Shown: positions 1-64,000, counted from the stretch's first letter. The stretch is DNA of 64,000 nucleotides from a virus (IMGVR_UViG_3300042474_001076:1-64000), one strand, 5' to 3'. The notes: generated by a model not told the origin, from the letters alone. Numbers and translations: made by a program.

Positions 1-576
1 ACAATAGAAGGTTTACCTGAAAAATATGTTTTAATTCATCCCGTACAAAATTGGGACTCAAGAACTTGGGATGCAAAGAAATGGCAAATGTTAACCAAAC
101 TATTAAACGAAAGAGGTATTGCCGTTGTGTCTATTGGTAAAGATTCGTCTGAACTTGGTGGGTCTAATGTGGATAAACCAGTATTTAATTTCAAAATTGA
201 TTTAGGATTAAACTTAATGAATAATACAGATATGGATCAGGCTTGGTACCTCATCCAAAATAGTATGTGTTTTATTACGATGGATTCGGGTCTATTACAT
301 TTAGCAGGAACAACCGACGCAGAGATAATTCAATTAGGTAGCTCAATAAATCCTGAGTTTAGATCACCATATAGAAAAGGTTCACAAGAATATAAATACC
401 ATTATGTGGTTGGTGGTTGTGGTTTGAATTGTGCTTCCGACATGAGGTATGGTGTTAGAGAATGGCAATCAATACAAGGTATACCGTCACTCGTTAATTG
501 TTTGGAAAGAAAAGAAACATTTGAGTGTCACCCAACAATATTTTCGGTTTATAATAAAGTGTTAGAAATAGTGTAG
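1..576 (+). CDS. Glycosyltransferase, GT9 (heptosyltransferase-like) family, 5'-truncated by the window
   Basis: Frame is open from base 1 (TIEGLPEKYVLIHPVQNWDSRTWDAKKW...). It carries GT9-type motifs YVLIHP...RTW and FITMDSGLLHLAGT, plus a C-terminal Cys cluster. Confidence 0.75.
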   Translation, partial: TIEGLPEKYVLIHPVQNWDSRTWDAKKWQMLTKLLNERGIAVVSIGKDSSELGGSNVDKPVFNFKIDLGLNLMNNTDMDQAWYLIQNSMCFITMDSGLLHLAGTTDAEIIQLGSSINPEFRSPYRKGSQEYKYHYVVGGCGLNCASDMRYGVREWQSIQGIPSLVNCLERKETFECHPTIFSVYNKVLEIV

Positions 577-583
577 TTAATGA

Positions 584-590
584 TATTTAT
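584..590 (+). promoter_or_regulatory. TATTTAT putative late promoter element
   Basis: The motif lies 15 nt before the ATG at 606 and recurs before most structural genes. Confidence 0.55.
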
Positions 591-605
591 TGTTAAACAA
601 CAATA

Positions 606-1601
606 ATGGCAACAACAAGACCTTTTTCGTATAACACAGGATCACCAATATCAGGAACAACCCAAGTTGGAAATTTAGCAGTCGGTACCCCCGTATCTGG
701 ATTCACAGGAATGGAGTGGTGGAACGGACCCGATGAAGATTTAGGTTATGTAATTGCACAACCTGTTAGTGGGGATACTCAACCAACTCCTATTTCAGAT
801 GTAACGGCTTCAGTTGGATTCTTTAGAACTAGTGGGTTTAATGATAATGAATTTATTGATATTGCAAATATACTTTTAAATGAAACCTATAATAATGTGT
901 TAGACGCATCGACAGAATTAACTTATAACGGATATTGGAATTCATATGTTGAAAAAGGTGGGAATGGTTTAACTCCTGAAACTGCTGGAGATAACGCTTT
1001 TCAAATAAAAACGGATTACTCTGGATCAACTGATGGATTATATTGGATTAAAAATGATAATATTAGTGGTGGAACACCATTCCAAATATACGCAGATATG
1101 ACAACAAATGGAGGCGGATGGACATTATTACTTACAAATCAAAACACCGCTAAATGGACATATTCAAACTCCATATTATTAAATGAATTTAACCCTGTTA
1201 TAAGTGGTTCAAACTATTCCATAGTTGCTTATGGTGATTATTTAAAAAGTTCAGGTGGGACATTCCAATATATGATAGATGCTTATCAAAGAACAAGATT
1301 TGGTGGTATATGGTCAGCATCTAATGAATATACATTCCTTAAAACAGATAACACACAAACAAAAATTGACCTTGATATTAAATTTGGTACTTGGAATTAT
1401 AATGATGCTAGTATTGAACAACGTATGCCTTGGCGTAGTATTAGTAGTGGTTTATTAACCACATCAGTAAGTCCTGGTGGTGAATGGTGGGGAACTTTAG
1501 TTACTAATGGTGGTTGGACCCCAGCACCTTGGATTAATGCCGATTGTGGTGATCAAGGGTGTATGCCTAATCCAGGAATTATATGGTATTGGGTAAGATA
1601 A
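606..1601 (+). CDS. Putative virion protein: shared N-terminal domain plus fibrinogen-like (FReD-type) C-terminal domain
   Basis: The N-terminal ~115 aa are paralogous to the next gene. The C-terminus has the GLYWI...IYADMTTNGGGWTLL fibrinogen-like signature. Confidence 0.6.
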   Translation: MATTRPFSYNTGSPISGTTQVGNLAVGTPVSGFTGMEWWNGPDEDLGYVIAQPVSGDTQPTPISDVTASVGFFRTSGFNDNEFIDIANILLNETYNNVLDASTELTYNGYWNSYVEKGGNGLTPETAGDNAFQIKTDYSGSTDGLYWIKNDNISGGTPFQIYADMTTNGGGWTLLLTNQNTAKWTYSNSILLNEFNPVISGSNYSIVAYGDYLKSSGGTFQYMIDAYQRTRFGGIWSASNEYTFLKTDNTQTKIDLDIKFGTWNYNDASIEQRMPWRSISSGLLTTSVSPGGEWWGTLVTNGGWTPAPWINADCGDQGCMPNPGIIWYWVR

Positions 1602-1618
1602 AATATAATTAAATTAGT

Positions 1619-2722
1619 ATGGCAACATCAAGACCTTTCGCATATAACACAGGATCAACGATATTAGGAACAACACAAATTGGTTCATTATCTGTTGGCA
1701 TTCCAACATCTGGATTTACTGGAAACCCCAAATGGTGGAACGGACCTGATGAGGATTTAGGATATGTTATTTGTAGACCAAACACTAATGGAAATCAACC
1801 AAATCCTGGTGGTTTACCCGCCTTCATAAGATTCTCAAGGTCAAAATTAAAAACAGACCAATCATTTATTAATTTAGTTAATTCTGTATTTAAACAAACA
1901 TTTACAACGACCACTGAGTGTACATCGTATTTAACAACAAATAATTATTGGACTTCTTTTGTTGGTGGTGGTGGTGGTTTTGTACCTGGAGATTTTACTT
2001 TTACAGATGGCACTGTTTTGTACACGACAAATACAGTTACATTCACTAAAACTGGAACAATATGTTTAGAAGGTGTTTGGGTTAGTGGTCTCTATGTTAT
2101 AAAAATAACTGGAGGTTATAATACATCTCCAGATGTTTGGAATATAAATTGGTATCAAACTGCGGCTGAAGCATTATTGTATAAGCAAACACAGTCTTAT
2201 TTAAATAGATCTGGATCCTTATCAAAAAATAATCCCGGCGGTGAATCATTTATTTATGCAGTTATAGATGTTACTATAGGAAGCACTCTAAAATTTGAGT
2301 TATCTCGAACCGATTTACCACCACAGAATGCTGCGTCAGGTGTTTTAAATATATATAATAGTTCATTTAGTGGAACACTTGTAGATACAATAACAGTTAC
2401 ACAAGTAAGTGCGTGTTATCTTACTACAACAATGGTTCAATATAAAGGATTGTTAGATGATGGTCCTGAATTAACGGCAATGAGACAATTGCGTGAGCAT
2501 TACAGAGGTGATGAATACTATGAAAATGGACTTATAGAATATTATACAAATTCTGAAGCTATTATTAATGGTATTAATGCTAGTGAAGATCCATCTATTG
2601 ATTATGAATTTATATACCAAAGTGTTTTAAAAGTTAAAAATTATGTTGATCAGTCTATGTGGAAAGAAGCAATAGATGAATATATAGACACCTATTTTAT
2701 TTTAAAAAACAGATATATTTAA
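1619..2722 (+). CDS. Putative virion protein: shared N-terminal domain plus CFI-box-CTERM-like C-terminal domain
   Basis: MATSRPFAYNTG...WWNGPDEDLGYVI is shared with 606..1601. The C-terminal ACYLTT...DDGPELTAMRQLREHY resembles the CFI-box pattern CFIATA...ELxxLRxFRD. Confidence 0.55.
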   Translation: MATSRPFAYNTGSTILGTTQIGSLSVGIPTSGFTGNPKWWNGPDEDLGYVICRPNTNGNQPNPGGLPAFIRFSRSKLKTDQSFINLVNSVFKQTFTTTTECTSYLTTNNYWTSFVGGGGGFVPGDFTFTDGTVLYTTNTVTFTKTGTICLEGVWVSGLYVIKITGGYNTSPDVWNINWYQTAAEALLYKQTQSYLNRSGSLSKNNPGGESFIYAVIDVTIGSTLKFELSRTDLPPQNAASGVLNIYNSSFSGTLVDTITVTQVSACYLTTTMVQYKGLLDDGPELTAMRQLREHYRGDEYYENGLIEYYTNSEAIINGINASEDPSIDYEFIYQSVLKVKNYVDQSMWKEAIDEYIDTYFILKNRYI

Positions 2723-2746
2723 TTATAACCACAATTAAAACATATT

Positions 2747-2878
2747 ATAAAAAAATTAATTAAAAATATCTTAAATGAGTATTCGGAAGATAATAAAGAT
2801 TTATATTACACTATTGTACATACTGATTTTACAAGTTTAGGTGATGGTTCTTTTGATAATATGAGATTTGGTTTATAA
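2747..2878 (+). pseudogene. Possible degenerate small ORF lacking an ATG (IKKLIKNILNEYSEDNK...FGL*)
   Basis: A 43-codon open frame starts at ATA and begins with a KKLIKNILxE-type leader like other small genes here. Confidence 0.3.
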
Positions 2879-2951
2879 TGATATATTTACAGTAATCTAA
2901 ACTTACCTATTAATTAAATATAAAAATCTATATTTATATTAAAAGAATTTA

Positions 2952-4571
2952 ATGCCACAAGTAGTTAATATACTTACCTCAACAGGTATACCACCATATG
3001 ATATTTATGTTTGTGATATAACAAATACGTTTTGTTATTTAGTCACAAGTTCTGTATCATTACCTTTTACATTTACAGTGCCACCTCCATTGGATACATC
3101 AACTTCAGTTATTATTAAACTAATTGATTCGACGGGTTGTGAATTTTTTGAATTATATCAATGTCCCGTAACTCCAACCCCAACGGTAACACTAACACAG
3201 ACACCTACATCAACAGTTGTAAATCCATGTAACTGTATTGACGTTGTTAATTTTACGTCATCCGTTGTCGGGTATTTTGATTATGTGGATTGTAATGGTG
3301 TTCAACAATATTCAATTCCGGTTAATCCTGGATTAACTTATTATGTTTGTGGTAGTAATCCAACAAATGTTATTGGTCTTACTGTAAATACTGGAATCCC
3401 TTGTGTTGGTGGAGGTTGTTTTCCGGTACCATCAGTTACTCCCACCCCAACATTAACTCCAACAAATACAATAACTCCAACAATAACTCCGACTAATACA
3501 ATAACTCCAACTAATACCCCAACTGAAACCCCCACACAAACGCCAACTAATACCCCAACTAATACTCCAACAATAACTCCAACAATAACTCCAACTAATA
3601 CTTCCACACTTACACCAACAATAACTCCAACTAATACTTCCACACTTACACCAACCGTAACCAATACTCCTACACTTACATCAACCGTAACTAATACTCC
3701 TACACCTACACCAACCTCAACAAATCCTCCTCCTACACCTACACCAACCTCAACAAATCCCCCACCTACATTTACACCAACCCCAACTATTACCCCAACA
3801 AATACATTAACACCAACAAATACTATAACCCCAACAAATACTATAACCCCAACCTCAACCGTAACACCAACGGTAACTAATACTCAAACACCAACAAAAA
3901 CTATTACTCCAACCCCAACTGTTACACCAACAAATACATTAACACCAACAAACACATTAACACCAACAAATACATTAACACCAACAAATACATTAACACC
4001 ATCACCAACTACAGATTATAAAACATTTTTTGTTAGAACTTGTAATAATTGTGATGGATTATATCCTAGTGATGGATTTATAAGTTTACCATCAATAACT
4101 CTAATTGGTTCATCATTTATTGCAACTAATGGGGGGTGTTATGAGGTTTTAACTCAGATTGCTGGTACAATAACTTTATTTTTAGGTACGTCAAGTTTTT
4201 CTAATTGTGCGGGTTGTATTTCTTCAAATCCTTGCCCAACACCAACACCAACACCAACTCAGACTCAGACCCCAACTCAGACTCAGACCCCAACTAAAAC
4301 AAAAACACCAACTCCAACACCAACAAAAACAACAACCCCAACTAAAACTCCAGGAGTTGTTTATGTTGCAGTGTCTTGTTGTAACCCTTTGGTTCAAAAG
4401 TATGTAATACTACCATCCGCAGTATCTGGTCAAATAGTTTTAGTTAGTGGACAATGTTATCGAGTAGTTAATATATTTAATGGGACTCCATCATTTGTTG
4501 GAACATTATTATCTAGTGGTACAACTTGTGGTAGTTGTATTGCAACATATTTATGTAAATCCGCAGTATAA
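2952..4571 (+). CDS. Cys-rich modular protein with mucin-like Pro/Thr repeats (putative virion fibre or decoration)
   Basis: It has an N-terminal SprB-like module (GIPPY...[10 protein letters not shown]), a ~190 aa PT tract and Cys modules. TATTTAT lies at 2931-2937. Confidence 0.6.
3430..4010 (+). repeat. Coding low-complexity tandem repeats (TPTNT/TPTIT/PTVT)
   Basis: Degenerate 6/12/18-nt ACACCA/ACTCCA-based repeats. Confidence 0.9.
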
Positions 4572-4632
4572 TATAATTAATTTACTATTGTTTTTTTTAT
4601 TTGATGTTTTATTATTAAAATAAAAAAATAAC

Positions 4633-5880
4633 ATGAAAATATTTGTTCAGATAGCCTCGTATAGAGACCCACAATTAGAACCAACAATTAAGAATATGTT
4701 GGAAAACGCAAAACGTCCTAAAAATTTAAGACTTGGGATTTGTAGACAATATAACCCCGACGACCAATTTGATTTGTTAGAAGATTATAGAAAAGACAAA
4801 AGGTTTAGAATTATAGATGTTTTATATACTGAGTCAAAGGGAGTTTGTTGGGCAAGAAACCAAGTTCAACAAGTATATGGTGGTGAAGAATATACACTAC
4901 AAATTGACTCTCATATGAGGTTTGAAAAAGATTGGGACGACACTCTAATTAAAATGATCAAACAACTTCAGAAAAAAGGATTTGATAAACCTTTATTAAC
5001 AGGTTATGTTTCTTCATTTGATCCGGATAACGATCCTGCGGGTAGAGTACAAGAACCTTGGAGAATGGCGTTTGATAGATTTATTCCTGAAGGGGCGGTA
5101 TTCTTTTTACCTGAAACAATTCCCGGATGGCAAGAAATGAAAGAACCTGTAACGGCAAGATTTTATTCTGCTCATTTTGCTTTTACTTTAGGTAAATTTA
5201 GTGAAGAGGTTCAACATGATCCTGAATTTTATTTTCATGGAGAAGAAATTTCAATTGCTGTAAGAGCATATACTCATGGATATGATTTGTTTCATCCCCA
5301 TAAGGTTGTTATTTGGCATGAATATACTCGTAAGGGTAGAACAAAACAATGGGATGACGATAAAGAATGGGGTAAAAAAAATGAATTTGCTCACAAAAAA
5401 AATCGTCAGTTATTTGGTATGGATGGTGAAGAAATTACTTTAGATTTTAGTAAATACGGTTTTGGTACAGAAAGATCATTAAGAGATTATGAAATATATT
5501 CAGGTCTTTTGTTTTCAAAAAGAGCGGTACAACAATATACCTTAGATAAAAATTATCCTCCAAACCCACATATTTTTGAAACAGAAGAAGAATTGATGTC
5601 AAGTTACGCATCAATATTCAAACACTGTATTGATATTGGGTTTACTCAAGTACCTGAGAAAGATTATGAATTTTGGGTGGTTGCCTTTCACAATGAAAAC
5701 GATGAAACCCTTTTTAGGAAAGATGCTGACATCAATGAAATTAATTCAATGATGAATGACCCTGATGGGTATTGTAAAGTATGGAGAGATTTCCAAACAA
5801 CACATAAACCAAAATACTGGGTTGTTTGGCCTTTTAGTACGTCAAAAGGTTGGTGTGAAAGAATAACAGGAAATTTATGA
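4633..5880 (+). CDS. GT60-like polypeptide N-acetylglucosaminyltransferase (PF11397 GlcNAc-type)
   Basis: IFVQIASYRDP, G.CWAR, LQIDSHMRF...WD and YFHGEEI..AVRAYTHGYD are the characteristic Gnt1/GT60 motifs. Confidence 0.85.
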   Translation: MKIFVQIASYRDPQLEPTIKNMLENAKRPKNLRLGICRQYNPDDQFDLLEDYRKDKRFRIIDVLYTESKGVCWARNQVQQVYGGEEYTLQIDSHMRFEKDWDDTLIKMIKQLQKKGFDKPLLTGYVSSFDPDNDPAGRVQEPWRMAFDRFIPEGAVFFLPETIPGWQEMKEPVTARFYSAHFAFTLGKFSEEVQHDPEFYFHGEEISIAVRAYTHGYDLFHPHKVVIWHEYTRKGRTKQWDDDKEWGKKNEFAHKKNRQLFGMDGEEITLDFSKYGFGTERSLRDYEIYSGLLFSKRAVQQYTLDKNYPPNPHIFETEEELMSSYASIFKHCIDIGFTQVPEKDYEFWVVAFHNENDETLFRKDADINEINSMMNDPDGYCKVWRDFQTTHKPKYWVVWPFSTSKGWCERITGNL

Positions 5881-5937
5881 TTTTAATATCATATACTTAA
5901 TATTGATTTAATAATATAAACAAAAAATATAATAAAA

Positions 5938-6309
5938 ATGGAATACCCAATAAGTGAAATTTTAGATAGATATTCAATTGCCGTTTTAAAAAAACAAAGA
6001 TTAGATGCCGATAATGATGTTGAATTAAAAGATTTGTCGGAAGTAATTGAAGATTATAAAATAATTAATTCTCAAGTTATTGAGACTTATATCGATAAAT
6101 TAATTTCTATTAATGGAGAGATATGGGATTTAGAATCTGATATTAGAAAAGGCAAAGAAGGTGAATTAGGATTAGAAGAAGTTGGTAGGAGAGCAATAAG
6201 AATTAGAGAATTCAACAAAATTAGAGTTGGTTATAAAAATATAATCGTTGAAACTTTTGGTGAAGGATATAAAGATGTTAAAATGAATCACGCAAGTTCT
6301 GATGTATAA
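5938..6309 (+). CDS. Small helical protein (DUF6165/DUF4254-like), typical of glycosyltransferase loci
   Basis: SEILDRYSI..LK...INGEIWDLESDIR...N..R..K pattern. Confidence 0.5.
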   Translation: MEYPISEILDRYSIAVLKKQRLDADNDVELKDLSEVIEDYKIINSQVIETYIDKLISINGEIWDLESDIRKGKEGELGLEEVGRRAIRIREFNKIRVGYKNIIVETFGEGYKDVKMNHASSDV

Positions 6310-7888
6310 GATAGTAATTTCCCTAACAACAGTACCCGAACGTTTAAATCAAGATGTTGAGGATGGTTTTAAATTGGTTATGAAATCAATTTGTGAACAA
6401 AATTTCAATAATTATGAAGTACATTTAAATTTACCTTTTACATATAATGTTACGGGTGAAGAATACATAATACCACAATGGTTAGATGACTATCAAGAAT
6501 CATATGACCATTTAAAAATCTTCAGAACGGAAGATATGGGACCACCAACAAAGGTTATTCCAACTATCATTCGTGAAGACAGTAATACGTTATTAATCGT
6601 TGTTGATGATGATTTAGTTTATCATGAAGATATGATCTTAGAACATATAAAATACCATATAGAGTTACCTAATTCTGTTGTACTATATGACGGTAGAAGT
6701 TTAGTGACTCCAAAGTACGGTGATTTAAGGGATTCTTGGGTTTTAAGTGTAAATGAACCATTGGAGGTAAAAGACTTACAACATTATAAATCAGCATCAT
6801 ATTTTGTTAAATATTTTGAAACTGAATTCTTTAGTGATTTTGTGGGTAAAACAAAATCAGATGATGTTTTATTGTCATTTTACTTTAAGTTTAAAAAGAT
6901 AAAAATGTTTGTTGTTCCCTACGTCCCTGATGTTGATAAGTTATCAACGTATGATGATTGGTATAAATTTCAAGGGGTAACAACATTTCCAGTTATTAGA
7001 CATTCAAATAGTGTAACTAATACTGGATGTAATCACCCAACAATGTTAGACGAACAACCAAAATTTTTTATCCCTGAGGAATTTAAAATAATTGAAAATC
7101 CAAATTATAAACCATCGGATAATGTTATTGTTAGTTCTAAACCAAAAATAGTTGATGGGATTGCTAAACCCAATATTCCTGAAATCATCGAAATTAATAA
7201 TATATCCGACTTAGTGTATAAATTAGCCGGCGATTTTAATAAAATAGATAAAAGATTTTGGGACACAACACATCTAAGTGGAGAACAACATAATAATGAA
7301 AGAAGTAAACCGGCACCTTATATTAAAAAAACCTCTGAAATTGCCAAAGTTTTAGGACTTAAAACCGTTGTCGAAATTGGATCAACAAGACATGGTCTTA
7401 CTCCAAAATGTATTAACTATTACTATTTAGGTGATAATCCTTTTGTGTCACCTCCTTGTTGTGCTGACGGTCACGGAGGTATAATGTTTGCGTTAGAAGG
7501 TTTTGATGTTCATTCTGTTGATATTGATAAAAATTGTGTTATTCATGCTGAGTGGTCATTTGGGTCATTAGGTAGAGAAATTCCTAAAAATTTACATTTA
7601 AATATTCCAAAAGACGGTATTGAATTTTTAAAAGAGTTTGATGGAAAAATTGATGTTTTATTTTTAGATGGTTGGGATGTCGGAACCGATTTATATAAAG
7701 AAAAACATTTAGAATCATTTGAAGTGTGTAAAGATAAATTATCCGACACCCATTTAATTCTAATTGATGATACCGACTTTATATTAACAAATGAAGGTAA
7801 AGATGCTTTATTATCACCTCATTTAATATCATTAGGGTACATTTTACTTTTTGATGGTAGACAAAAATTATATATAAATAAAATATAA
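6302..7888 (+). CDS. GT-A fold glycosyltransferase fused to a class I SAM methyltransferase
   Basis: N-terminus has ISLTTVPERL, DMGPPTK and VVDDDLVY. C-terminus has VVEIGSTR, SVDID, IDVLFLDG and ILIDD. Confidence 0.7.
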   Translation: MYKIVISLTTVPERLNQDVEDGFKLVMKSICEQNFNNYEVHLNLPFTYNVTGEEYIIPQWLDDYQESYDHLKIFRTEDMGPPTKVIPTIIREDSNTLLIVVDDDLVYHEDMILEHIKYHIELPNSVVLYDGRSLVTPKYGDLRDSWVLSVNEPLEVKDLQHYKSASYFVKYFETEFFSDFVGKTKSDDVLLSFYFKFKKIKMFVVPYVPDVDKLSTYDDWYKFQGVTTFPVIRHSNSVTNTGCNHPTMLDEQPKFFIPEEFKIIENPNYKPSDNVIVSSKPKIVDGIAKPNIPEIIEINNISDLVYKLAGDFNKIDKRFWDTTHLSGEQHNNERSKPAPYIKKTSEIAKVLGLKTVVEIGSTRHGLTPKCINYYYLGDNPFVSPPCCADGHGGIMFALEGFDVHSVDIDKNCVIHAEWSFGSLGREIPKNLHLNIPKDGIEFLKEFDGKIDVLFLDGWDVGTDLYKEKHLESFEVCKDKLSDTHLILIDDTDFILTNEGKDALLSPHLISLGYILLFDGRQKLYINKI

Positions 7889-7889
7889 T

Positions 7890-10280
7890 ATGGAAAATTT
7901 TTTTGATGAGTCATTACACTTTTTAGGTAAAACTAATAATACCATAACCGCATTAAACATTGGTTCAATGGATGGTGTGATGTTTGACGAGATGATTGGG
8001 TATACTAAAATGTACAATTTTAATGTTCTATATGTTGAACCAATACCTTACCTATTTGATAGATTAAAAAGTAATATTGGTGATGTAGGATTATTTGAAA
8101 ATAGTGCAATATCTGATTATGATGGTGAAATTGAAATGATGACAATTGACAAAGAAGTCATTGATAGTGGTTTAATTCACAGTTGTTTTTATGGTATGAG
8201 TGCGGTTTATCCACCTAAAAATGGTTTGGGAAGTGAAGGCGATAGACTTACAGTTGAAAAATATGGTAAGTTGGTTAAGGTTCCATGTATCACATTTGAA
8301 ACCTTAATGGATAAACATAAACTAAATAACTTTGATATTCTTAAAGTTGATGCTGAAGGACATGATTTTAAAATTTTTAAACAAATTGATTTTAAAAAAT
8401 ACACACCAAAGGTTATAAGATTAGAATGGATTAATTTATCTGAACAAGAACAAAGTGAGATAATTGAAATATTCAAAACTAATGATTTTATATATGAAAT
8501 ATCGGGTCAAGATATTGTTGGGTTACCAAAATATTTTTATGATGAAATTTTTTCATCAAGTAAACCAAAAAATAATATTATTAAAAAAACTGTTAATACT
8601 CAAAACAATGTTATTACTATAGTTACGGGACTATGGGATATAGGTAGAGGAGAACTCCAAGAAGGGTGGTCTCGATCATACCAACATTATTTAGATAAGT
8701 TTCAACAATTATTACAAGTTGACGTAAATATGATAATTTTTGGGGACGAAGAATTAGAAAAATTTGTATTAGATAATAGACGTGATGAAAATACTCAATT
8801 TGTTCGTAGGGATTTATCATGGTTTAAGAATAATGAATTCTACGATAAAATTCAAAAAATTAGAACCAATCCTGATTGGTATAATCAAGTTGGTTGGTTA
8901 ACAGATTCGACACAAGCTAAACTAGAGATGTATAATCCTTTAGTTATGTCTAAAATTTATCTTTTACACGACGCAAAAATTTTAGATAAGTTTAATTCAG
9001 AATATATGTTTTGGGTTGACGCCGGATTAACTAACACAATACATCCAGGATATTTTACACATGATAAAGTTTTAGATAAATTACCCCAATTAGTTAATAA
9101 TTTTCACTTTGTTTGTTTTCCATATGAAACCAATAGTGAAATACACGGATTCAAATATCAAGAGTTGTGTGATTTAGTTGGTAAACCTGTTAATATGGTT
9201 GCTCGAGCTGGTTTCTTTGGCGGAAAAAAAGACGCAATAACAGAAATTAATAGTATCTATTATGGGTTAATGAATGACACATTATCACAAGGGTTAATGG
9301 GAACCGAAGAGTCATTATTTACAATTATGACATACAAGTATCCAAACTTAATTACTTATTCAGAAATAGAAGGTAATGGGTTAATGGGTAGATTCTTTGA
9401 GGATTTAAAAAATACGACTGTTGAGGTTAAATCGGAAGTATCAAAAGATGTTGTTGTAAATAATTTGGACACATCAAAGGTTGGTCTTTATGTTATCACA
9501 TTTAACTCACCAAAACAATTAGAAGTACTTATCCAATCAATGTTGGATTACGATAAAGATTTTATTGAGAAACCAAAGAAATTCTTATTAGATAATTCAA
9601 CTGATTTATCAACAACACCAAGATATATTGAACTATGTGAACAATATGGTTTTGAACACATTAAAAAAGATAACATTGGGATTGTTGGTGGTAGAGTATT
9701 CGTTGCAGAACATTTTGATGAAACTGATTTAGATTTTTATTATTGGTTTGAAGATGACATGTCATTTTACCCTAAAAAAGGTGAGGTATGTCGAAACGGA
9801 TTTTCTCGTTATGTTGATAATTTATATCAGAAATCATTAGAGATAATACAAAAAGAAAATTTTGATTTTCTTAAACTTAATTTTAGTGAATTCTACGGAT
9901 CCAATGATATTCAATTTTCATGGTATAACGTACCACAAGATTTTAGAAAAAATCATTGGCCAAAAAATCCTAAATTACCTACTCAAGGATTAGATTCTAA
10001 TTCACCTAAAACAAAATTTGATGAAATACATATTCACAAAGGATTACCATATATTACGGGTGAAATATTTTTGTGTAATTGGCCAATTGTTTTAACAAAA
10101 AAAGGTAATTATAATTGTTATTTAGAAACAAAATGGGCTCACCCTCATGAACAAGTACTTATGAGTTATTCTTATCAAGAAACAGTAAAAGGAAAAATTA
10201 ATCCTGGATTATTATTATTAACTCCAACGGAGCACCATAGATTTCATCATTATGATGGTTCTTTAAGAAAAGAAAGTTAA
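7890..10280 (+). CDS. Three-domain enzyme: FkbM methyltransferase, HtrL/WlaTC-like glycosyltransferase and GT2-like domain
   Basis: FkbM motifs NIGSMDG, VEP and LKVDAEGHD. HtrL motifs TIVTGLWDIGR, YNPLVMSK and WVDAG. GT2-like motifs VITFNSP and WFEDD. Confidence 0.75.
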   Translation: MENFFDESLHFLGKTNNTITALNIGSMDGVMFDEMIGYTKMYNFNVLYVEPIPYLFDRLKSNIGDVGLFENSAISDYDGEIEMMTIDKEVIDSGLIHSCFYGMSAVYPPKNGLGSEGDRLTVEKYGKLVKVPCITFETLMDKHKLNNFDILKVDAEGHDFKIFKQIDFKKYTPKVIRLEWINLSEQEQSEIIEIFKTNDFIYEISGQDIVGLPKYFYDEIFSSSKPKNNIIKKTVNTQNNVITIVTGLWDIGRGELQEGWSRSYQHYLDKFQQLLQVDVNMIIFGDEELEKFVLDNRRDENTQFVRRDLSWFKNNEFYDKIQKIRTNPDWYNQVGWLTDSTQAKLEMYNPLVMSKIYLLHDAKILDKFNSEYMFWVDAGLTNTIHPGYFTHDKVLDKLPQLVNNFHFVCFPYETNSEIHGFKYQELCDLVGKPVNMVARAGFFGGKKDAITEINSIYYGLMNDTLSQGLMGTEESLFTIMTYKYPNLITYSEIEGNGLMGRFFEDLKNTTVEVKSEVSKDVVVNNLDTSKVGLYVITFNSPKQLEVLIQSMLDYDKDFIEKPKKFLLDNSTDLSTTPRYIELCEQYGFEHIKKDNIGIVGGRVFVAEHFDETDLDFYYWFEDDMSFYPKKGEVCRNGFSRYVDNLYQKSLEIIQKENFDFLKLNFSEFYGSNDIQFSWYNVPQDFRKNHWPKNPKLPTQGLDSNSPKTKFDEIHIHKGLPYITGEIFLCNWPIVLTKKGNYNCYLETKWAHPHEQVLMSYSYQETVKGKINPGLLLLTPTEHHRFHHYDGSLRKES

Positions 10281-10318
10281 TATTTAGTAGTTCAGCATAT
10301 TTATAGTAAAAACTATAA

Positions 10319-11581
10319 ATGGAATTTTTCATTAAAAAGAATGCAACTCTCCCTATATTAAAATTACAGGTTGTAAAAGACGGTAGAAGTGATTATAATT
10401 CTTTCATGGATATGATTGAAGAGTCCTCTATCTTCTTTTCAATGACTAATGTTGAAACCGGGATTCCTAAAATTTCAACAAGTTCGGCTGGATTTGTTGA
10501 GAAAGTACTTTTGGATCCTAATGCGGAACCTGAATATTACATTTATTATCAATTCAAACCACAAGACACAAATAAAACTGCAAGATATGAGGCTCAATTC
10601 TTATTAAGAAATTCTCAAGGAGTTTTAATATTACCAATACGAGAACAATTATTTATTAATGTACAAGAAAGTTTCATTGCGGAAGATTTACCATATGAAA
10701 GTTGTTATTTAATAGAGTTTCCTTGTTGTAATAATGTGTGTCCAACAACAACTACAACAACTACAGAATGTTGTTGTCCTCAAGACACTCCAACATCAAC
10801 ACCAACACCAACTGTCACACCAACACCGGGATTATCACCTACACCTACACCAACACCGGGATTATCACCTACACCTACACCTACACCGGGATTATCACCA
10901 ACACCAACACCAACAAAAACTCCAATACCTCTTCCGTCACCAATAGATGAGTTTTGTTTTAGTGTGTTTATTCAATCACCAACAGTAACTCCAACACCAA
11001 CAATTACACCAACAGGAAGTCCAATTCCTTGTTGTAATACTTGGTATTATTTTGGGGGACCTGTTTCTGGATCTACATTCCAATGGTTAGATTGTTCAGG
11101 AAACACAACAACCTTTAGTGCTTCAACGGGATACGCTTCTACAATATGTGCGTTATCCGTTATAAAATTATCGGGAGATGGTCAAACTTATCTTGAAAGT
11201 ACTTGTACTTGTGGTTCCGCACAACTAACCCCAACCCCGACTCCTACACAAACACAAACTCCAACAACAACTCCAACAACAACTCCAACAACAACACCAA
11301 CAACAACACCAGGATTATCACCAACTCCAACTCCAACAAAAACAAAAACACCAACAACAACAACAACACCAGGATTATCACCAACACCAACACCAACAAA
11401 AACACTTACTCCTACTCCTACCGTAACACCAGGATTATCACCGACACCTACACCAACAAAAACACCTACACCAAATCCTACCGTAACACCAGGATTATCA
11501 CCGACACCAACACCAACACCAACTTGTGGAATTATAACTAATAACACTATTTATATAAAATATAATACTAAATCATGTTAA
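10319..11581 (+). CDS. Putative baseplate-attached fibre protein (BppU-like N-terminus) with PT repeats and a Cys module
   Basis: [13 protein letters not shown]...YQF...DT....YEAQF resembles the BppU N-terminal domain. PTPTPGLS repeats follow. TATTTAT lies at 10298-10304. Confidence 0.55.
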
Positions 11582-13413
11582 CTGACGAAATAAAAGAAAT
11601 TATCGAAGAACTTTTTAACGCCACACCTAATGATGTGGGCGTTGGTTATGGTACAAAAATAAAAAATGGTGAAATGACTAATGAAGAGTCAATCATATTT
11701 TTTGTACCAAAAAAAATACCGTCACATTTAATTCCTGAAAATGAATTATTACCTGATGTTGAATTTACTTTAAGTGATAGAGTTCTAAAAACCGATGTTA
11801 TTGAGGTGGGTATAATTAAAACTTTTGCTTGTGATCCTAGTTGTTACACTTGGACAAATCCAGGTACACCACCAACAAATCGTCTACAACATAGACCAAT
11901 TAAAGGTGGTATATCAATTACCTCTCAAACTAAACTTGGTTTTGTAGGTACTTTAGGATTTATTGCGGTTGATGTTGCAACTCAAGCTTTGGTTGGTGTA
12001 ACAAATAATCACGTTGTAATTAGGGACGCATCATACACAAGTCAAAGAAACCCATCAGGTCTTATACAAAATGAATATGATATTATTTCAGGTGGGGCGG
12101 TACAACCTGATTCTGCATTTCAAAATGGGGAATCATCTTCACCTGCTCCTGCAGCTATGATTGGTCAAGTTGTTAGGTATGTTCCGATATCCGTGTCGGG
12201 TGGAGTTAACAAAGTTGATGGAGCACTAATTTCAGTTGAATGTAATCCAGTTATCGATATTGCGGAATCTTTCAAACAATTTGGTTTGACTTATAATTCT
12301 CCTTACGTTTTTGCAACAACGACAGAAATTAATAATTTATTAACAACAAATCCAATGTTGTTTAGTAGTGGTAGAACAACAGGAGTTAAACAAGGAATAC
12401 CTTGTCCACTAAGAACTTTCACGTTGGGTTTTGCTGGTGGTGTCAGTGGATATAATATCCAAGGAACATCAACCACAATTCCATTCACGGATATAATTAT
12501 GTTTGTAAGACCCGAAAACGACCCTAACTTAGCAACCGTTTGTAACTACCCTATTTTTGCTGGTGATTCTGGATCTGCATTGGTTGCAGATTTTAGTGGT
12601 ACATCAAAAATTGTTGGACTAGTGTTTGCTGGTTCTGAATATTATGGGTTTGCTTGTAGAATTGACCACGTAGCAAGTGAACTTGGTATTCAATCTTGGG
12701 ATGGAACAACTAAACCATACGTTGATTCAACCACAATATCCTATATTACAGTGCCAGGGTTTAATAGTGTTAAAACACAAGTTTCGGGGGGTGACACATA
12801 TTGGCAAGTAGGCGCTTATAATTTAACAGTACCATGTGATATTAGTCCAACACCTACTGGTACACTTACACCCACACCTACCCCAACCACACCTTGTTGT
12901 AAAACTTGGGCTTATTATGGTGGTCCGTTTGGTACTGGTTCAACAATTTCTTATGTTAGTTGTGAAGGTGTAACAATTTTATTACCCGTTCCCACCTTCC
13001 AAACTGGTACCATATGTGCAATAAGTGCAAGTGTTATTTCTGGATCGGGTTCTGTTTATACTGAAGATTCATCATGTGATTGTATTCCAATTCCAACACC
13101 AACACCAACTGTCACACCAACACCGGGATTATCACCAACCGCAACACCAACCGTAACACCAAGCGAAACTCCGAGACCAACCGAAACTCCAACAACAACA
13201 CCAACACCAACAATAACAACAACACCAGGATTATCACCATCAACAACACCAACCAAAACACCGACACCAACAGTAACTAAAACTAAAACTCCTACTCCAA
13301 CGGTAACTAAAACTCCAACACCTACACCAACTAAAACACCTACACCAACACCTGTTAACGCAGCTGTTGGTCCATTTACGTCATTTGTGACATTTGAATC
13401 ATATAATTGCTAA
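11575..13413 (+). CDS. Nal1-like trypsin-fold serine protease with Cys module and PT tail
   Basis: GTLG...TNNHV (His), VDGAL (Asp), SGRTTG and GDSGS (Ser). The N-terminus has a VGVGYG.K..G...I.F.V.KK prodomain. Confidence 0.8.
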
Positions 13414-13424
13414 TAATAAAAAAA

Positions 13425-15353
13425 ATGATAACAGAAGAAATAAATAAAAAATTAAAAGAATGGAGTGATAATACACCATCTGATGTTGGTGTTGGTTATG
13501 GGTTTAAACAAACTAACGGTATTTATACTGGTGAAGTTTGTATTGTTTTTTCGGTGAAAGAAAAAAAACCGTTAAGTAATTTATCCGATAATGAAATTTT
13601 ACCATCAGAAATAAAAATAAGTGAAAATAAAACACTTAATACTGATGTAATACAAGTTGGTGAAATTTATACTTTACAATGTAGTAGAACAACACCTATC
13701 ACTAACTCACCTCCGCTTTGTGAGCCTTTTGTATTAACACCACCAACAAATAGATCTGCATTTGCAACATTGAGAGGTGGTATATCTATAACTTCGGTAA
13801 GAAAAGGTAATTCTGTTGGTACTTTAGGTATGATTGTGCAAGACATACACACGAACGCTTTAGTTGGTTTAACAAATAATCACGTTGTAATTGGAAACTC
13901 TATAAAGGCTCAATATCAAAATTTAAATCCTGTATTGGGAAATAATTTCCCAATAACTAACGAAATAAATCCAGATAATGACGTTTGCCAACCTGGGGAA
14001 TTTGGGTTTCAAACAGGTAGTAAATTTGGTCAAGTTGTTAGATATGTACCAATTTCACCCTATCAAACTTTACCACCAAGTAGCGGATGGATAGCATCTC
14101 CATTAGGATTACCAAAAAATAATGTAGATGCCGCATTAGTTAGTATTAATTGTAATGAAATTGATTTTAATCAATCTTTTAAATTTTCGGGGTTTGAAGC
14201 TTTAATGCCTAATCCATTACCTTTTGCAACAACCGCTGAAATTAATAACTTATTGGTAACAAACCCACAATTATATAGTACTGGTAGATCAACCGGACCA
14301 AAGGGTTTAGGAACACCGGGATGTGAATTAAGGATTAGTCAGATAAATGTTGCAACTGCTGTTGGACCTTATAGTTGGCATTTAGCTGCTGGCGGTCAAC
14401 AATATAGTACAGCTGCAGATTTTAACCCAAGATTAATAGCATTTTTTAAACCAAGCGGTATACCTGCTCAACCACACTGTTTATGGCCATGTGCCGGTGG
14501 TGATTCAGGATCAATGTTAATTGCTAATTTTGGTACCCAACCATCACCAAACTTTAAAGTAATAGGTTTAGTATTTGCCGGTAATAGCTGCCCATCTTAT
14601 CCCACTGCTACTGGAGCCAACAATGTTTTTAACACTAATTACGCCATAACTCCTCCACCAATAGGATGTGGTTTACCAAATTCATACAACAATTGGTTAG
14701 GTTATGCTTGTAGAATTGATGACGTTGCAAATGAGTTAGGAATTAAAGCTTGGACAGGTGGGACAGCTCCATTAGTAAATCCAAACCTAAATTTAATTAC
14801 TTTACCGGGATTAAACCCAATCACAGCAACAACCTGTTTAAATGAATATTATTACCAAGTAGGTACCACAATGACCCAATCCGTATGTAGCGCACCACCA
14901 AGTCTTATTTTAACAAGTCCTCAGTTCTTAAATGGTCAAACATTAGCTCAGTCGGTAAGACATCCAATCTGTCCTCCAGGTCAAAATTATAGTGTTGGAT
15001 TAGATTGGTTTATAAATAACTTAAACACAAATGATGTTATCAGTTATAGTTTATTAATGGAAGATATTAACGCACCTGGATCAAGTCCTAGTGGATATTT
15101 TGTTCATTGGAAAGTAATAAATATCCCACCAACTCAAACATCAATTAATTTATGGACATCAGGACTCTCAGGATGGCAAGCAGGTGCGTCTATACAACAA
15201 ACAGATTGGTTCCCAAATGCGGTTAATCCAAATGGTTATGGTGGAACTTGTCCTCCAAATCATACATACAGAATATCTATTACGGCATTTATAACACCTG
15301 CAGCTGGTGGTGGTACGATAACAAGTAATTTACTTACATTTATTAGTAGTTAA
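13425..15353 (+). CDS. Nal1-like serine protease fused to a C-terminal PEBP (YbhB/YbcL) domain
   Basis: TNNHV/VDAAL/GDSGS triad. The C-terminus reads LTSPQF..G...NYS..LDW...SLLMEDINAP...FVHW.V.NIP...GYGG.CPP.H.Y. ATG at 13425 is preferred over TTG at 13407. Confidence 0.75.
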   Translation: MITEEINKKLKEWSDNTPSDVGVGYGFKQTNGIYTGEVCIVFSVKEKKPLSNLSDNEILPSEIKISENKTLNTDVIQVGEIYTLQCSRTTPITNSPPLCEPFVLTPPTNRSAFATLRGGISITSVRKGNSVGTLGMIVQDIHTNALVGLTNNHVVIGNSIKAQYQNLNPVLGNNFPITNEINPDNDVCQPGEFGFQTGSKFGQVVRYVPISPYQTLPPSSGWIASPLGLPKNNVDAALVSINCNEIDFNQSFKFSGFEALMPNPLPFATTAEINNLLVTNPQLYSTGRSTGPKGLGTPGCELRISQINVATAVGPYSWHLAAGGQQYSTAADFNPRLIAFFKPSGIPAQPHCLWPCAGGDSGSMLIANFGTQPSPNFKVIGLVFAGNSCPSYPTATGANNVFNTNYAITPPPIGCGLPNSYNNWLGYACRIDDVANELGIKAWTGGTAPLVNPNLNLITLPGLNPITATTCLNEYYYQVGTTMTQSVCSAPPSLILTSPQFLNGQTLAQSVRHPICPPGQNYSVGLDWFINNLNTNDVISYSLLMEDINAPGSSPSGYFVHWKVINIPPTQTSINLWTSGLSGWQAGASIQQTDWFPNAVNPNGYGGTCPPNHTYRISITAFITPAAGGGTITSNLLTFISS

Positions 15354-15383
15354 AATTAAAGAAAAAAAAACAAACATTAAAAA

Positions 15384-18300
15384 ATGAATTATGATTTTAA
15401 TTTTATTGGTTTTTATAACTCAAAACCTTCTTGGGTTGGGTATGATAACACAACTCCATTAACAATTAGATGGAATAATCTTGGTTATTGGGAAATGATC
15501 GGTTGGGAGGGTATCTTCTGTGGACAACCAAGATCAACAGATAGTGACTCTTTTCCTGATACAGGATGGTTTATTTATGATCCAACTGATAGTTGTTCAG
15601 ATGCGTCTTTTGATGTAACAATTGGTGAATGTCCATTACCGGGAGTCGCAGTATTTCAATCTTGTTGTGACCCTAGTATATATATACGAATAGATAATAT
15701 CCCAAGTACTTTTTTTCCTATAACCACTAATTCATATTATTTATCTTCATTATTATTTAATGGGTGTATAACTAACGTTTCTCCATCCACGCCAGCATCA
15801 ACTCTAATATCATATACTGATGATTTGGCAACCTTAATAGAACAATTGGGTGATTGTTCCGTATGTTTATTAGAAGAACCTTGTCCAACACCAACCCCTA
15901 CAGTAACACCAACTATGACAGTAACACCGGGACTACCTCCAACACAAACACCAACACAAACTTCAGGGTTATTACCAACACCAACACCCGTTTGTCCGAT
16001 ATGTGCAACGGTTAGTGCTTTACCTGGTTTAGGATCTTCAACAACAATTAATGGTGTTACAGTAACCGCCTCAGGTTTTGGTGATATTCTAACAGATCCA
16101 GGGGGTAGTTTTGCTTGGTGCATGATACCACTCGGATCAGCAACTAATACCGCATTTTTAGGGTCCGCATCATTTTTATCATCGCCATTTACTTATATTT
16201 TAAATTTTAGTTCACCGGTTAATAATTTAGTAATAAGATTAATTAATTATAGTTCACCACCAGGTTTCGGATCTGAATCATTTACGTTTACCACAAATAG
16301 TGGTAACCCTGTTTTATCTTCTTGTGATTATTGTTGTGCTACAATTATTGGAAATGTTGTTACATCAATTTTTTGTCCGATTTTACCAGGAACTAATGAT
16401 GGTGGCGGTACGTTCACAATTTCAAATATATCTACATTTACCACTTTAACCATAACAGGACCAGGTGGTTATGGTGGTACCATTGTTGACATATGTTCAG
16501 ATTCGGTTCAACCACCCGTATCACCAACACCAACACCAACTGTTACACCAACATCAGGATTATTACCATCACCAACACCAACAAATACTCCAGAACCAAT
16601 TGATGCGAACTGTTTACCTTTAATAATGACAAGGTTAGATACATCTTCTCCGGCTTCTGTCGGTTTATATTCTTATAATCCAACATCAAATATAACAACA
16701 TTACTAAATTTACCCAATTCTTTAAATGTATTAGGTCAATCTATGACAAATACATCAACAAAATTATGGATATGTCAAGACGCTTCTCAAGGAATAAGAG
16801 AATGGGATATTACGTTAAGTCCTTGGAATGCAGTTTGGTCTAGGGACATTGCATCTCCAAGTGCTATTCCAGGGTTAGGTTGGTTGGCAGGTGCATTATG
16901 TGTATATAGGGATCCAATAACAAATATAGTCAACCCTAACTTATTAGTATCCATGGGATTTAGTAGTACAGGTTTTGACATTGTTTTAGTGGACATTAGC
17001 GGAACTGTTTGGTCTAAAACTTCATTATTTCAATTAAGTACTTTATCAGCTAATAGACAAATTACTGAAGTTGTTATGAACAACAACGGTAAAATGATTA
17101 CAATAGGACTTGACACATCAACATTACAAAAATACGTTACTCAATTTCAATATATTGCAGGTTCTTGGCAGGTACAACTCGACATTCTAATTTCAATAAC
17201 AACTACTATACAATCATTTTTCCAATGGAATAATTTATTTTATATAGGAGGATTTCCTGGTAATGAACTTTGGTCAATATCAAATGTATCTCCGTATACA
17301 ACTTCATTACTTGGAAACTTTTTGCAGAGTAGGTCTTTTGATTCAGGGCAAAGTCCTGAATGTATTGATTTGGAGTTTATACCTCCATATGTTACACCAA
17401 CACCAACTGTAACACCAACTGTTACCCCAACAGATCCTCCACCAACACCAACACCAACACCTCCACCATTACCTTGTGATTGTGATCAAGAAACTCTTTT
17501 ACCTGCAATAGGCAATAGTATTATGTATTCAAATGGTCTTACAATTTCCGCAACTGGTACAGGATCTGTTGCAATTTATCCATCTCCATCTTGTTCGGAA
17601 ATTTATTGTGGTTTTTGTGCGATCCAAAATTCGATTTACATTGGTGGGAGTGGTCCATTCACATATACATTAAATTTTAGTTATCCAGTTAATGATTTTA
17701 AAATTTTTTTAGTTGGATATAATGTTGGAGAATCTTTTACTTTAACAACTAACACAGGGAGTAATACTCCCAATATTAATTTATGTTCAGGATGTTGTGT
17801 TTCAATTTCAGGAAATGTAATTACCGCCTCTAATATAAATAGTGATTGTGATGGCGGGGTAGTAGGTTCAGGTCTATTCAACATAAACAACTCACTTCCT
17901 TTTACATCTTTAACAATATCAGGACCAGGTGGTGGATCTGGTTCAGTATTAACATTTTGTGATTCCGTACCAGAAAATATTATTTGTTTAGAAAGATGTA
18001 ATGTTTTATTTGTTGCATTAGATGCGAGTAATGTTAGTTTGGATGTTTATTCTTATGATATTACAACTAATATCCCAATTTTTTTAACACCATTTTTTAG
18101 TGGGTCATATCCATCACTTTCAATTTATGGAATTGCACACACATCTAATAAAATCTTTTTACAAACTGTTGTTTCTATACCTGGAGGGACCCAATGGGTT
18201 ATTTATGAGTACGACTACCAACCATGTCCTTTTAGTGCAACATTTAATAGAATTATAACAATTCCACTTCCTATTGTTATGGGTAGCGGATTGACGGCAA

Positions 18301-20321
18301 AAAGTAATTCCACATTAATTGGTAGTATTACTGTTAGTTCAACGATTACAGAAATAGTAGAATTTGATATTACGACAACAACAGCATCATTATTAACTTT
18401 AATTACATTACCTCCAAATGTTCAAGTTTTTGAGGATTTAATGTTTACAACAACATCTCCAAGTAAACTATTAGTTAATGTAGGTATGGGTTTTGGTGGT
18501 TTTTTTGGGATAAATCAGTATGACTATACTACTTTATCATTGGATGTTTATGTTCCTTTTAATCCTTTTACTATATTTAACACTTATGGTTTATTTACTG
18601 ATAATAGTCAGATATATTTTACCGGAGACGGTCAAAACCCTATTGGTCCATTATGGAACATTAACCAATCTCCTCCATACCCATTTACTTTAGTTCAAAA
18701 TTGTGGGCTTAGAGTATATAACGCCTCAAGCATTCCAGAATGTAACGATTCATTGTTATATCTTAGTGGATCGACACCAACTCCAACACCAACACCAACG
18801 GTTACTCCAACTGTTACCCCAACAGATCCTCCTCCGACACCAACACCGACACCAACACCAAATTGTCCTGACTGTGAAGAATTTGCAAACTTACCATTTA
18901 TTTATGAATTTTTAAATAATCCCGGAGGATCGGTTACTACGGCATCGTTAACATATTCTAGTGGTATGGTAATAACTTCAACAGGATTTGGTAATTGGCC
19001 AGCATATGCAGGTGTTTATACTTGTTCCCCTTCTTTTAACATATCTAGTCCGGTATTTGGATTAGGTGCTCAACCAAGTACTCAGTGGCCAATTCCACCT
19101 CCCGCAATAGTAACATATTCATATACAATGACATTTAGTATTCCTGTTACCACTGTCACTTTAAGAATTTCCTATATTAGAACATCTGGAAATCCCCCAT
19201 ATACTGCTCTTAGTACTGCAATGACTTTTACCACTAATATTGGAAATCCACTTATCACATCATGTGATCACTGTTGTTCAACTATATCTGGAAATGTAAT
19301 TCTTGGTGGAACTGGTGGTAGTGATTGTTTTACTTTTATAACAACAACAGGTTTAGGTGCGGGAGTATTTACCTTTAGTAACTCATTACCATTTACATCG
19401 TTAACTGTTATAGGAAATAAAATACGAGCTTCACAAACTTTAGAAATTTGTGGGATTGGTTATGTTATTGATCCGACAACACCAACACCAACACCAACAA
19501 ATACTGTAACACCAACAAAAACTCCAACAAATACACCAACTCCAACAAATACACCAACAAATACACCAACAGGAACTAACCCACCACCAACGCCAACTCC
19601 AACTCCAACAAATCCACCCCCACCAACCACAACACCAACACCAACACCAACAATAACTATAACTCCCACACAAACAAAAACACCTACCCCAACAAAAACT
19701 GTAACTCCAACAAAAACACCAACACCTACTCCAACACCAGTATTTGTAACATATTTAGTTCTTGATTGTTGTACTAAGTCAATATTTAGATACGTTAATT
19801 TACCATCAACATTTACACCTGGAAATGTGATTATTGGTACCGATTTACAATGTTATGAGGTAATTACATTACAAATAGGAGCAATAAGTTTAATATGGAA
19901 TAATACCACATCCGTAAACTGTGATACTTGTATATCAACCTACCTTTGTGTAACCCCAACACCAACCCCAACAAAAACTAAGACTCCAACCCCAACGGTA
20001 ACTAAAACTCCAACATTGACACCGACTAAAACAACAACTCCAACGGTAACCCCAACTAAAACGGTAACCCCAACCTTAACAAAAACCCCAACCCCAACCT
20101 TAACAAAAACCCCAACCCCAACTCCGAGTTGTTTTTACTATAGGATTAATAATACTAATGCGACAAAAGAAGTTTCTATAACATTTACACCGTGTTGTAT
20201 TACCGAGATTTCACCTCTGATTATCGGTCCAAGTGGAGTAGCAACTATTTGTTCATCTACAGCACCTTCACTTCCCGCTGGTGTGACATCAATTTTATTG
20301 GGTCCTTGTCCAACTTGTTAA
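15384..20321 (+). CDS. 1645-aa modular Cys-rich protein with PT linkers (putative fibre or adhesin)
   Basis: Three copies of a beta-rich module (YTLNFS.PV...TTN.GNP...CC..I.GNV...FTSLT), two propeller-like regions and CC-modules, all separated by PT tracts. Confidence 0.6.
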
Positions 20322-20327
20322 AAATAA

Positions 20328-20359
20328 TTTGACACATAATTATTTTTTTCATATCTTTG
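20328..20359 (+). promoter_or_regulatory. Host-type early/middle promoter of the DNA polymerase
   Basis: TTGACA-N17-TATCTT, which also fits the Bacteroidota consensus TTTG-N20-TATCTTTG. Confidence 0.65.
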
Positions 20360-20415
20360 TTTAACAAAGGTGAATGTCGTTATACACGGCAGCCAATATA
20401 CCAAATTTAAAACAT

Positions 20416-23214
20416 ATGATATCACAAGAAGAAATTAAAAGTTTCTTGGAGGGGAATGACCCTGAACAGCACATAGTTGCGGTAGAGTTTGACTATGCTT
20501 CAGACCACATTTTTAAAATTAAAGAAGTACCGGGAAAAGGTAAAGTTATTCAACAAGATTCACTCATAGCATTTGCGTGGGTAGGTGATTTACATGGTCT
20601 TAATTTTTATGAAGGATCGAAATCTCTACAAAAACAAGCAATGGGTAAGTACGGTATTCTAATAGAAAAACTCCGAACAGACAATAGTAAACAATTAGAA
20701 GAAGGATTAACATTCATAGTTAAATCAATTAAAGGTTATCGATCATTAATACAATTCTTTCGTGAAGGGGGAATTGATCCATGGGGAGAAAAAACAAAAG
20801 ACAAAATATTAATGGTGTCTCCGGTAGAACAATACCTCATCTCAAAAGAAAAAAGATTATTTAAAGGATTTGAAGAATATAATGATATCACAAGGTTTGT
20901 ATTTGACCTTGAGACTACCTCTTTAGAACCAAGAGATGGTAGAATATTTATGATTGGAATGAAAACAAATAAAGGTTTTCAAAAAGTTATTGAATGTTCA
21001 AATGAAGATGAAGAACGATCAGGTATTGTTGAATTTTTTAGAACAATAAACGAAATTAAACCTTCAATTATTGCGGGATATAACTCAGCAAACTTTGATT
21101 GGTTTTGGATTTTTGAAAGATGTAAGGCATTAAACTTAGATATTAAAAAAATATCATTTTCATTAAATGGTAAAAAAACAATATCTCAAAGAGAGTCAAT
21201 GTTAAAATTGGCAAATGAGGTTGAGAAATTTAATCAAGTTCAAATGTGGGGATATAATGTAATTGATATCATACACTCAGTTCGTAGATCACAAGCAATC
21301 AACTCAAACATTAAAGAGGCAGGTTTAAAATATATTACCAAGTATATTGATGCTGAAGCAAAAGATCGTATCTATATTGACCATACAAGTATTGGTTCAA
21401 TGTATGCAGAAAAAGATGAATATTGGTTAAATACTGATAATGGTAAATATAAAAAAGTTGGTATTGACCCAAAGGTTGATGAGATATGTGTAAGACGGGG
21501 AGATGTTTACCTTAAAACAACTGGTGATGATATTGTTGAGAGGTATCTTGATGATGACCTTGAGGAAACATTAATTGTGGATGATGAGTTTAATCAAGCA
21601 ACATTTTTATTATCATCATTGGTACCAACCACATATGAAAGAGCATCTACAATGGGTACCGCAACTCTTTGGAAAATGGTAATGTTGGCTTGGTCATATA
21701 AATATGGGTTAGCAATTCCTAAAAAAGGAGAAAGAAGAAATTTTGTTGGTGGTCTATCACGTTTACTTAAAGTAGGTTATTCTAAGGACGTATTAAAACT
21801 TGACTACTCATCACTATACCCATCCATTCAGTTAGTTCATGACGTGTTTCCTGAGTGTGATATAACAGGGGCGATGAAGGGATTATTAACTTACTTCCGT
21901 AACTCTCGTATTATGTATAAGAATTTGGCAGCAGAGTATAAGACGATTGATAAGAAGAAATCAACATCATTTGACCGTAAACAATTACCAATTAAGATCT
22001 TTATCAATGCGTTCTTCGGATCGTTATCGGCACCACAGGTATTTCCGTGGGGAGATATTGATATGGGGGAACAGATTACAACTACAGGTAGACAATATTT
22101 ACGACAAATGTTAAAGTTCTTTAGTAAACGAGGATATAGTCCTCTTGTCTGTGACACCGATGGTATGAACTTCTCATTACCTGAGGGTGGTGTTGATGGA
22201 CGTGTTTATATTGGAAAAGGAAATAACTGGTTAGTTAAAGAGGGTAAAGAATATCGTGGTTATGATGCCGATGTTGCGGAGTTTAACGATATATTTATGA
22301 AAGGTGAAATGGGTCTTGATTGTGATGGTACTTGGGATTCGTGTATTAACTTAGCTCGTAAGAACTACGCAACTATGGAACAAAATGGTAAAATAAAATT
22401 TACCGGCAATAGTATCAAATCTAAAAAGATGCCAAAATATATTGAGAAGTTCTTAGATAAGGGGGTTAAACAATTACTTAATGGTAACGGTAAAGAATTT
22501 ATTGAATGGTATTACGAATATATACAAAAGATATTTGACGAAAAAGTTCCATTGGCTGAAATTGCTTCTAAATCAAGAGTTAAATTAAGTGTAGAGAATT
22601 ATATTAAACGTAGTAAACAAACTACCATAGCAGGTAATCTAATGTCTAGACAAGCACACATGGAACTTATTATAAAAGATGGTATACAGTCAAATCTTGG
22701 AGATACAATCCTATATGTAAACAACGGAACAAAAGCTTCTCATGGTGACGTTCAAAAAATTAATAAACCAAATAAAGGTTGGTCACAGGAACAGATATCC
22801 GAACACATTAAAAGTTATGGAGTACCCCTAAAAGATTCAATGGAATCATTTGTACAACTTAATTGTTATAGAATTAATCCATCTGATTTAGAAAATAATC
22901 CTGAGATGTTAGGAAGTTATAATATTCAAAGAGCAATTGCAACATTTAATAAACGAGTTGAACCTCTTACAATAGTTTTTGATGATGAGGTTAGAAAAAC
23001 ATTATTAGTTAAGAATCCAGAGGATAGAAGTTTTTATACAACAGACCAATGTAAATTAATTAATGGTAAACCATTTAGTCCTGAAGACCAAGATGATGTT
23101 TATGAAAATTTAATGAAAATGGAACAAGGTGAAATAGATTTTTGGAATAAAGTTGGTATTGACCCTAATTACATATATGAATTTGCGGAGCCAGGATGGG
23201 AACAATACCTATAA
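20416..23214 (+). CDS. Family B DNA polymerase (gp43-like)
   Basis: Exonuclease motifs FDLETT and GYNSANFD. Polymerase motifs LDYSSLYPS, KIFINAFFG and CDTDG. Likely start is the ATG at 20416 (MISQEEI). Confidence 0.95.
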   Translation: MISQEEIKSFLEGNDPEQHIVAVEFDYASDHIFKIKEVPGKGKVIQQDSLIAFAWVGDLHGLNFYEGSKSLQKQAMGKYGILIEKLRTDNSKQLEEGLTFIVKSIKGYRSLIQFFREGGIDPWGEKTKDKILMVSPVEQYLISKEKRLFKGFEEYNDITRFVFDLETTSLEPRDGRIFMIGMKTNKGFQKVIECSNEDEERSGIVEFFRTINEIKPSIIAGYNSANFDWFWIFERCKALNLDIKKISFSLNGKKTISQRESMLKLANEVEKFNQVQMWGYNVIDIIHSVRRSQAINSNIKEAGLKYITKYIDAEAKDRIYIDHTSIGSMYAEKDEYWLNTDNGKYKKVGIDPKVDEICVRRGDVYLKTTGDDIVERYLDDDLEETLIVDDEFNQATFLLSSLVPTTYERASTMGTATLWKMVMLAWSYKYGLAIPKKGERRNFVGGLSRLLKVGYSKDVLKLDYSSLYPSIQLVHDVFPECDITGAMKGLLTYFRNSRIMYKNLAAEYKTIDKKKSTSFDRKQLPIKIFINAFFGSLSAPQVFPWGDIDMGEQITTTGRQYLRQMLKFFSKRGYSPLVCDTDGMNFSLPEGGVDGRVYIGKGNNWLVKEGKEYRGYDADVAEFNDIFMKGEMGLDCDGTWDSCINLARKNYATMEQNGKIKFTGNSIKSKKMPKYIEKFLDKGVKQLLNGNGKEFIEWYYEYIQKIFDEKVPLAEIASKSRVKLSVENYIKRSKQTTIAGNLMSRQAHMELIIKDGIQSNLGDTILYVNNGTKASHGDVQKINKPNKGWSQEQISEHIKSYGVPLKDSMESFVQLNCYRINPSDLENNPEMLGSYNIQRAIATFNKRVEPLTIVFDDEVRKTLLVKNPEDRSFYTTDQCKLINGKPFSPEDQDDVYENLMKMEQGEIDFWNKVGIDPNYIYEFAEPGWEQYL

Positions 23215-23234
23215 GTTTCTTAAATGATGAGGTT

Positions 23235-23594
23235 TTAAGACATCTTCAACCCGTCTGAAGATAGTATTATCCAATTTCCTTCTACAAACTGAAACTGTAC
23301 ACAAGCCCCCCAATCTAATTGGAGTTCATCCCATTCCTCATCAATTTTACCAATGTCAGGTAATAACCTAACATTTGTCAATGCTTTTATAATAACTTTT
23401 GAATTTTTTGTAGAATCTAAAGTTATTGTTGTTTCGTTAATGTTTTTTGCAATAATTAATTTTTCACCATTAGAAGTGTATTGTAGTTCGGAAACAATTT
23501 TATAATCGGGGACATATACTTGAGTTGTAACTTGAGTTGTAACTTCACCTTTTATTATTGTTTTTCTTTTCGGGATATTAATTATTGATACCAT
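23235..23594 (-). CDS. Small beta-rich hypothetical, probably structural protein
   Basis: It abuts the neck gene and carries a IIKA...IDEEWDEL.L..GACV.F....NW.I pattern. Confidence 0.5.
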   Translation of the reverse strand: MVSIINIPKRKTIIKGEVTTQVTTQVYVPDYKIVSELQYTSNGEKLIIAKNINETTITLDSTKNSKVIIKALTNVRLLPDIGKIDEEWDELQLDWGACVQFQFVEGNWIILSSDGLKMS

Positions 23595-24719
23595 TTATAT
23601 AACATATATTTGTCTTGGCATTGCTCTAAACTTAAGTGATTTATTTAAGTTTTCTGCAATTAACGCTTCTCTTTCCATTACTTTTTCAGGTTTTAATCTT
23701 GTCAACCTACCTTCAGGTCCTGTAAGTTCATCTATTAGTTTTGTTTTTTCATCTTTTGCCTCAGTTGCTAAAGAAGTGTAATCCATTGTTAATTCAGAAT
23801 CGGGGGTTTTAATGTTACCACTAAATTTACCTCGAACTCTTGCTAATGTTTCTTTACAATATGCCGTAAACCATCTACGAACCCAAACCTGTGCCGGATT
23901 ATTTAGATCAACCCAAGACATTTGTTGGAATGGTACATCTGATGGCATTTGAATTATATCAGGATTATTTTTTAAACAATTGTCTTTATCCTCTTCACAA
24001 GCATCATAATACCAATACCAAACTCTACCTTTCATTAATGTACCATTACCGAAGTCAAATTTACCTCCAGGTGTATTCATTAAGTGAATTGCTTTTTTAC
24101 CTTCAGGTAACGCTGTAACCCTATATGTTAAATCACCTTGGATTATTCTTCTTTGTATATTAATTTCTTGCATTCTTAATAACATATCAAACGCTGGCAT
24201 CATAAAGTAACTACCCGCCATGTTACCCATTTGAGTAAATCCACCCGGTCCTCCTAATCCTCCACCGGCAATTCCACCAAAAGTCCACGGATCTATTAAC
24301 GTATTATTTAATTCTGCGGGAGAAAACCACAGTAATTCGTTAAGTTCTCTACACGCAGGTATTTCATATATTTGTTGGTTACCAACTAATTGAATGTAAT
24401 CTTTCTTTAAAACATAGTCACCGCCAGCTTGTAATCCTACAATTTTAGAATAGGCATATGTGTATCTTGTTTCATAATCTAAACTTTTAGAGATAAATGC
24501 TTTTGCTAATGATTGTGTTTCAACATTTAAACCCCAAAGATTAGACCATTGTGATTCTATTAACCAATCTTGTATATATTGTGAATAATCATCAATAGAA
24601 AATTCTAACAATGTATCCATTTGTTCGTCTTCTAACTCAACACTACGAAGAGGAGCACCTAATAGGTGACGAATTCTTGTATATAATTTACTTCTTTCTG
24701 GTTCTGAAATTATTGACAT
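23595..24719 (-). CDS. Neck protein (T4 gp13-like head-tail adaptor)
   Basis: LGAP...VELEDEQ at the N-terminus and WVRR...A..KE.L.RVRGKF near the C-terminus. TATTTAT lies upstream on the minus strand (24731-24737). Confidence 0.8.
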   Translation of the reverse strand: MSIISEPERSKLYTRIRHLLGAPLRSVELEDEQMDTLLEFSIDDYSQYIQDWLIESQWSNLWGLNVETQSLAKAFISKSLDYETRYTYAYSKIVGLQAGGDYVLKKDYIQLVGNQQIYEIPACRELNELLWFSPAELNNTLIDPWTFGGIAGGGLGGPGGFTQMGNMAGSYFMMPAFDMLLRMQEINIQRRIIQGDLTYRVTALPEGKKAIHLMNTPGGKFDFGNGTLMKGRVWYWYYDACEEDKDNCLKNNPDIIQMPSDVPFQQMSWVDLNNPAQVWVRRWFTAYCKETLARVRGKFSGNIKTPDSELTMDYTSLATEAKDEKTKLIDELTGPEGRLTRLKPEKVMEREALIAENLNKSLKFRAMPRQIYVI

Positions 24720-24739
24720 AGTTTTTATTTATAAATATC

Positions 24740-25834
24740 TTATTTTTTAGTTCTCAACAAATATAACTCATTAACAAATTCCCAATTTACATAATTCCAA
24801 AAATTTCTAATGTATTCATCTCTTTTATTTCTATATCTTAAATAATATGCGTGTTCCCAAACATCAAGACCTAATAAAGGATAACCACCGTCTTTAACAA
24901 CACTCATCATTGGATTGTCTTGGTTGGGTGTTGACATTATTTTTAAAGTATTTTTTTTTGTTAAAATTAACCAAACCCATCCAGATCCAAATCTATCTTT
25001 GGCGGTTTGATTAAATTCATCTTTCATTTTTTTTATATTACCATATTGTTTTGTGATCTCGTCAAATATTTCACCACTTGGTTTTTGTTTTTTTGGTGAT
25101 AACATTTTCCAAAACAAAGCATGGTTAAATGCTCCTCCGGCATTATTTCTAATTACCGTATCATATTTTCCAATAGATTTAACAATATCTTCTAACTCAA
25201 CATCACCATAATCTTTTTTTGATAAAGCGTCATTTAATTTTTTAACATACCCTTTATAATGTTTATTATAATGAATGTTCATTGTTTCAGGGTCAACAAA
25301 TTTATTTATTGATGAATATGAATAAGGTAGTTTATCAATACCAATTTTTTTCATCTCTAATATAAAATTTTCACGTATATTTTCTTTTTCAGATAATATA
25401 ATTTGTTCATTTATTAAATTTATTTTTTTTCCAATACCAACTAAACCTTCATACATAAATTTTTCATATTTAGGGAAGTCACGTTCAAATTTTTTAATAA
25501 CCGATCCGGCTTCAGAATTAGCTTCATCTTCATTTTGACCACCAATATCTTGACCTCTTTCCATACCTTTAGTTGTTCGTTGCCATTCGTGTACCCATTC
25601 ATGAGCCAATGTCCTACAAACATCACGATTTAATCGACCTTTAGTTAAAATTTTAAGTTCTGAATTTTCTGTTCTACTTCCAGTTGACATTTCACCATTT
25701 CTTTCCCCTAAAAACATAATTGTAATATTGTTTTTAATTGGGTATTTTTTTTGTAAATATTTTATAAAATCTTCCATTAAAGTTTTATCTTCTTTGGACA
25801 TATCACATTTAATGTGTTTAATTGTTGCTTTCAT
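24740..25834 (-). CDS. sod: Fe/Mn superoxide dismutase with N-terminal HEXXH domain
   Basis: LPYSY, HYNKHY, GGAFNHALFW, FGSGWVWL, NQD and DVWEHAYY. The N-terminus has RTLAHEWVH...EDEAN. Confidence 0.9.
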   Translation of the reverse strand: MKATIKHIKCDMSKEDKTLMEDFIKYLQKKYPIKNNITIMFLGERNGEMSTGSRTENSELKILTKGRLNRDVCRTLAHEWVHEWQRTTKGMERGQDIGGQNEDEANSEAGSVIKKFERDFPKYEKFMYEGLVGIGKKINLINEQIILSEKENIRENFILEMKKIGIDKLPYSYSSINKFVDPETMNIHYNKHYKGYVKKLNDALSKKDYGDVELEDIVKSIGKYDTVIRNNAGGAFNHALFWKMLSPKKQKPSGEIFDEITKQYGNIKKMKDEFNQTAKDRFGSGWVWLILTKKNTLKIMSTPNQDNPMMSVVKDGGYPLLGLDVWEHAYYLRYRNKRDEYIRNFWNYVNWEFVNELYLLRTKK

Positions 25835-25854
25835 TATTTATAAATATCATATAA

Positions 25855-25883
25855 AATAAAAAACCCACCTGTGTGGTGGGTTT
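25855..25883 (-). terminator. Intrinsic terminator
   Basis: AAACCCACC-tgtgt-GGTGGGTTT hairpin followed by a U-rich run on the minus strand. Confidence 0.75.
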
Positions 25884-25910
25884 ATAATATTATTTTTACT
25901 AATACGGTTT

Positions 25911-26459
25911 TTAATCTAAATAACCTAATATAGTTGCTTCACCATTTAAACATTCAATTAACGAATCAACTTTTTCTGGATCCATGTTTGGTTCCATTTC
26001 TTCATAAATATCATCTATACATGTATTAAATTCTTCTTTATTACTAATTAATTGACAACTTTCAGGTACATACTCTTTATCAAATTCAGATAAAGTGTTA
26101 AAACATTCTTTAAGCCCATCAGTAAAAGAATTATTATTATCTTCTGATGATAAAAACCCTAAACTTGATGCTTTTCCCTGTAAACAATTAAATAATTTGT
26201 CAAACTCAGATACCTTACTTCCCATTCCCTGTATTGCTAAATTTATTTCATTTTTACATTCTATAAATTCATCCCTATTTGTAACTGATTTACAACTTTC
26301 AGGTATATTTTCATTAGTTAAACCAAATGAATCAAAACATTCTTGAAATTCCTCAATATTTTCAAATAATAAACCTTTTTGTTTTAAATATCTTTGTTCA
26401 ACAAGTAAATTAACTTGTTGAGTTTTTCTAATTTTAGTTTGACTTCTACTATTTGACAT
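25911..26459 (-). CDS. Hypothetical protein with two internal 4-Cys helical repeats
   Basis: ECF...PESC.....EF..C...I...L..CL.G.A..LG occurs twice. Confidence 0.65.
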   Translation of the reverse strand: MSNSRSQTKIRKTQQVNLLVEQRYLKQKGLLFENIEEFQECFDSFGLTNENIPESCKSVTNRDEFIECKNEINLAIQGMGSKVSEFDKLFNCLQGKASSLGFLSSEDNNNSFTDGLKECFNTLSEFDKEYVPESCQLISNKEEFNTCIDDIYEEMEPNMDPEKVDSLIECLNGEATILGYLD

Positions 26460-26802
26460 TAATTCTTCTTTTATTTTCCTTAAGACTTGCGTTCATAACT
26501 GGGTTACTTATTTTATTAGCAACACAAGTAAAAAATTTCACAGCGTCTTCAGGTTTTTTATTTAATCTTACTAATTCAGACGCACATTTAAACCCTTTCA
26601 TGAGATCTGTTGGTATTTTTCCATTAGTAATTACCTCCATACCTAATTCCAAACAAGTTGGAAGATTAGCCATATCACTTAATGTTAATACTTCTGTTGC
26701 ACAACTCATAATTTCTTGGGGAATATCACCGTCAATTTCCTTAATAACTCTTCTAATTAATTTAGATAAATCAGCTTCGGTTAATCTTATTGTTTTTTTC
26801 AT
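26449..26802 (-). CDS. Small MKKTIRLTE-leader protein with 4 Cys
   Basis: MKKTIRLTEADLSKLIRRVIKE leader, with upstream TATTTAT at 26820-26826 on the minus strand. Confidence 0.7.
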   Translation of the reverse strand: MKKTIRLTEADLSKLIRRVIKEIDGDIPQEIMSCATEVLTLSDMANLPTCLELGMEVITNGKIPTDLMKGFKCASELVRLNKKPEDAVKFFTCVANKISNPVMNASLKENKRRINVK

Positions 26803-26848
26803 AATATATTTGTTTTTTTATAAATATAACGACAATTGTAAAAAATTT

Positions 26849-27169
26849 TTATTTATTATAAATACACTTTGCTGTTTCAGTTGTAAGATTTGTATAATAT
26901 CTAGCTTTATCAAAAAAGTCCATGTTTTTAGTTTTTTCGTCTATTATACTTTTAGCCCCTGCAAGACAACTTTTAAGATTTGTCATTGTTTGTCCTGATT
27001 CTGTATTTAATGTTTTACAAGAACTAATTTTTTCAAGGTCAGTTAACTTTAATTGTGATGCTGTTGCAACACACGATAAAACACCACCAATCTTTGAATT
27101 TTCTTCTCTTATTACTCGTCTAACAATACGAGCTAAATCAGATTCCGTTAATCTTATTGTTTTTTTCAT
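26849..27169 (-). CDS. Small MKKTIRLTE-leader protein with 4 Cys (paralog)
   Basis: MKKTIRLTESDLARIVRRVIRE. The start at 27169 is chosen by alignment to the paralog and from the upstream TATTTAT (27187-27193). Confidence 0.7.
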   Translation of the reverse strand: MKKTIRLTESDLARIVRRVIREENSKIGGVLSCVATASQLKLTDLEKISSCKTLNTESGQTMTNLKSCLAGAKSIIDEKTKNMDFFDKARYYTNLTTETAKCIYNK

Positions 27170-27210
27170 AATATATTTATTTTTATATAAATATAACAAC
27201 AACAATAATA

Positions 27211-28974
27211 TTATCTTTTTTTATTTATAATGTCTAAAATTTCTTCAACAACGTCTCCACTATTCTCAGGATTTTCATCCCCCATTACAGTTCTGATAAT
27301 TTTTTTTTTACGATTTAGGATATCATATATTGCTCCTTCAATTGTGTTTTCATATAATGGATAATACACAAGTACATTAGATTTTTGACCATAACGATAT
27401 GCTCGATCTTCTGCTTGAGCATGTTCTGCAGGAACAAAAGATAAGTCATTCATAATAACAACCTCAGCGGCGGTCAAAGTTAAACCAACACCTGCAGCTT
27501 TTAAGTTACCAACAAATACTCTAATCTTTTCGTTATCTTGAAATTCATCAACAGCATGTTGACGATGAGGTTTAGAACAACTACCATCCAAATAAACCGC
27601 TTGTTTACCAAAATGTTGATAAATCGTTTGTAATGTGTCAGTAAAGTTTGTGAAGATAATAACCTTTTTACCTTGTTCAATAATATTTTCGGCAAACTCG
27701 ATTGTTTGTTTTGTTTTTTCGTTTGAAATAACTTTTCTAACTTTCATTAATTTAGAAAATTGAACAGTAAGAGAAGACGATTCATCTTTTTTATTATCAA
27801 ACCAATTATAATATTCCCCCATCAGTTCTTCATATTCTTTTGATTTCAAACGAAGATATACAGGAGAAATAATTTTATCAGGAAGATCCAACACATCTTC
27901 TTTTAACCTACGAAGAATTTGTTTTGAAGTTCTATCTCTTAATTCCTCCAAATTAGATGCTCCCGTTACATTCCAAACTTTTCTTCTACCTGCCATAAAT
28001 TGATATCCTTGACAATAACGAATAGCGTAAGCCATCCAATTTTGAGCAACAGGAGATTCAATAATATTTAATAGGTTATAATAGTTCATTGGTCTAGAAG
28101 TCATTGGAGTTCCCGTTAATAACCAAACCCTTTTAATGTTTTTAACAAAATGATTTATGATTTTTGTTCTTTGTGCTTGAGGATTTGAGATCATGTGAGC
28201 TTCATCTAAAATAACAAGGTCAAAATTTGATTGATCTAATAAAGACTTATTTTTATCCGTTGTATTGTGAAAATTTTTTAGGATATCATAATTAACAATA
28301 ACAAAATCAGATTCAGTTGAAAATTTCTTACCTTCCGAGATATAAACAGGTCTATCTGAATAATTTTCAATTTCACGTTGCCAGTTAATCTTTAATGATG
28401 CGGGACATATAATTAATATTTTTTTCGCACCAGTCTCTAACGCAGCAATGATTGTACAAGTTGTTTTACCCAACCCCATATCATCAGCAAGAATAAATCT
28501 TCTTGATCCTGCTAATTTTTCTATTGCTTCTTTTTGATGTTGTAGTGGGGGTCTATGACTGTATTTAGAATAATCTACCTCAACTACCTCAACATTGTGA
28601 GTCTTTATTAATGATGATTTAGGAACCCAAAATTCTGTTAAAGGATCATTTTCAAAGAACTTACCCCAAATATGATACGATTTTTCTTTCTCAACTAATA
28701 ATTTCTCAATGTAAATTTTTTCAGGAGTTTCCATAAAATATCTTTCCTCAGCAAACTTCTTCGCAAAATAAGTATCAAGATCAACCCACTTACGAGCAAC
28801 CTTAGGAACTGTGTCAAAATAATTTATAATGTAATCTGATTGAGTTCTTGTTGGGTAAAACTTTTTATTATTCTCTTTTTTGGTTTTTAGATACAATATA
28901 TGATTATTGGCCCCCGAGTATGAGTCTAATAATTCTAACGCTTTATGTTCTATCAATGATTGATTAATATCCAA
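27211..28974 (-). CDS. SNF2-family (SMARCAL1/HARP-like) helicase
   Basis: LADDMGLGKT, DEAH, LTGTP, RRLK, GVGLTLT and QAEDRAYRYGQ. The start is uncertain (TTG at 28974 versus ORF track 29019). Confidence 0.9.
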   Translation of the reverse strand: MDINQSLIEHKALELLDSYSGANNHILYLKTKKENNKKFYPTRTQSDYIINYFDTVPKVARKWVDLDTYFAKKFAEERYFMETPEKIYIEKLLVEKEKSYHIWGKFFENDPLTEFWVPKSSLIKTHNVEVVEVDYSKYSHRPPLQHQKEAIEKLAGSRRFILADDMGLGKTTCTIIAALETGAKKILIICPASLKINWQREIENYSDRPVYISEGKKFSTESDFVIVNYDILKNFHNTTDKNKSLLDQSNFDLVILDEAHMISNPQAQRTKIINHFVKNIKRVWLLTGTPMTSRPMNYYNLLNIIESPVAQNWMAYAIRYCQGYQFMAGRRKVWNVTGASNLEELRDRTSKQILRRLKEDVLDLPDKIISPVYLRLKSKEYEELMGEYYNWFDNKKDESSSLTVQFSKLMKVRKVISNEKTKQTIEFAENIIEQGKKVIIFTNFTDTLQTIYQHFGKQAVYLDGSCSKPHRQHAVDEFQDNEKIRVFVGNLKAAGVGLTLTAAEVVIMNDLSFVPAEHAQAEDRAYRYGQKSNVLVYYPLYENTIEGAIYDILNRKKKIIRTVMGDENPENSGDVVEEILDIINKKR

Positions 28975-29033
28975 AATTCTCTTTTTATTAAAAATAACAA
29001 TAAAAAAGATATTTATCAATAAAAACCGTAATT

Positions 29034-29546
29034 ATGGCTAATAAAATTCCTATTACAAGATTGGGTAAATTTTTCGGAGAGAACGATTTTGACCTTGATA
29101 TTTCAATGGGAGAAGAGTGGTTGATTGGTGATATGAATTTCACTTGTGTGTTATATCGTATAGATAGGCAAAAGACAAAAACAGATGATGTCTATGGTGA
29201 AACCGTTTCGGACGGTATTAAATTTTTACCTCCAATTGAATTTAATGCGTTTGTTCAAGTATCGGCACCTGAAAATAAAATGATGGGGTCAACAAGAATG
29301 GATCAAATGGAGCCAGGGAATATTAGAGTTTCTGTTTATCAAAAAACTTTAGATAATTTAAATGTTGATATAAATTTTGGGGATTACATTGGTTACTATG
29401 AAACTGAAACTTTGGTAAGGTACTATACGGTTAATAATGATGGTCGTGTTGTGTCAGATAATAAACATACCTATGCAGGATATAAACCATTTTATCGTAC
29501 AATAAGTGCGTCTCCTGTTGGGCCAAATGAATTTAAAGGATTATGA
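29034..29546 (+). CDS. Putative head closure/neck protein (gp14-like)
   Basis: LYRID...DDVYGE pattern, position next to the tail-completion gene, and TATTTAT at 29010-29016. Confidence 0.5.
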   Translation: MANKIPITRLGKFFGENDFDLDISMGEEWLIGDMNFTCVLYRIDRQKTKTDDVYGETVSDGIKFLPPIEFNAFVQVSAPENKMMGSTRMDQMEPGNIRVSVYQKTLDNLNVDINFGDYIGYYETETLVRYYTVNNDGRVVSDNKHTYAGYKPFYRTISASPVGPNEFKGL

Positions 29547-29983
29547 AAATACTATTAAAAGAATCACAAACTAATGAATTAATATCTTTTATAAAAAAAG
29601 ACCCTAATTTATTAATAAAAAAACAAGTTAAAGTTTATTATGATATTACAAGACATATGTTTTCTGTTACATTTTCTGGTATTGTTGTATTAAAGGCAGA
29701 TTACGTTAGATTAAAAAATGTTAAATTTTTAGTGGGGGAAAAGGGAAAAGAAAAAGTTAGGTCAGTAAAACAAAAAAATGTTCATGCTTATGTTACTGGA
29801 ACATTGATTGATTATTGTGAATATCCTTGTGAGGATATACCAAGTCCTGAAGGAAATGTTGTTATTAAATATAATCCTTATTTTGACGACTCATTTCTCA
29901 TAAAAAAAACAAAAGAACCAATTTTTAGTGCTGATGAGGTTGAAATGATAAATTTAGATGATAAAATATTTTTAGTTAATTAA
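29543..29983 (+). CDS. Conserved phage hypothetical protein (KNVHA motif)
   Basis: KVYY...F.V...G.EKVR..KQKNVHAYV.G...YNPY. Confidence 0.6.
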   Translation: MKILLKESQTNELISFIKKDPNLLIKKQVKVYYDITRHMFSVTFSGIVVLKADYVRLKNVKFLVGEKGKEKVRSVKQKNVHAYVTGTLIDYCEYPCEDIPSPEGNVVIKYNPYFDDSFLIKKTKEPIFSADEVEMINLDDKIFLVN

Positions 29984-29985
29984 TT

Positions 29986-31047
29986 ATGGGATTTCCAAAA
30001 CAAATAAAAAAGACAATTCCTCTTATTAATAAAAAAATCTTGACACCAAGAAGACATGAGATTGCGGAGATGATTTCAGAGGATGGAACCTACCTTCCAA
30101 AATCTTTGTTACATGCAGATTTAGATCGTGGATTTTTAGATTTTGTTAGAGATGAATTAAGATGTGTTGTTGATGGAAAAGTTATTCCCGCAATTGATAT
30201 TTTAATTACAACACAAAATTGGTCTCAGTTTGTTGAAACTTGGGATTTCCAAAATATTGATAAAAACGCAGAACCCCCCTTTATAACAACAATTAGAACC
30301 CCTGAAGTTAAGTTTGGTACAAATCCGGCATTAAGGTACAATATACCAAATAGGAAACAATATTATTATGCTAAGGTTCCAACATGGGATGGACAAAGAC
30401 ATGGTATGGACATTTATAAAATACCACAACCTGTTCCTGTTGATATAACATATACAGTAGTTATACTATGTAACAGAATGAGAGAATTGAATAAATTAAA
30501 TCAAATTATTCTTGAAAAATTTTCTTCTCGTCAAGCGTATCAAGTAATTAAAGGTCATTATATTCCAATTGTTATGAACGATATTACTGATGAATCAACA
30601 TTAGATTTAGAAAAAAGAAAGGTTTATATCCAAAAATACACATTTACTTTATTGGGATTTCTTATTGATGAAGATCAATTTGAAATATCTCCAGCAATTA
30701 CAAGAGTTTTTCAAATATATGAAACCGATGTAAAAATAAAAAAGAAAAAACAAAAAAAGGAAACCCCTAATCCACCATCAGTAAAAAGATATGATTTTGC
30801 CACAGGTATTACATCAAACGAAGTCACTGAAGTTTTTGATTACACTGTTAATTTAAAATTTGTTGATAGTGATAACGTATCAAACGGAACTCCTCCGTCA
30901 GGATATGACGTTTATATAAATGGTCTTTATTATGGTAATGATGTAAGAGAGATACAAATTAATACTGGAGATACACTAAAAATAATTATTTATAAACAAT
31001 TCCCAAATGATACATCGTTTTTAATTTTTAATCAGGAATTACTATAA
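29986..31047 (+). CDS. Putative tail terminator/sheath stabilizer (gp15-like)
   Basis: PQPVPVDITY...N..I-type motif and position just upstream of the sheath gene. Confidence 0.55.
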   Translation: MGFPKQIKKTIPLINKKILTPRRHEIAEMISEDGTYLPKSLLHADLDRGFLDFVRDELRCVVDGKVIPAIDILITTQNWSQFVETWDFQNIDKNAEPPFITTIRTPEVKFGTNPALRYNIPNRKQYYYAKVPTWDGQRHGMDIYKIPQPVPVDITYTVVILCNRMRELNKLNQIILEKFSSRQAYQVIKGHYIPIVMNDITDESTLDLEKRKVYIQKYTFTLLGFLIDEDQFEISPAITRVFQIYETDVKIKKKKQKKETPNPPSVKRYDFATGITSNEVTEVFDYTVNLKFVDSDNVSNGTPPSGYDVYINGLYYGNDVREIQINTGDTLKIIIYKQFPNDTSFLIFNQELL

Positions 31048-31212
31048 TTAGTCTTCACCGTATACATCTTTTTTTTCTTTACATTTTTCCATAATTAAAT
31101 TTTCTAAAAATCGATACATTTTTATTCCTCGTTTATCACAATATTTTTTTAACACATTGTGGACCTCGGGGGAAATCTTTAAATTTTTTATCTTCTTAGT
31201 GTCATTATCCAT
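31048..31212 (-). CDS. Small ribbon-helix-helix-like DNA-binding protein (not in ORF track)
   Basis: My translation is MDNDTKKIKNLKISPEVHNVLKKYCDKRGIKMYRFLENLIMEKCKEKKDVYGED* (54 aa), a beta-strand plus two-helix RHH pattern. Confidence 0.7.
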   Translation of the reverse strand: MDNDTKKIKNLKISPEVHNVLKKYCDKRGIKMYRFLENLIMEKCKEKKDVYGED

Positions 31213-31234
31213 AGGTAGAATAAAGGTAGAATAA
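31213..31234. repeat. Tandem direct repeat AGGTAGAATAA x2, possible operator
   Basis: Perfect 11-bp tandem immediately upstream of the RHH start codon. Confidence 0.6.
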
Positions 31235-31330
31235 AATCATACCAATTATAAATAGTTTCAAAGAAGTAAAGTTTTTGCGAAAAAAACTAATATTTATATA
31301 GAAAATAAAATAACTAAATAAAAAAAGACA

Positions 31331-34300
31331 ATGGCAAACAGTAAAGTATTTGTATCGCCGGGAGTATACACTTCTGAAGTAGATTTAAGTTTCGTAGCAC
31401 AAAGTGTTGGTGTTACAACCTTAGGTATTGCGGGAGAAACATTAAAAGGACCCGCTTTTGAACCAATTTTTGTAAGAAATTACGATGAATTTCAAAACTA
31501 TTTTGGGGGTACTTCACCCGAAAAATTTATTAACACACAAATCCCTAAATATGAGGCGGCATACATTGCGAAATCATATTTACAACAATCTAATCAATTA
31601 TTTGTAACAAGAATTTTAGGTCTTTCAGGTTATGATGCTGGACCATCTTGGTCAATCTTAACTGAAGCAAATGTTAATTGTTCAACAATTGATGTTAATT
31701 GTTTTAGTTCAGTGACCGTAAATTGTGAACAACAATGTGTTATTCCTTTGGAGTTACCATATTCTGTTGATTTTACGGGATGTACGGATTCAACTTCTAG
31801 TATTGAATATATGACACACTTCCCTCAGGAAATATTGGATTTATTGGATGTGAGTTATGAAACTCCACAAGGAGGAACATCAACTTTGGATAGTAATATA
31901 AAAGAATTAATTTTTAATGTAATAACAAATTCAAACCCATTAATTGCGGAAGACCAATATATTAGTTATTTTGGTAGTGTTGATGATAATGATTATAATG
32001 CGTTAACGGTTAATGGATCATACACCGCAACAACAAACGTTTATGGTGTACCGTCAATACCTTTTAGTGGAAATAATTTATGTGATGGAGCAAACACATC
32101 GTGGTATTATTCATTATTTGATAATGTTGGTGGCGGAAGTTATACAGGATTCTCATTTTGGTCAATTGTTACTGGTGTAACTAATATTACTCCAATTACA
32201 ACAACCACAACCGCACCAACAACAACATCAACAACAACCGACCCTTGTGTTATTCCTGTTCCAACAACAACAACAACAACAACAAGTCCTATTCCTGTTG
32301 AGTGTTTTTCAGGATCAGTAATGGGCGTAATTTATTATTATACAGGAACATCATATACAGAATATGATGATATGGTTGTGGCAACATTTAGATCAAGAGG
32401 TATATCAACATATTCAAATGGTAATAACCCAATTTATGAAGTATCTAATTTGGCAGACGTAGTTTTAGATATGACAGGACAATATTCTGGTGTATTACAA
32501 AACCCATATCTACCATTTGGTGTTAATGTTACTAATAAAGATGGTGTTAATTTTAACTTTGAAACGTCTTTTGCAACAAGTGACTCACAATATATAACAA
32601 AAGTTTTTGGTACGGATAATTTTGGTAAACCAAGAACAGTGGTTCCTTTATTTGTTGAAGAAAGGTTTCAGGCTTTATTAAACTATGGTTGGAGAAAAGG
32701 ATTTATTAGAGGATTAAATCCAACATTAGTAGATTTAAATTCTGCACAAAGTAATGCTTCGGATTCTATTGGTTGGTATTTAGATAAATACCAAACACCA
32801 AGTTCTCCTTGGGTAGTATCTGAACTTAGGGGTACAAAAGTTTATAACCTATTTAAATTTTACACAATTTCAGATGGTGATTCAGCTAATTATGAAATAA
32901 AAATATCAATTGGTAATATTTCGTTTTCAAATCAAACATTTGATGTGTTTATTCGTGATTATTATGATACGGATTCAAATCCAGTTGTGATTGAGAAATT
33001 TACTAACTGTAGTATGGATCCAAGTCAAAATAATTTTATTGCAAAAAAGACAGGTTCATTAGATGGTGAATACCAACTTAATTCTAAATATGTTATGGTA
33101 GAAATGAATGAAGATGCTCCTGTTGATGCACTTCCTTGTGGTTTTGATGGGTTTAATTTTAGAACTTATGGTACCGCAACATCACCATTTCCTGTTTATA
33201 AAACAAAATACGATTTTCCTGGAGAAGTTATCTTTAATCCTCCATTTGGAACACCAATTCAAAGTGGTGGAGATAATGTTAGAAGAACCTATTTAGGTAT
33301 TTCTAATAATAATAGTTGGGATGGTAATTATTTTGAATATATTGGTAAACGAAATACAATCTCAACTTGTGATATTGAAAGTGTTGATTGGAATTATAAA
33401 TCAAAAGGTTTCCACATGGATAAGGATGCTTCAGGAATAACTATTTCAGATGCCTTTACAACATCAGGAACATCTAAATTTAATGTAGGGTCGGCAAATT
33501 TCTCATCTGAACCTAATAACCCAACAAGTCCTTATTATAGAATTTATTCAAGAAAATTCACTTTATTAGTACAAGGAGGTTACGATGGTTGGGATATATA
33601 TCGTGAACATAGAACTAACAGTGATAGATATGTTTTAGGAAGAACTGGTTATTTAAATGGAGCGTGTCCTGATAACAGATATCCAAATGCAGTTGGTTGG
33701 GGAGCATTCAAACAAATTGCTGTTGGTGATGGTACTCAAGATTTTGCAAATACTGACTACTATGCTTATTTATTAGGAATTCAAACATTCTCTAATCCTG
33801 AAGCGGTTAACATTAATGTGTTTGTTTCACCGGGTATTGATTATGTTAATAATAGTGACTTAGTTGAATCAACAATAGACATGATTGAAAATGAAAGAGC
33901 GGACTCACTTTATATTACAACAACTCCCGATTATAATATGTTTTTACCAACAACTACAGGTAATGATGGTATTATTTATCCTCAAGAAGCGGTAGATAAT
34001 TTAGAAACAACAGGAATTGATTCTAACTATACCGCAACTTATTATCCTTGGGTGTTAACTCGTGATAGTGTAAACAATACACAAATATATATACCGGCAA
34101 CTGCTGAGGTAACTAGAAATTTAGCCTTAACAGATAATATTGCGTTCCCTTGGTTTGCAGCGGCAGGTTACACAAGAGGTATTGTAAACTCAATTAAAGC
34201 ACGTAAAAAATTAACTCAAGAAGATAGAGACACTCTTTACCAAGGAAGAATTAATCCAATTGCAACCTTCTCTGATGTAGGAACCGTAATTTGGGGTAAT

Positions 34301-34642
34301 AAAACTTTACAAGTAAGAGAGTCAGCTCTTGATAGAATTAACGTGAGAAGATTGTTATTACAAGCTCGTAAATTAATCTCAGCAGTATCTGTAAGATTAT
34401 TGTTTGATCAAAATGACGAACAAGTTAGACAAGACTTTTTAAACTCCGTAAATCCAATATTAGATGCTATTAGAAGAGATAGAGGTTTATATGATTTCCG
34501 AGTTACAGTTTCTTCTGACACAGCAGACTTAGATAGAAATCAAATGACAGGTAAAATTTATATTAAACCAACAAGATCCTTAGAATTTATAGATATTACA
34601 TTCTATATAACACCAACTGGAGCATCATTTGAAGATATTTAA
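31331..34642 (+). CDS. Contractile tail sheath protein
   Basis: VSPGVYTSEVD, YYPW, PWFAAAGYTRG, INPI, WGNKTL and RINVRRLLL. TATTTAT lies at 31291-31297. Confidence 0.95.
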   Translation: MANSKVFVSPGVYTSEVDLSFVAQSVGVTTLGIAGETLKGPAFEPIFVRNYDEFQNYFGGTSPEKFINTQIPKYEAAYIAKSYLQQSNQLFVTRILGLSGYDAGPSWSILTEANVNCSTIDVNCFSSVTVNCEQQCVIPLELPYSVDFTGCTDSTSSIEYMTHFPQEILDLLDVSYETPQGGTSTLDSNIKELIFNVITNSNPLIAEDQYISYFGSVDDNDYNALTVNGSYTATTNVYGVPSIPFSGNNLCDGANTSWYYSLFDNVGGGSYTGFSFWSIVTGVTNITPITTTTTAPTTTSTTTDPCVIPVPTTTTTTTSPIPVECFSGSVMGVIYYYTGTSYTEYDDMVVATFRSRGISTYSNGNNPIYEVSNLADVVLDMTGQYSGVLQNPYLPFGVNVTNKDGVNFNFETSFATSDSQYITKVFGTDNFGKPRTVVPLFVEERFQALLNYGWRKGFIRGLNPTLVDLNSAQSNASDSIGWYLDKYQTPSSPWVVSELRGTKVYNLFKFYTISDGDSANYEIKISIGNISFSNQTFDVFIRDYYDTDSNPVVIEKFTNCSMDPSQNNFIAKKTGSLDGEYQLNSKYVMVEMNEDAPVDALPCGFDGFNFRTYGTATSPFPVYKTKYDFPGEVIFNPPFGTPIQSGGDNVRRTYLGISNNNSWDGNYFEYIGKRNTISTCDIESVDWNYKSKGFHMDKDASGITISDAFTTSGTSKFNVGSANFSSEPNNPTSPYYRIYSRKFTLLVQGGYDGWDIYREHRTNSDRYVLGRTGYLNGACPDNRYPNAVGWGAFKQIAVGDGTQDFANTDYYAYLLGIQTFSNPEAVNINVFVSPGIDYVNNSDLVESTIDMIENERADSLYITTTPDYNMFLPTTTGNDGIIYPQEAVDNLETTGIDSNYTATYYPWVLTRDSVNNTQIYIPATAEVTRNLALTDNIAFPWFAAAGYTRGIVNSIKARKKLTQEDRDTLYQGRINPIATFSDVGTVIWGNKTLQVRESALDRINVRRLLLQARKLISAVSVRLLFDQNDEQVRQDFLNSVNPILDAIRRDRGLYDFRVTVSSDTADLDRNQMTGKIYIKPTRSLEFIDITFYITPTGASFEDI

Positions 34643-34662
34643 TTATTAAAATGTAAAAAAAT

Positions 34663-34693
34663 AAAAAAAAGGAGGCTAGTTCTCCTTTTTTTT
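34663..34693 (+). terminator. Intrinsic (possibly bidirectional) terminator
   Basis: A8-GGAG-gctagtt-CTCC-T8. Confidence 0.75.
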
Positions 34694-34729
34694 ATTACCT
34701 TTGTGTTTATAAATATAAAAATAAACACA

Positions 34730-35530
34730 ATGAAAATTAAACCTATTGATTTAATTCCGGCAGTAAAATATTATTCATTTGATTGGGATGATAATTTAAT
34801 GTATATGCCAACAAAAATTTATCTTTTGAATGATAAAGGTAATAAAGTAGGTATGACCACAAAAGATTTTGCAGAATTTAGAGATATGGTCGGTAAAAAA
34901 TTATTTAAATATAATGGACATACCATTGTTGGACCAGCAAAAGATGCTTATATCGAGTTCGGTGTTACTTATGACGATCAATTTTTAATTGATGTTATGG
35001 TCTCACCAACAGGACCAGTATGGGATGATTTTGTTGAAGCAATTAATAATGGATCCATTTTTTCTATAATTACTGCAAGAGGTCACACACCATCAGCAAT
35101 TAAACAAGGTATATATAAACTAATTAAATCAAACAAAAATGGTATTGATTCAAATAAGTTGGTTAAAAATTTATTAAAATATAAAGATTTGGCGGATGAG
35201 GATATCTTAACTAAAGATAAACTTATAAAATCATATTTAGATTTGTGTCGTTTTCACGCAGTTTCTTTTGGTATGAGTTCTGAAACAAATCCAGAGCCAG
35301 GAAAAATTAAAGCTATGGAAGAATTTATTAAATATGTTAAAGAAATTTCTATTCAGTTACAGAAAAAGGCTTTAATAAAAAATAAAATAAATAATTATAT
35401 TAAGCCATTTATTGGTTTTTCAGATGATGATGTAAAAAATGTATCTAGTATGAAAGATTATTTTAAAGATAAAGAAGATAATATACTACAAACTTACTTA
35501 ACATCAAGAGGAATAAAAACAAAATATTAA
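34730..35530 (+). CDS. HAD-superfamily phosphatase-like protein
   Basis: FDWDDN (motif I), ITARGH (II), K (III) and GFSDDD (IV). Likely start is the ATG at 34730. Confidence 0.7.
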   Translation: MKIKPIDLIPAVKYYSFDWDDNLMYMPTKIYLLNDKGNKVGMTTKDFAEFRDMVGKKLFKYNGHTIVGPAKDAYIEFGVTYDDQFLIDVMVSPTGPVWDDFVEAINNGSIFSIITARGHTPSAIKQGIYKLIKSNKNGIDSNKLVKNLLKYKDLADEDILTKDKLIKSYLDLCRFHAVSFGMSSETNPEPGKIKAMEEFIKYVKEISIQLQKKALIKNKINNYIKPFIGFSDDDVKNVSSMKDYFKDKEDNILQTYLTSRGIKTKY

Positions 35531-35644
35531 TAATAAATGCTAGTACTAGTATATTTTATTTAAAAAAAAATAAAAGTAAATAGAAAAATTTTATTTATCG
35601 TATATTTATAATGAAAATAAACATAAAATTAAAAATTAAAAATT

Positions 35645-36133
35645 ATGGCTGATTTGTTAATGAAAATGCCAGTTCCGTACGAACCCAAAAGGCAGAACAG
35701 GTTTATTATAAGGTTTCCTTCAGATTTGGGTATCAACGAGTGGTTTGTGGAAAGTGCTTCAAGGCCATCAATAAAAATCGGTTCAACCGAAATACAATTC
35801 TTAAATACATCAACATTTGTTGCTGGTAGATTTAATTGGGATCCAATCACAGTTAAATTCCGTGACCCAATTGGACCATCTGCAGCACAAGCTTTAATGG
35901 AATGGGTTCGTTTATGTGCTGAGTCCGTTACAGGTCGTATGGGTTATGCTGCAGGATACAAAAAAAATGTTGATCTTGAAATGTTAGATCCAACAGGAGT
36001 TGTTGTAGAAAAATGGATATTAGAAGGCACATTTTTAACTGATGTTAATTTTGGAACATTATCATATTCTCAAGATGCTTTGGCGGACATTAGTGGAACA
36101 CTTCGTATGGACCGTTGTATATTAGTTTATTAA
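35645..36133 (+). CDS. Tail tube protein (gp19-like)
   Basis: YEPKRQNRF, W..I.V.F.DPI.PS.AQA.MEW and GYKK...LDP.G.VVE.W.L.G.F. TATTTAT lies at 35603-35609. Confidence 0.9.
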   Translation: MADLLMKMPVPYEPKRQNRFIIRFPSDLGINEWFVESASRPSIKIGSTEIQFLNTSTFVAGRFNWDPITVKFRDPIGPSAAQALMEWVRLCAESVTGRMGYAAGYKKNVDLEMLDPTGVVVEKWILEGTFLTDVNFGTLSYSQDALADISGTLRMDRCILVY

Positions 36134-36181
36134 TTTCTTTTAAATAAAACTAAAATATATCTATTCATAGATACGATATTT

Positions 36182-36218
36182 AATTCCCATATATTAATAT
36201 GTATGGGAATTTTTTTTT
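36182..36218 (+). terminator. Intrinsic terminator after tail tube
   Basis: AATTCCCATATAT-taat-ATGTATGGGAATT followed by a T-run. Confidence 0.75.
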
Positions 36219-36320
36219 ATTAAAATAACAAAATATATTAATTATTAAGATTTTAACTAAAAAAAAGAAATATATTTACAAAAAATATAAGTAAAGTATC
36301 TTTATAATAAAAAAACAATT

Positions 36321-37085
36321 ATGGAAAACGATTCAAAACAGTATGGTCAAATGGATTTTAATTTACCTCACGATGTTGTGTCTTTACCTTCGGGTGGTAA
36401 ATATTATAAATCTAAAAAGAAAAGTGTTAAAATTGGTTATTTAACTGCTGCCGACGAAAACACTCTTTTAAGTATGAACCCAAATAAAACAATTAAGGAA
36501 TCAATTGTATTACCGTTATTAAGAAATAAATTATACGAAACGGATATTAGACCTGAAGATCTTTTAGATGCGGACATTGAGGCATTATTAATATTTTTAA
36601 GAAATACATCTTTTGGTCCTGAATATGTTATAAGTGTTACTGATCCACAAACAAATAATGAATTTAATGCAACAATATTACTTGATGAATTAAATATTAA
36701 AAAAATTAATATTGAACCTGATGATGATGGGTATTTAAAAACAACATTACCAAGAACAAAATCTAATGTTAAGTTAAAATTTTTAACTATGAGAGATTCT
36801 GTTGATATTGAAAAAACTTTAAGTGGATATCCATCAGGAATAATACCACCTATTGCAACTCTTAGATTAAGTAATATGATTGTTGATATTGATGGTAATA
36901 CTAATAAGGGAGATATTGTTAAGTTTATTGATAATATGCCAATAATGGATTCAAAACATATTAAAAACTTTATGTTAGAAAACGAACCAAGATTAGATTT
37001 AATAAAAGAAGTTATCGCCCCGTCAGGAGAAAGAGTAATGGTGAACATTGCTTTTGGGGTGGAATTTTTTCGGCCTTTCTTCTGA
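36321..37085 (+). CDS. Tail assembly chaperone / baseplate hub assembly protein (gp26-like)
   Basis: V.LPS.G..Y...LTAADE..L and D.EALLIFLR..SFG, ending FFRPFF. It lies between the tube and tape measure genes. Confidence 0.75.
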   Translation: MENDSKQYGQMDFNLPHDVVSLPSGGKYYKSKKKSVKIGYLTAADENTLLSMNPNKTIKESIVLPLLRNKLYETDIRPEDLLDADIEALLIFLRNTSFGPEYVISVTDPQTNNEFNATILLDELNIKKINIEPDDDGYLKTTLPRTKSNVKLKFLTMRDSVDIEKTLSGYPSGIIPPIATLRLSNMIVDIDGNTNKGDIVKFIDNMPIMDSKHIKNFMLENEPRLDLIKEVIAPSGERVMVNIAFGVEFFRPFF

Positions 37086-37227
37086 TTACTCAAAATTTAT
37101 ATTAGACGAATTTTATTTATTGGCAAAGATGTTAAGAACATCTTATTCCGAGTATTTAAAAATGCCAACATATGTGAGAAGATATCTTATTGATAAAATT
37201 ATTGAGGAGCACAAAAAAAATAAATAA
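37069..37227 (+). CDS. +1-frame extension of the tail chaperone (gp51-like / GT-type product)
   Basis: The open frame FGLSSDYSKFILDEFYLLAK...MPTYVRRYLIDKIIEEHKKNK* overlaps the upstream stop and has no start codon at its 5' end. Confidence 0.65.
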   Translation, partial: FGLSSDYSKFILDEFYLLAKMLRTSYSEYLKMPTYVRRYLIDKIIEEHKKNK

Positions 37228-37258
37228 TCTATATTTATTATAAAAATAGTTTTATTAT

Positions 37259-39130
37259 ATGGGACCGCCAAAAGGAAAAGTTGAGATAAAAGATCCAGAT
37301 GTTGTTGTTGATACTAAATTATCAGATGATTTATTAAATATAAAAACTATATTGGATGCGACTTTAGAAACTGTTCAAAGTCCTACAACTTTATTTTCCA
37401 ATTTAGCTGTAATAACTAAAGAGGTTTTAGGAACTATAGGTCCTTTGGGATGGTTAGAAGCATTACAAAATTTAGATACAGAAGCAACTAAATTAGTTAG
37501 AACTTTTGGAATCAGTAAAGATAGAGCTGGAGAATTAACCCAAACCATTGCCGATGCAATACCCCAATTTGTTGGTATTGGTCTTGATGTTGGTGATGTT
37601 GCGGAAACTTTAAAAGGTTTGGGAGAAACCATGAAGGTTAATATTATGTTAAACGCTGAGTCTTTAACTAGTTTTGCGGCAACCGCAGAAGTAACTAAAG
37701 TAAAACAAAGCGAATTAGCTGAAAAATTTAGGGATGTCGGTGTTAGTATTGCAAGTATTGAACCTAAAATGTTGGATGTTGTTAAAATTGCAAGACAAGC
37801 AGGAGTAACAGTTCAAGCTGTTTCTGCCGGTGTTGTTACTAATTTAGATAAAATGAACCTTTATAATTTTGAGGGTGGGATTAAAGGATTAGCAAAAATG
37901 GCAGCACAAGCTTCAAGATTGGGGGTTGAGATGTCAGCAATATTTACTGTTGTAGATAAAGTATTTAATCCTGAAGGGGCAATTGAATTTGCTGCATCAC
38001 TACAAAGATTAGGTGTAACATCAAGTCAATTACTTGATCCATTAAGATTGATGGATTTAGCTCAAAATGACCCAACAGAACTTCAAAACCAAATTGTAAA
38101 CATGACAAAAGAGTTTACAAGATTCAATAAGGAGAATAATCAAATAGAAATATTACCTGGAGCTAAAAGACGTATTGACGAAATTGGTAAGGCGATGGGA
38201 TTACCTGCCGGCGAATTACAAAAAATGGCAGTAAATGCGGGGATGTTTGAAATGAAATTAAAACAAATTAAATTCCCAACCGATATTGCAACCAAAGGAG
38301 ATAGAGAACTTATTGCAACAATGGCACAAATTGGTAAGGATGGTATTGCCAGAGTAAGGATAGAAGAAACACGTATAGGTAAAGATGGTAAAGAAGAAGG
38401 AACGGGAGAATATATAGATAAATTAGTTAGTGAATTAAATACTGATGATGTTACAAAATTGGCACAACAACAAAAAAGTAATGACGCATCAATGGAAGAA
38501 ATTGCGAAAGATCAATTAACTTATTTGAAACGAATATCTGCAAATATAAACGAAGTTGTTGCGGCAGCTAAATATGGTCCCGCAAGTTCTAAAACAATGC
38601 AAGATTTATACTCAGGAGCGTTAGGAGGATTTGAAAGATTACTAAATAATAATATACCAGAGGATGCAAGGGAATCCAAAAATTATAGAACATTTACTGA
38701 TATAGCCGCACCATATGTGAAGGATCTAGTGAAAGAATTTTTAGATTCAGATACATTAAAAGAGTTGGGGGCAGAAATTAAAACAAAAATTAATGATGGT
38801 TTTTCATTTGTAAAAGATTTTGTGATTAGTTCAAGCTTTGGTATGGGAGGAAATGATACTCCTTTAATTCAATCATTAAATAACCCAAACTTGAATATTT
38901 CTTATGAACCAATGACAATAACAACTGATAATAAATTCGCCGTTGATTTTAATGTTATTGCTGATGATAAAATTAGTGGTCAGGCAATTCAAGATATTAA
39001 TACTGCTATATCTAATTATTTTAATGGTCCTGATGGAACAAAAAATATGCAAGCTTTACTTAGTAGAATTGATAATATTAGAGCATCAAATGGTCAAAAA
39101 CCAATTTTTAAATCCAAAAAAACCGACTAA
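37259..39130 (+). CDS. Tape measure-like protein
   Basis: Ala/Gln/Lys-rich helical sequence directly after the chaperone. TATTTAT lies at 37232-37238. Confidence 0.7.
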   Translation: MGPPKGKVEIKDPDVVVDTKLSDDLLNIKTILDATLETVQSPTTLFSNLAVITKEVLGTIGPLGWLEALQNLDTEATKLVRTFGISKDRAGELTQTIADAIPQFVGIGLDVGDVAETLKGLGETMKVNIMLNAESLTSFAATAEVTKVKQSELAEKFRDVGVSIASIEPKMLDVVKIARQAGVTVQAVSAGVVTNLDKMNLYNFEGGIKGLAKMAAQASRLGVEMSAIFTVVDKVFNPEGAIEFAASLQRLGVTSSQLLDPLRLMDLAQNDPTELQNQIVNMTKEFTRFNKENNQIEILPGAKRRIDEIGKAMGLPAGELQKMAVNAGMFEMKLKQIKFPTDIATKGDRELIATMAQIGKDGIARVRIEETRIGKDGKEEGTGEYIDKLVSELNTDDVTKLAQQQKSNDASMEEIAKDQLTYLKRISANINEVVAAAKYGPASSKTMQDLYSGALGGFERLLNNNIPEDARESKNYRTFTDIAAPYVKDLVKEFLDSDTLKELGAEIKTKINDGFSFVKDFVISSSFGMGGNDTPLIQSLNNPNLNISYEPMTITTDNKFAVDFNVIADDKISGQAIQDINTAISNYFNGPDGTKNMQALLSRIDNIRASNGQKPIFKSKKTD

Positions 39131-39156
39131 AGGTATTTATAAATAAAGAAAAAAAA

Positions 39157-42100
39157 ATGCCAGAAAGTGTTTTATCATTTACATCATCATCATCTTTTAG
39201 AGATTTATTAATATCTAGAAATTTACCACCATATCAGGTAGAAGGGTCGTTTAACCCCCCATCTGGTAATGTGGTTTATGAGATTAGTCCTTTAAATGAT
39301 AGTAATGTTATTGATTCACCCAATAATTTAATTTCAACAAACCAATTAGCAAATAATTTATATCCATTAAATGAATGGGGTCCTGATGGAGGATTTATAG
39401 GTAAATATAGTGTTCCGGGAGCACCATTACCTGTTGGAAGTAATAATGGTCCTTATGATCCAACAGATTCATCCTTAGATTTAATTAATGAATTTTATAT
39501 TGATGCGGCATATATTAAAAATATTTTTGGACCTGAAGGGGGATATAAAGATTTAATTATTATAACCGACCTACAATTATCTTCACAGTATTATTTACCG
39601 TATTATAATGGAGTCCCAAGTACTTTTATCCCATCAAGTTATACCCCATACTCAATATTAATATCGAATGATCCAAGTGGGGATATGGGATTGTTATCTC
39701 AAGATTCTTATATTGCTAAAACAGGAGCGGGATATTTAAAAGGATATTTTCAAGAAAGAATTGCTCAAGAATTTTATCAAATGACTCTTGGTAGTATTAA
39801 CTTAAGTACTTTACAAGATCCTTTTAGTGCCACTATGTTGGCAACTGGACAACAACCATTCTTTACTAAGAATTGGAAAATAACAGTACCTGAAAATCCA
39901 TTGTTAGCTGCTGTAAGTTTTTTGAATCGATTAACAGGAACTTATTTTCCTGTATCATTTATTCCTGGAGATTACTTTGATGATCCTGATCCAATATATT
40001 CACCACAAACCCAAAACGCATTAAACGTTGTAAACAATTTAACAGGTGGTGCATTAGGTTCTGTTTTAAATAATTTTAGGAGTCCTTCTGAAATATTTTT
40101 AGCAAACACTGGTAATGGTCAACAATCTGTTTTATTTAAAAGTTTAGAATATAATTTATATCGACCAAATTATGATAAACCACCATTACAACAATTTACA
40201 AGTGTTATATCTAATTTATTTGGAGCAGGACCTAATGGTGGGGGTGGTTATTATGTTGGTAGTGAAGATGTTGAACCGTCACTTATAACTCATCCCGCAA
40301 ATCAAGTTGCTGTTAATTATCTTGGAAAACAACAATCAACATTGGTGTACGGACCTTCTGAATTAGGTAAACTTTATGAGGGTAACGAAGGTAAAATTAA
40401 TTTTGGTTTACAGGCGGAATCATATTCTAATCAAGGGGGTATAAATGGAAATTTTGTATGGACATCACCAAAATATAAAGAAAATGCTGGATGGAAAGTT
40501 GGGGTTGGTGGAGAAAATAAAATTATTGACGAAGAGTTTAACCAAATTCAAAATTCATATAATCAAAATTTATCCACGGAGATTGAATTTAGGGGAGGAT
40601 CAATATTAGATAATACTCAAAGAATAATAAACGCCGCAGACAATGTTGGTGGACAGGCTAGATTAAAACACGCAGGTAATGCTATAAATCAAGTTTCCAA
40701 AGTATTCAATGATGGATATAAAGAAATGACAAAAGGTTCTCAAGTTATTGCTTACTACGATAGTTCGACGGGAGATAGTACTATTGGTGTTGATGGAACT
40801 GAGATAGGTAGAGAATATTGTCGAGTATTCCAAAAAGATACACCATATTTAACATATGCTGATTTACAAAAAACTGATGGTATTACAGAGTCAGGTCGTA
40901 AATTCAATAATTCTGTTCTTGATAATACATTTAATTTAAATATTGCACCATTAAGAAATCCTGGATCAACTAATATTATTGATAGTAAGGTAAAAAAATA
41001 TATGTTTTCATTGGAAAATTTAGCTTGGAGAACTTCAGATCAACCGGGATATACTTATGATGATTTACCAACCTGTGAAAAAGGTCCAAATGGTGGTAGA
41101 ATAATGTGGTTTCCCCCATACGACATAACATTTAGTGAAGATTCTAGTGCTAATTGGAACCCAACTAAATTTTTAGGTAGACCGGAACCAATATACACTT
41201 ATTCAAACACAAGTAGAAGTGGAAGTATAAACTGGAAAATAGTTGTCGATACTCCAGCAGCAATGAATACTATTATTGAAAAACAATTATCAAATAAATC
41301 CTCAAAAGAAGTTGATTCTATTATTAATTCATTTTTTGCGGGATGTGTTAAGTACGATTTATATGATTTGGCAATTAAATTTAATACCATACCAACTAGT
41401 GATTTATATACTTATCAACAATTATTAAATGAACCAAGATTAACTGAAGAAGAATTAGGAGAAATTTATAAAAATGTTAGTGTAGATAAATCAACTAATT
41501 TATCTGACTCAGATGGGGGTGCTGACGTAATAATAACAGATGGTAAAGTTGGTGAAGATGGTACCAATAGTACTTCTGGATCAAAATCTTCAGATGTGGA
41601 AGTAAAGTTGGATCAAGAATCAATTAATGAGTTTATAGACTATTCTTTCTATTTTGATAATGATTATCCTGAGGGGTATACGGTTCCTAATACTACGGTT
41701 ACGGCAACTAAACCATATGATTTTTGGTACAATCAATACCTTTCAGTTCAAGGGACAAATTATGTTAGTCAACCACCCGTTGATGTTTACGTTGGGACAA
41801 AAAAATATATAAATAAAAGTGCCATACCAAAATTCTTTACCGAAGTTATTATTGGTAATTATAATAAAATTCAAACCGAATTTTTAACTAAATTAAAAGA
41901 AATAATTATTGATCAAAACGGAAAAGTTAAAATTGAGTTACAAGGATCTGCATCTGCTCCGGCAAAAATAGAATATAATAGAAGTTTATCTAAACGAAGA
42001 ATTGATTCTGTATTACAATGGTTTAGATCTAAAACAATTGGAGACATAACAGTACCTGTTTTGGAAAGCCAAGGGAGATTAACTTTTATTGAAAACTCCA

Positions 42101-44232
42101 ATGGTGAGGAAATCACAGTATTAGTGGGTAAAAACGGACCATATGAAGATACCGATTGTAGGCAAGACATCAGTAGAACTTCAGGGGGAGAACCAAGTGG
42201 AACGGCACAATGGTATTCTATTCCTGCAATGTCATGTAGAAGAGTCCGTATTGCAAACATAACCATAGATCCTGCCCCAATAACAACAATAGAAACAACA
42301 TTAAAAACAATACCCCTAACAGAAATTGAAATTACCACCAAAATAACCGAAGATGGTAGTACTAATACCACCAAAATAACCAACAACACACCGCCAGGAC
42401 CTAAACCACTTAAAAAAGTTGATCCTCTTAAAACAGTTAAAGAAGGTATTTCTAAAAAAATATTAAGAAGTTTATTTAGTGAGTGTGATTATTTTGAGGT
42501 TATTAAAAAAGAAAACCCGATGGTTTACGATAGTATTAAAGATAAGATAAAATATTTTAGTCCGGCATTTCACTCAACCACACCTGAAGGATTAAATGCG
42601 AGATTAACATTTTTAAATCAGTGCATGAGACCTGGACAAACAATTCCGGTTATTGATACTGACGGTAGACCAAAATATAATGATGCGTTAAACACTTCAT
42701 TTGGTGCTCCGCCTGTATTAGTTTTAAGAATTGGAGATTTTTACCATACTAAAATAATACCAAATCGTCTTGGAATAACTTACGATCCTTTACTTTTTGA
42801 TATAAATCCAGAAGGAATTGGTGTACAACCTATGATTGCTAAAATTACTTTATCATTTGATTTTATTGGTGGTAATGGATTAGCCGGACCTGTTGAACAA
42901 TTACAAAACGCATTATCTTTTAATTACTACGCAAACACTGAGATCTATGATGAAAGGGCGGTTGCAACAGAAGACACGTCGAAAAGGGATAACGAGATTG
43001 TCGGTAAACTTGTTCCTAATTCACCTTCTTCTCCAACTGTTGGTGACATACCAAACAATATACCTCAAAAAGGTGGAGAAACAATTGGAAAAATACTTGG
43101 AGCAAGTTCCAACGATGATGGTACTATAGAGACGGGTGAATTAGATTATAGTGGACTTATTAGTGAGTTATCAACATCAACTAAAGATTTCTTTTCAACA
43201 ATATATAACAAGTTAAAAAGTATCAATGACATTTCTAATTACGGAATATTACAACTTGTTAATTTTAAAAGAAAATATTTTGATGGAAACATTAGTGAAT
43301 TTGGAAGCCCGGCTCCATTAAAAATTTATGGTAAACCTGATGATGTTGAAAAATTAATAAAAAATCTTGTTGACAATGCGGTAAACGATTGTAAAAATGA
43401 CTTATCTCCCGTTATTAAAGATATTGTTAACGATACTGAATACACTAATGCAGCACAAAGACAAGTCAAAAACAAATTAGAGGATATTTTAAAAAATAGA
43501 GAAGGTGAAATAAACAATTTTGTTATTGGGTCAATTAATGAACTCACAAGTTATCAAGAAAATTTAAACTATACTTTTAGAAAAACTGATGTGGTTATAT
43601 CAAAAATTGATGGAATATTATTAGAGACTGGTAAACCAAAAGTTTATATTTTTACAGGATCTAGTGCAACAACTGTATCTGATTCAATACTTAATGTATA
43701 TAAGACTAATGTTGCATCAGGAATCACCGAATTTTTTGATGTTATGTTAAACAGATATATAATAGATTCACCCTTATATAGTGAAAATATTAACGTAATG
43801 AACTTTCCGGATCTTAGTTGGTGGTTTAGACCATTTTCAACTCCTGAACAAATAAGATTTTATATGGTAATGTCTGATGTAATGTTAGATGATAACAAAT
43901 ATACTTCTTTTATAGAAAGTTTAACCTCATTAGAAAAAATAAAATCTAACCCAAAATTAGTGTCTGATTTAAAAAATAGGTTTGACGACTATAGAAAACA
44001 ATGTAAAACAGAAAAAGAAAATGAAAATAGATTATTTAATGATTATGAAAAAAGTCCTGAATATGAAAAGTTTCAAAATTTTGAAATACCCCCTTTTGAT
44101 GTTAAAGTAGGGTATACTACAGACAAAAATGACCCAAGTTATTCAACGTATGAAAAAAGAATATCGGACCTATATAGTAAACAAAACTTAAATACTAATG
44201 ATAAATATAATGGTAAAATAAAATTTAATTAA
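39157..44232 (+). CDS. Large baseplate/tube-initiator protein with OmpA-like domain
   Basis: FPPY..FSE.S.ANW...FLGRPEPIYTY.N.SR and PP.L.LRIGDFY.TKI tube-initiator-like motifs. YFDND...IELQGSAS...YN..LS.RR..SV is OmpA-like. Confidence 0.6.
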   Translation: MPESVLSFTSSSSFRDLLISRNLPPYQVEGSFNPPSGNVVYEISPLNDSNVIDSPNNLISTNQLANNLYPLNEWGPDGGFIGKYSVPGAPLPVGSNNGPYDPTDSSLDLINEFYIDAAYIKNIFGPEGGYKDLIIITDLQLSSQYYLPYYNGVPSTFIPSSYTPYSILISNDPSGDMGLLSQDSYIAKTGAGYLKGYFQERIAQEFYQMTLGSINLSTLQDPFSATMLATGQQPFFTKNWKITVPENPLLAAVSFLNRLTGTYFPVSFIPGDYFDDPDPIYSPQTQNALNVVNNLTGGALGSVLNNFRSPSEIFLANTGNGQQSVLFKSLEYNLYRPNYDKPPLQQFTSVISNLFGAGPNGGGGYYVGSEDVEPSLITHPANQVAVNYLGKQQSTLVYGPSELGKLYEGNEGKINFGLQAESYSNQGGINGNFVWTSPKYKENAGWKVGVGGENKIIDEEFNQIQNSYNQNLSTEIEFRGGSILDNTQRIINAADNVGGQARLKHAGNAINQVSKVFNDGYKEMTKGSQVIAYYDSSTGDSTIGVDGTEIGREYCRVFQKDTPYLTYADLQKTDGITESGRKFNNSVLDNTFNLNIAPLRNPGSTNIIDSKVKKYMFSLENLAWRTSDQPGYTYDDLPTCEKGPNGGRIMWFPPYDITFSEDSSANWNPTKFLGRPEPIYTYSNTSRSGSINWKIVVDTPAAMNTIIEKQLSNKSSKEVDSIINSFFAGCVKYDLYDLAIKFNTIPTSDLYTYQQLLNEPRLTEEELGEIYKNVSVDKSTNLSDSDGGADVIITDGKVGEDGTNSTSGSKSSDVEVKLDQESINEFIDYSFYFDNDYPEGYTVPNTTVTATKPYDFWYNQYLSVQGTNYVSQPPVDVYVGTKKYINKSAIPKFFTEVIIGNYNKIQTEFLTKLKEIIIDQNGKVKIELQGSASAPAKIEYNRSLSKRRIDSVLQWFRSKTIGDITVPVLESQGRLTFIENSNGEEITVLVGKNGPYEDTDCRQDISRTSGGEPSGTAQWYSIPAMSCRRVRIANITIDPAPITTIETTLKTIPLTEIEITTKITEDGSTNTTKITNNTPPGPKPLKKVDPLKTVKEGISKKILRSLFSECDYFEVIKKENPMVYDSIKDKIKYFSPAFHSTTPEGLNARLTFLNQCMRPGQTIPVIDTDGRPKYNDALNTSFGAPPVLVLRIGDFYHTKIIPNRLGITYDPLLFDINPEGIGVQPMIAKITLSFDFIGGNGLAGPVEQLQNALSFNYYANTEIYDERAVATEDTSKRDNEIVGKLVPNSPSSPTVGDIPNNIPQKGGETIGKILGASSNDDGTIETGELDYSGLISELSTSTKDFFSTIYNKLKSINDISNYGILQLVNFKRKYFDGNISEFGSPAPLKIYGKPDDVEKLIKNLVDNAVNDCKNDLSPVIKDIVNDTEYTNAAQRQVKNKLEDILKNREGEINNFVIGSINELTSYQENLNYTFRKTDVVISKIDGILLETGKPKVYIFTGSSATTVSDSILNVYKTNVASGITEFFDVMLNRYIIDSPLYSENINVMNFPDLSWWFRPFSTPEQIRFYMVMSDVMLDDNKYTSFIESLTSLEKIKSNPKLVSDLKNRFDDYRKQCKTEKENENRLFNDYEKSPEYEKFQNFEIPPFDVKVGYTTDKNDPSYSTYEKRISDLYSKQNLNTNDKYNGKIKFN

Positions 44233-44233
44233 T

Positions 44234-44557
44234 ATGCAGTTACAGTATTATAATAGATATAATTCATTTTTACTTAACGGAAAACAAACCGTTGTTCCGT
44301 ATATTAATTTGCCGTCAAAATCATCAGATAAAAAATATATTTATAAGGTTGGTACGTCTAGATTAGATAAAGTGTCTCAACAACATTACAATTCACCATT
44401 TTTTGGTTGGTTAATTTTACAATCAAACCCACAATATACTGGACTTGAATTTAATATTCCTGATGGTGCGGTATTGACAATTCCATATCCGTTGTTAACT
44501 TCATTACAGGATTATAAAAACGAATTAGATAATCACATATTCTATTATGGTAAATAA
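44234..44557 (+). CDS. LysM-like baseplate wedge protein (gp53/tail X-like)
   Basis: RLDKVSQQHYNSPFFGWLILQSNP...IP.G..L.IP. Confidence 0.75.
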   Translation: MQLQYYNRYNSFLLNGKQTVVPYINLPSKSSDKKYIYKVGTSRLDKVSQQHYNSPFFGWLILQSNPQYTGLEFNIPDGAVLTIPYPLLTSLQDYKNELDNHIFYYGK

Positions 44558-47500
44558 CGGAGAAAATATATTAGTAGAATTTGATTACCAAAACATATCA
44601 GTAATTGACCCAAATAAAATAATTGATGAAGAAGGTAGACCAAAAGAAAGACTTATAGATCACGAAAATCTTGTGTTCTACGCTAATTTAGAATGTTCTG
44701 TATTACCAAGAACTAAATTAGCTTTAGGCGTTTCACTAAACGAATCAGTTAAAACTATATCTGTTGGTAAAATTAATTTTTTAAATCCAGGGTTTAAAAA
44801 ATTTTTAGACAATGGATGGTCAGATGAAATAACAGGAAAAAATACTTTAACCGGAAAAGGTGTTAACCAACCAAAAAAATCTGTTAGTGTAAATCCTGAT
44901 AATTCAGCAGACTTTTATTATAGTCAAAGTTTAATATCAAATGGGGTACCTGGTGCTGTTGATAATGGATTATTAGGTATAACACAAATAAATTATAGTT
45001 GTGGTTTAGATTTTGTACCTACTATCGATATTACTCTTGAAGACGTAAAAGGAAGATCGTTGTTTGAAGGTGGTAATAATTCTCCATACGCAGCATTTTT
45101 CCAATTCCCATACCCACTTTTTCATTTAACCATAAAAGGATATTTGGGTAAAGCAATTAGAATACCATTAATGTTAGAAAAATTTGGATCTTCATTTGAT
45201 CCAAGTTCTGGTAACTTTAGGGTAAAATTAGAACTGAAAACATATAAATACACAATTATGTCTCATGTTACTTTTGGAGCAATGATGGGAACACCACTAA
45301 TGTACAAGTCAATTGTTACAACAAAACAAATCCAACCAAATAATAGTTCTAATAATTCAACACCTGTTAAAAAAACATTTGCAAGTGAGGGTTATCAAAA
45401 AATGAAAGAATTATATTCTGAATATAAATCAAAAGGATTAATTAATGATAATTTTCCTGAAATAACAATACAACAATTAAAGTACAGGTTAGATAGGTTT
45501 ATTAAAAATATAATAGATAGTTTTAAAAAAACTAACTTAAATGTTTTAAATGATTTAACAGATTACACAACCCAACTAACTGAATATGATGGGTATGTTT
45601 TTTATTATACTCCCGATTCTTGGGTAAAACAATATTTAGATGTGAATAATATTTTTGTACTTAAAGATAGTGAAGAAATAATATACCAATGGAAAAAAGA
45701 ATACAGGGACGATATTACAAAACAATCCGCACCACTAAATGAACTTGATGGTATAATTAAAAAATTTAATCTTGCTCTTGAAAAGAATAAAACATTAGGT
45801 TTAAATCAACCAAATTATATTCCGAACAAAATTGAATTAAATACTTGTTACACTAAATCAAAGTTTATTGATGTCAACATTAATAAAACATATTTGTTAA
45901 GAACAAATAAAGAATTACCCGGAATTCCATCCGAAGTTTCCGCTTTTACAAAAACATTAGAAATCGAATTTCAGAAAAATAAAAATTTTCAATTTGATGG
46001 TAAAGGTTACTTTTTAAATCAAACAAAAGTAATGCAACAAAAATATCAAATAAATAGACAAAAAATTGAAGAATCTTTAACTGCACAATTGGCGGATCAA
46101 ATGAGTAATACATCAACTGGTATTGGTTTTGAACCAACAATGAGGAATATTTTAGCGGTATTTTTTGCTCAAGGGGAAGCTTTTTTACGTCTGATGGATG
46201 ATGTACATACAAAGGCTTGGAATTTAAGAGAAGATAAGTATAGAAAAGATGCCGTATTTGGTAGTAATTCAACGGTCCCTAGTGTTGATATAAAAAACGA
46301 TGGAGAAGAAAACACCCCAATATATCCTTGGCCACAATTAATTGTTGAAAACACAAAAAACGATGGTGGTGAGAAATATGAATTAAAATATCCTGGTGAT
46401 CCGGTTTTATCGGGAAAAATAAACGCTTTTATACCTGAAATATGGCCTGAAGTTGAGTTTGTTGAAGAATTTATAAAGGCATATACAGAAAGAGAACTTC
46501 CAATTCCGGATCCTGAATATATTAATAATGGATTAACAAAACCTGAAAGATTAAGTTTTAATGCTATTGAATTTCCAATTAATAATCAAGTATTTCAAAA
46601 CACAGAAGAAGTAAAATTTTTTTATGAAATATATGAAAGATTAATGTTAAATTCATTTTATAGTTTAATGTCTAGAGACTCTTCGAAATTATATAATATG
46701 GAGTTTTATTCTGCCGAGTCAGAAGTTATTAACATTATAAAAGCGTTAGGTGATGACAACCCATATCTAACTAAAAAATTAAAAGAATATAATATTAATT
46801 CAGGAGTCTATGGAGGATTTTTAAGACATATCTCAAATCAAGGAGAGGGAATATCTTGGCAAAATTTTATTAGAGGAGAATTTAATACACCATATATTAA
46901 AAATGAAACATTAAGTTCATTTGATCTTTTAGACGCTAAGATATTAATTAATGAAATATCCCAACCAAATGTTGGAATAGAAAATACGGAATTAGTTGAA
47001 AAATATATTGGGATTGACAATGTAATTGAAAAATATGACATATGTGATTTGTACCCAATAACTAATTTATCTTGGGACAACAATTATTTGGCAAACGGCA
47101 CAATAATACAAAAAACAGAATTGGTATATAAGACTTCTGATGTTTTAAAATATGATTTAAATAATAAATCAATTGTTAATTTTACTGAAAATAAAATTAT
47201 AAAACCAATAACTAATTTTAATTATACTGATGACATTTTTAATCAATCAATTATAAATGGTAATTTAAAATTATTTTATAAAAATAGACAAATTAAAAAT
47301 CAATATATAACAGAAGGAAATGTTTTTTATAAAAATTATACAGACAATTTAATAGACGAACAAACAACTTCAATGTTGAACACCCCCTATTTTATAAATG
47401 CAATTCAAAAAGGAGTTTATAATTTTAGATATAATAGTGGAGATTCTTCCCCATATAAATTGGCAGCTTATCTATTTTTAAATAGTTTACCTTTAGCAAC

Positions 47501-50500
47501 ATTAAAAGAAAAATACAAATTACTTGATGATACTAATAATTCCACAAATGAATTAAGTTATATTATATCAACAATTAAAAAATTTGGAGCAATACATAGA
47601 TTACCACACGCTTGGATTTTAAAATATGGATCACTTTGGCATAGATACAAAACTTGGGTTGAAACTGGAAATGATATTTTAACAGAAGTTTGGAACAATT
47701 TTAATTATTCTTATAATTACGACCCCGTTAATAGTGCAACAACAAAATCTTATAATGTTACTATTGATGGTTCACCACAAGAAATTATATTAGAGGGTAA
47801 TATAACAACAAATGTTCTTGGAATTAATTATGTAAAAACAATTATTAATAATGGTTTTTACCCAAAAACAATAGATGATTTTAATGTTTTTTATCAAGGA
47901 AAAGTTGTTTTTGATAGTGTAGTACCAATTGGAGGTACTTGTGCAATAGTTAATGATAATGAATTAGAAGTACTAACAATAAATGGAGATGAAATTATTA
48001 GTGGAATGACACTATCTGGTACTTCATTACAATATGGTACAACAATAGTTTCTCAGATAAGTGGAACAACTGGGGGTGTTGGTAGATATATAATAACCCC
48101 TAATCAATTACCAAATGGTACAACAATTACTTTAGATCTTCTTGGTCCAACATTTAATTTTATTTTGACTAATGTTAACGCTGTTGGATATGTCAGTTCG
48201 GAAATACAATCTGCATTAAATACAAACTTAGGAATGGTTAAAACAACTGGTTCTTTAATTAATAAATCTAATGGGTTTGATTTTCCTAATGTTACACGTT
48301 CATTAACATTAACGCCTTGGTCTTGTTATGTAAAAACAACTGATCAAACTTCTATTTACCCCCTTCCTTCATTTGGGGGAATAATAAATCAAACTAAAGA
48401 TGAGTGTTTTAGAATAAATGGAACTATTAAAACAGAGGTTTCAGGAAATAACTCAATGTATAATGGTTCTGTAAGATTATTTTGGAAAGCACCAAATTAT
48501 GGGTATTTCAATAATAATAAAGTCGTTCCCCCAAGTCCTGACAGTTATTTAAAAGAAATTTATAATAGTGGTACAACACAACAAAATTTTTCAATAAATG
48601 GGGATATAGGTGATTACTCTAAATTGGATGAAATGTTTACATCATTTGATAAAAATATTTTGGACATTTTAGAGATAGAGTTTTTAAATTTTGGTAGATC
48701 GGTATATGATTATGACACATTAATTACATCTGTAACAGGTGAAGAGACAGAAAGTGAAAAAATGTGTAAAAATTTCCAATTGTTAATGAGAACAATGATG
48801 AAAATTCCGGTACCAACAGCAACAAATGGTGACTCCATTGTTTCAGAAATACAAAATAGTCAAATTACCGCATTTAAATCTTATTTAACTAAATTTATGG
48901 ATTATGAGGTTGTGATGAAATATGGTAACCCGTCAAACTTTGATAAAAAATTATTTTATACTTTTTCAAATAAATATATTGAGAATCCATATACATATCA
49001 AGGGTATAAACAATCATCACCAAACACTTTACCAACTGGATTATTAAGTCCTGTTACTTTATTACAATCAAAAACAAATAATCCAGTTACTTGGAAAGCT
49101 TTAGAGACTTATGTTGGGTTTTCAGAAATACCCGAATTAAAATATAAAAATAATGGATCATATATTACAGATTTTTTTATTGATTTAGATGTTCAATTTA
49201 ATGAAAAAAATGTTATTCAGTTTGCTCCGATAATAAAAATTTATGCAACACAGAAACTTAAAAAAAATAATATAACTAAAATTGAGTTTTATACTTTAAT
49301 GAATGATTATTTAAACAAAAATGAAGATTATATTGACACAGTACTTGATTTAGAATTAACAAGATTAAGAAATAAATTACCAAACGTAATAGTTACTCCT
49401 GATAGAAATAGTGTTAAATCTAATTTACAGGGAGAACAAACAAGATATGAAATATGGGACACATTTAAATCTATAAATGACAAATTTATTTCAGGTAATG
49501 ACTATAAAACAAAAACACTATTTGAAGACATTTTATTGTTCGATAGAGCAAGTAGAGATGTTGGTCAAAAAATATATGCTGACATTTTTAAAGTAAAAGA
49601 ATTAATAGAATATGGTGACCATAATAATAAAATGGTGGACATGGTAACAACTATTTTAACTCAAAATAATTTTACATACTTTACTATGCCGGCGTACGCT
49701 AATTTTTATAATGTACAAAACGTTAGTAAAAACCCAACACCAAATCCGGAAGGGACATTAGAGTTTGCAAATTCCTTATTTGGAACATTTTTAACATTAG
49801 ATTATCGGGATACAACATCAAAATTTTTATGTTTATATGCCAATAAACCTAGTGAACATTTAGCCTTAAATGATAATGTGGATTATCGTTTTAGAGATGA
49901 TGCTTTTGATTTAAGAAGATCAAGTGATAATCCATTACTTGACAATTTAAACGGAAAAACAGATTGGGATAAATCAAATAAGGTTGTTGGTTTTAATGTT
50001 GATATTGGACCTCAAAATCAACAAATATTCAAACAATTTGATATAAGTCAAGACCCTGGACTCCCAACAACAGAAAGTTTAGAAGTGTTAAATCAGATGG
50101 CGAATTTAAATAGAAACAGAAGTGAATCAACACAGAGCGTATCTCTTTATAACTTATATAGAAATAGAAGTTATAAGTGTAGTATTGATATGTTAGGTAA
50201 TGCAATGATTCAACCAATGATGTATTTTAACTTAAGAAACGTACCTATGTTTAGTGGTCCATATATGATTACGAAAGTTAGTCATAGAATAAGTGACAAT
50301 GGTTTTGATACTGAGTTTGAAGGACAAAGACAACCATTTTATAGTATTCCGGCAATAGATAAATTTTTACAATCGTTAAGTACCACAATATTATTATCAA
50401 TTAAAGAACAAATAGAAAAAGATGAAACCGCTAAACTAGATTCTCCCGAAAATATATTACAAGAACAAAATGATATTATTAACAATACAAATAATGGTAA

Positions 50501-51092
50501 TGGTTCTTTAACCCCAAATCAAAATTGTTCGGACAATTTAAATAGTTCTTATACAAACTATACAATTGAAACCCCTACTATTACTAAAATAACATTAAAA
50601 AATTCTATTGAATTAATTAAAAAGGAAATGATAAGTGCTAACATCACGACAGAAAATCAAACTTTAATGTTGGCATTTATATTTTCTGTGATGTATATTA
50701 ATTCTTATAAATCTGATAAATTTGAGGCATATGGTCATAATTACGGATCAATAAGGTTAGATGTTGCTTATGGGGGGTCATCATTTTTGATGGAAAACAA
50801 ATATTATTGTGTAAACCAAGGATCAACCCAAAATATACCACTTGCAATATTTAGGAGTGATGAGTACTTTGTAAAATTTGTAATAAGTAAATTCAAAGAA
50901 AAACTATCATTTATTTCAAATCAACCATTATCAACTACCGACGAACAAATAACAGCTCTTAGTAAAGCATTTATATTAAGATGGCCGGTTAACCAACCTG
51001 ACAGTGTTTATGATAAAATGACTGAACAAAATAAAAAAACAATTGAAAATAAATTTAGAGAGTCATTTAATATTGTTAAATCAATACCTTAA
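44547..51092 (+). CDS. Very large baseplate hub protein (gp27/VgrG-like elements)
   Basis: LGITQI...P.IDI...DV.GR.LF near the N-terminus and YKC.IDMLGNAMIQPMMYF.L..VPMF.G.YMI.KVSH near the C-terminus. It follows the LysM gene. Confidence 0.6.
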   Translation: MVNNGENILVEFDYQNISVIDPNKIIDEEGRPKERLIDHENLVFYANLECSVLPRTKLALGVSLNESVKTISVGKINFLNPGFKKFLDNGWSDEITGKNTLTGKGVNQPKKSVSVNPDNSADFYYSQSLISNGVPGAVDNGLLGITQINYSCGLDFVPTIDITLEDVKGRSLFEGGNNSPYAAFFQFPYPLFHLTIKGYLGKAIRIPLMLEKFGSSFDPSSGNFRVKLELKTYKYTIMSHVTFGAMMGTPLMYKSIVTTKQIQPNNSSNNSTPVKKTFASEGYQKMKELYSEYKSKGLINDNFPEITIQQLKYRLDRFIKNIIDSFKKTNLNVLNDLTDYTTQLTEYDGYVFYYTPDSWVKQYLDVNNIFVLKDSEEIIYQWKKEYRDDITKQSAPLNELDGIIKKFNLALEKNKTLGLNQPNYIPNKIELNTCYTKSKFIDVNINKTYLLRTNKELPGIPSEVSAFTKTLEIEFQKNKNFQFDGKGYFLNQTKVMQQKYQINRQKIEESLTAQLADQMSNTSTGIGFEPTMRNILAVFFAQGEAFLRLMDDVHTKAWNLREDKYRKDAVFGSNSTVPSVDIKNDGEENTPIYPWPQLIVENTKNDGGEKYELKYPGDPVLSGKINAFIPEIWPEVEFVEEFIKAYTERELPIPDPEYINNGLTKPERLSFNAIEFPINNQVFQNTEEVKFFYEIYERLMLNSFYSLMSRDSSKLYNMEFYSAESEVINIIKALGDDNPYLTKKLKEYNINSGVYGGFLRHISNQGEGISWQNFIRGEFNTPYIKNETLSSFDLLDAKILINEISQPNVGIENTELVEKYIGIDNVIEKYDICDLYPITNLSWDNNYLANGTIIQKTELVYKTSDVLKYDLNNKSIVNFTENKIIKPITNFNYTDDIFNQSIINGNLKLFYKNRQIKNQYITEGNVFYKNYTDNLIDEQTTSMLNTPYFINAIQKGVYNFRYNSGDSSPYKLAAYLFLNSLPLATLKEKYKLLDDTNNSTNELSYIISTIKKFGAIHRLPHAWILKYGSLWHRYKTWVETGNDILTEVWNNFNYSYNYDPVNSATTKSYNVTIDGSPQEIILEGNITTNVLGINYVKTIINNGFYPKTIDDFNVFYQGKVVFDSVVPIGGTCAIVNDNELEVLTINGDEIISGMTLSGTSLQYGTTIVSQISGTTGGVGRYIITPNQLPNGTTITLDLLGPTFNFILTNVNAVGYVSSEIQSALNTNLGMVKTTGSLINKSNGFDFPNVTRSLTLTPWSCYVKTTDQTSIYPLPSFGGIINQTKDECFRINGTIKTEVSGNNSMYNGSVRLFWKAPNYGYFNNNKVVPPSPDSYLKEIYNSGTTQQNFSINGDIGDYSKLDEMFTSFDKNILDILEIEFLNFGRSVYDYDTLITSVTGEETESEKMCKNFQLLMRTMMKIPVPTATNGDSIVSEIQNSQITAFKSYLTKFMDYEVVMKYGNPSNFDKKLFYTFSNKYIENPYTYQGYKQSSPNTLPTGLLSPVTLLQSKTNNPVTWKALETYVGFSEIPELKYKNNGSYITDFFIDLDVQFNEKNVIQFAPIIKIYATQKLKKNNITKIEFYTLMNDYLNKNEDYIDTVLDLELTRLRNKLPNVIVTPDRNSVKSNLQGEQTRYEIWDTFKSINDKFISGNDYKTKTLFEDILLFDRASRDVGQKIYADIFKVKELIEYGDHNNKMVDMVTTILTQNNFTYFTMPAYANFYNVQNVSKNPTPNPEGTLEFANSLFGTFLTLDYRDTTSKFLCLYANKPSEHLALNDNVDYRFRDDAFDLRRSSDNPLLDNLNGKTDWDKSNKVVGFNVDIGPQNQQIFKQFDISQDPGLPTTESLEVLNQMANLNRNRSESTQSVSLYNLYRNRSYKCSIDMLGNAMIQPMMYFNLRNVPMFSGPYMITKVSHRISDNGFDTEFEGQRQPFYSIPAIDKFLQSLSTTILLSIKEQIEKDETAKLDSPENILQEQNDIINNTNNGNGSLTPNQNCSDNLNSSYTNYTIETPTITKITLKNSIELIKKEMISANITTENQTLMLAFIFSVMYINSYKSDKFEAYGHNYGSIRLDVAYGGSSFLMENKYYCVNQGSTQNIPLAIFRSDEYFVKFVISKFKEKLSFISNQPLSTTDEQITALSKAFILRWPVNQPDSVYDKMTEQNKKTIENKFRESFNIVKSIP

Positions 51093-51134
51093 AATGTTTT
51101 TTTTGTTTTATTAGATATTTATAATAAAAAAACT

Positions 51135-51359
51135 ATGAGCACAAAATTAATTTTAGATAACTATCTTGGTAAAAACACAAGAGTAACAGAAAAAGATAAT
51201 GGTAATGGATTTAAAGAGGTGTGTGATTTAGATACCGGAGATTGTTACACAATAAGAATGAAGGATGGACTGATTGAACGTGTAGACAATACATTAAACA
51301 CACATAAAAAAATCCAAGTTGAAACAAAATCTGGAATAAAACAATTATTAAACGGTTAA
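51135..51359 (+). CDS. Hypothetical protein
   Basis: 74-aa ORF with VCDLDTGDCY, and TATTTAT at 51116-51122. Confidence 0.65.
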   Translation: MSTKLILDNYLGKNTRVTEKDNGNGFKEVCDLDTGDCYTIRMKDGLIERVDNTLNTHKKIQVETKSGIKQLLNG

Positions 51360-51360
51360 T

Positions 51361-52026
51361 ATGTCAATAGATAAAAAAATATTAGAAGAAATTAGAAGAT
51401 ATAAAAATATCAATAAATATATCTTAGAACAAGAAACACCTCCGGGTGAAGAATTACCCCCACTTCCGGGTGGAGAGGTTGCTCCTCCACCTCCTGGCGG
51501 AGAATTACCACCACCTCCGGGTGGAGAATTGCCACCACCTCCGGGTGGAGAGGTTGCTCCTCCACCTCCAACCGAACCAACACCTCAACCAGTTGATATT
51601 AAAAATGATCCTGATGTGGAAGAAGTTGGAAATGAAACCGAAGAACTTGATATTACCGATTTAATTAACACACAAAAAACATTTGCTGACAAACAAGAAG
51701 AATATTTTAATAATTTATTTAATCAATTAAATACTCTTGAGACTAAATTAGGTGAAATGGATAATTTAGTTAATACGGTAAATAGTTTGGAATCAAAAAT
51801 TGAAAAAATAAGACCAAAAACTCCTGAAGAAAAATTGGAATTAAGAAGTTTAGATTCTGGACCGTTTAATCAAAAATTAAGTGATTTTTTTGATGACAAA
51901 ATGGGAGAAATGGAAAAATCTGGAAAAAATGAATATGTTTTAACAACTAATGATGTTGAAGAATTTTCTCCAAATGAAATTAAAGGTAGTTTTAATGACT
52001 ACGAAGACCAAGATGAAATGATGTAA
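51361..52026 (+). CDS. Acidic Pro-rich coiled-coil protein (possible prohead core/scaffold)
   Basis: PPPGGE repeats, a coiled coil and an acidic C-terminus. Confidence 0.5.
   Translation: MSIDKKILEEIRRYKNINKYILEQETPPGEELPPLPGGEVAPPPPGGELPPPPGGELPPPPGGEVAPPPPTEPTPQPVDIKNDPDVEEVGNETEELDITDLINTQKTFADKQEEYFNNLFNQLNTLETKLGEMDNLVNTVNSLESKIEKIRPKTPEEKLELRSLDSGPFNQKLSDFFDDKMGEMEKSGKNEYVLTTNDVEEFSPNEIKGSFNDYEDQDEMM
51439..51570 (+). repeat. GC-rich coding repeat encoding PPPGGE(L/V)
   Basis: CCTCCGGGTGGAGA-type units repeated about 5 times. Confidence 0.8.
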
Positions 52027-52073
52027 CATGTTAATTATTTAATCAAAATCTCTATATATTTTTACTTACCTTA

Positions 52074-52102
52074 TTGACTACTATTTTTATTTAACTTATA
52101 CT
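52074..52102 (+). promoter_or_regulatory. Sigma70-like promoter of the SSB/recombination operon
   Basis: TTGACT-N17-TATACT. Confidence 0.65.
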
Positions 52103-52135
52103 TTCTATTATAAACTTTTAAAAAATATATAAACA

Positions 52136-52996
52136 ATGGCGACAAACAATTCCTTTGATGCGGTTTTGGCTCAGTATGAGAGTTCAAAACAAAGTGGTTC
52201 TTCTTCCACTTCAAAATTTACACAAGAAGAAAGAATGAAAAAGTATTTCGCAGCAATCCTTAAGGATACCGAAAAACAAGGTCAGAGAACAATCCGTATT
52301 TTACCTACAACAGATGGGTCATCACCTTTTAAAGAGGTATGGTTCCACGAAATTAATGTTGACGGTAAATGGCAAAAGTTCTATGATCCGGCAAAAAATG
52401 ACAACGAACGTTCACCTTTAAATGAGGTTTATGAAGAGTTGATTTCAACAGGTCGTGAATCCGACAAACAATTAGCAACACAATACAAATCACGTAAGTT
52501 TTATATTGTTAAAGTAATTGATCGTGATAACGAATCTGACGGTGTTAAATTTTGGAGATTTAAACACAATTACAAACAAGAAGGAATACTTGATAAAATT
52601 ATTCCAATTTGGAAGGCAAAAGGTGATGTTACCGACTCTGATAATGGTCGTGACTTAATCCTTGAACTTACAAAGGCAAAGACTCCAAAAGGAGCAACAT
52701 ATACCGTAATTCAAACGGTTATGTATGATGATCCATCACCAACACATACTGATACTGATACATCTAATGATTGGATTAATAATGAGTTAACTTGGGAGGA
52801 TGTATATTCCAAAAAACCTGTTGAGTATCTTGAATCAATTGCTAAAGGAGAAACCCCAAGATGGGATACTGATGCGGGAAAATACATTTATTCCAACAGT
52901 AGTGTATCTGAAATTTCTTTGGGTGGATCAAAATCAATTAATCAAGTTGAAGACCCTCAAACAAATAATAACGTTGATGAGGAATTACCATTCTAA
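52136..52996 (+). CDS. Single-stranded DNA-binding protein (gp32-like)
   Basis: IRILP....PF..V.FH, VIDRD and D...GRDL.L motifs, with acidic C-terminus DEELPF. Confidence 0.8.
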   Translation: MATNNSFDAVLAQYESSKQSGSSSTSKFTQEERMKKYFAAILKDTEKQGQRTIRILPTTDGSSPFKEVWFHEINVDGKWQKFYDPAKNDNERSPLNEVYEELISTGRESDKQLATQYKSRKFYIVKVIDRDNESDGVKFWRFKHNYKQEGILDKIIPIWKAKGDVTDSDNGRDLILELTKAKTPKGATYTVIQTVMYDDPSPTHTDTDTSNDWINNELTWEDVYSKKPVEYLESIAKGETPRWDTDAGKYIYSNSSVSEISLGGSKSINQVEDPQTNNNVDEELPF

Positions 52997-53008
52997 TTAA
53001 AGTTCGAC

Positions 53009-53044
53009 ATGGGCACTTGGAAATACTGAGTGTCCATATTTTTT
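53009..53044 (+). terminator. Hairpin/terminator after SSB
   Basis: ATGGGCACTT...GAGTGTCCAT followed by a T-run. Confidence 0.65.
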
Positions 53045-53067
53045 AAAATCAAAAAAAATCAAAAAAA

Positions 53068-53295
53068 ATGAGTAAAATAGCAGAAAAAATGTATGAGGCA
53101 TTGTCCTTAAAGTATCGCAGTGAAATGGCAGAATCAGAAGCGACGTTATTAGTTTATTTAACTTCATCTGTTGGTATTGGTGAACATCCACAACATTTAG
53201 AAGAAATGGATAAGTTAGTTGAAAAATTCGCAAACGCACAAGATAAACTTGAGTCATTGGAAAAAATTCGTAAATATAATTCAGAAATTTTATAA
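53068..53295 (+). CDS. Small conserved phage protein (VGIGEHP motif)
   Basis: YL...VGIGEHP...EEMDKL motif, which I recognise from T4-like phages. Confidence 0.65.
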   Translation: MSKIAEKMYEALSLKYRSEMAESEATLLVYLTSSVGIGEHPQHLEEMDKLVEKFANAQDKLESLEKIRKYNSEIL

Positions 53296-53299
53296 TAAA

Positions 53300-54283
53300 A
53301 TGGCGATAAGAAAAAGAGAAATATCTTTAGAAACAATTAAAGGTAAATATTCGACAAAAACAAAATACAAACCAGAAAGTTTCTATAATTGTGGAGAAGC
53401 TTTTATGGGATCATGTGGATTACCTGGCCCTATTATGGGTGGTATAAATATGTTTTTAGGACATTCAAATACCTCAAAAACAACGGCAATGATCCTTGCG
53501 GCAGCTGACGCTCAGAAAAAAGGTCATTTACCTATTCTTATTATTACTGAGAAAAAATGGTCTTGGGAACATGCTATTGAATTGGGATTACAGGCGGAAA
53601 AAAACGAACTTGGTGAGTATGATGGAATGTTTATTTTTAACGATTCATTTGATGTAATTGAACAAGCAACTGAATTTATTAATGACATTCTTGACGCTCA
53701 AGAAAAGGGAGATATTCCTTATAGTTTATTATTTTTGTGGGACAGTATTGGAAGTATACCTTGTCAGATGACTTTTGATGGTAAAGGCGGTGGAATGCAC
53801 AACGCAAAAGTATTAGCGGATAAAATTGGTATGGGAATTCATTCAAGAATCTCAAAATCTAAAAAAGAAGACTACCCATATTACAATACTTTAGTAATCT
53901 TAAATCAACCTTGGGTGTTACTTCCTGATAATCCATTTGGACAACCTGAAATCAAAGCCAAAGGTGGTGAAGCGGTATGGTTGGCATCATCATTAGTGTT
54001 TTTATTTGGTAATCAGAAAAAGGCAGGTATTAGTCACATTGATGCGACTAAGAATGGTAGAAAAGTATCTTTTGCAATTAGAACTAAAATTTCGATATTA
54101 AAGAATCACGTTAATGGTCTTGGGTATAAAGATGGTAAGATAATTGCAGTACCACAAGGTTATATTGCAGACACAAAAGAATCTTTGGATAATTATAAGA
54201 AAGACTATTCTGATTATTGGGAAACAAAATTAGGGTATTCAGATTATTCTTTAGCCGAATCTGATGATGACTCTGACGAGTAA
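53300..54283 (+). CDS. uvsX: RecA/UvsX-like recombinase
   Basis: G.P...I....GHSNTSKTT, WDSIGS, ILNQ, KGGEA and KNHVNG. Likely start is the ATG at 53300. Confidence 0.8.
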   Translation: MAIRKREISLETIKGKYSTKTKYKPESFYNCGEAFMGSCGLPGPIMGGINMFLGHSNTSKTTAMILAAADAQKKGHLPILIITEKKWSWEHAIELGLQAEKNELGEYDGMFIFNDSFDVIEQATEFINDILDAQEKGDIPYSLLFLWDSIGSIPCQMTFDGKGGGMHNAKVLADKIGMGIHSRISKSKKEDYPYYNTLVILNQPWVLLPDNPFGQPEIKAKGGEAVWLASSLVFLFGNQKKAGISHIDATKNGRKVSFAIRTKISILKNHVNGLGYKDGKIIAVPQGYIADTKESLDNYKKDYSDYWETKLGYSDYSLAESDDDSDE

Positions 54284-54314
54284 AAAGTATTTTCAAACGA
54301 CTTAAAAAATTTAA

Positions 54315-55325
54315 ATGGTCAAAACATTAATTGTTGATGGTAACAATTTATTAAAAATAGGATTTCACGGAGTTAAAGATTTTTATAATAATGGGGAACA
54401 CATTGGTGGAACTTGGCATTTTATTAACACAATTCGTAAATTCTTAGAAGAAACCAATTTTAATAAAGTTATGGTCTTTTGGGATAGTGACACAAACTCA
54501 TCTCAAAGAAAATTAATATATCCAAAATATAAGATGAATCGTAAATCTTCTCCTAATGATGTGGAGAAGACAGATTCATTTAACAAACAAAAAACAAGAG
54601 TTAAACAATATCTTGAAGAGATGTTTATTAGACAATTAGAGATTGAAAATTCGGAAGCCGATGATCTTATTGCGTATTACTGTCAAATCTCTTTAGATGA
54701 AGAGAAAACGATATTCTCAAGTGATAAAGACTTAACTCAATTAATTTCAGAAAAGGTATTAATTTATTCACCAAACTTAAAGTCGTATTATAAATTTGGT
54801 GACAACATTAAATTTAAAAATTGTTCGATTCCTCATTATAATGTTATGACATTTAAGATCCTTGCTGGTGATACTTCGGATAATATTGATGGAATAAGTT
54901 TAATGGGTGAGAAAACTTTAATTAAATTTTTTCCTGAAATACTTGATTCAAAGATATATTTAACCGATATTTTAACAAAAGGTGAACAACTATTAAAAGA
55001 ACAACAAAAAAATGTTGTTTTAGGAAATTTAATCATTGGAAAAACAAAAGAAGGTATTATGGGTGATGATTTTTTTAGAATCAATAAAAAACTCGTAGAT
55101 TTATCAGAACCTTTAATTGATGAAGATGGTAAAAAAATGGTTAGAGAATATTACTCTGAGTCAATGGATCCTGATGGAAGAGGACATAGAAACCTAATTA
55201 GAATGATGATGACCGACGGGTTCTTCAAGTACCTCCCAAAAGGAGATGATGCATGGATTAATTTTTTAAAACCATTTTTAAAATTATCAAGAAAAGAAAA
55301 AACAAAATTTAGAAACAAAATTTAG
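54315..55325 (+). CDS. 5'-3' exonuclease / flap endonuclease (T4 RNase H-like)
   Basis: LIVDGNN, YKMNR, EADDLIA, SSDKDL.QL and GDTSDNIDGI...GEKT. Confidence 0.9.
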   Translation: MVKTLIVDGNNLLKIGFHGVKDFYNNGEHIGGTWHFINTIRKFLEETNFNKVMVFWDSDTNSSQRKLIYPKYKMNRKSSPNDVEKTDSFNKQKTRVKQYLEEMFIRQLEIENSEADDLIAYYCQISLDEEKTIFSSDKDLTQLISEKVLIYSPNLKSYYKFGDNIKFKNCSIPHYNVMTFKILAGDTSDNIDGISLMGEKTLIKFFPEILDSKIYLTDILTKGEQLLKEQQKNVVLGNLIIGKTKEGIMGDDFFRINKKLVDLSEPLIDEDGKKMVREYYSESMDPDGRGHRNLIRMMMTDGFFKYLPKGDDAWINFLKPFLKLSRKEKTKFRNKI

Positions 55326-55347
55326 AAACAAAAATTAAAAAAAAAGT

Positions 55348-55800
55348 ATGAAAGATCAAGATGTAACAAAAGTAGAATTTTTATTAATGTGTAATGACAA
55401 TATTGTCGTACAAAGATTTTTTAATGTGAAAGGTTTAAACAAAAACTCTCACAAATCAGTTGAATTTTATGATTATTTTCGTTTATTTACGGATAAATTA
55501 AAAAATAATTTAAAAATGAGGAGTGTTATCTATATGTTAGATAACCAATACGAAATAGGTGTAAATCCTGATATGTTAAACACATCAATTACTGATGGAC
55601 CTGAAAATTTTAATGTTTATGTTAAAATTGGTGATATGACAATATGTCAGAGAACATTTAACGCAAAACATTACCCGCCAAAAATAAGGTATACGGTAGA
55701 TCTACGACCACAATTAAAAAGTGTACTTAATGATCTTACTGACATTTTTTCAGGTAAAAATTTTAATTATTATTACCCGAATTTTAATCAAAACCAATAG
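55348..55800 (+). CDS. Hypothetical protein
   Basis: 150-aa ORF inside the replication operon. Confidence 0.6.
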   Translation: MKDQDVTKVEFLLMCNDNIVVQRFFNVKGLNKNSHKSVEFYDYFRLFTDKLKNNLKMRSVIYMLDNQYEIGVNPDMLNTSITDGPENFNVYVKIGDMTICQRTFNAKHYPPKIRYTVDLRPQLKSVLNDLTDIFSGKNFNYYYPNFNQNQ

Positions 55801-55829
55801 TATTTATCATTACTAACAAAACAAAAAAC

Positions 55830-57206
55830 ATGGCGACAAACAAAAACTTTGAGTACTTAGGTAATGTATTTCAATTACAATTATTAAACCAAATTATATT
55901 AGATAAAGACTTTTCACAGTCAATTATTGATGTAATAGAAAACAATTATTTTGAAAATAAATACTTTAAAATAATTGTTCAAATGATTAAGGAGTATTAT
56001 GTAAAATACGATCATACCCCATCATTTGAAACATTGGAACAGATTACTAAATCTGAATTACAACAAGAAATTGCGTCTAAAATAGTTTTGGACACAATTA
56101 AGAAAATTAAGGATTCACCTATTGACGGTGTTAATTTTGTGCAAGAAAAGGCTTTAAAATTCTGTAAACAACAAGAACTTCAAAAAGTTATGAATAAAGC
56201 TCAAAAAATAATTGATGGAGGTGAATTTGAAAATTATGACACTCTTGAAGAGTTAGTTAGAGGAGCATTACAAGTAGGAGAAAAAAATACTAATGCTATG
56301 GATGTTTTTTCTAATATTTATCAGGTACTTGATGATGATTATAGACATCCAATACCAATGGGAATTCCAGGTATCGATAAACTATTAAAAGGTGGTTTAG
56401 CTAGAGGTGAAATTGGTGTTATTTTAGCTCCAACAGGAGTGGGTAAATCTACAATCTTAACTAAAATTGCTAACCACGCATTTAACTTAGGAAACAACGT
56501 ACTTCAGATCTTTTTTGAAGATAACCCAAAGGTAATTCAAAGAAAACATTTTACTCTTTGGACAAAAATTCATCCTGACGAATTATCTGAAAAAAGGGAT
56601 GAGGTAATAGAAAAAGTTAAAGTTATCGAAGAGTCAATGCCAAATAAGTTAATAATGAATAAATTACCTTCTGACACTGTAACTATTTTACAAATTAAAA
56701 ATCAAATTAGAAAAATGGTTGCTGAAGGAACAAAGATTGATATGGTATTATTAGATTATATTGACTGTGTTGTTCCTGAAAAAAATTTGGGTGATGAATG
56801 GAAAAGTGAAGGTTCTGTTATGAGAGGGTTTGAAGCTATGTGTCATGAACTTAATTTAGTTGGATGGACTGCAACACAAGGTAATAGAAGTTCTATTTCT
56901 TCTGAGGTTGTAACAACTGATCAAATGGGTGGATCAATTAAAAAAGCACAAGTTGGTCACGTTATTATTACGGTTGCAAAAACACTTCAACAGAAAGAGA
57001 TGAAATTAGCGACAATAGCAATTACAAAATCAAGGGTTGGTGATGACGGTGTAATATTTGAAAATTGTAAATTTGATAATGCAATGTTAGACATTGACAC
57101 CGAGAGTTCTATGACTTTCTTAGGTTTAGAAGAAAAACAAGAAGAAAGACAAAGACAAAGAGTAATAGAATTGTTAGAAAAAAGACAAGAAAGACAAAAC
57201 AATTAA
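55830..57206 (+). CDS. dnaB: Replicative DnaB-like helicase (gp41-like)
   Basis: APTGVGKST, LDYID, WTATQGNR and KSR.G motifs. Confidence 0.9.
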   Translation: MATNKNFEYLGNVFQLQLLNQIILDKDFSQSIIDVIENNYFENKYFKIIVQMIKEYYVKYDHTPSFETLEQITKSELQQEIASKIVLDTIKKIKDSPIDGVNFVQEKALKFCKQQELQKVMNKAQKIIDGGEFENYDTLEELVRGALQVGEKNTNAMDVFSNIYQVLDDDYRHPIPMGIPGIDKLLKGGLARGEIGVILAPTGVGKSTILTKIANHAFNLGNNVLQIFFEDNPKVIQRKHFTLWTKIHPDELSEKRDEVIEKVKVIEESMPNKLIMNKLPSDTVTILQIKNQIRKMVAEGTKIDMVLLDYIDCVVPEKNLGDEWKSEGSVMRGFEAMCHELNLVGWTATQGNRSSISSEVVTTDQMGGSIKKAQVGHVIITVAKTLQQKEMKLATIAITKSRVGDDGVIFENCKFDNAMLDIDTESSMTFLGLEEKQEERQRQRVIELLEKRQERQNN

Positions 57207-57222
57207 AAAATAATTAAATAAA

Positions 57223-58170
57223 ATGGAAAAAATATTAATTGAAAACCCCTCAAGATTCGTCATATTCCCAATTGAACATAATGACATATGGGAATTTTAT
57301 AAACAACATCAAGCAGCATTTTGGACGGCAGAAGAAGTAGATTTAACAAATGATATTCGTGATTGGGAAAAACTAACGGATAATGAAAAATACTTTGTTA
57401 AAAATTTATTATCATTTTTTGCGGCATCTGATGGTATTGTTAATGAAAACTTAGCGGAAAATTTTTATCGTGAGGTACAATATCCTGAAGCAAAATTCTT
57501 TTACGGATTCCAATTAGCAATGGAAAACATTCACTCATTGATGTATTCGTTATTGATTGATACCTATATTAGTGATACTAAAGAAAAAGACGAATGTTTT
57601 AATGCGATTGATAGACTACCTGCGGTACAGAAGAAGGCAAAATGGGCATTAAACTGGATTGATAATTCATCTTTCCAAGAAAGGTTAATTGCTTTTGCTG
57701 CAGTTGAAGGAATATTCTTTTCAGGTTCATTCTGTTCTATTTTTTGGTTAAAGTCAAGAGGAATTATGCAAGGACTATGTAACGCTAATTCTCTAATTTT
57801 TAAAGATGAAAATCTACATTGTGATTTTGCAATTCATTTGTTAAATAACCATTGTGAAAATAAACCATCAGAAAAAAGAATTAAAGAAATTTTATTATCC
57901 GCACTTGAGATTGAAAAAGAATTTATTACCGAATCCTTACCAGTTTCATTGATTGGAATGAACTCAAATTTAATGAAACAATATTTGGAATTTGTTGTAG
58001 ATGGTCTTTTGGTAAAATTTGGTTGTAATAAAGAATTTAATGTTGACCAACCATTTAAATTTATGGAACAAATTGCTGTTGAAACAAAAGGTAATTTCTT
58101 TGAGTCAAGAACAATGGAATATCAAAAAGCAAAATTAAATGAAAAAATTACGTTTGAAGAAGATTTTTAA
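57223..58170 (+). CDS. nrdB: Ribonucleotide reductase class Ia beta subunit
   Basis: [45 protein letters not shown] and NFFE. Confidence 0.95.
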
Positions 58171-58186
58171 AAATTAAAAAAATACT

Positions 58187-60616
58187 ATGTCACTTAAAAT
58201 AATAAAAAGAGATGGGGATAATGTAACATTTAACCCACAAAAAATTTACAATCGTGTTAAAAAATCTGCAAAAGGTTTGAGTGTCAATTCAGACGAGATT
58301 TTTATCAAGGTTATCACTTCAGTACCAACTGAAGGTGATATAACAACAAAAGAATTAGATAAATTAATTTATGAGATAGCGGCGTCTTACACTGGAAGTC
58401 ATCATGATTACTCAAGATTAGCATCTTCAATTGCAATTTCTTCATACCATAAAGAAACTAACCCAAGTTTTTCAGAAACAATGTTAGAGTTACATTCACA
58501 TGGAATTATTAATGATGTGTTAGTGGAAACAATTCAAAAATACGGAGAAAAAAATATTGATGAAATTATAAATCATAATAACGATTATAATTTTGATTAT
58601 TTTGCTTGGAGATCATTACAAGAGATGTATTTACTAAAAACACCAGAAGGAAAAGTAATTGAACGACCTCAACACATGTATATGAGGGTATCTATATGGG
58701 TTACAGATAATTTTGAAGACGCAATTGAATATTATAAATCATTATCAAATCAACTTATTTCTAAAGCAACACCGATAATGATTAATTCTGGTACAAAAGT
58801 ACCTCAATTAGCTTCTTGTGTTTTACATTATAATAATTCGGATTCAAGACAAGGATTATTGGACACATTAAACGATATTTCAACTTACTCTTCAGATGCA
58901 GCAGGAATTGGATTATCTATGTCTAACATTAGAAGTAAGGAAAGTAGAATATCTACATCAGGGGGACACTCGGGTGGGTTGTTGAAGTATTTAAAAATTG
59001 TTAACGAATCATTAAGGTTTTTTAATCAACAAGGTCGTAGACCTGGATCCGCAGCAATTTATTTGGAACCTTGGCATAAAGATATTATAGACTTATTGGA
59101 AATTAAAAAAAATACTGGTGCTGAAGAATTAAGAGCTCGTGATTTATTTACGGCACTTTGGATTCCTGACAACTTTATGAGATCAGTTAAAAATAATGAA
59201 GATTGGTATTTGTTATGTCCTAACGATATAATTAAAGCGGGGATTAAACCATTACAAGAATCATTTGGTAATGAATATGAAGAAAATTACAATAAAGCTG
59301 TTTCTTTAGGGTTAGGTAAGAAAGTTAAGGCACAAGATATATGGTCTAAAATAATCGAATCACAAATTGAAACTGGAATTCCTTATCTATGTTCCAAAGA
59401 TAATGCAAACAGAAAAACTAATCATCAAAATATTGGAGTAATTAAACAATCTAATCTTTGTAATGAGATATATCAGTATACGGATGAAGAAACTACTGCA
59501 ATTTGTACCCTATCGTCTATTGTACTTAAAAACTTTATTATTGGAAATAAATTTGATTTTCAATTATTATTTAATGAAGTTAGAAAAGTTGTGAGAACTT
59601 TAAACAAAGTTATCGATATAAATAGTTACTCAACTAAAAAAGGATTAAAAGGGGGGTTAGAACAAAGAGCAATTGCTATTGGAACACAAGGTTTGGCAGA
59701 TGTTTTTTATTTACTTGATTTAATTTTTACTGAAGAAGAGGCAAAATTATTAAACAAACAAATCTTTGAAACGATATATTATGGTGCAATATACGAGAGC
59801 AATGATTTATGTAAAAAAAATAAATATAAACCATATAAATTCTTTAAAGGATCACCAATGTCGAAAAGAATATTTCAATTTGACATGTGGGGATTAACTG
59901 ATGATAATTTATCAGGATATTGGGATTGGAATACATTAAAAGATGATGTAAAACAGTATGGTGTATGTAATTCATTATTTACCGCACAAATGCCTGTAGC
60001 GTCTTCAGCTAAGATTACAGGTTCATTTGAAATGACAGAACCCGCACATTCAGCATTATTTAATCGACGAGTTGTTGGTGGTGAAATAATGATTGTAAAC
60101 AAATACTTAATTACTGATTTTGAAAAAATTGGGATATGGTCTGAAGATTTAAAAAATGAAATTATTATGAATGAAGGATCAATTAAAAATATTAATTTTA
60201 ATAACTATTTAGATCCTGATGACAAAAATTATAATAAAAAAGTTAAAAGAATTGAACATTTAATACCTAAATACAAAACAATTTGGGAGATATCACAAAA
60301 AGAATTAATTAATATGGCGGCAGATAGAGCCCCATTTATTGATCAATCACAATCAATGAACATTTATATGTCAAGTCCTACATTATCTAAAATTACCTCA
60401 TCACATTTCCATTCTTGGGAAAAAGGTTTAAAAACCCTTTGTTATTATGTAAGAACAAAAGCAATCTCAACGGGAGCTAAACATTTGGCGTTGGACACAA
60501 GTAAAAAAGAAAAAATAAATTTTAACTCAGAAGTACCAAAATTTGAACATGTAAATGAAGGTTTACCATTAAAACCGGATAGTTCAGAGTTTGAATGTTT
60601 TGGTTGTTCATCTTAA
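58187..60616 (+). CDS. nrdA: Ribonucleotide reductase class Ia alpha subunit
   Basis: ATP cone, QLASC, SNLCNEI, AICTL, QSQSMN, YYVR and C-terminal CFGCSS. Confidence 0.95.
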   Translation: MSLKIIKRDGDNVTFNPQKIYNRVKKSAKGLSVNSDEIFIKVITSVPTEGDITTKELDKLIYEIAASYTGSHHDYSRLASSIAISSYHKETNPSFSETMLELHSHGIINDVLVETIQKYGEKNIDEIINHNNDYNFDYFAWRSLQEMYLLKTPEGKVIERPQHMYMRVSIWVTDNFEDAIEYYKSLSNQLISKATPIMINSGTKVPQLASCVLHYNNSDSRQGLLDTLNDISTYSSDAAGIGLSMSNIRSKESRISTSGGHSGGLLKYLKIVNESLRFFNQQGRRPGSAAIYLEPWHKDIIDLLEIKKNTGAEELRARDLFTALWIPDNFMRSVKNNEDWYLLCPNDIIKAGIKPLQESFGNEYEENYNKAVSLGLGKKVKAQDIWSKIIESQIETGIPYLCSKDNANRKTNHQNIGVIKQSNLCNEIYQYTDEETTAICTLSSIVLKNFIIGNKFDFQLLFNEVRKVVRTLNKVIDINSYSTKKGLKGGLEQRAIAIGTQGLADVFYLLDLIFTEEEAKLLNKQIFETIYYGAIYESNDLCKKNKYKPYKFFKGSPMSKRIFQFDMWGLTDDNLSGYWDWNTLKDDVKQYGVCNSLFTAQMPVASSAKITGSFEMTEPAHSALFNRRVVGGEIMIVNKYLITDFEKIGIWSEDLKNEIIMNEGSIKNINFNNYLDPDDKNYNKKVKRIEHLIPKYKTIWEISQKELINMAADRAPFIDQSQSMNIYMSSPTLSKITSSHFHSWEKGLKTLCYYVRTKAISTGAKHLALDTSKKEKINFNSEVPKFEHVNEGLPLKPDSSEFECFGCSS

Positions 60617-60635
60617 AATAAATCACTATTTAAAT

Positions 60636-60667
60636 AAATCACGGCAAAAGTCGTGATTTTTTATTTT
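60636..60667 (+). terminator. Intrinsic terminator after nrdA
   Basis: AAATCACGGC-aaaa-GTCGTGATTT followed by a T-run. Confidence 0.75.
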
Positions 60668-60710
60668 ATATCTATTTAATCAAAAATTCTTAACCTTATA
60701 TTTATTAGAT

Positions 60711-61169
60711 ATGGCAAATGGAATAACATATGGTTTAACTTTCCCGTTTAGGGATTCGTTCGTTGGTAGATATTTAGATACCTCTAATGATAGTGATGAA
60801 GAAATAAGAAGTAATCTTGTACACTTATTATTAAGTAAAAAAGGAACAAGATACTTTTTACCCGATTTTGGGTCTAGATTATACGAATATCTTTTTGAAC
60901 CTTTAGACGGACCAACATTTAGTGAAATTGAAAATGAAATAAGGGATTCTGTTAGTAAATATATGCCAGGGATCTTAATAACAAACATTAAGATAACCGA
61001 CGCATCAACAGAAGACCAAAATCAAGGAACATATGTGAATCAATATGGGGAAAAAGAATTTACGGTACCAAATATATCACAGTTAGAACATACCGCAAAA
61101 GTTAGAATTGATTACAAAAATACTAATAATGCATTTAATTCAAGTGATTTTTTAATTATTAATATTTAA
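60711..61169 (+). CDS. Baseplate wedge protein gp25-like
   Basis: IRSNL..LLL..KG.R...PDFGS.L..YLFEP. TATTTAT lies at 60699-60705. Confidence 0.9.
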   Translation: MANGITYGLTFPFRDSFVGRYLDTSNDSDEEIRSNLVHLLLSKKGTRYFLPDFGSRLYEYLFEPLDGPTFSEIENEIRDSVSKYMPGILITNIKITDASTEDQNQGTYVNQYGEKEFTVPNISQLEHTAKVRIDYKNTNNAFNSSDFLIINI

Positions 61170-61175
61170 TAGTAT

Positions 61176-63014
61176 ATGGCAAATAAAAAAATATCTTACA
61201 CAACTAGAGACTTCGCAGGAATAAGAACTGAATTAATAAACTTTACAAGATCTTATTATCCCGACTTAGTACAAAATTTTAATGATGCGGGAGTATTTTC
61301 GGTATTATTAGATTTAAACGCTGCGGTAACTGATAACTTACAATTTCAGATTGATAGAAGTATACAAGAAACAGTATTACAATACGCACAACAAAAGTCA
61401 TCTATTTATAATATTGCCAAAACTTATGGTTTAAAAATACCTGGATCAAGACCTTCGGTTGCGTTAGTAGACTTTTCAATAACAGTTCCGGCTTTTGGGG
61501 ATAGAGAAGATTTAAGATATTGCGGAGTTTTAAGAAGAGGGTCTCAGGTTAATGGGGCTGGACAACCATTTGAAACAGTATATGATATTGATTTTTCATC
61601 ACCAACAAATGCCGAAGGATCACCAAACAGACTAAAAATTCCAAATTTTGATGCAAATAATAATATTACTAATTATACAATAACAAAAAGAGAGGTTATT
61701 GTTAATGGTATAACAAAAGTTTTTAAAAGAGTTATTACACCAAATGATGTAAAACCATTTTTTGAATTATTTTTACCTGAAAAAAATGTTTTAGGTATAA
61801 CCAGTGTCTTACTTAAAGACGGGACACAATATACTTCTCCACCGGAGACACAAGAATTTATATCGTTATTAAATAGATGGTATGAAGTAAAGGCATTGGC
61901 GGAAGACAGAGTTTTTGTTGAAGACCCGACAAAACCATCAGATCAACCTGGAATTAAAGTTGGTAAATACATTGTTACAAATACTAAATTTATTAGTGAG
62001 TATACCCCAGAAGGTTATACTAAAATGACTTTTGGTGGTGGAAATGTTTCAGCTGATGAACAATTGAGAGAATTTGCAAGAGACGGTGTTGGATTTGATC
62101 TTAACAAATATGTTAATAATTTAGCTTTAGGTAGTGCATTAAAGCCAAATTCAACATTATTTATACAATATCGTGTTGGGGGAGGACAATCAACCAATTT
62201 AGGTGTTAACATTATTACACAGATTGGAACAGTTTCGTTTTTTGTTAACGGACCCTCAGAATCAATTAACTCAACGGTAGTTAATTCACTTAGAGTTAAT
62301 AATGTTACCGCAGCAATTGGGGGAGCTAATCCACCAACAACTGAGGAAGTAAGACAATATGTATCTTATAATTTTTCCGCACAAAACAGAGCGGTTACAA
62401 TAAATGATTATGAATCGGTATTAAGAACTATGCCGTCTCAATTCGGTGCACCGGGTAAAGTATCTATTGTTGAAGAAAATAATAAAATAAAAATTAAAAT
62501 GTTATCCTACGACACTAATGGTAATCTAACAGAAGTTATTTCTAACACACTTAAAAGTAATGTTGCAAACTATCTATCAAATTATAGGATGATAAACGAT
62601 TACATATCCGTTGAGACAGCTAATGTAATAGATTTAAGTGTTGATGTAGATGTTGTTTTAGACTCAAGTCAAAATCAAGGGTCAGTTGTTGCTAAAATTA
62701 TTAATATTGTTACACAATATTTTAGTCCAACTGTTAGGGGGTTAGGTCAAAATGTTTATGTTTCTGAAATTAGAAGATTAATACAGAGTGAAAATGGTAT
62801 TATTTCTGTTTCAGGAATATTCATTTATAATAAAGTTGGGGGACAATATTCATCTTCCCAAACTTCACAGGCGTATGAAGACCCATCAACAAAAATGATT
62901 AAATTAATTGCCGATACAATATTTGCAGAACCAACTCAAATATATCAAATTAGGTATCCAAACAAAGACATTACCGTTAATGTTCTTAATTTAAAAACAA
63001 TTAATTTCTCTTGA
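61176..63014 (+). CDS. Baseplate wedge protein gp6 / baseplate J-like
   Basis: YT.RDF..IR..L, YRVGGG...N, GG and QNRAVT..DY motifs. Confidence 0.9.
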   Translation: MANKKISYTTRDFAGIRTELINFTRSYYPDLVQNFNDAGVFSVLLDLNAAVTDNLQFQIDRSIQETVLQYAQQKSSIYNIAKTYGLKIPGSRPSVALVDFSITVPAFGDREDLRYCGVLRRGSQVNGAGQPFETVYDIDFSSPTNAEGSPNRLKIPNFDANNNITNYTITKREVIVNGITKVFKRVITPNDVKPFFELFLPEKNVLGITSVLLKDGTQYTSPPETQEFISLLNRWYEVKALAEDRVFVEDPTKPSDQPGIKVGKYIVTNTKFISEYTPEGYTKMTFGGGNVSADEQLREFARDGVGFDLNKYVNNLALGSALKPNSTLFIQYRVGGGQSTNLGVNIITQIGTVSFFVNGPSESINSTVVNSLRVNNVTAAIGGANPPTTEEVRQYVSYNFSAQNRAVTINDYESVLRTMPSQFGAPGKVSIVEENNKIKIKMLSYDTNGNLTEVISNTLKSNVANYLSNYRMINDYISVETANVIDLSVDVDVVLDSSQNQGSVVAKIINIVTQYFSPTVRGLGQNVYVSEIRRLIQSENGIISVSGIFIYNKVGGQYSSSQTSQAYEDPSTKMIKLIADTIFAEPTQIYQIRYPNKDITVNVLNLKTINFS

Positions 63015-63087
63015 TAATTTATTTTTTGAATAAAAGAATTATTTTTTGAAAATAGGAAATAAACTATTTATCAAAAAAGAGTAATTA

Positions 63088-64000
63088 ATGCCAAAATCAT
63101 ATAGAATACGAACTACTCCTGGTAGTGAAAAAACTATCAACATTCAATTGGAACAGGACTTTGAGTTTTTAGAGATATTATCTTTAAAAATCAATCAAGG
63201 CGAAATCTATAATAGAATGTGCTCCGATTATGGGGTAGTTGTTGGTAGAGTTATTGTTAATAATGGATTTGGAGTTCCAAACGCTAGAGTATCTGTTTTT
63301 ATTCCTATTAGTGATTTAGATTTAGAAAATCCAATAATTTCTGAATTATATCCTTATAAAACAATTTCTGACATAAATGAAGATGGATATAGATATAACT
63401 TATTACCAAAAGAACCATCATATAATGGACACTCATCAACGGGAAATTTCCCAACAAAAAATGAAATTCTTACAGATCAATCATATGTTGAGGTATACGA
63501 TAAATACTATAAATTTTCAGTAAGAACAAATGAAAGTGGTGATTACATGATATTTGGAGTACCAACAGGTACTCAAACAATATTAATGGACGTTGATTTA
63601 TCTGATATTGGATGTTTTTCGTTATCACCACAAGATTTAATAGACATTGGTGTTGCGGTAGAGTCACAAGTTAATGGTTCTAGATTTAAAACATCAACAA
63701 ATTTAAATGAATTACCGCAAATTGTTAGTTTAAATAAAATTATTGAGGTATCACCATTATGGGGTGAACCTGAAATTTGTTTATTAGGAATAACTAGATC
63801 TGACTTTGATTTGACGGCAAATCTAAATATTAATATACAACCAACAGCAGTATTTATGGGGTCATTAATTTCGACTACAAACGATGATGCGGTTAGAGTT
63901 AGTTGTACACCAAGAAATAATACAGGAAATTTATGTGAATTAGTTTCAGGTCCTGGAGAAATAGTAACAATTAGGCAAACTATTGGAGTTGACCAACTTG
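63088..64000 (+). CDS. Large baseplate/structural protein, 3'-truncated (not in ORF track)
   Basis: ATG at 63088 reads MPKSYRIRTTPGSEKTINIQLEQDFEFLEILSL...YGVVVGRV..NNGFGVPNARVSVF, apparently open to the window end. TATTTAT lies at 63065-63071. Confidence 0.7.
   Translation, partial: MPKSYRIRTTPGSEKTINIQLEQDFEFLEILSLKINQGEIYNRMCSDYGVVVGRVIVNNGFGVPNARVSVFIPISDLDLENPIISELYPYKTISDINEDGYRYNLLPKEPSYNGHSSTGNFPTKNEILTDQSYVEVYDKYYKFSVRTNESGDYMIFGVPTGTQTILMDVDLSDIGCFSLSPQDLIDIGVAVESQVNGSRFKTSTNLNELPQIVSLNKIIEVSPLWGEPEICLLGITRSDFDLTANLNINIQPTAVFMGSLISTTNDDAVRVSCTPRNNTGNLCELVSGPGEIVTIRQTIGVDQL

Follow-up and report, generated by a model that had tools for sequence, protein, structure and literature searches.

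In the serine-rich-repeat adhesins of Gram-positive bacteria, a cytoplasmic GtfA/GtfB enzyme puts GlcNAc on an adjacently encoded Ser/Thr-rich repeat protein, further glycosyltransferases extend the glycan, and the bulky product needs special export (accessory Sec). Gnt1, a characterised member of glycosyltransferase family GT60, modifies a single hydroxyproline of Skp1. As described in West's review (PMC8724618), the GT60 enzymes of Dictyostelium and Trypanosoma cruzi initiate mucin-type O-glycans as polypeptide alpha-GlcNAc transferases and are counterparts of the Golgi GT27 enzymes. Mycobacteriophages are described as decorating virion proteins by means of phage-encoded glycosyltransferases; the glycans, which shield the particle, are attached C-terminally to capsid and tail-tube subunits (Freeman et al. 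2023, as presented in PMC12619734). In the paper on XacN1, a jumbo phage of Xanthomonas, at least two glycoproteins are reported from the virion, with the glycosyltransferases ORF328 and ORF334 as their proposed source; neither the GT60 family nor an acceptor is named. Four core orthogroups of the 'Moraphages', freshwater jumbo phages of predicted Bacteroidota hosts with genomes of up to 307 kb, are putative glycosyltransferases; where PMC12619734 discusses their function it leaves it open (DNA, serotype or virion), and proline and threonine go unmentioned in that paper (0 occurrences).

The locus described here occupies positions 1-20321 of the window (the whole stretch of DNA analysed, 64,000 nt) taken from the 88 kb record IMGVR_UViG_3300042474_001076, which derives from an uncultured jumbo myovirus with a genome of probably ~290 kb (88 kb at CheckV 30%). 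All of the ORFs named in the original prediction are present on the + strand at the same coordinates, and its observation that enzymes lie among Pro-Thr-rich (PT) proteins was confirmed. The features are:

1..576, + strand: GT9 (heptosyltransferase-family) enzyme, C-terminal 191 aa, truncated by the contig start (PF01075, E 1.9e-15)
606..1601, + strand: fibrinogen-like (GGGWT) domain protein with TATTTAT upstream (NF040941, E 1.3e-16, above cut-off)
1619..2722, + strand: N-terminal paralogue of 606-1601 with a different C-terminal part (blastp 1.1e-28)
2930..2938, + strand: promoter-like motif ATATTTATA, 21 nt ahead of PT1
2952..4571, + strand: PT1, candidate acceptor; six PT tracts (204 tract residues, 95 Thr), Cys-rich modules and a small N-terminal domain
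4633..5880, + strand: GT60/PF11397 polypeptide alpha-GlcNAc-transferase-like enzyme, 415 aa, the proposed initiator
5938..6309, + strand: variable 123-aa ORF within the enzyme block, present in 7/80 loci
6302..7888, + strand: probable fusion of a GT-A glycosyltransferase and a class I methyltransferase (sub-threshold Pfam; look-alikes)
7890..10280, + strand: FkbM methyltransferase + HtrL + C-terminal GT-A enzyme (Pfam; AF2; Foldseek; VIA)
10297..10305, + strand: promoter-like motif ATATTTATA, 21 nt ahead of PT2, position kept in relatives
10319..11581, + strand: PT2, candidate acceptor; three PT tracts (178 tract residues) around a Cys-rich module; predicted Ig-fold N-terminus of ~120 aa
11575..13413, + strand: PT3, trypsin-fold/NAL1-like protease domain, then PT tracts with 114 residues; phrog_20754 'protease', 3.6e-20
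13407..15353, + strand: protease paralogue carrying a PEBP domain at its C-terminus, without a long PT tract (phrog_20754; PF01161, 3e-10)
15384..20321, + strand: PT4, 1645-aa modular protein, candidate acceptor; six PT tracts (274 residues), 56 Cys

The 4633-5880 protein was assigned to GT60, as originally predicted, by its match to PF11397 ('GlcNAc' in Pfam; E 1.6e-71; 242 bits, cut-off 21), and it also matched phrog_24687 (2e-173). In common with the protist enzymes it keeps the metal-binding DxH triad (D92-S93-H94), which is invariant across 15 diverse GT60 homologues with identity down to 40%, and the Thr/Pro-rich repeats of the phage candidate acceptors resemble protist mucin domains. 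Unlike the protist enzymes, those of phages and bacteria carry an extra 120-residue C-terminal region (residues 294-415 here, outside the Pfam match) and have an HtrL/GT-A partner (72/80 close loci); they also lack signal peptides and TM segments, neither of which was found in the 4633-5880 protein, and would act in the cytoplasm. Relatives numbered 367 in IMG/VR and 433 in bacterial genomes; two pattern-based scans detected ~385 relatives among 2.9 million IMG/VR contigs, and the closest bacterial matches of the window enzyme lie in Bacteroidota MAGs.

The 7890-10280 enzyme had been read as FkbM+HtrL+GT2. Pfam identified the first two domains (PF05050 at residues 25-196 and PF09612 at residues 242-490), and the C-terminal 270 residues, without a Pfam match at E<=5, were modelled by AF2 as a GT-A fold of GT2/12/13-like type (pLDDT 84.5); the HtrL domain was modelled as a GT6-like GT-A fold. 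VIA gave B4GALNT1 as the best match for model residues 295-561 (Z 15.2, rmsd 3.6, 203 aligned) and BoGT6a for model residues 10-274 (Z 13.3), and Foldseek placed two-GT-A enzymes at the top, including Mimivirus R699 (6e-12), LH3, K4CP and LARGE1. The HtrL domain accompanies GT60 in 72/80 close and 16/20 distant viral loci, the C-terminal GT-A domain in 65/80 and 15/20, and both are also found beside GT60 in many of the 80 bacterial loci. GT60 and the two-domain HtrL/GT-A enzyme form a conserved core, recurring at ~70/80 related IMG/VR loci as well as among XacN1-like jumbo phages and several bacterial phyla.

The remaining enzymes are lineage-variable accessories, with GT9 at 8/80 related loci, GT-A/MTase at 11/80 and FkbM at 13/80. 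The GT9 assignment held for the fragment at 1-576, for which NCBIfam returned LPS heptosyltransferases and the Aah/TibC protein O-heptosyltransferase, all far below cut-off. The names of the GT9 and HtrL families derive from LPS-core genes, which we counted against a protein-glycosylation cassette. For 6302-7888, the proposed GT-A+MTase architecture agrees with language-model (Atlas) look-alikes of GT2+Methyltransf_24 architecture (scores 0.92-0.93), but Pfam support was sub-threshold (GT2, E 0.016; Methyltransf_24, E 0.092). Family searches gave no match for 5938-6309.

The four PT-rich proteins of the original prediction were recovered with 204 + 178 + 114 + 274 = 770 Pro-Thr tract residues, and in the pool of these and three other PT proteins from the 88-kb record (918 tract residues) the composition is 41% T, 30% P and 5% S. 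The N-terminal domain of PT1 is present at 51/80 loci and that of PT2 at 66/80, and the PT1 slot upstream of GT60 is hypervariable, with genes of ~170 to 3140 aa in relatives. The C-terminal module of PT1 is common to PT4, whose sole family match (phrog_15511, unknown function) falls on a PT tract, and PT2 and PT3 have a Cys-rich module in common. The PT2 N-terminus is predicted to form an Ig-like sandwich (AF2, pLDDT 79); its description as a BppU-like anchor fits the named viral look-alikes found in BFVD, which include BppU-domain, baseplate and minor-tail proteins (TM 0.4-0.55), but no Pfam model matched it, BppU_N included. The 13407-15353 protein, 38% identical to PT3 over 493 aa, is a neighbour and not clearly a member of the glycosylation system. 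At the other end of the locus, 606-1601 matches phrog_15727 'virion structural protein' (1e-8) and has its first 113 residues in common with 1619-2722 (50% over 114 aa), a protein without a match in Pfam or PHROG.

TATTTAT precedes the start codons of 2952 and 10319 by 21 nt and is found at -22 of 606, and the two PT genes share it, as had been noticed, with virion genes such as those for the sheath (31331, at -40) and a gp25-like protein (60711); it is also found upstream of 39157 and 63088. Sense copies occur <=50 nt upstream of 20/55 genes, against 3.0 +/- 1.65 in shuffles and an antisense count of 9, and ATATTTATA has 13 copies in the window where 5.9 are expected (0/100 shuffles reach 13). 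Among distinct upstream regions of PT2 homologues, 35/36 contain TATTTAT, nearly all at -19 to -23. The window GT60 gene has no TATTTAT upstream, which also counts against the cassette reading.

Based on these data, we lean, by a little, towards 1-20321 being a cytoplasmic mucin-type protein O-glycosylation cassette that acts on PT tracts. This reading draws on GT60 family precedent, the conserved core and the PT linkage in phages and bacteria, together with the Jiulongibacter sediminis island and the reverse test given below, the XacN1 glycoproteins, the shared TATTTAT, the BppU-like PT2 N-terminus and SprB repeats. Most likely, the soluble GT60 would put the first alpha-linked HexNAc, by family precedent GlcNAc, on Thr in the Pro-Thr tracts; putative acceptors are PT1-PT4 and other proteins with PT linkers, encoded in the record's baseplate/fibre module (76-87 kb). 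In the order of steps that we infer, the HtrL and C-terminal GT-A domains of 7890-10280 would add two more sugars, or a repeating disaccharide, to the glycan, and the FkbM methyltransferase, the GT-A/MTase of 6302-7888 and GT9 may serve as variable decorators, as may a carbamoyltransferase in XacN1 and Jiulongibacter. Because the phage acceptors lack an export signal, modification would precede assembly or lysis and take place inside the infected cell. A virion location for the PT acceptors, at least some of them probably as virion appendages, is plausible given the TATTTAT shared with sheath and baseplate genes and the BppU-like fold predicted in one acceptor.

The logic of such a cassette is the same as that of the serine-rich-repeat systems, but the initiating enzyme is of a different family, Pro-Thr tracts stand in place of Ser-rich repeats, and the phage proteins have no export signal, whereas the GT60-linked bacterial PT proteins often have a twin-arginine-like N-terminus. 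In contrast to the C-terminal glycans described for mycobacteriophages, the candidate sites here are long PT tracts within fibre-like modular proteins, with a GT60 as the proposed initiator. In XacN1, ORF334 is a GT60 homologue 48% identical to the window enzyme, and nearby genes encode an HtrL/GT-A protein, a GT9 and a giant PS/PT-tract protein; the phage backbones are nevertheless unrelated, XacN1 not being among the matches of the window polymerase, and a carbamoyltransferase takes the place of the FkbM and GT-A/MTase accessories. The XacN1 virion glycoproteins, with a proposed source of two glycosyltransferases including a GT60 homologue, are a partial precedent for a system of which the original prediction knew no description in a T4-like phage. 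That the enzyme-PT pairing recurs in bacteria as well as other phages points to an undescribed mode of protein sugar-coating.

A PT-tract gene is present in 71/80 close loci and directly flanks the cassette in 65/80, the gene itself being hypervariable. PT genes fill 66/159 flanking slots in the close loci against 91/853 other genes (odds ratio 5.9), a statistic inflated by the close kinship of these phylogenetically non-independent loci. At distant viral loci a P/T/S tract gene lies <=10 kb away in 10/20 and is absent in the other 10; L100 and L102, of the most divergent clade (37-39% identity), have it immediately upstream. The flank position kept in the close loci and in this clade argues against an alternative that we consider unlikely, namely that proteins are glycosylated outside the PT tracts, on other phage or host proteins (e.g., Skp1-like single sites, or capsid and tail subunits as in mycobacteriophages), and that the tracts are flexible linkers, nearby through a shared hypervariable accessory region. 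The single hydroxyproline modified by Gnt1 favours this alternative, as does the XacN1-like set, where PT genes take only 2/40 flanking slots (not significant), which we counted against the cassette reading. Some GT60-PT adjacency is moreover expected because these phage genomes abound in PT tracts (34-44 TPTPTP matches per record in 4/5 records; 157/1012 genes in the loci). In the reverse test, PF11397 was found in 9 and not in 60 of the 69 viral records with a (TP)5-coding stretch that were searched; PT tracts therefore need no GT60.

The bacterial loci bear on the same question. PT genes occupy 10/139 flanking slots there against 19/718 other genes (p 0.011), and 67/77 loci have no flanking PT-tract gene by the criteria used, which passed over short ORFs in at least two loci inspected by eye; we counted this figure against the cassette reading. 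An ORF with a twin-arginine-like N-terminus and a PT/PS tract was found in 13/80 bacterial loci from at least five phyla by record title, each within ~4 kb of GT60 or beside HtrL/GT-A genes. Tat-signal HMMs on 10 proteins gave none above cut-off (best TIGR01409, 14 bits against 16.7, in 1/10), again a point against, and a T9SS sorting domain scored above cut-off in one bacterial PT protein and just below in another. When the TPTPTP-coding pattern was searched across five whole bacterial genomes, the gene adjoining GT60 held all 8 matches in G006 (5.2 Mb), 2/2 of the matches listed in G005 (4.5 Mb; 5 in total) and 74-77/82 in G009 (12.8 Mb), such that in 3/5 genomes all or nearly all of the matches listed sit in the GT60-flanking gene. 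This concentration, and the clustering of twin-arginine-like PT/PS ORFs near the cassette across phyla, argue against targets outside the tracts. Synteny in bacteria as well as in three viral GT60 clades backs an association between GT60 and PT-tract proteins; the original interpretation is partly supported, in this and in the identity of the GT60, but the accessories vary between lineages and the phage is not T4-like in its polymerase.

We find it quite unlikely that the cluster instead alters a glycan of the host envelope (LPS core, capsule or a different glycoconjugate) in the course of infection, where it could block superinfection or free progeny from receptors, with the PT proteins unrelated. 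The GT9 best resembles LPS heptosyltransferases, HtrL/YibB was named from the E. coli rfa region, and a jumbo-phage survey interprets the multi-GT clusters that it describes in jumbo cyanophages as outer-polysaccharide modifiers; however, the NCBIfam heptosyltransferase matches are far below cut-off, one of them is a protein O-heptosyltransferase, and GT9 is confined to 8/80 loci. No polysaccharide-export or DNA-modification context was found around the cassette, and no flippase, polymerase, ABC exporter or lipid-carrier transferase among ORFs >=120 aa in 1-23214. The same four were lacking from the compact island of Jiulongibacter sediminis (UDP-sugar dehydrogenase, epimerase, second PF11397, PT-rich protein, GT60, carbamoyltransferase and FkbM-HtrL-GT-A), where no polysaccharide-export gene was found among the 10 ORFs scanned, and the characterised GT60 acceptors described in PMC8724618 are polypeptides.

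Hypermodification of phage DNA against restriction (glycans on hydroxymethylated pyrimidines) is very improbable: glycosylation of 5hmC by phage GT-A and GT-B enzymes has been described (bioRxiv 10.1101/2023.12.21.572611), the cluster adjoins the DNA polymerase gene and a thymidylate-synthase-family gene occurs in 3/5 related records, but the systems described in that preprint, whose main text does not name GT60 (0 occurrences), adjoin C5-methyltransferase and 5mYOX, or ThyS, genes, none of which is in the window cluster, the ThyS-family genes lie >100 kb from GT60 and are lacking in G002 (98% complete, GT60-positive), Tet_JBP was found in 0/5 records (weak evidence, since the search matched no control genome either), and the PT protein paired with the bacterial cassettes looks exported.

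As to the phage itself, the polymerase is not T4-like, its best matches among cultured phages being only 23% identical, to Salinibacter and Nostoc phages. In size, freshwater origin and predicted Bacteroidota hosts, the Moraphages resemble the window phage by their description. SprB adhesin repeats, found within PT-linker proteins downstream of the baseplate genes, and the Bacteroidota MAGs that hold the closest bacterial GT60 matches are in keeping with this likeness.

All open reading frames named in the original prediction were found in the window. The main genes considered here are listed below (PT, Pro-Thr tract; GT, glycosyltransferase).

1-576, GT9 fragment
2952-4571, Pro-Thr tract protein PT1
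4633-5880, GT60 enzyme
5938-6309, orf5938
6302-7888, tentative GT-A plus methyltransferase (MTase)
7890-10280, FkbM, HtrL and C-terminal GT-A enzyme
10319-11581, Pro-Thr tract protein PT2
11575-13413, Pro-Thr tract protein PT3
15384-20321, Pro-Thr tract protein PT4
20374-23214, family-B polymerase gene

The proposed GT60-type identity of the 4633-5880 product was borne out by a match to PF11397 (242 bits, cut-off 21; E-value 1.6e-71) in two stretches, at profile positions 2-44 and 95-349. We take this family, from its Pfam description, to contain the Trypanosoma cruzi and Dictyostelium enzymes, hence the GT60 label, which derives from Pfam family membership and not from CAZy's own models. GT60 and GT27 enzymes use a DxH motif, and all 15 homologues compared (40-90% identity) retain the GT-A metal-binding triad D92-S93-H94. 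The sequence has neither an N-terminal signal nor a membrane segment, and PDB sequence and profile searches with the enzyme and its alignment (A1) returned no solved relative. [quoted passage not shown]

In IMG/VR the enzyme had 367 relatives, the best 80 of them 77-90% identical; 433 hits came from bacterial genomes, and over 7,000 proteins matched it in database searches. Two pattern-based scans found about 385 viral relatives among 2.9 million contigs, and the homologue from the Xanthomonas jumbo phage XacN1, used as query, added 18 further, more distant viral loci. Only four cultured phages carried the gene: XacN1, Xoo-sp13, CM1 and RAS14. The GT60 and HtrL/GT-A genes were also adjacent in many bacterial loci, from Gemmatimonadota, Bacteroidota, Pseudomonadota, Verrucomicrobiota and Acidobacteriota. 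Local tblastn across the 80 close and 20 distant viral loci gave the following counts.

Table. Viral loci containing each domain, by local tblastn.
HtrL domain: 72/80 close, 16/20 distant
C-terminal GT-A domain: 65/80 close, 15/20 distant
PT1 N-terminal domain: 51/80 close, 0/20 distant
PT2 N-terminal domain: 66/80 close, 0/20 distant
FkbM: 13/80 close, 0/20 distant
GT-A/MTase (6302-7888): 11/80 close, 0/20 distant
GT9: 8/80 close, 0/20 distant
orf5938: 7/80 close, 0/20 distant

Because of this distribution, the core of the cassette is predicted to be GT60 plus a bifunctional GT-A/GT-A enzyme, with the remaining genes as lineage-specific decoration. For the second core enzyme (7890-10280), the suggested FkbM, HtrL and GT2 composition stood in its first two parts, with FkbM matched by PF05050 (56.2 bits, cut-off 22.7) and TIGR01444 (43.2 bits, cut-off 37.7) and HtrL by PF09612 (HtrL_YibB; 72.1 bits, cut-off 24.1) over residues 242-490; a C-terminal GT-A fold was recovered, but residues 520-796 matched no Pfam family at E<=5, Glycos_transf_2 included. 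An AlphaFold (AF2) model of the last 566 residues contained two GT-A domains (pLDDT 84.5). The HtrL domain of the model was closest to GT6 enzymes (BoGT6a, Z 13.3, rmsd 3.4 over 196 aligned residues; ABO transferases, Z 13.1), and the C-terminal domain (model residues 292-561) to B4GALNT1 (Z 15.2), POMGnT1 (Z 13.9), GnT-I (Z 13.6) and RmlT (Z 13.1). With the whole model, the best Foldseek matches were themselves two-GT-A enzymes (Mimivirus R699, lysyl hydroxylase 3, the chondroitin polymerase K4CP, LARGE1 and COLGALT1), and PDB sequence and profile searches with the HtrL/GT-A alignment (A3) returned no match. Among the accessories, the GT9 assignment of 1-576 was confirmed on a C-terminal fragment of 191 residues (PF01075, 57.3 bits, cut-off 22), for which all NCBIfam equivalogs fell far below their cut-offs. 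The 6302-7888 product is tentatively a GT-A domain plus a methyltransferase; a PDB search with it gave chance matches only (E about 1), and orf5938 had no Pfam match at E<=5.

Together, the candidate acceptors PT1-PT4 hold 770 tract residues. With three more PT proteins of the record included, the tracts were 41% Thr, 30% Pro and 5% Ser, and at the DNA level they are degenerate tandem arrays. The proteins are modular, with small Cys-rich modules and N-terminal domains common to several of them, and no export signal was seen in the sequences of PT1-PT4. Pfam searches at E<=5 gave nothing for the N-terminal domains of PT1, PT2 and PT4, two inner pieces of PT4 or the C-terminal module of PT1. The BppU-like anchor proposed for the PT2 N-terminus may hold as a likeness of fold but not as a profile match, since residues 1-150 had no Pfam hit at E<=5, BppU_N (PF10651) included. 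Against BFVD, the model of this domain had 31 matches at E<=1e-3, and those with names include, at ranks 8, 15 and 28, a BppU domain protein, a baseplate component and a minor tail protein, respectively, with BppU_N proteins also at ranks 32, 34 and 50 (TM 0.4-0.55 throughout). Foldseek against the PDB gave generic Ig folds, only above E 1e-3, plus a baseplate chain of phage NF5 (9m8o_P, TMq 0.46), and in an Atlas search a BppU_N cluster came no higher than rank 17, with a 13% share.

Several neighbours of these genes are paralogous. The products of 606-1601 and 1619-2722 have a common N-terminal domain of 113 residues (50% identity), and the former adjoins the putative GlcNAc-adding cluster and carries a fibrinogen-like YCDxxxxGGGW domain (NF040941, E 1.3e-16). 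Fibrinogen-like domains often bind acetylated sugars. Likewise, 11575-13413 and 13407-15353 encode trypsin-fold/NAL1-like proteases with 38% identity over 493 residues, the first ending in PT tracts and a Cys-rich module and the second in a PEBP domain.

The TATTTAT motif noted in the original prediction proved real, occurring in sense direction upstream of 20 of 55 genes against 3.0 +/- 1.65 in shuffled sequence. As (A)TATTTAT(A) it lies 12-43 nt before the start codons of about 20 genes (for example at 2930, 10297, 24730(-), 25839(-), 31290, 35602 and 51115), including PT1, PT2, the fibrinogen-like gene at 606, and sheath and baseplate genes. Of 36 distinct regions upstream of PT2 homologues, 35 carried it, almost always at -19 to -23, and it lay about 43-51 nt before GT60 in 23 of 48 relatives; the GT60 gene of the window lacks it. 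Because some genes with replicative or unknown roles have it as well, we call it a promoter-like motif that structural genes also carry rather than a proven late promoter.

The expected co-occurrence of GT60 with PT-rich genes held in the close viral loci, where 71 of 80 contained a PT-tract gene and 65 of 80 had one directly flanking the enzyme block. Of 159 flanking slots, 66 were filled by PT-tract genes, compared with 91 among the 853 remaining genes, in loci that are near kin, several of them identical, so that a p-value overstates their independence. The gene ending just before GT60 ranged from about 170 to 3,140 residues in these loci. In the distant set the expectation held in part: a P/T/S tract gene lay within 10 kb in 10 of 20 loci, directly upstream in two (L100 and L102), but flanking enrichment was not significant (2/40 slots against 8/349). 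PT tracts are moreover spread over these phage genomes, with 4-44 TPTPTP hits in 10 of 10 GT60-bearing records against 0-1 for a control pattern. A reverse test began from (TP)5-coding stretches: of the viral records with such a stretch, 69 were searched, and PF11397 was present in nine of them and absent from 60. Two records with (TP)5 repeats, G052 (behind locus L227; complete, 108 kb) and G047 (behind L222; a 27-kb fragment), carried short, divergent PF11397-like genes at 25603-26160 (E 1e-21) and 13893-14558 (E 2.5e-12), respectively, and are possibly independent lineages of the pairing.

The bacterial data appear more telling than the viral data for the link between GT60 and PT proteins. 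Of 139 flanking slots in bacterial loci, 10 held PT/PS-tract genes, compared with 19 among 718 other genes. Thirteen of 80 loci held 14 ORFs that combine such a tract with a twin-arginine-like N-terminus (regex motif plus hydrophobic stretch), each no more than about 4 kb from GT60 or next to HtrL/GT-A genes, and further ones visible by eye were missed by the thresholds. Small PT/PS-repeat proteins with such an N-terminus stood beside the cassettes of L122, L106, L112, L151, L164, L159, L145, L141 and L149. In 10 bacterial PT proteins, no model dedicated to Tat signals bore out the twin-arginine motif: TIGR01409 reached 14 bits (cut-off 16.7) in one, formate_TAT an E-value of 0.2 in another, and the Pfam TAT model matched none. 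A C-terminal T9SS sorting domain scored above cut-off in one Bacteroidota PT protein and just below it in a second.

In five whole bacterial genomes, chosen because they showed the adjacency, TPTPTP-coding hits fell in the gene beside GT60 in 8 of 8 cases (a 5.2-Mb genome), 74-77 of 82 (a 12.8-Mb Saprospiraceae assembly), 18 of 47 (a Vicinamibacterales genome) and both listed hits of five in total (Jiulongibacter sediminis). The fifth had hits at background only. The PT-coding DNA of these chosen genomes is almost confined to the GT60-adjacent locus. Taken by themselves, the phage data may reflect simple chance adjacency in genomes rich in PT tracts; the bacterial genome-wide counts argue against it. 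The gene order of the Jiulongibacter island (L122, 4943-15145) is UDP-sugar dehydrogenase, epimerase, another PF11397 gene, PT protein, GT60, carbamoyltransferase and FkbM-HtrL-GT-A, and polysaccharide export machinery was absent from the 10 ORFs scanned there.

The window is the opening 64 kb of an IMG/VR record of 88,141 bp, which CheckV rated about 30% complete; this implies a genome near 290 kb. GC content is about 30%. The following genes bear on the kind of phage and its host.

31331-34642, sheath gene
60711-61169, gp25-like gene
61176-63014, gp6-like wedge gene
76505-78958 of the record (L183 13505-15958), SprB repeat protein with PT linker (PF13573, E 1.6e-21), downstream of the baseplate genes
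80029-82089 of the record (L184 4029-6089), SprB repeat protein with PT linker (PF13573, E 1.5e-9), downstream of the baseplate genes

From its gene content the phage is a myovirus, with the first three of these genes as its myovirus part. The T4-like label given to it earlier was not sustained for its replication genes: tblastn with the polymerase matched 17 cultured-phage records, all of them phages of Salinibacter, Nostoc, Anabaena or Dolichospermum at 23-28% identity, with no T4-group record among them. A near-identity DNA search with 1-20400 found no match among cultured phages. Among bacteria, the GT60 gene came closest to sequences in Bacteroidota MAGs (70-81% identity), and these together with the repeats of SprB, which we take to be a Bacteroidota gliding adhesin, point to a likely Bacteroidota host; the repeats also hint at an adhesive role. 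Size, habitat, host and glycosyltransferase-rich core all fit the recently named freshwater 'moraphages' as portrayed in PMC12619734, a lineage to which the phage may belong. Most large proteins at 63-85 kb had no match in PHROGs or Pfam. Three giant ORFs lie in the tail region (39157-44232, 1691 aa; 44547-51092, 2181 aa; record 63088-68781, 1897 aa), and a weak tail-protein match for 44547-51092 was the sole family match among them.

By the precedent of other GT60 enzymes, the soluble phage enzyme would act in the cytoplasm of the infected cell and start an alpha-GlcNAc-type glycan on Thr residues of the PT tracts. This glycan would next be lengthened by the two GT-A domains of 7890-10280, either by two sugars or by a repeating disaccharide, and the variable accessories would add methyl or carbamoyl groups and further sugars. 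On balance we regard the PT tracts as the probable acceptors. Virion appendages would be their likeliest fate because of the promoter-like motif that structural genes also carry, the BppU-like N-terminus of PT2 and the PT linkers in the SprB-repeat proteins of the baseplate-distal module; that the PT proteins form a coat on the virion we propose more tentatively than their role as acceptors. The main alternative, in which other proteins are glycosylated and the PT tracts are plain linkers, seems unlikely to us. Remodelling of the host envelope is a somewhat poorer candidate still: the GT9 and HtrL names would suit it, and a jumbo-phage survey reads the GT clusters of jumbo cyanophages in a similar way, but neither the ORFs of at least 120 aa in 1-23214 nor the Jiulongibacter island places export or polymerase genes with the cassette. 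Hypermodification of phage DNA is very improbable, as the cluster lacks a C5-methyltransferase with 5mYOX/TET or a thymidylate-synthase-like hydroxymethylase, ThyS-family genes were far from GT60 in three of five records and missing from the GT60-positive G002, and Tet_JBP was found in none of the five, yet its control was also negative everywhere. The three records with a thymidylate-synthase-family gene (up to 288 bits) were G001, G003 and G004, behind loci L045, L015 and L038, and in G001 the gene was split into pieces in two frames.

Returning to glycosylation of the PT tracts, it is possible, though we would stop short of calling it probable, that GT60 and the HtrL/GT-A enzyme form a widespread and so far undescribed prokaryotic and phage 'mucin-type' O-glycosylation module, a cytoplasmic counterpart and perhaps the evolutionary source of protist mucin synthesis by pp-alpha-GlcNAc-transferase. 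Bacteria of many phyla would use it to put glycans on a dedicated Pro-Thr/Ser repeat protein ahead of its export (maybe by Tat, then T9SS in Bacteroidota). Freshwater jumbo phages, an abundant group, would have acquired the module and used it to cover hypervariable virion fibre proteins with methylated or carbamoylated glycans. The XacN1 authors reported that purified virions contained at least two glycoproteins, for which they suggested ORF328 and ORF334 as the source; the latter is the GT60 homologue. Phage-directed virion glycosylation is documented in mycobacteriophages (cited in PMC12619734), and relative to such cases the present system would be new in its initiating family, its type of acceptor and its unexpected bacterial counterpart. 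A literature search, incomplete in that most subscription journals lay outside it, found no paper tying GT60 or PF11397 to phages, bacteria or PT acceptors.

An enzyme family that starts protist mucin-type glycans recurs here as a conserved cassette in a very abundant group of uncultured jumbo phages, and also in bacteria of many phyla with a candidate acceptor adjoining. If the proposal is true, it offers a testable model of glycan-coated appendages in large aquatic phages (for adhesion, protease resistance or shielding), a new cytoplasmic route by which Gram-negative bacteria O-glycosylate proteins, and a prokaryotic connection to how mucin-type glycosylation arose in eukaryotes. XacN1, Xoo-sp13, the Stenotrophomonas phages and Jiulongibacter sediminis offer starting points in culture. 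In the annotation of such loci, long Gly-Val-rich ORFs antisense to the PT tracts, such as 15737-16123 (-) in the window and 9667-9951 (-) in L126, are by-products of the ACN-CCN repeat, and simple gene callers can pick them over the real short PT ORF; GC skew over the PT genes was strongly negative.
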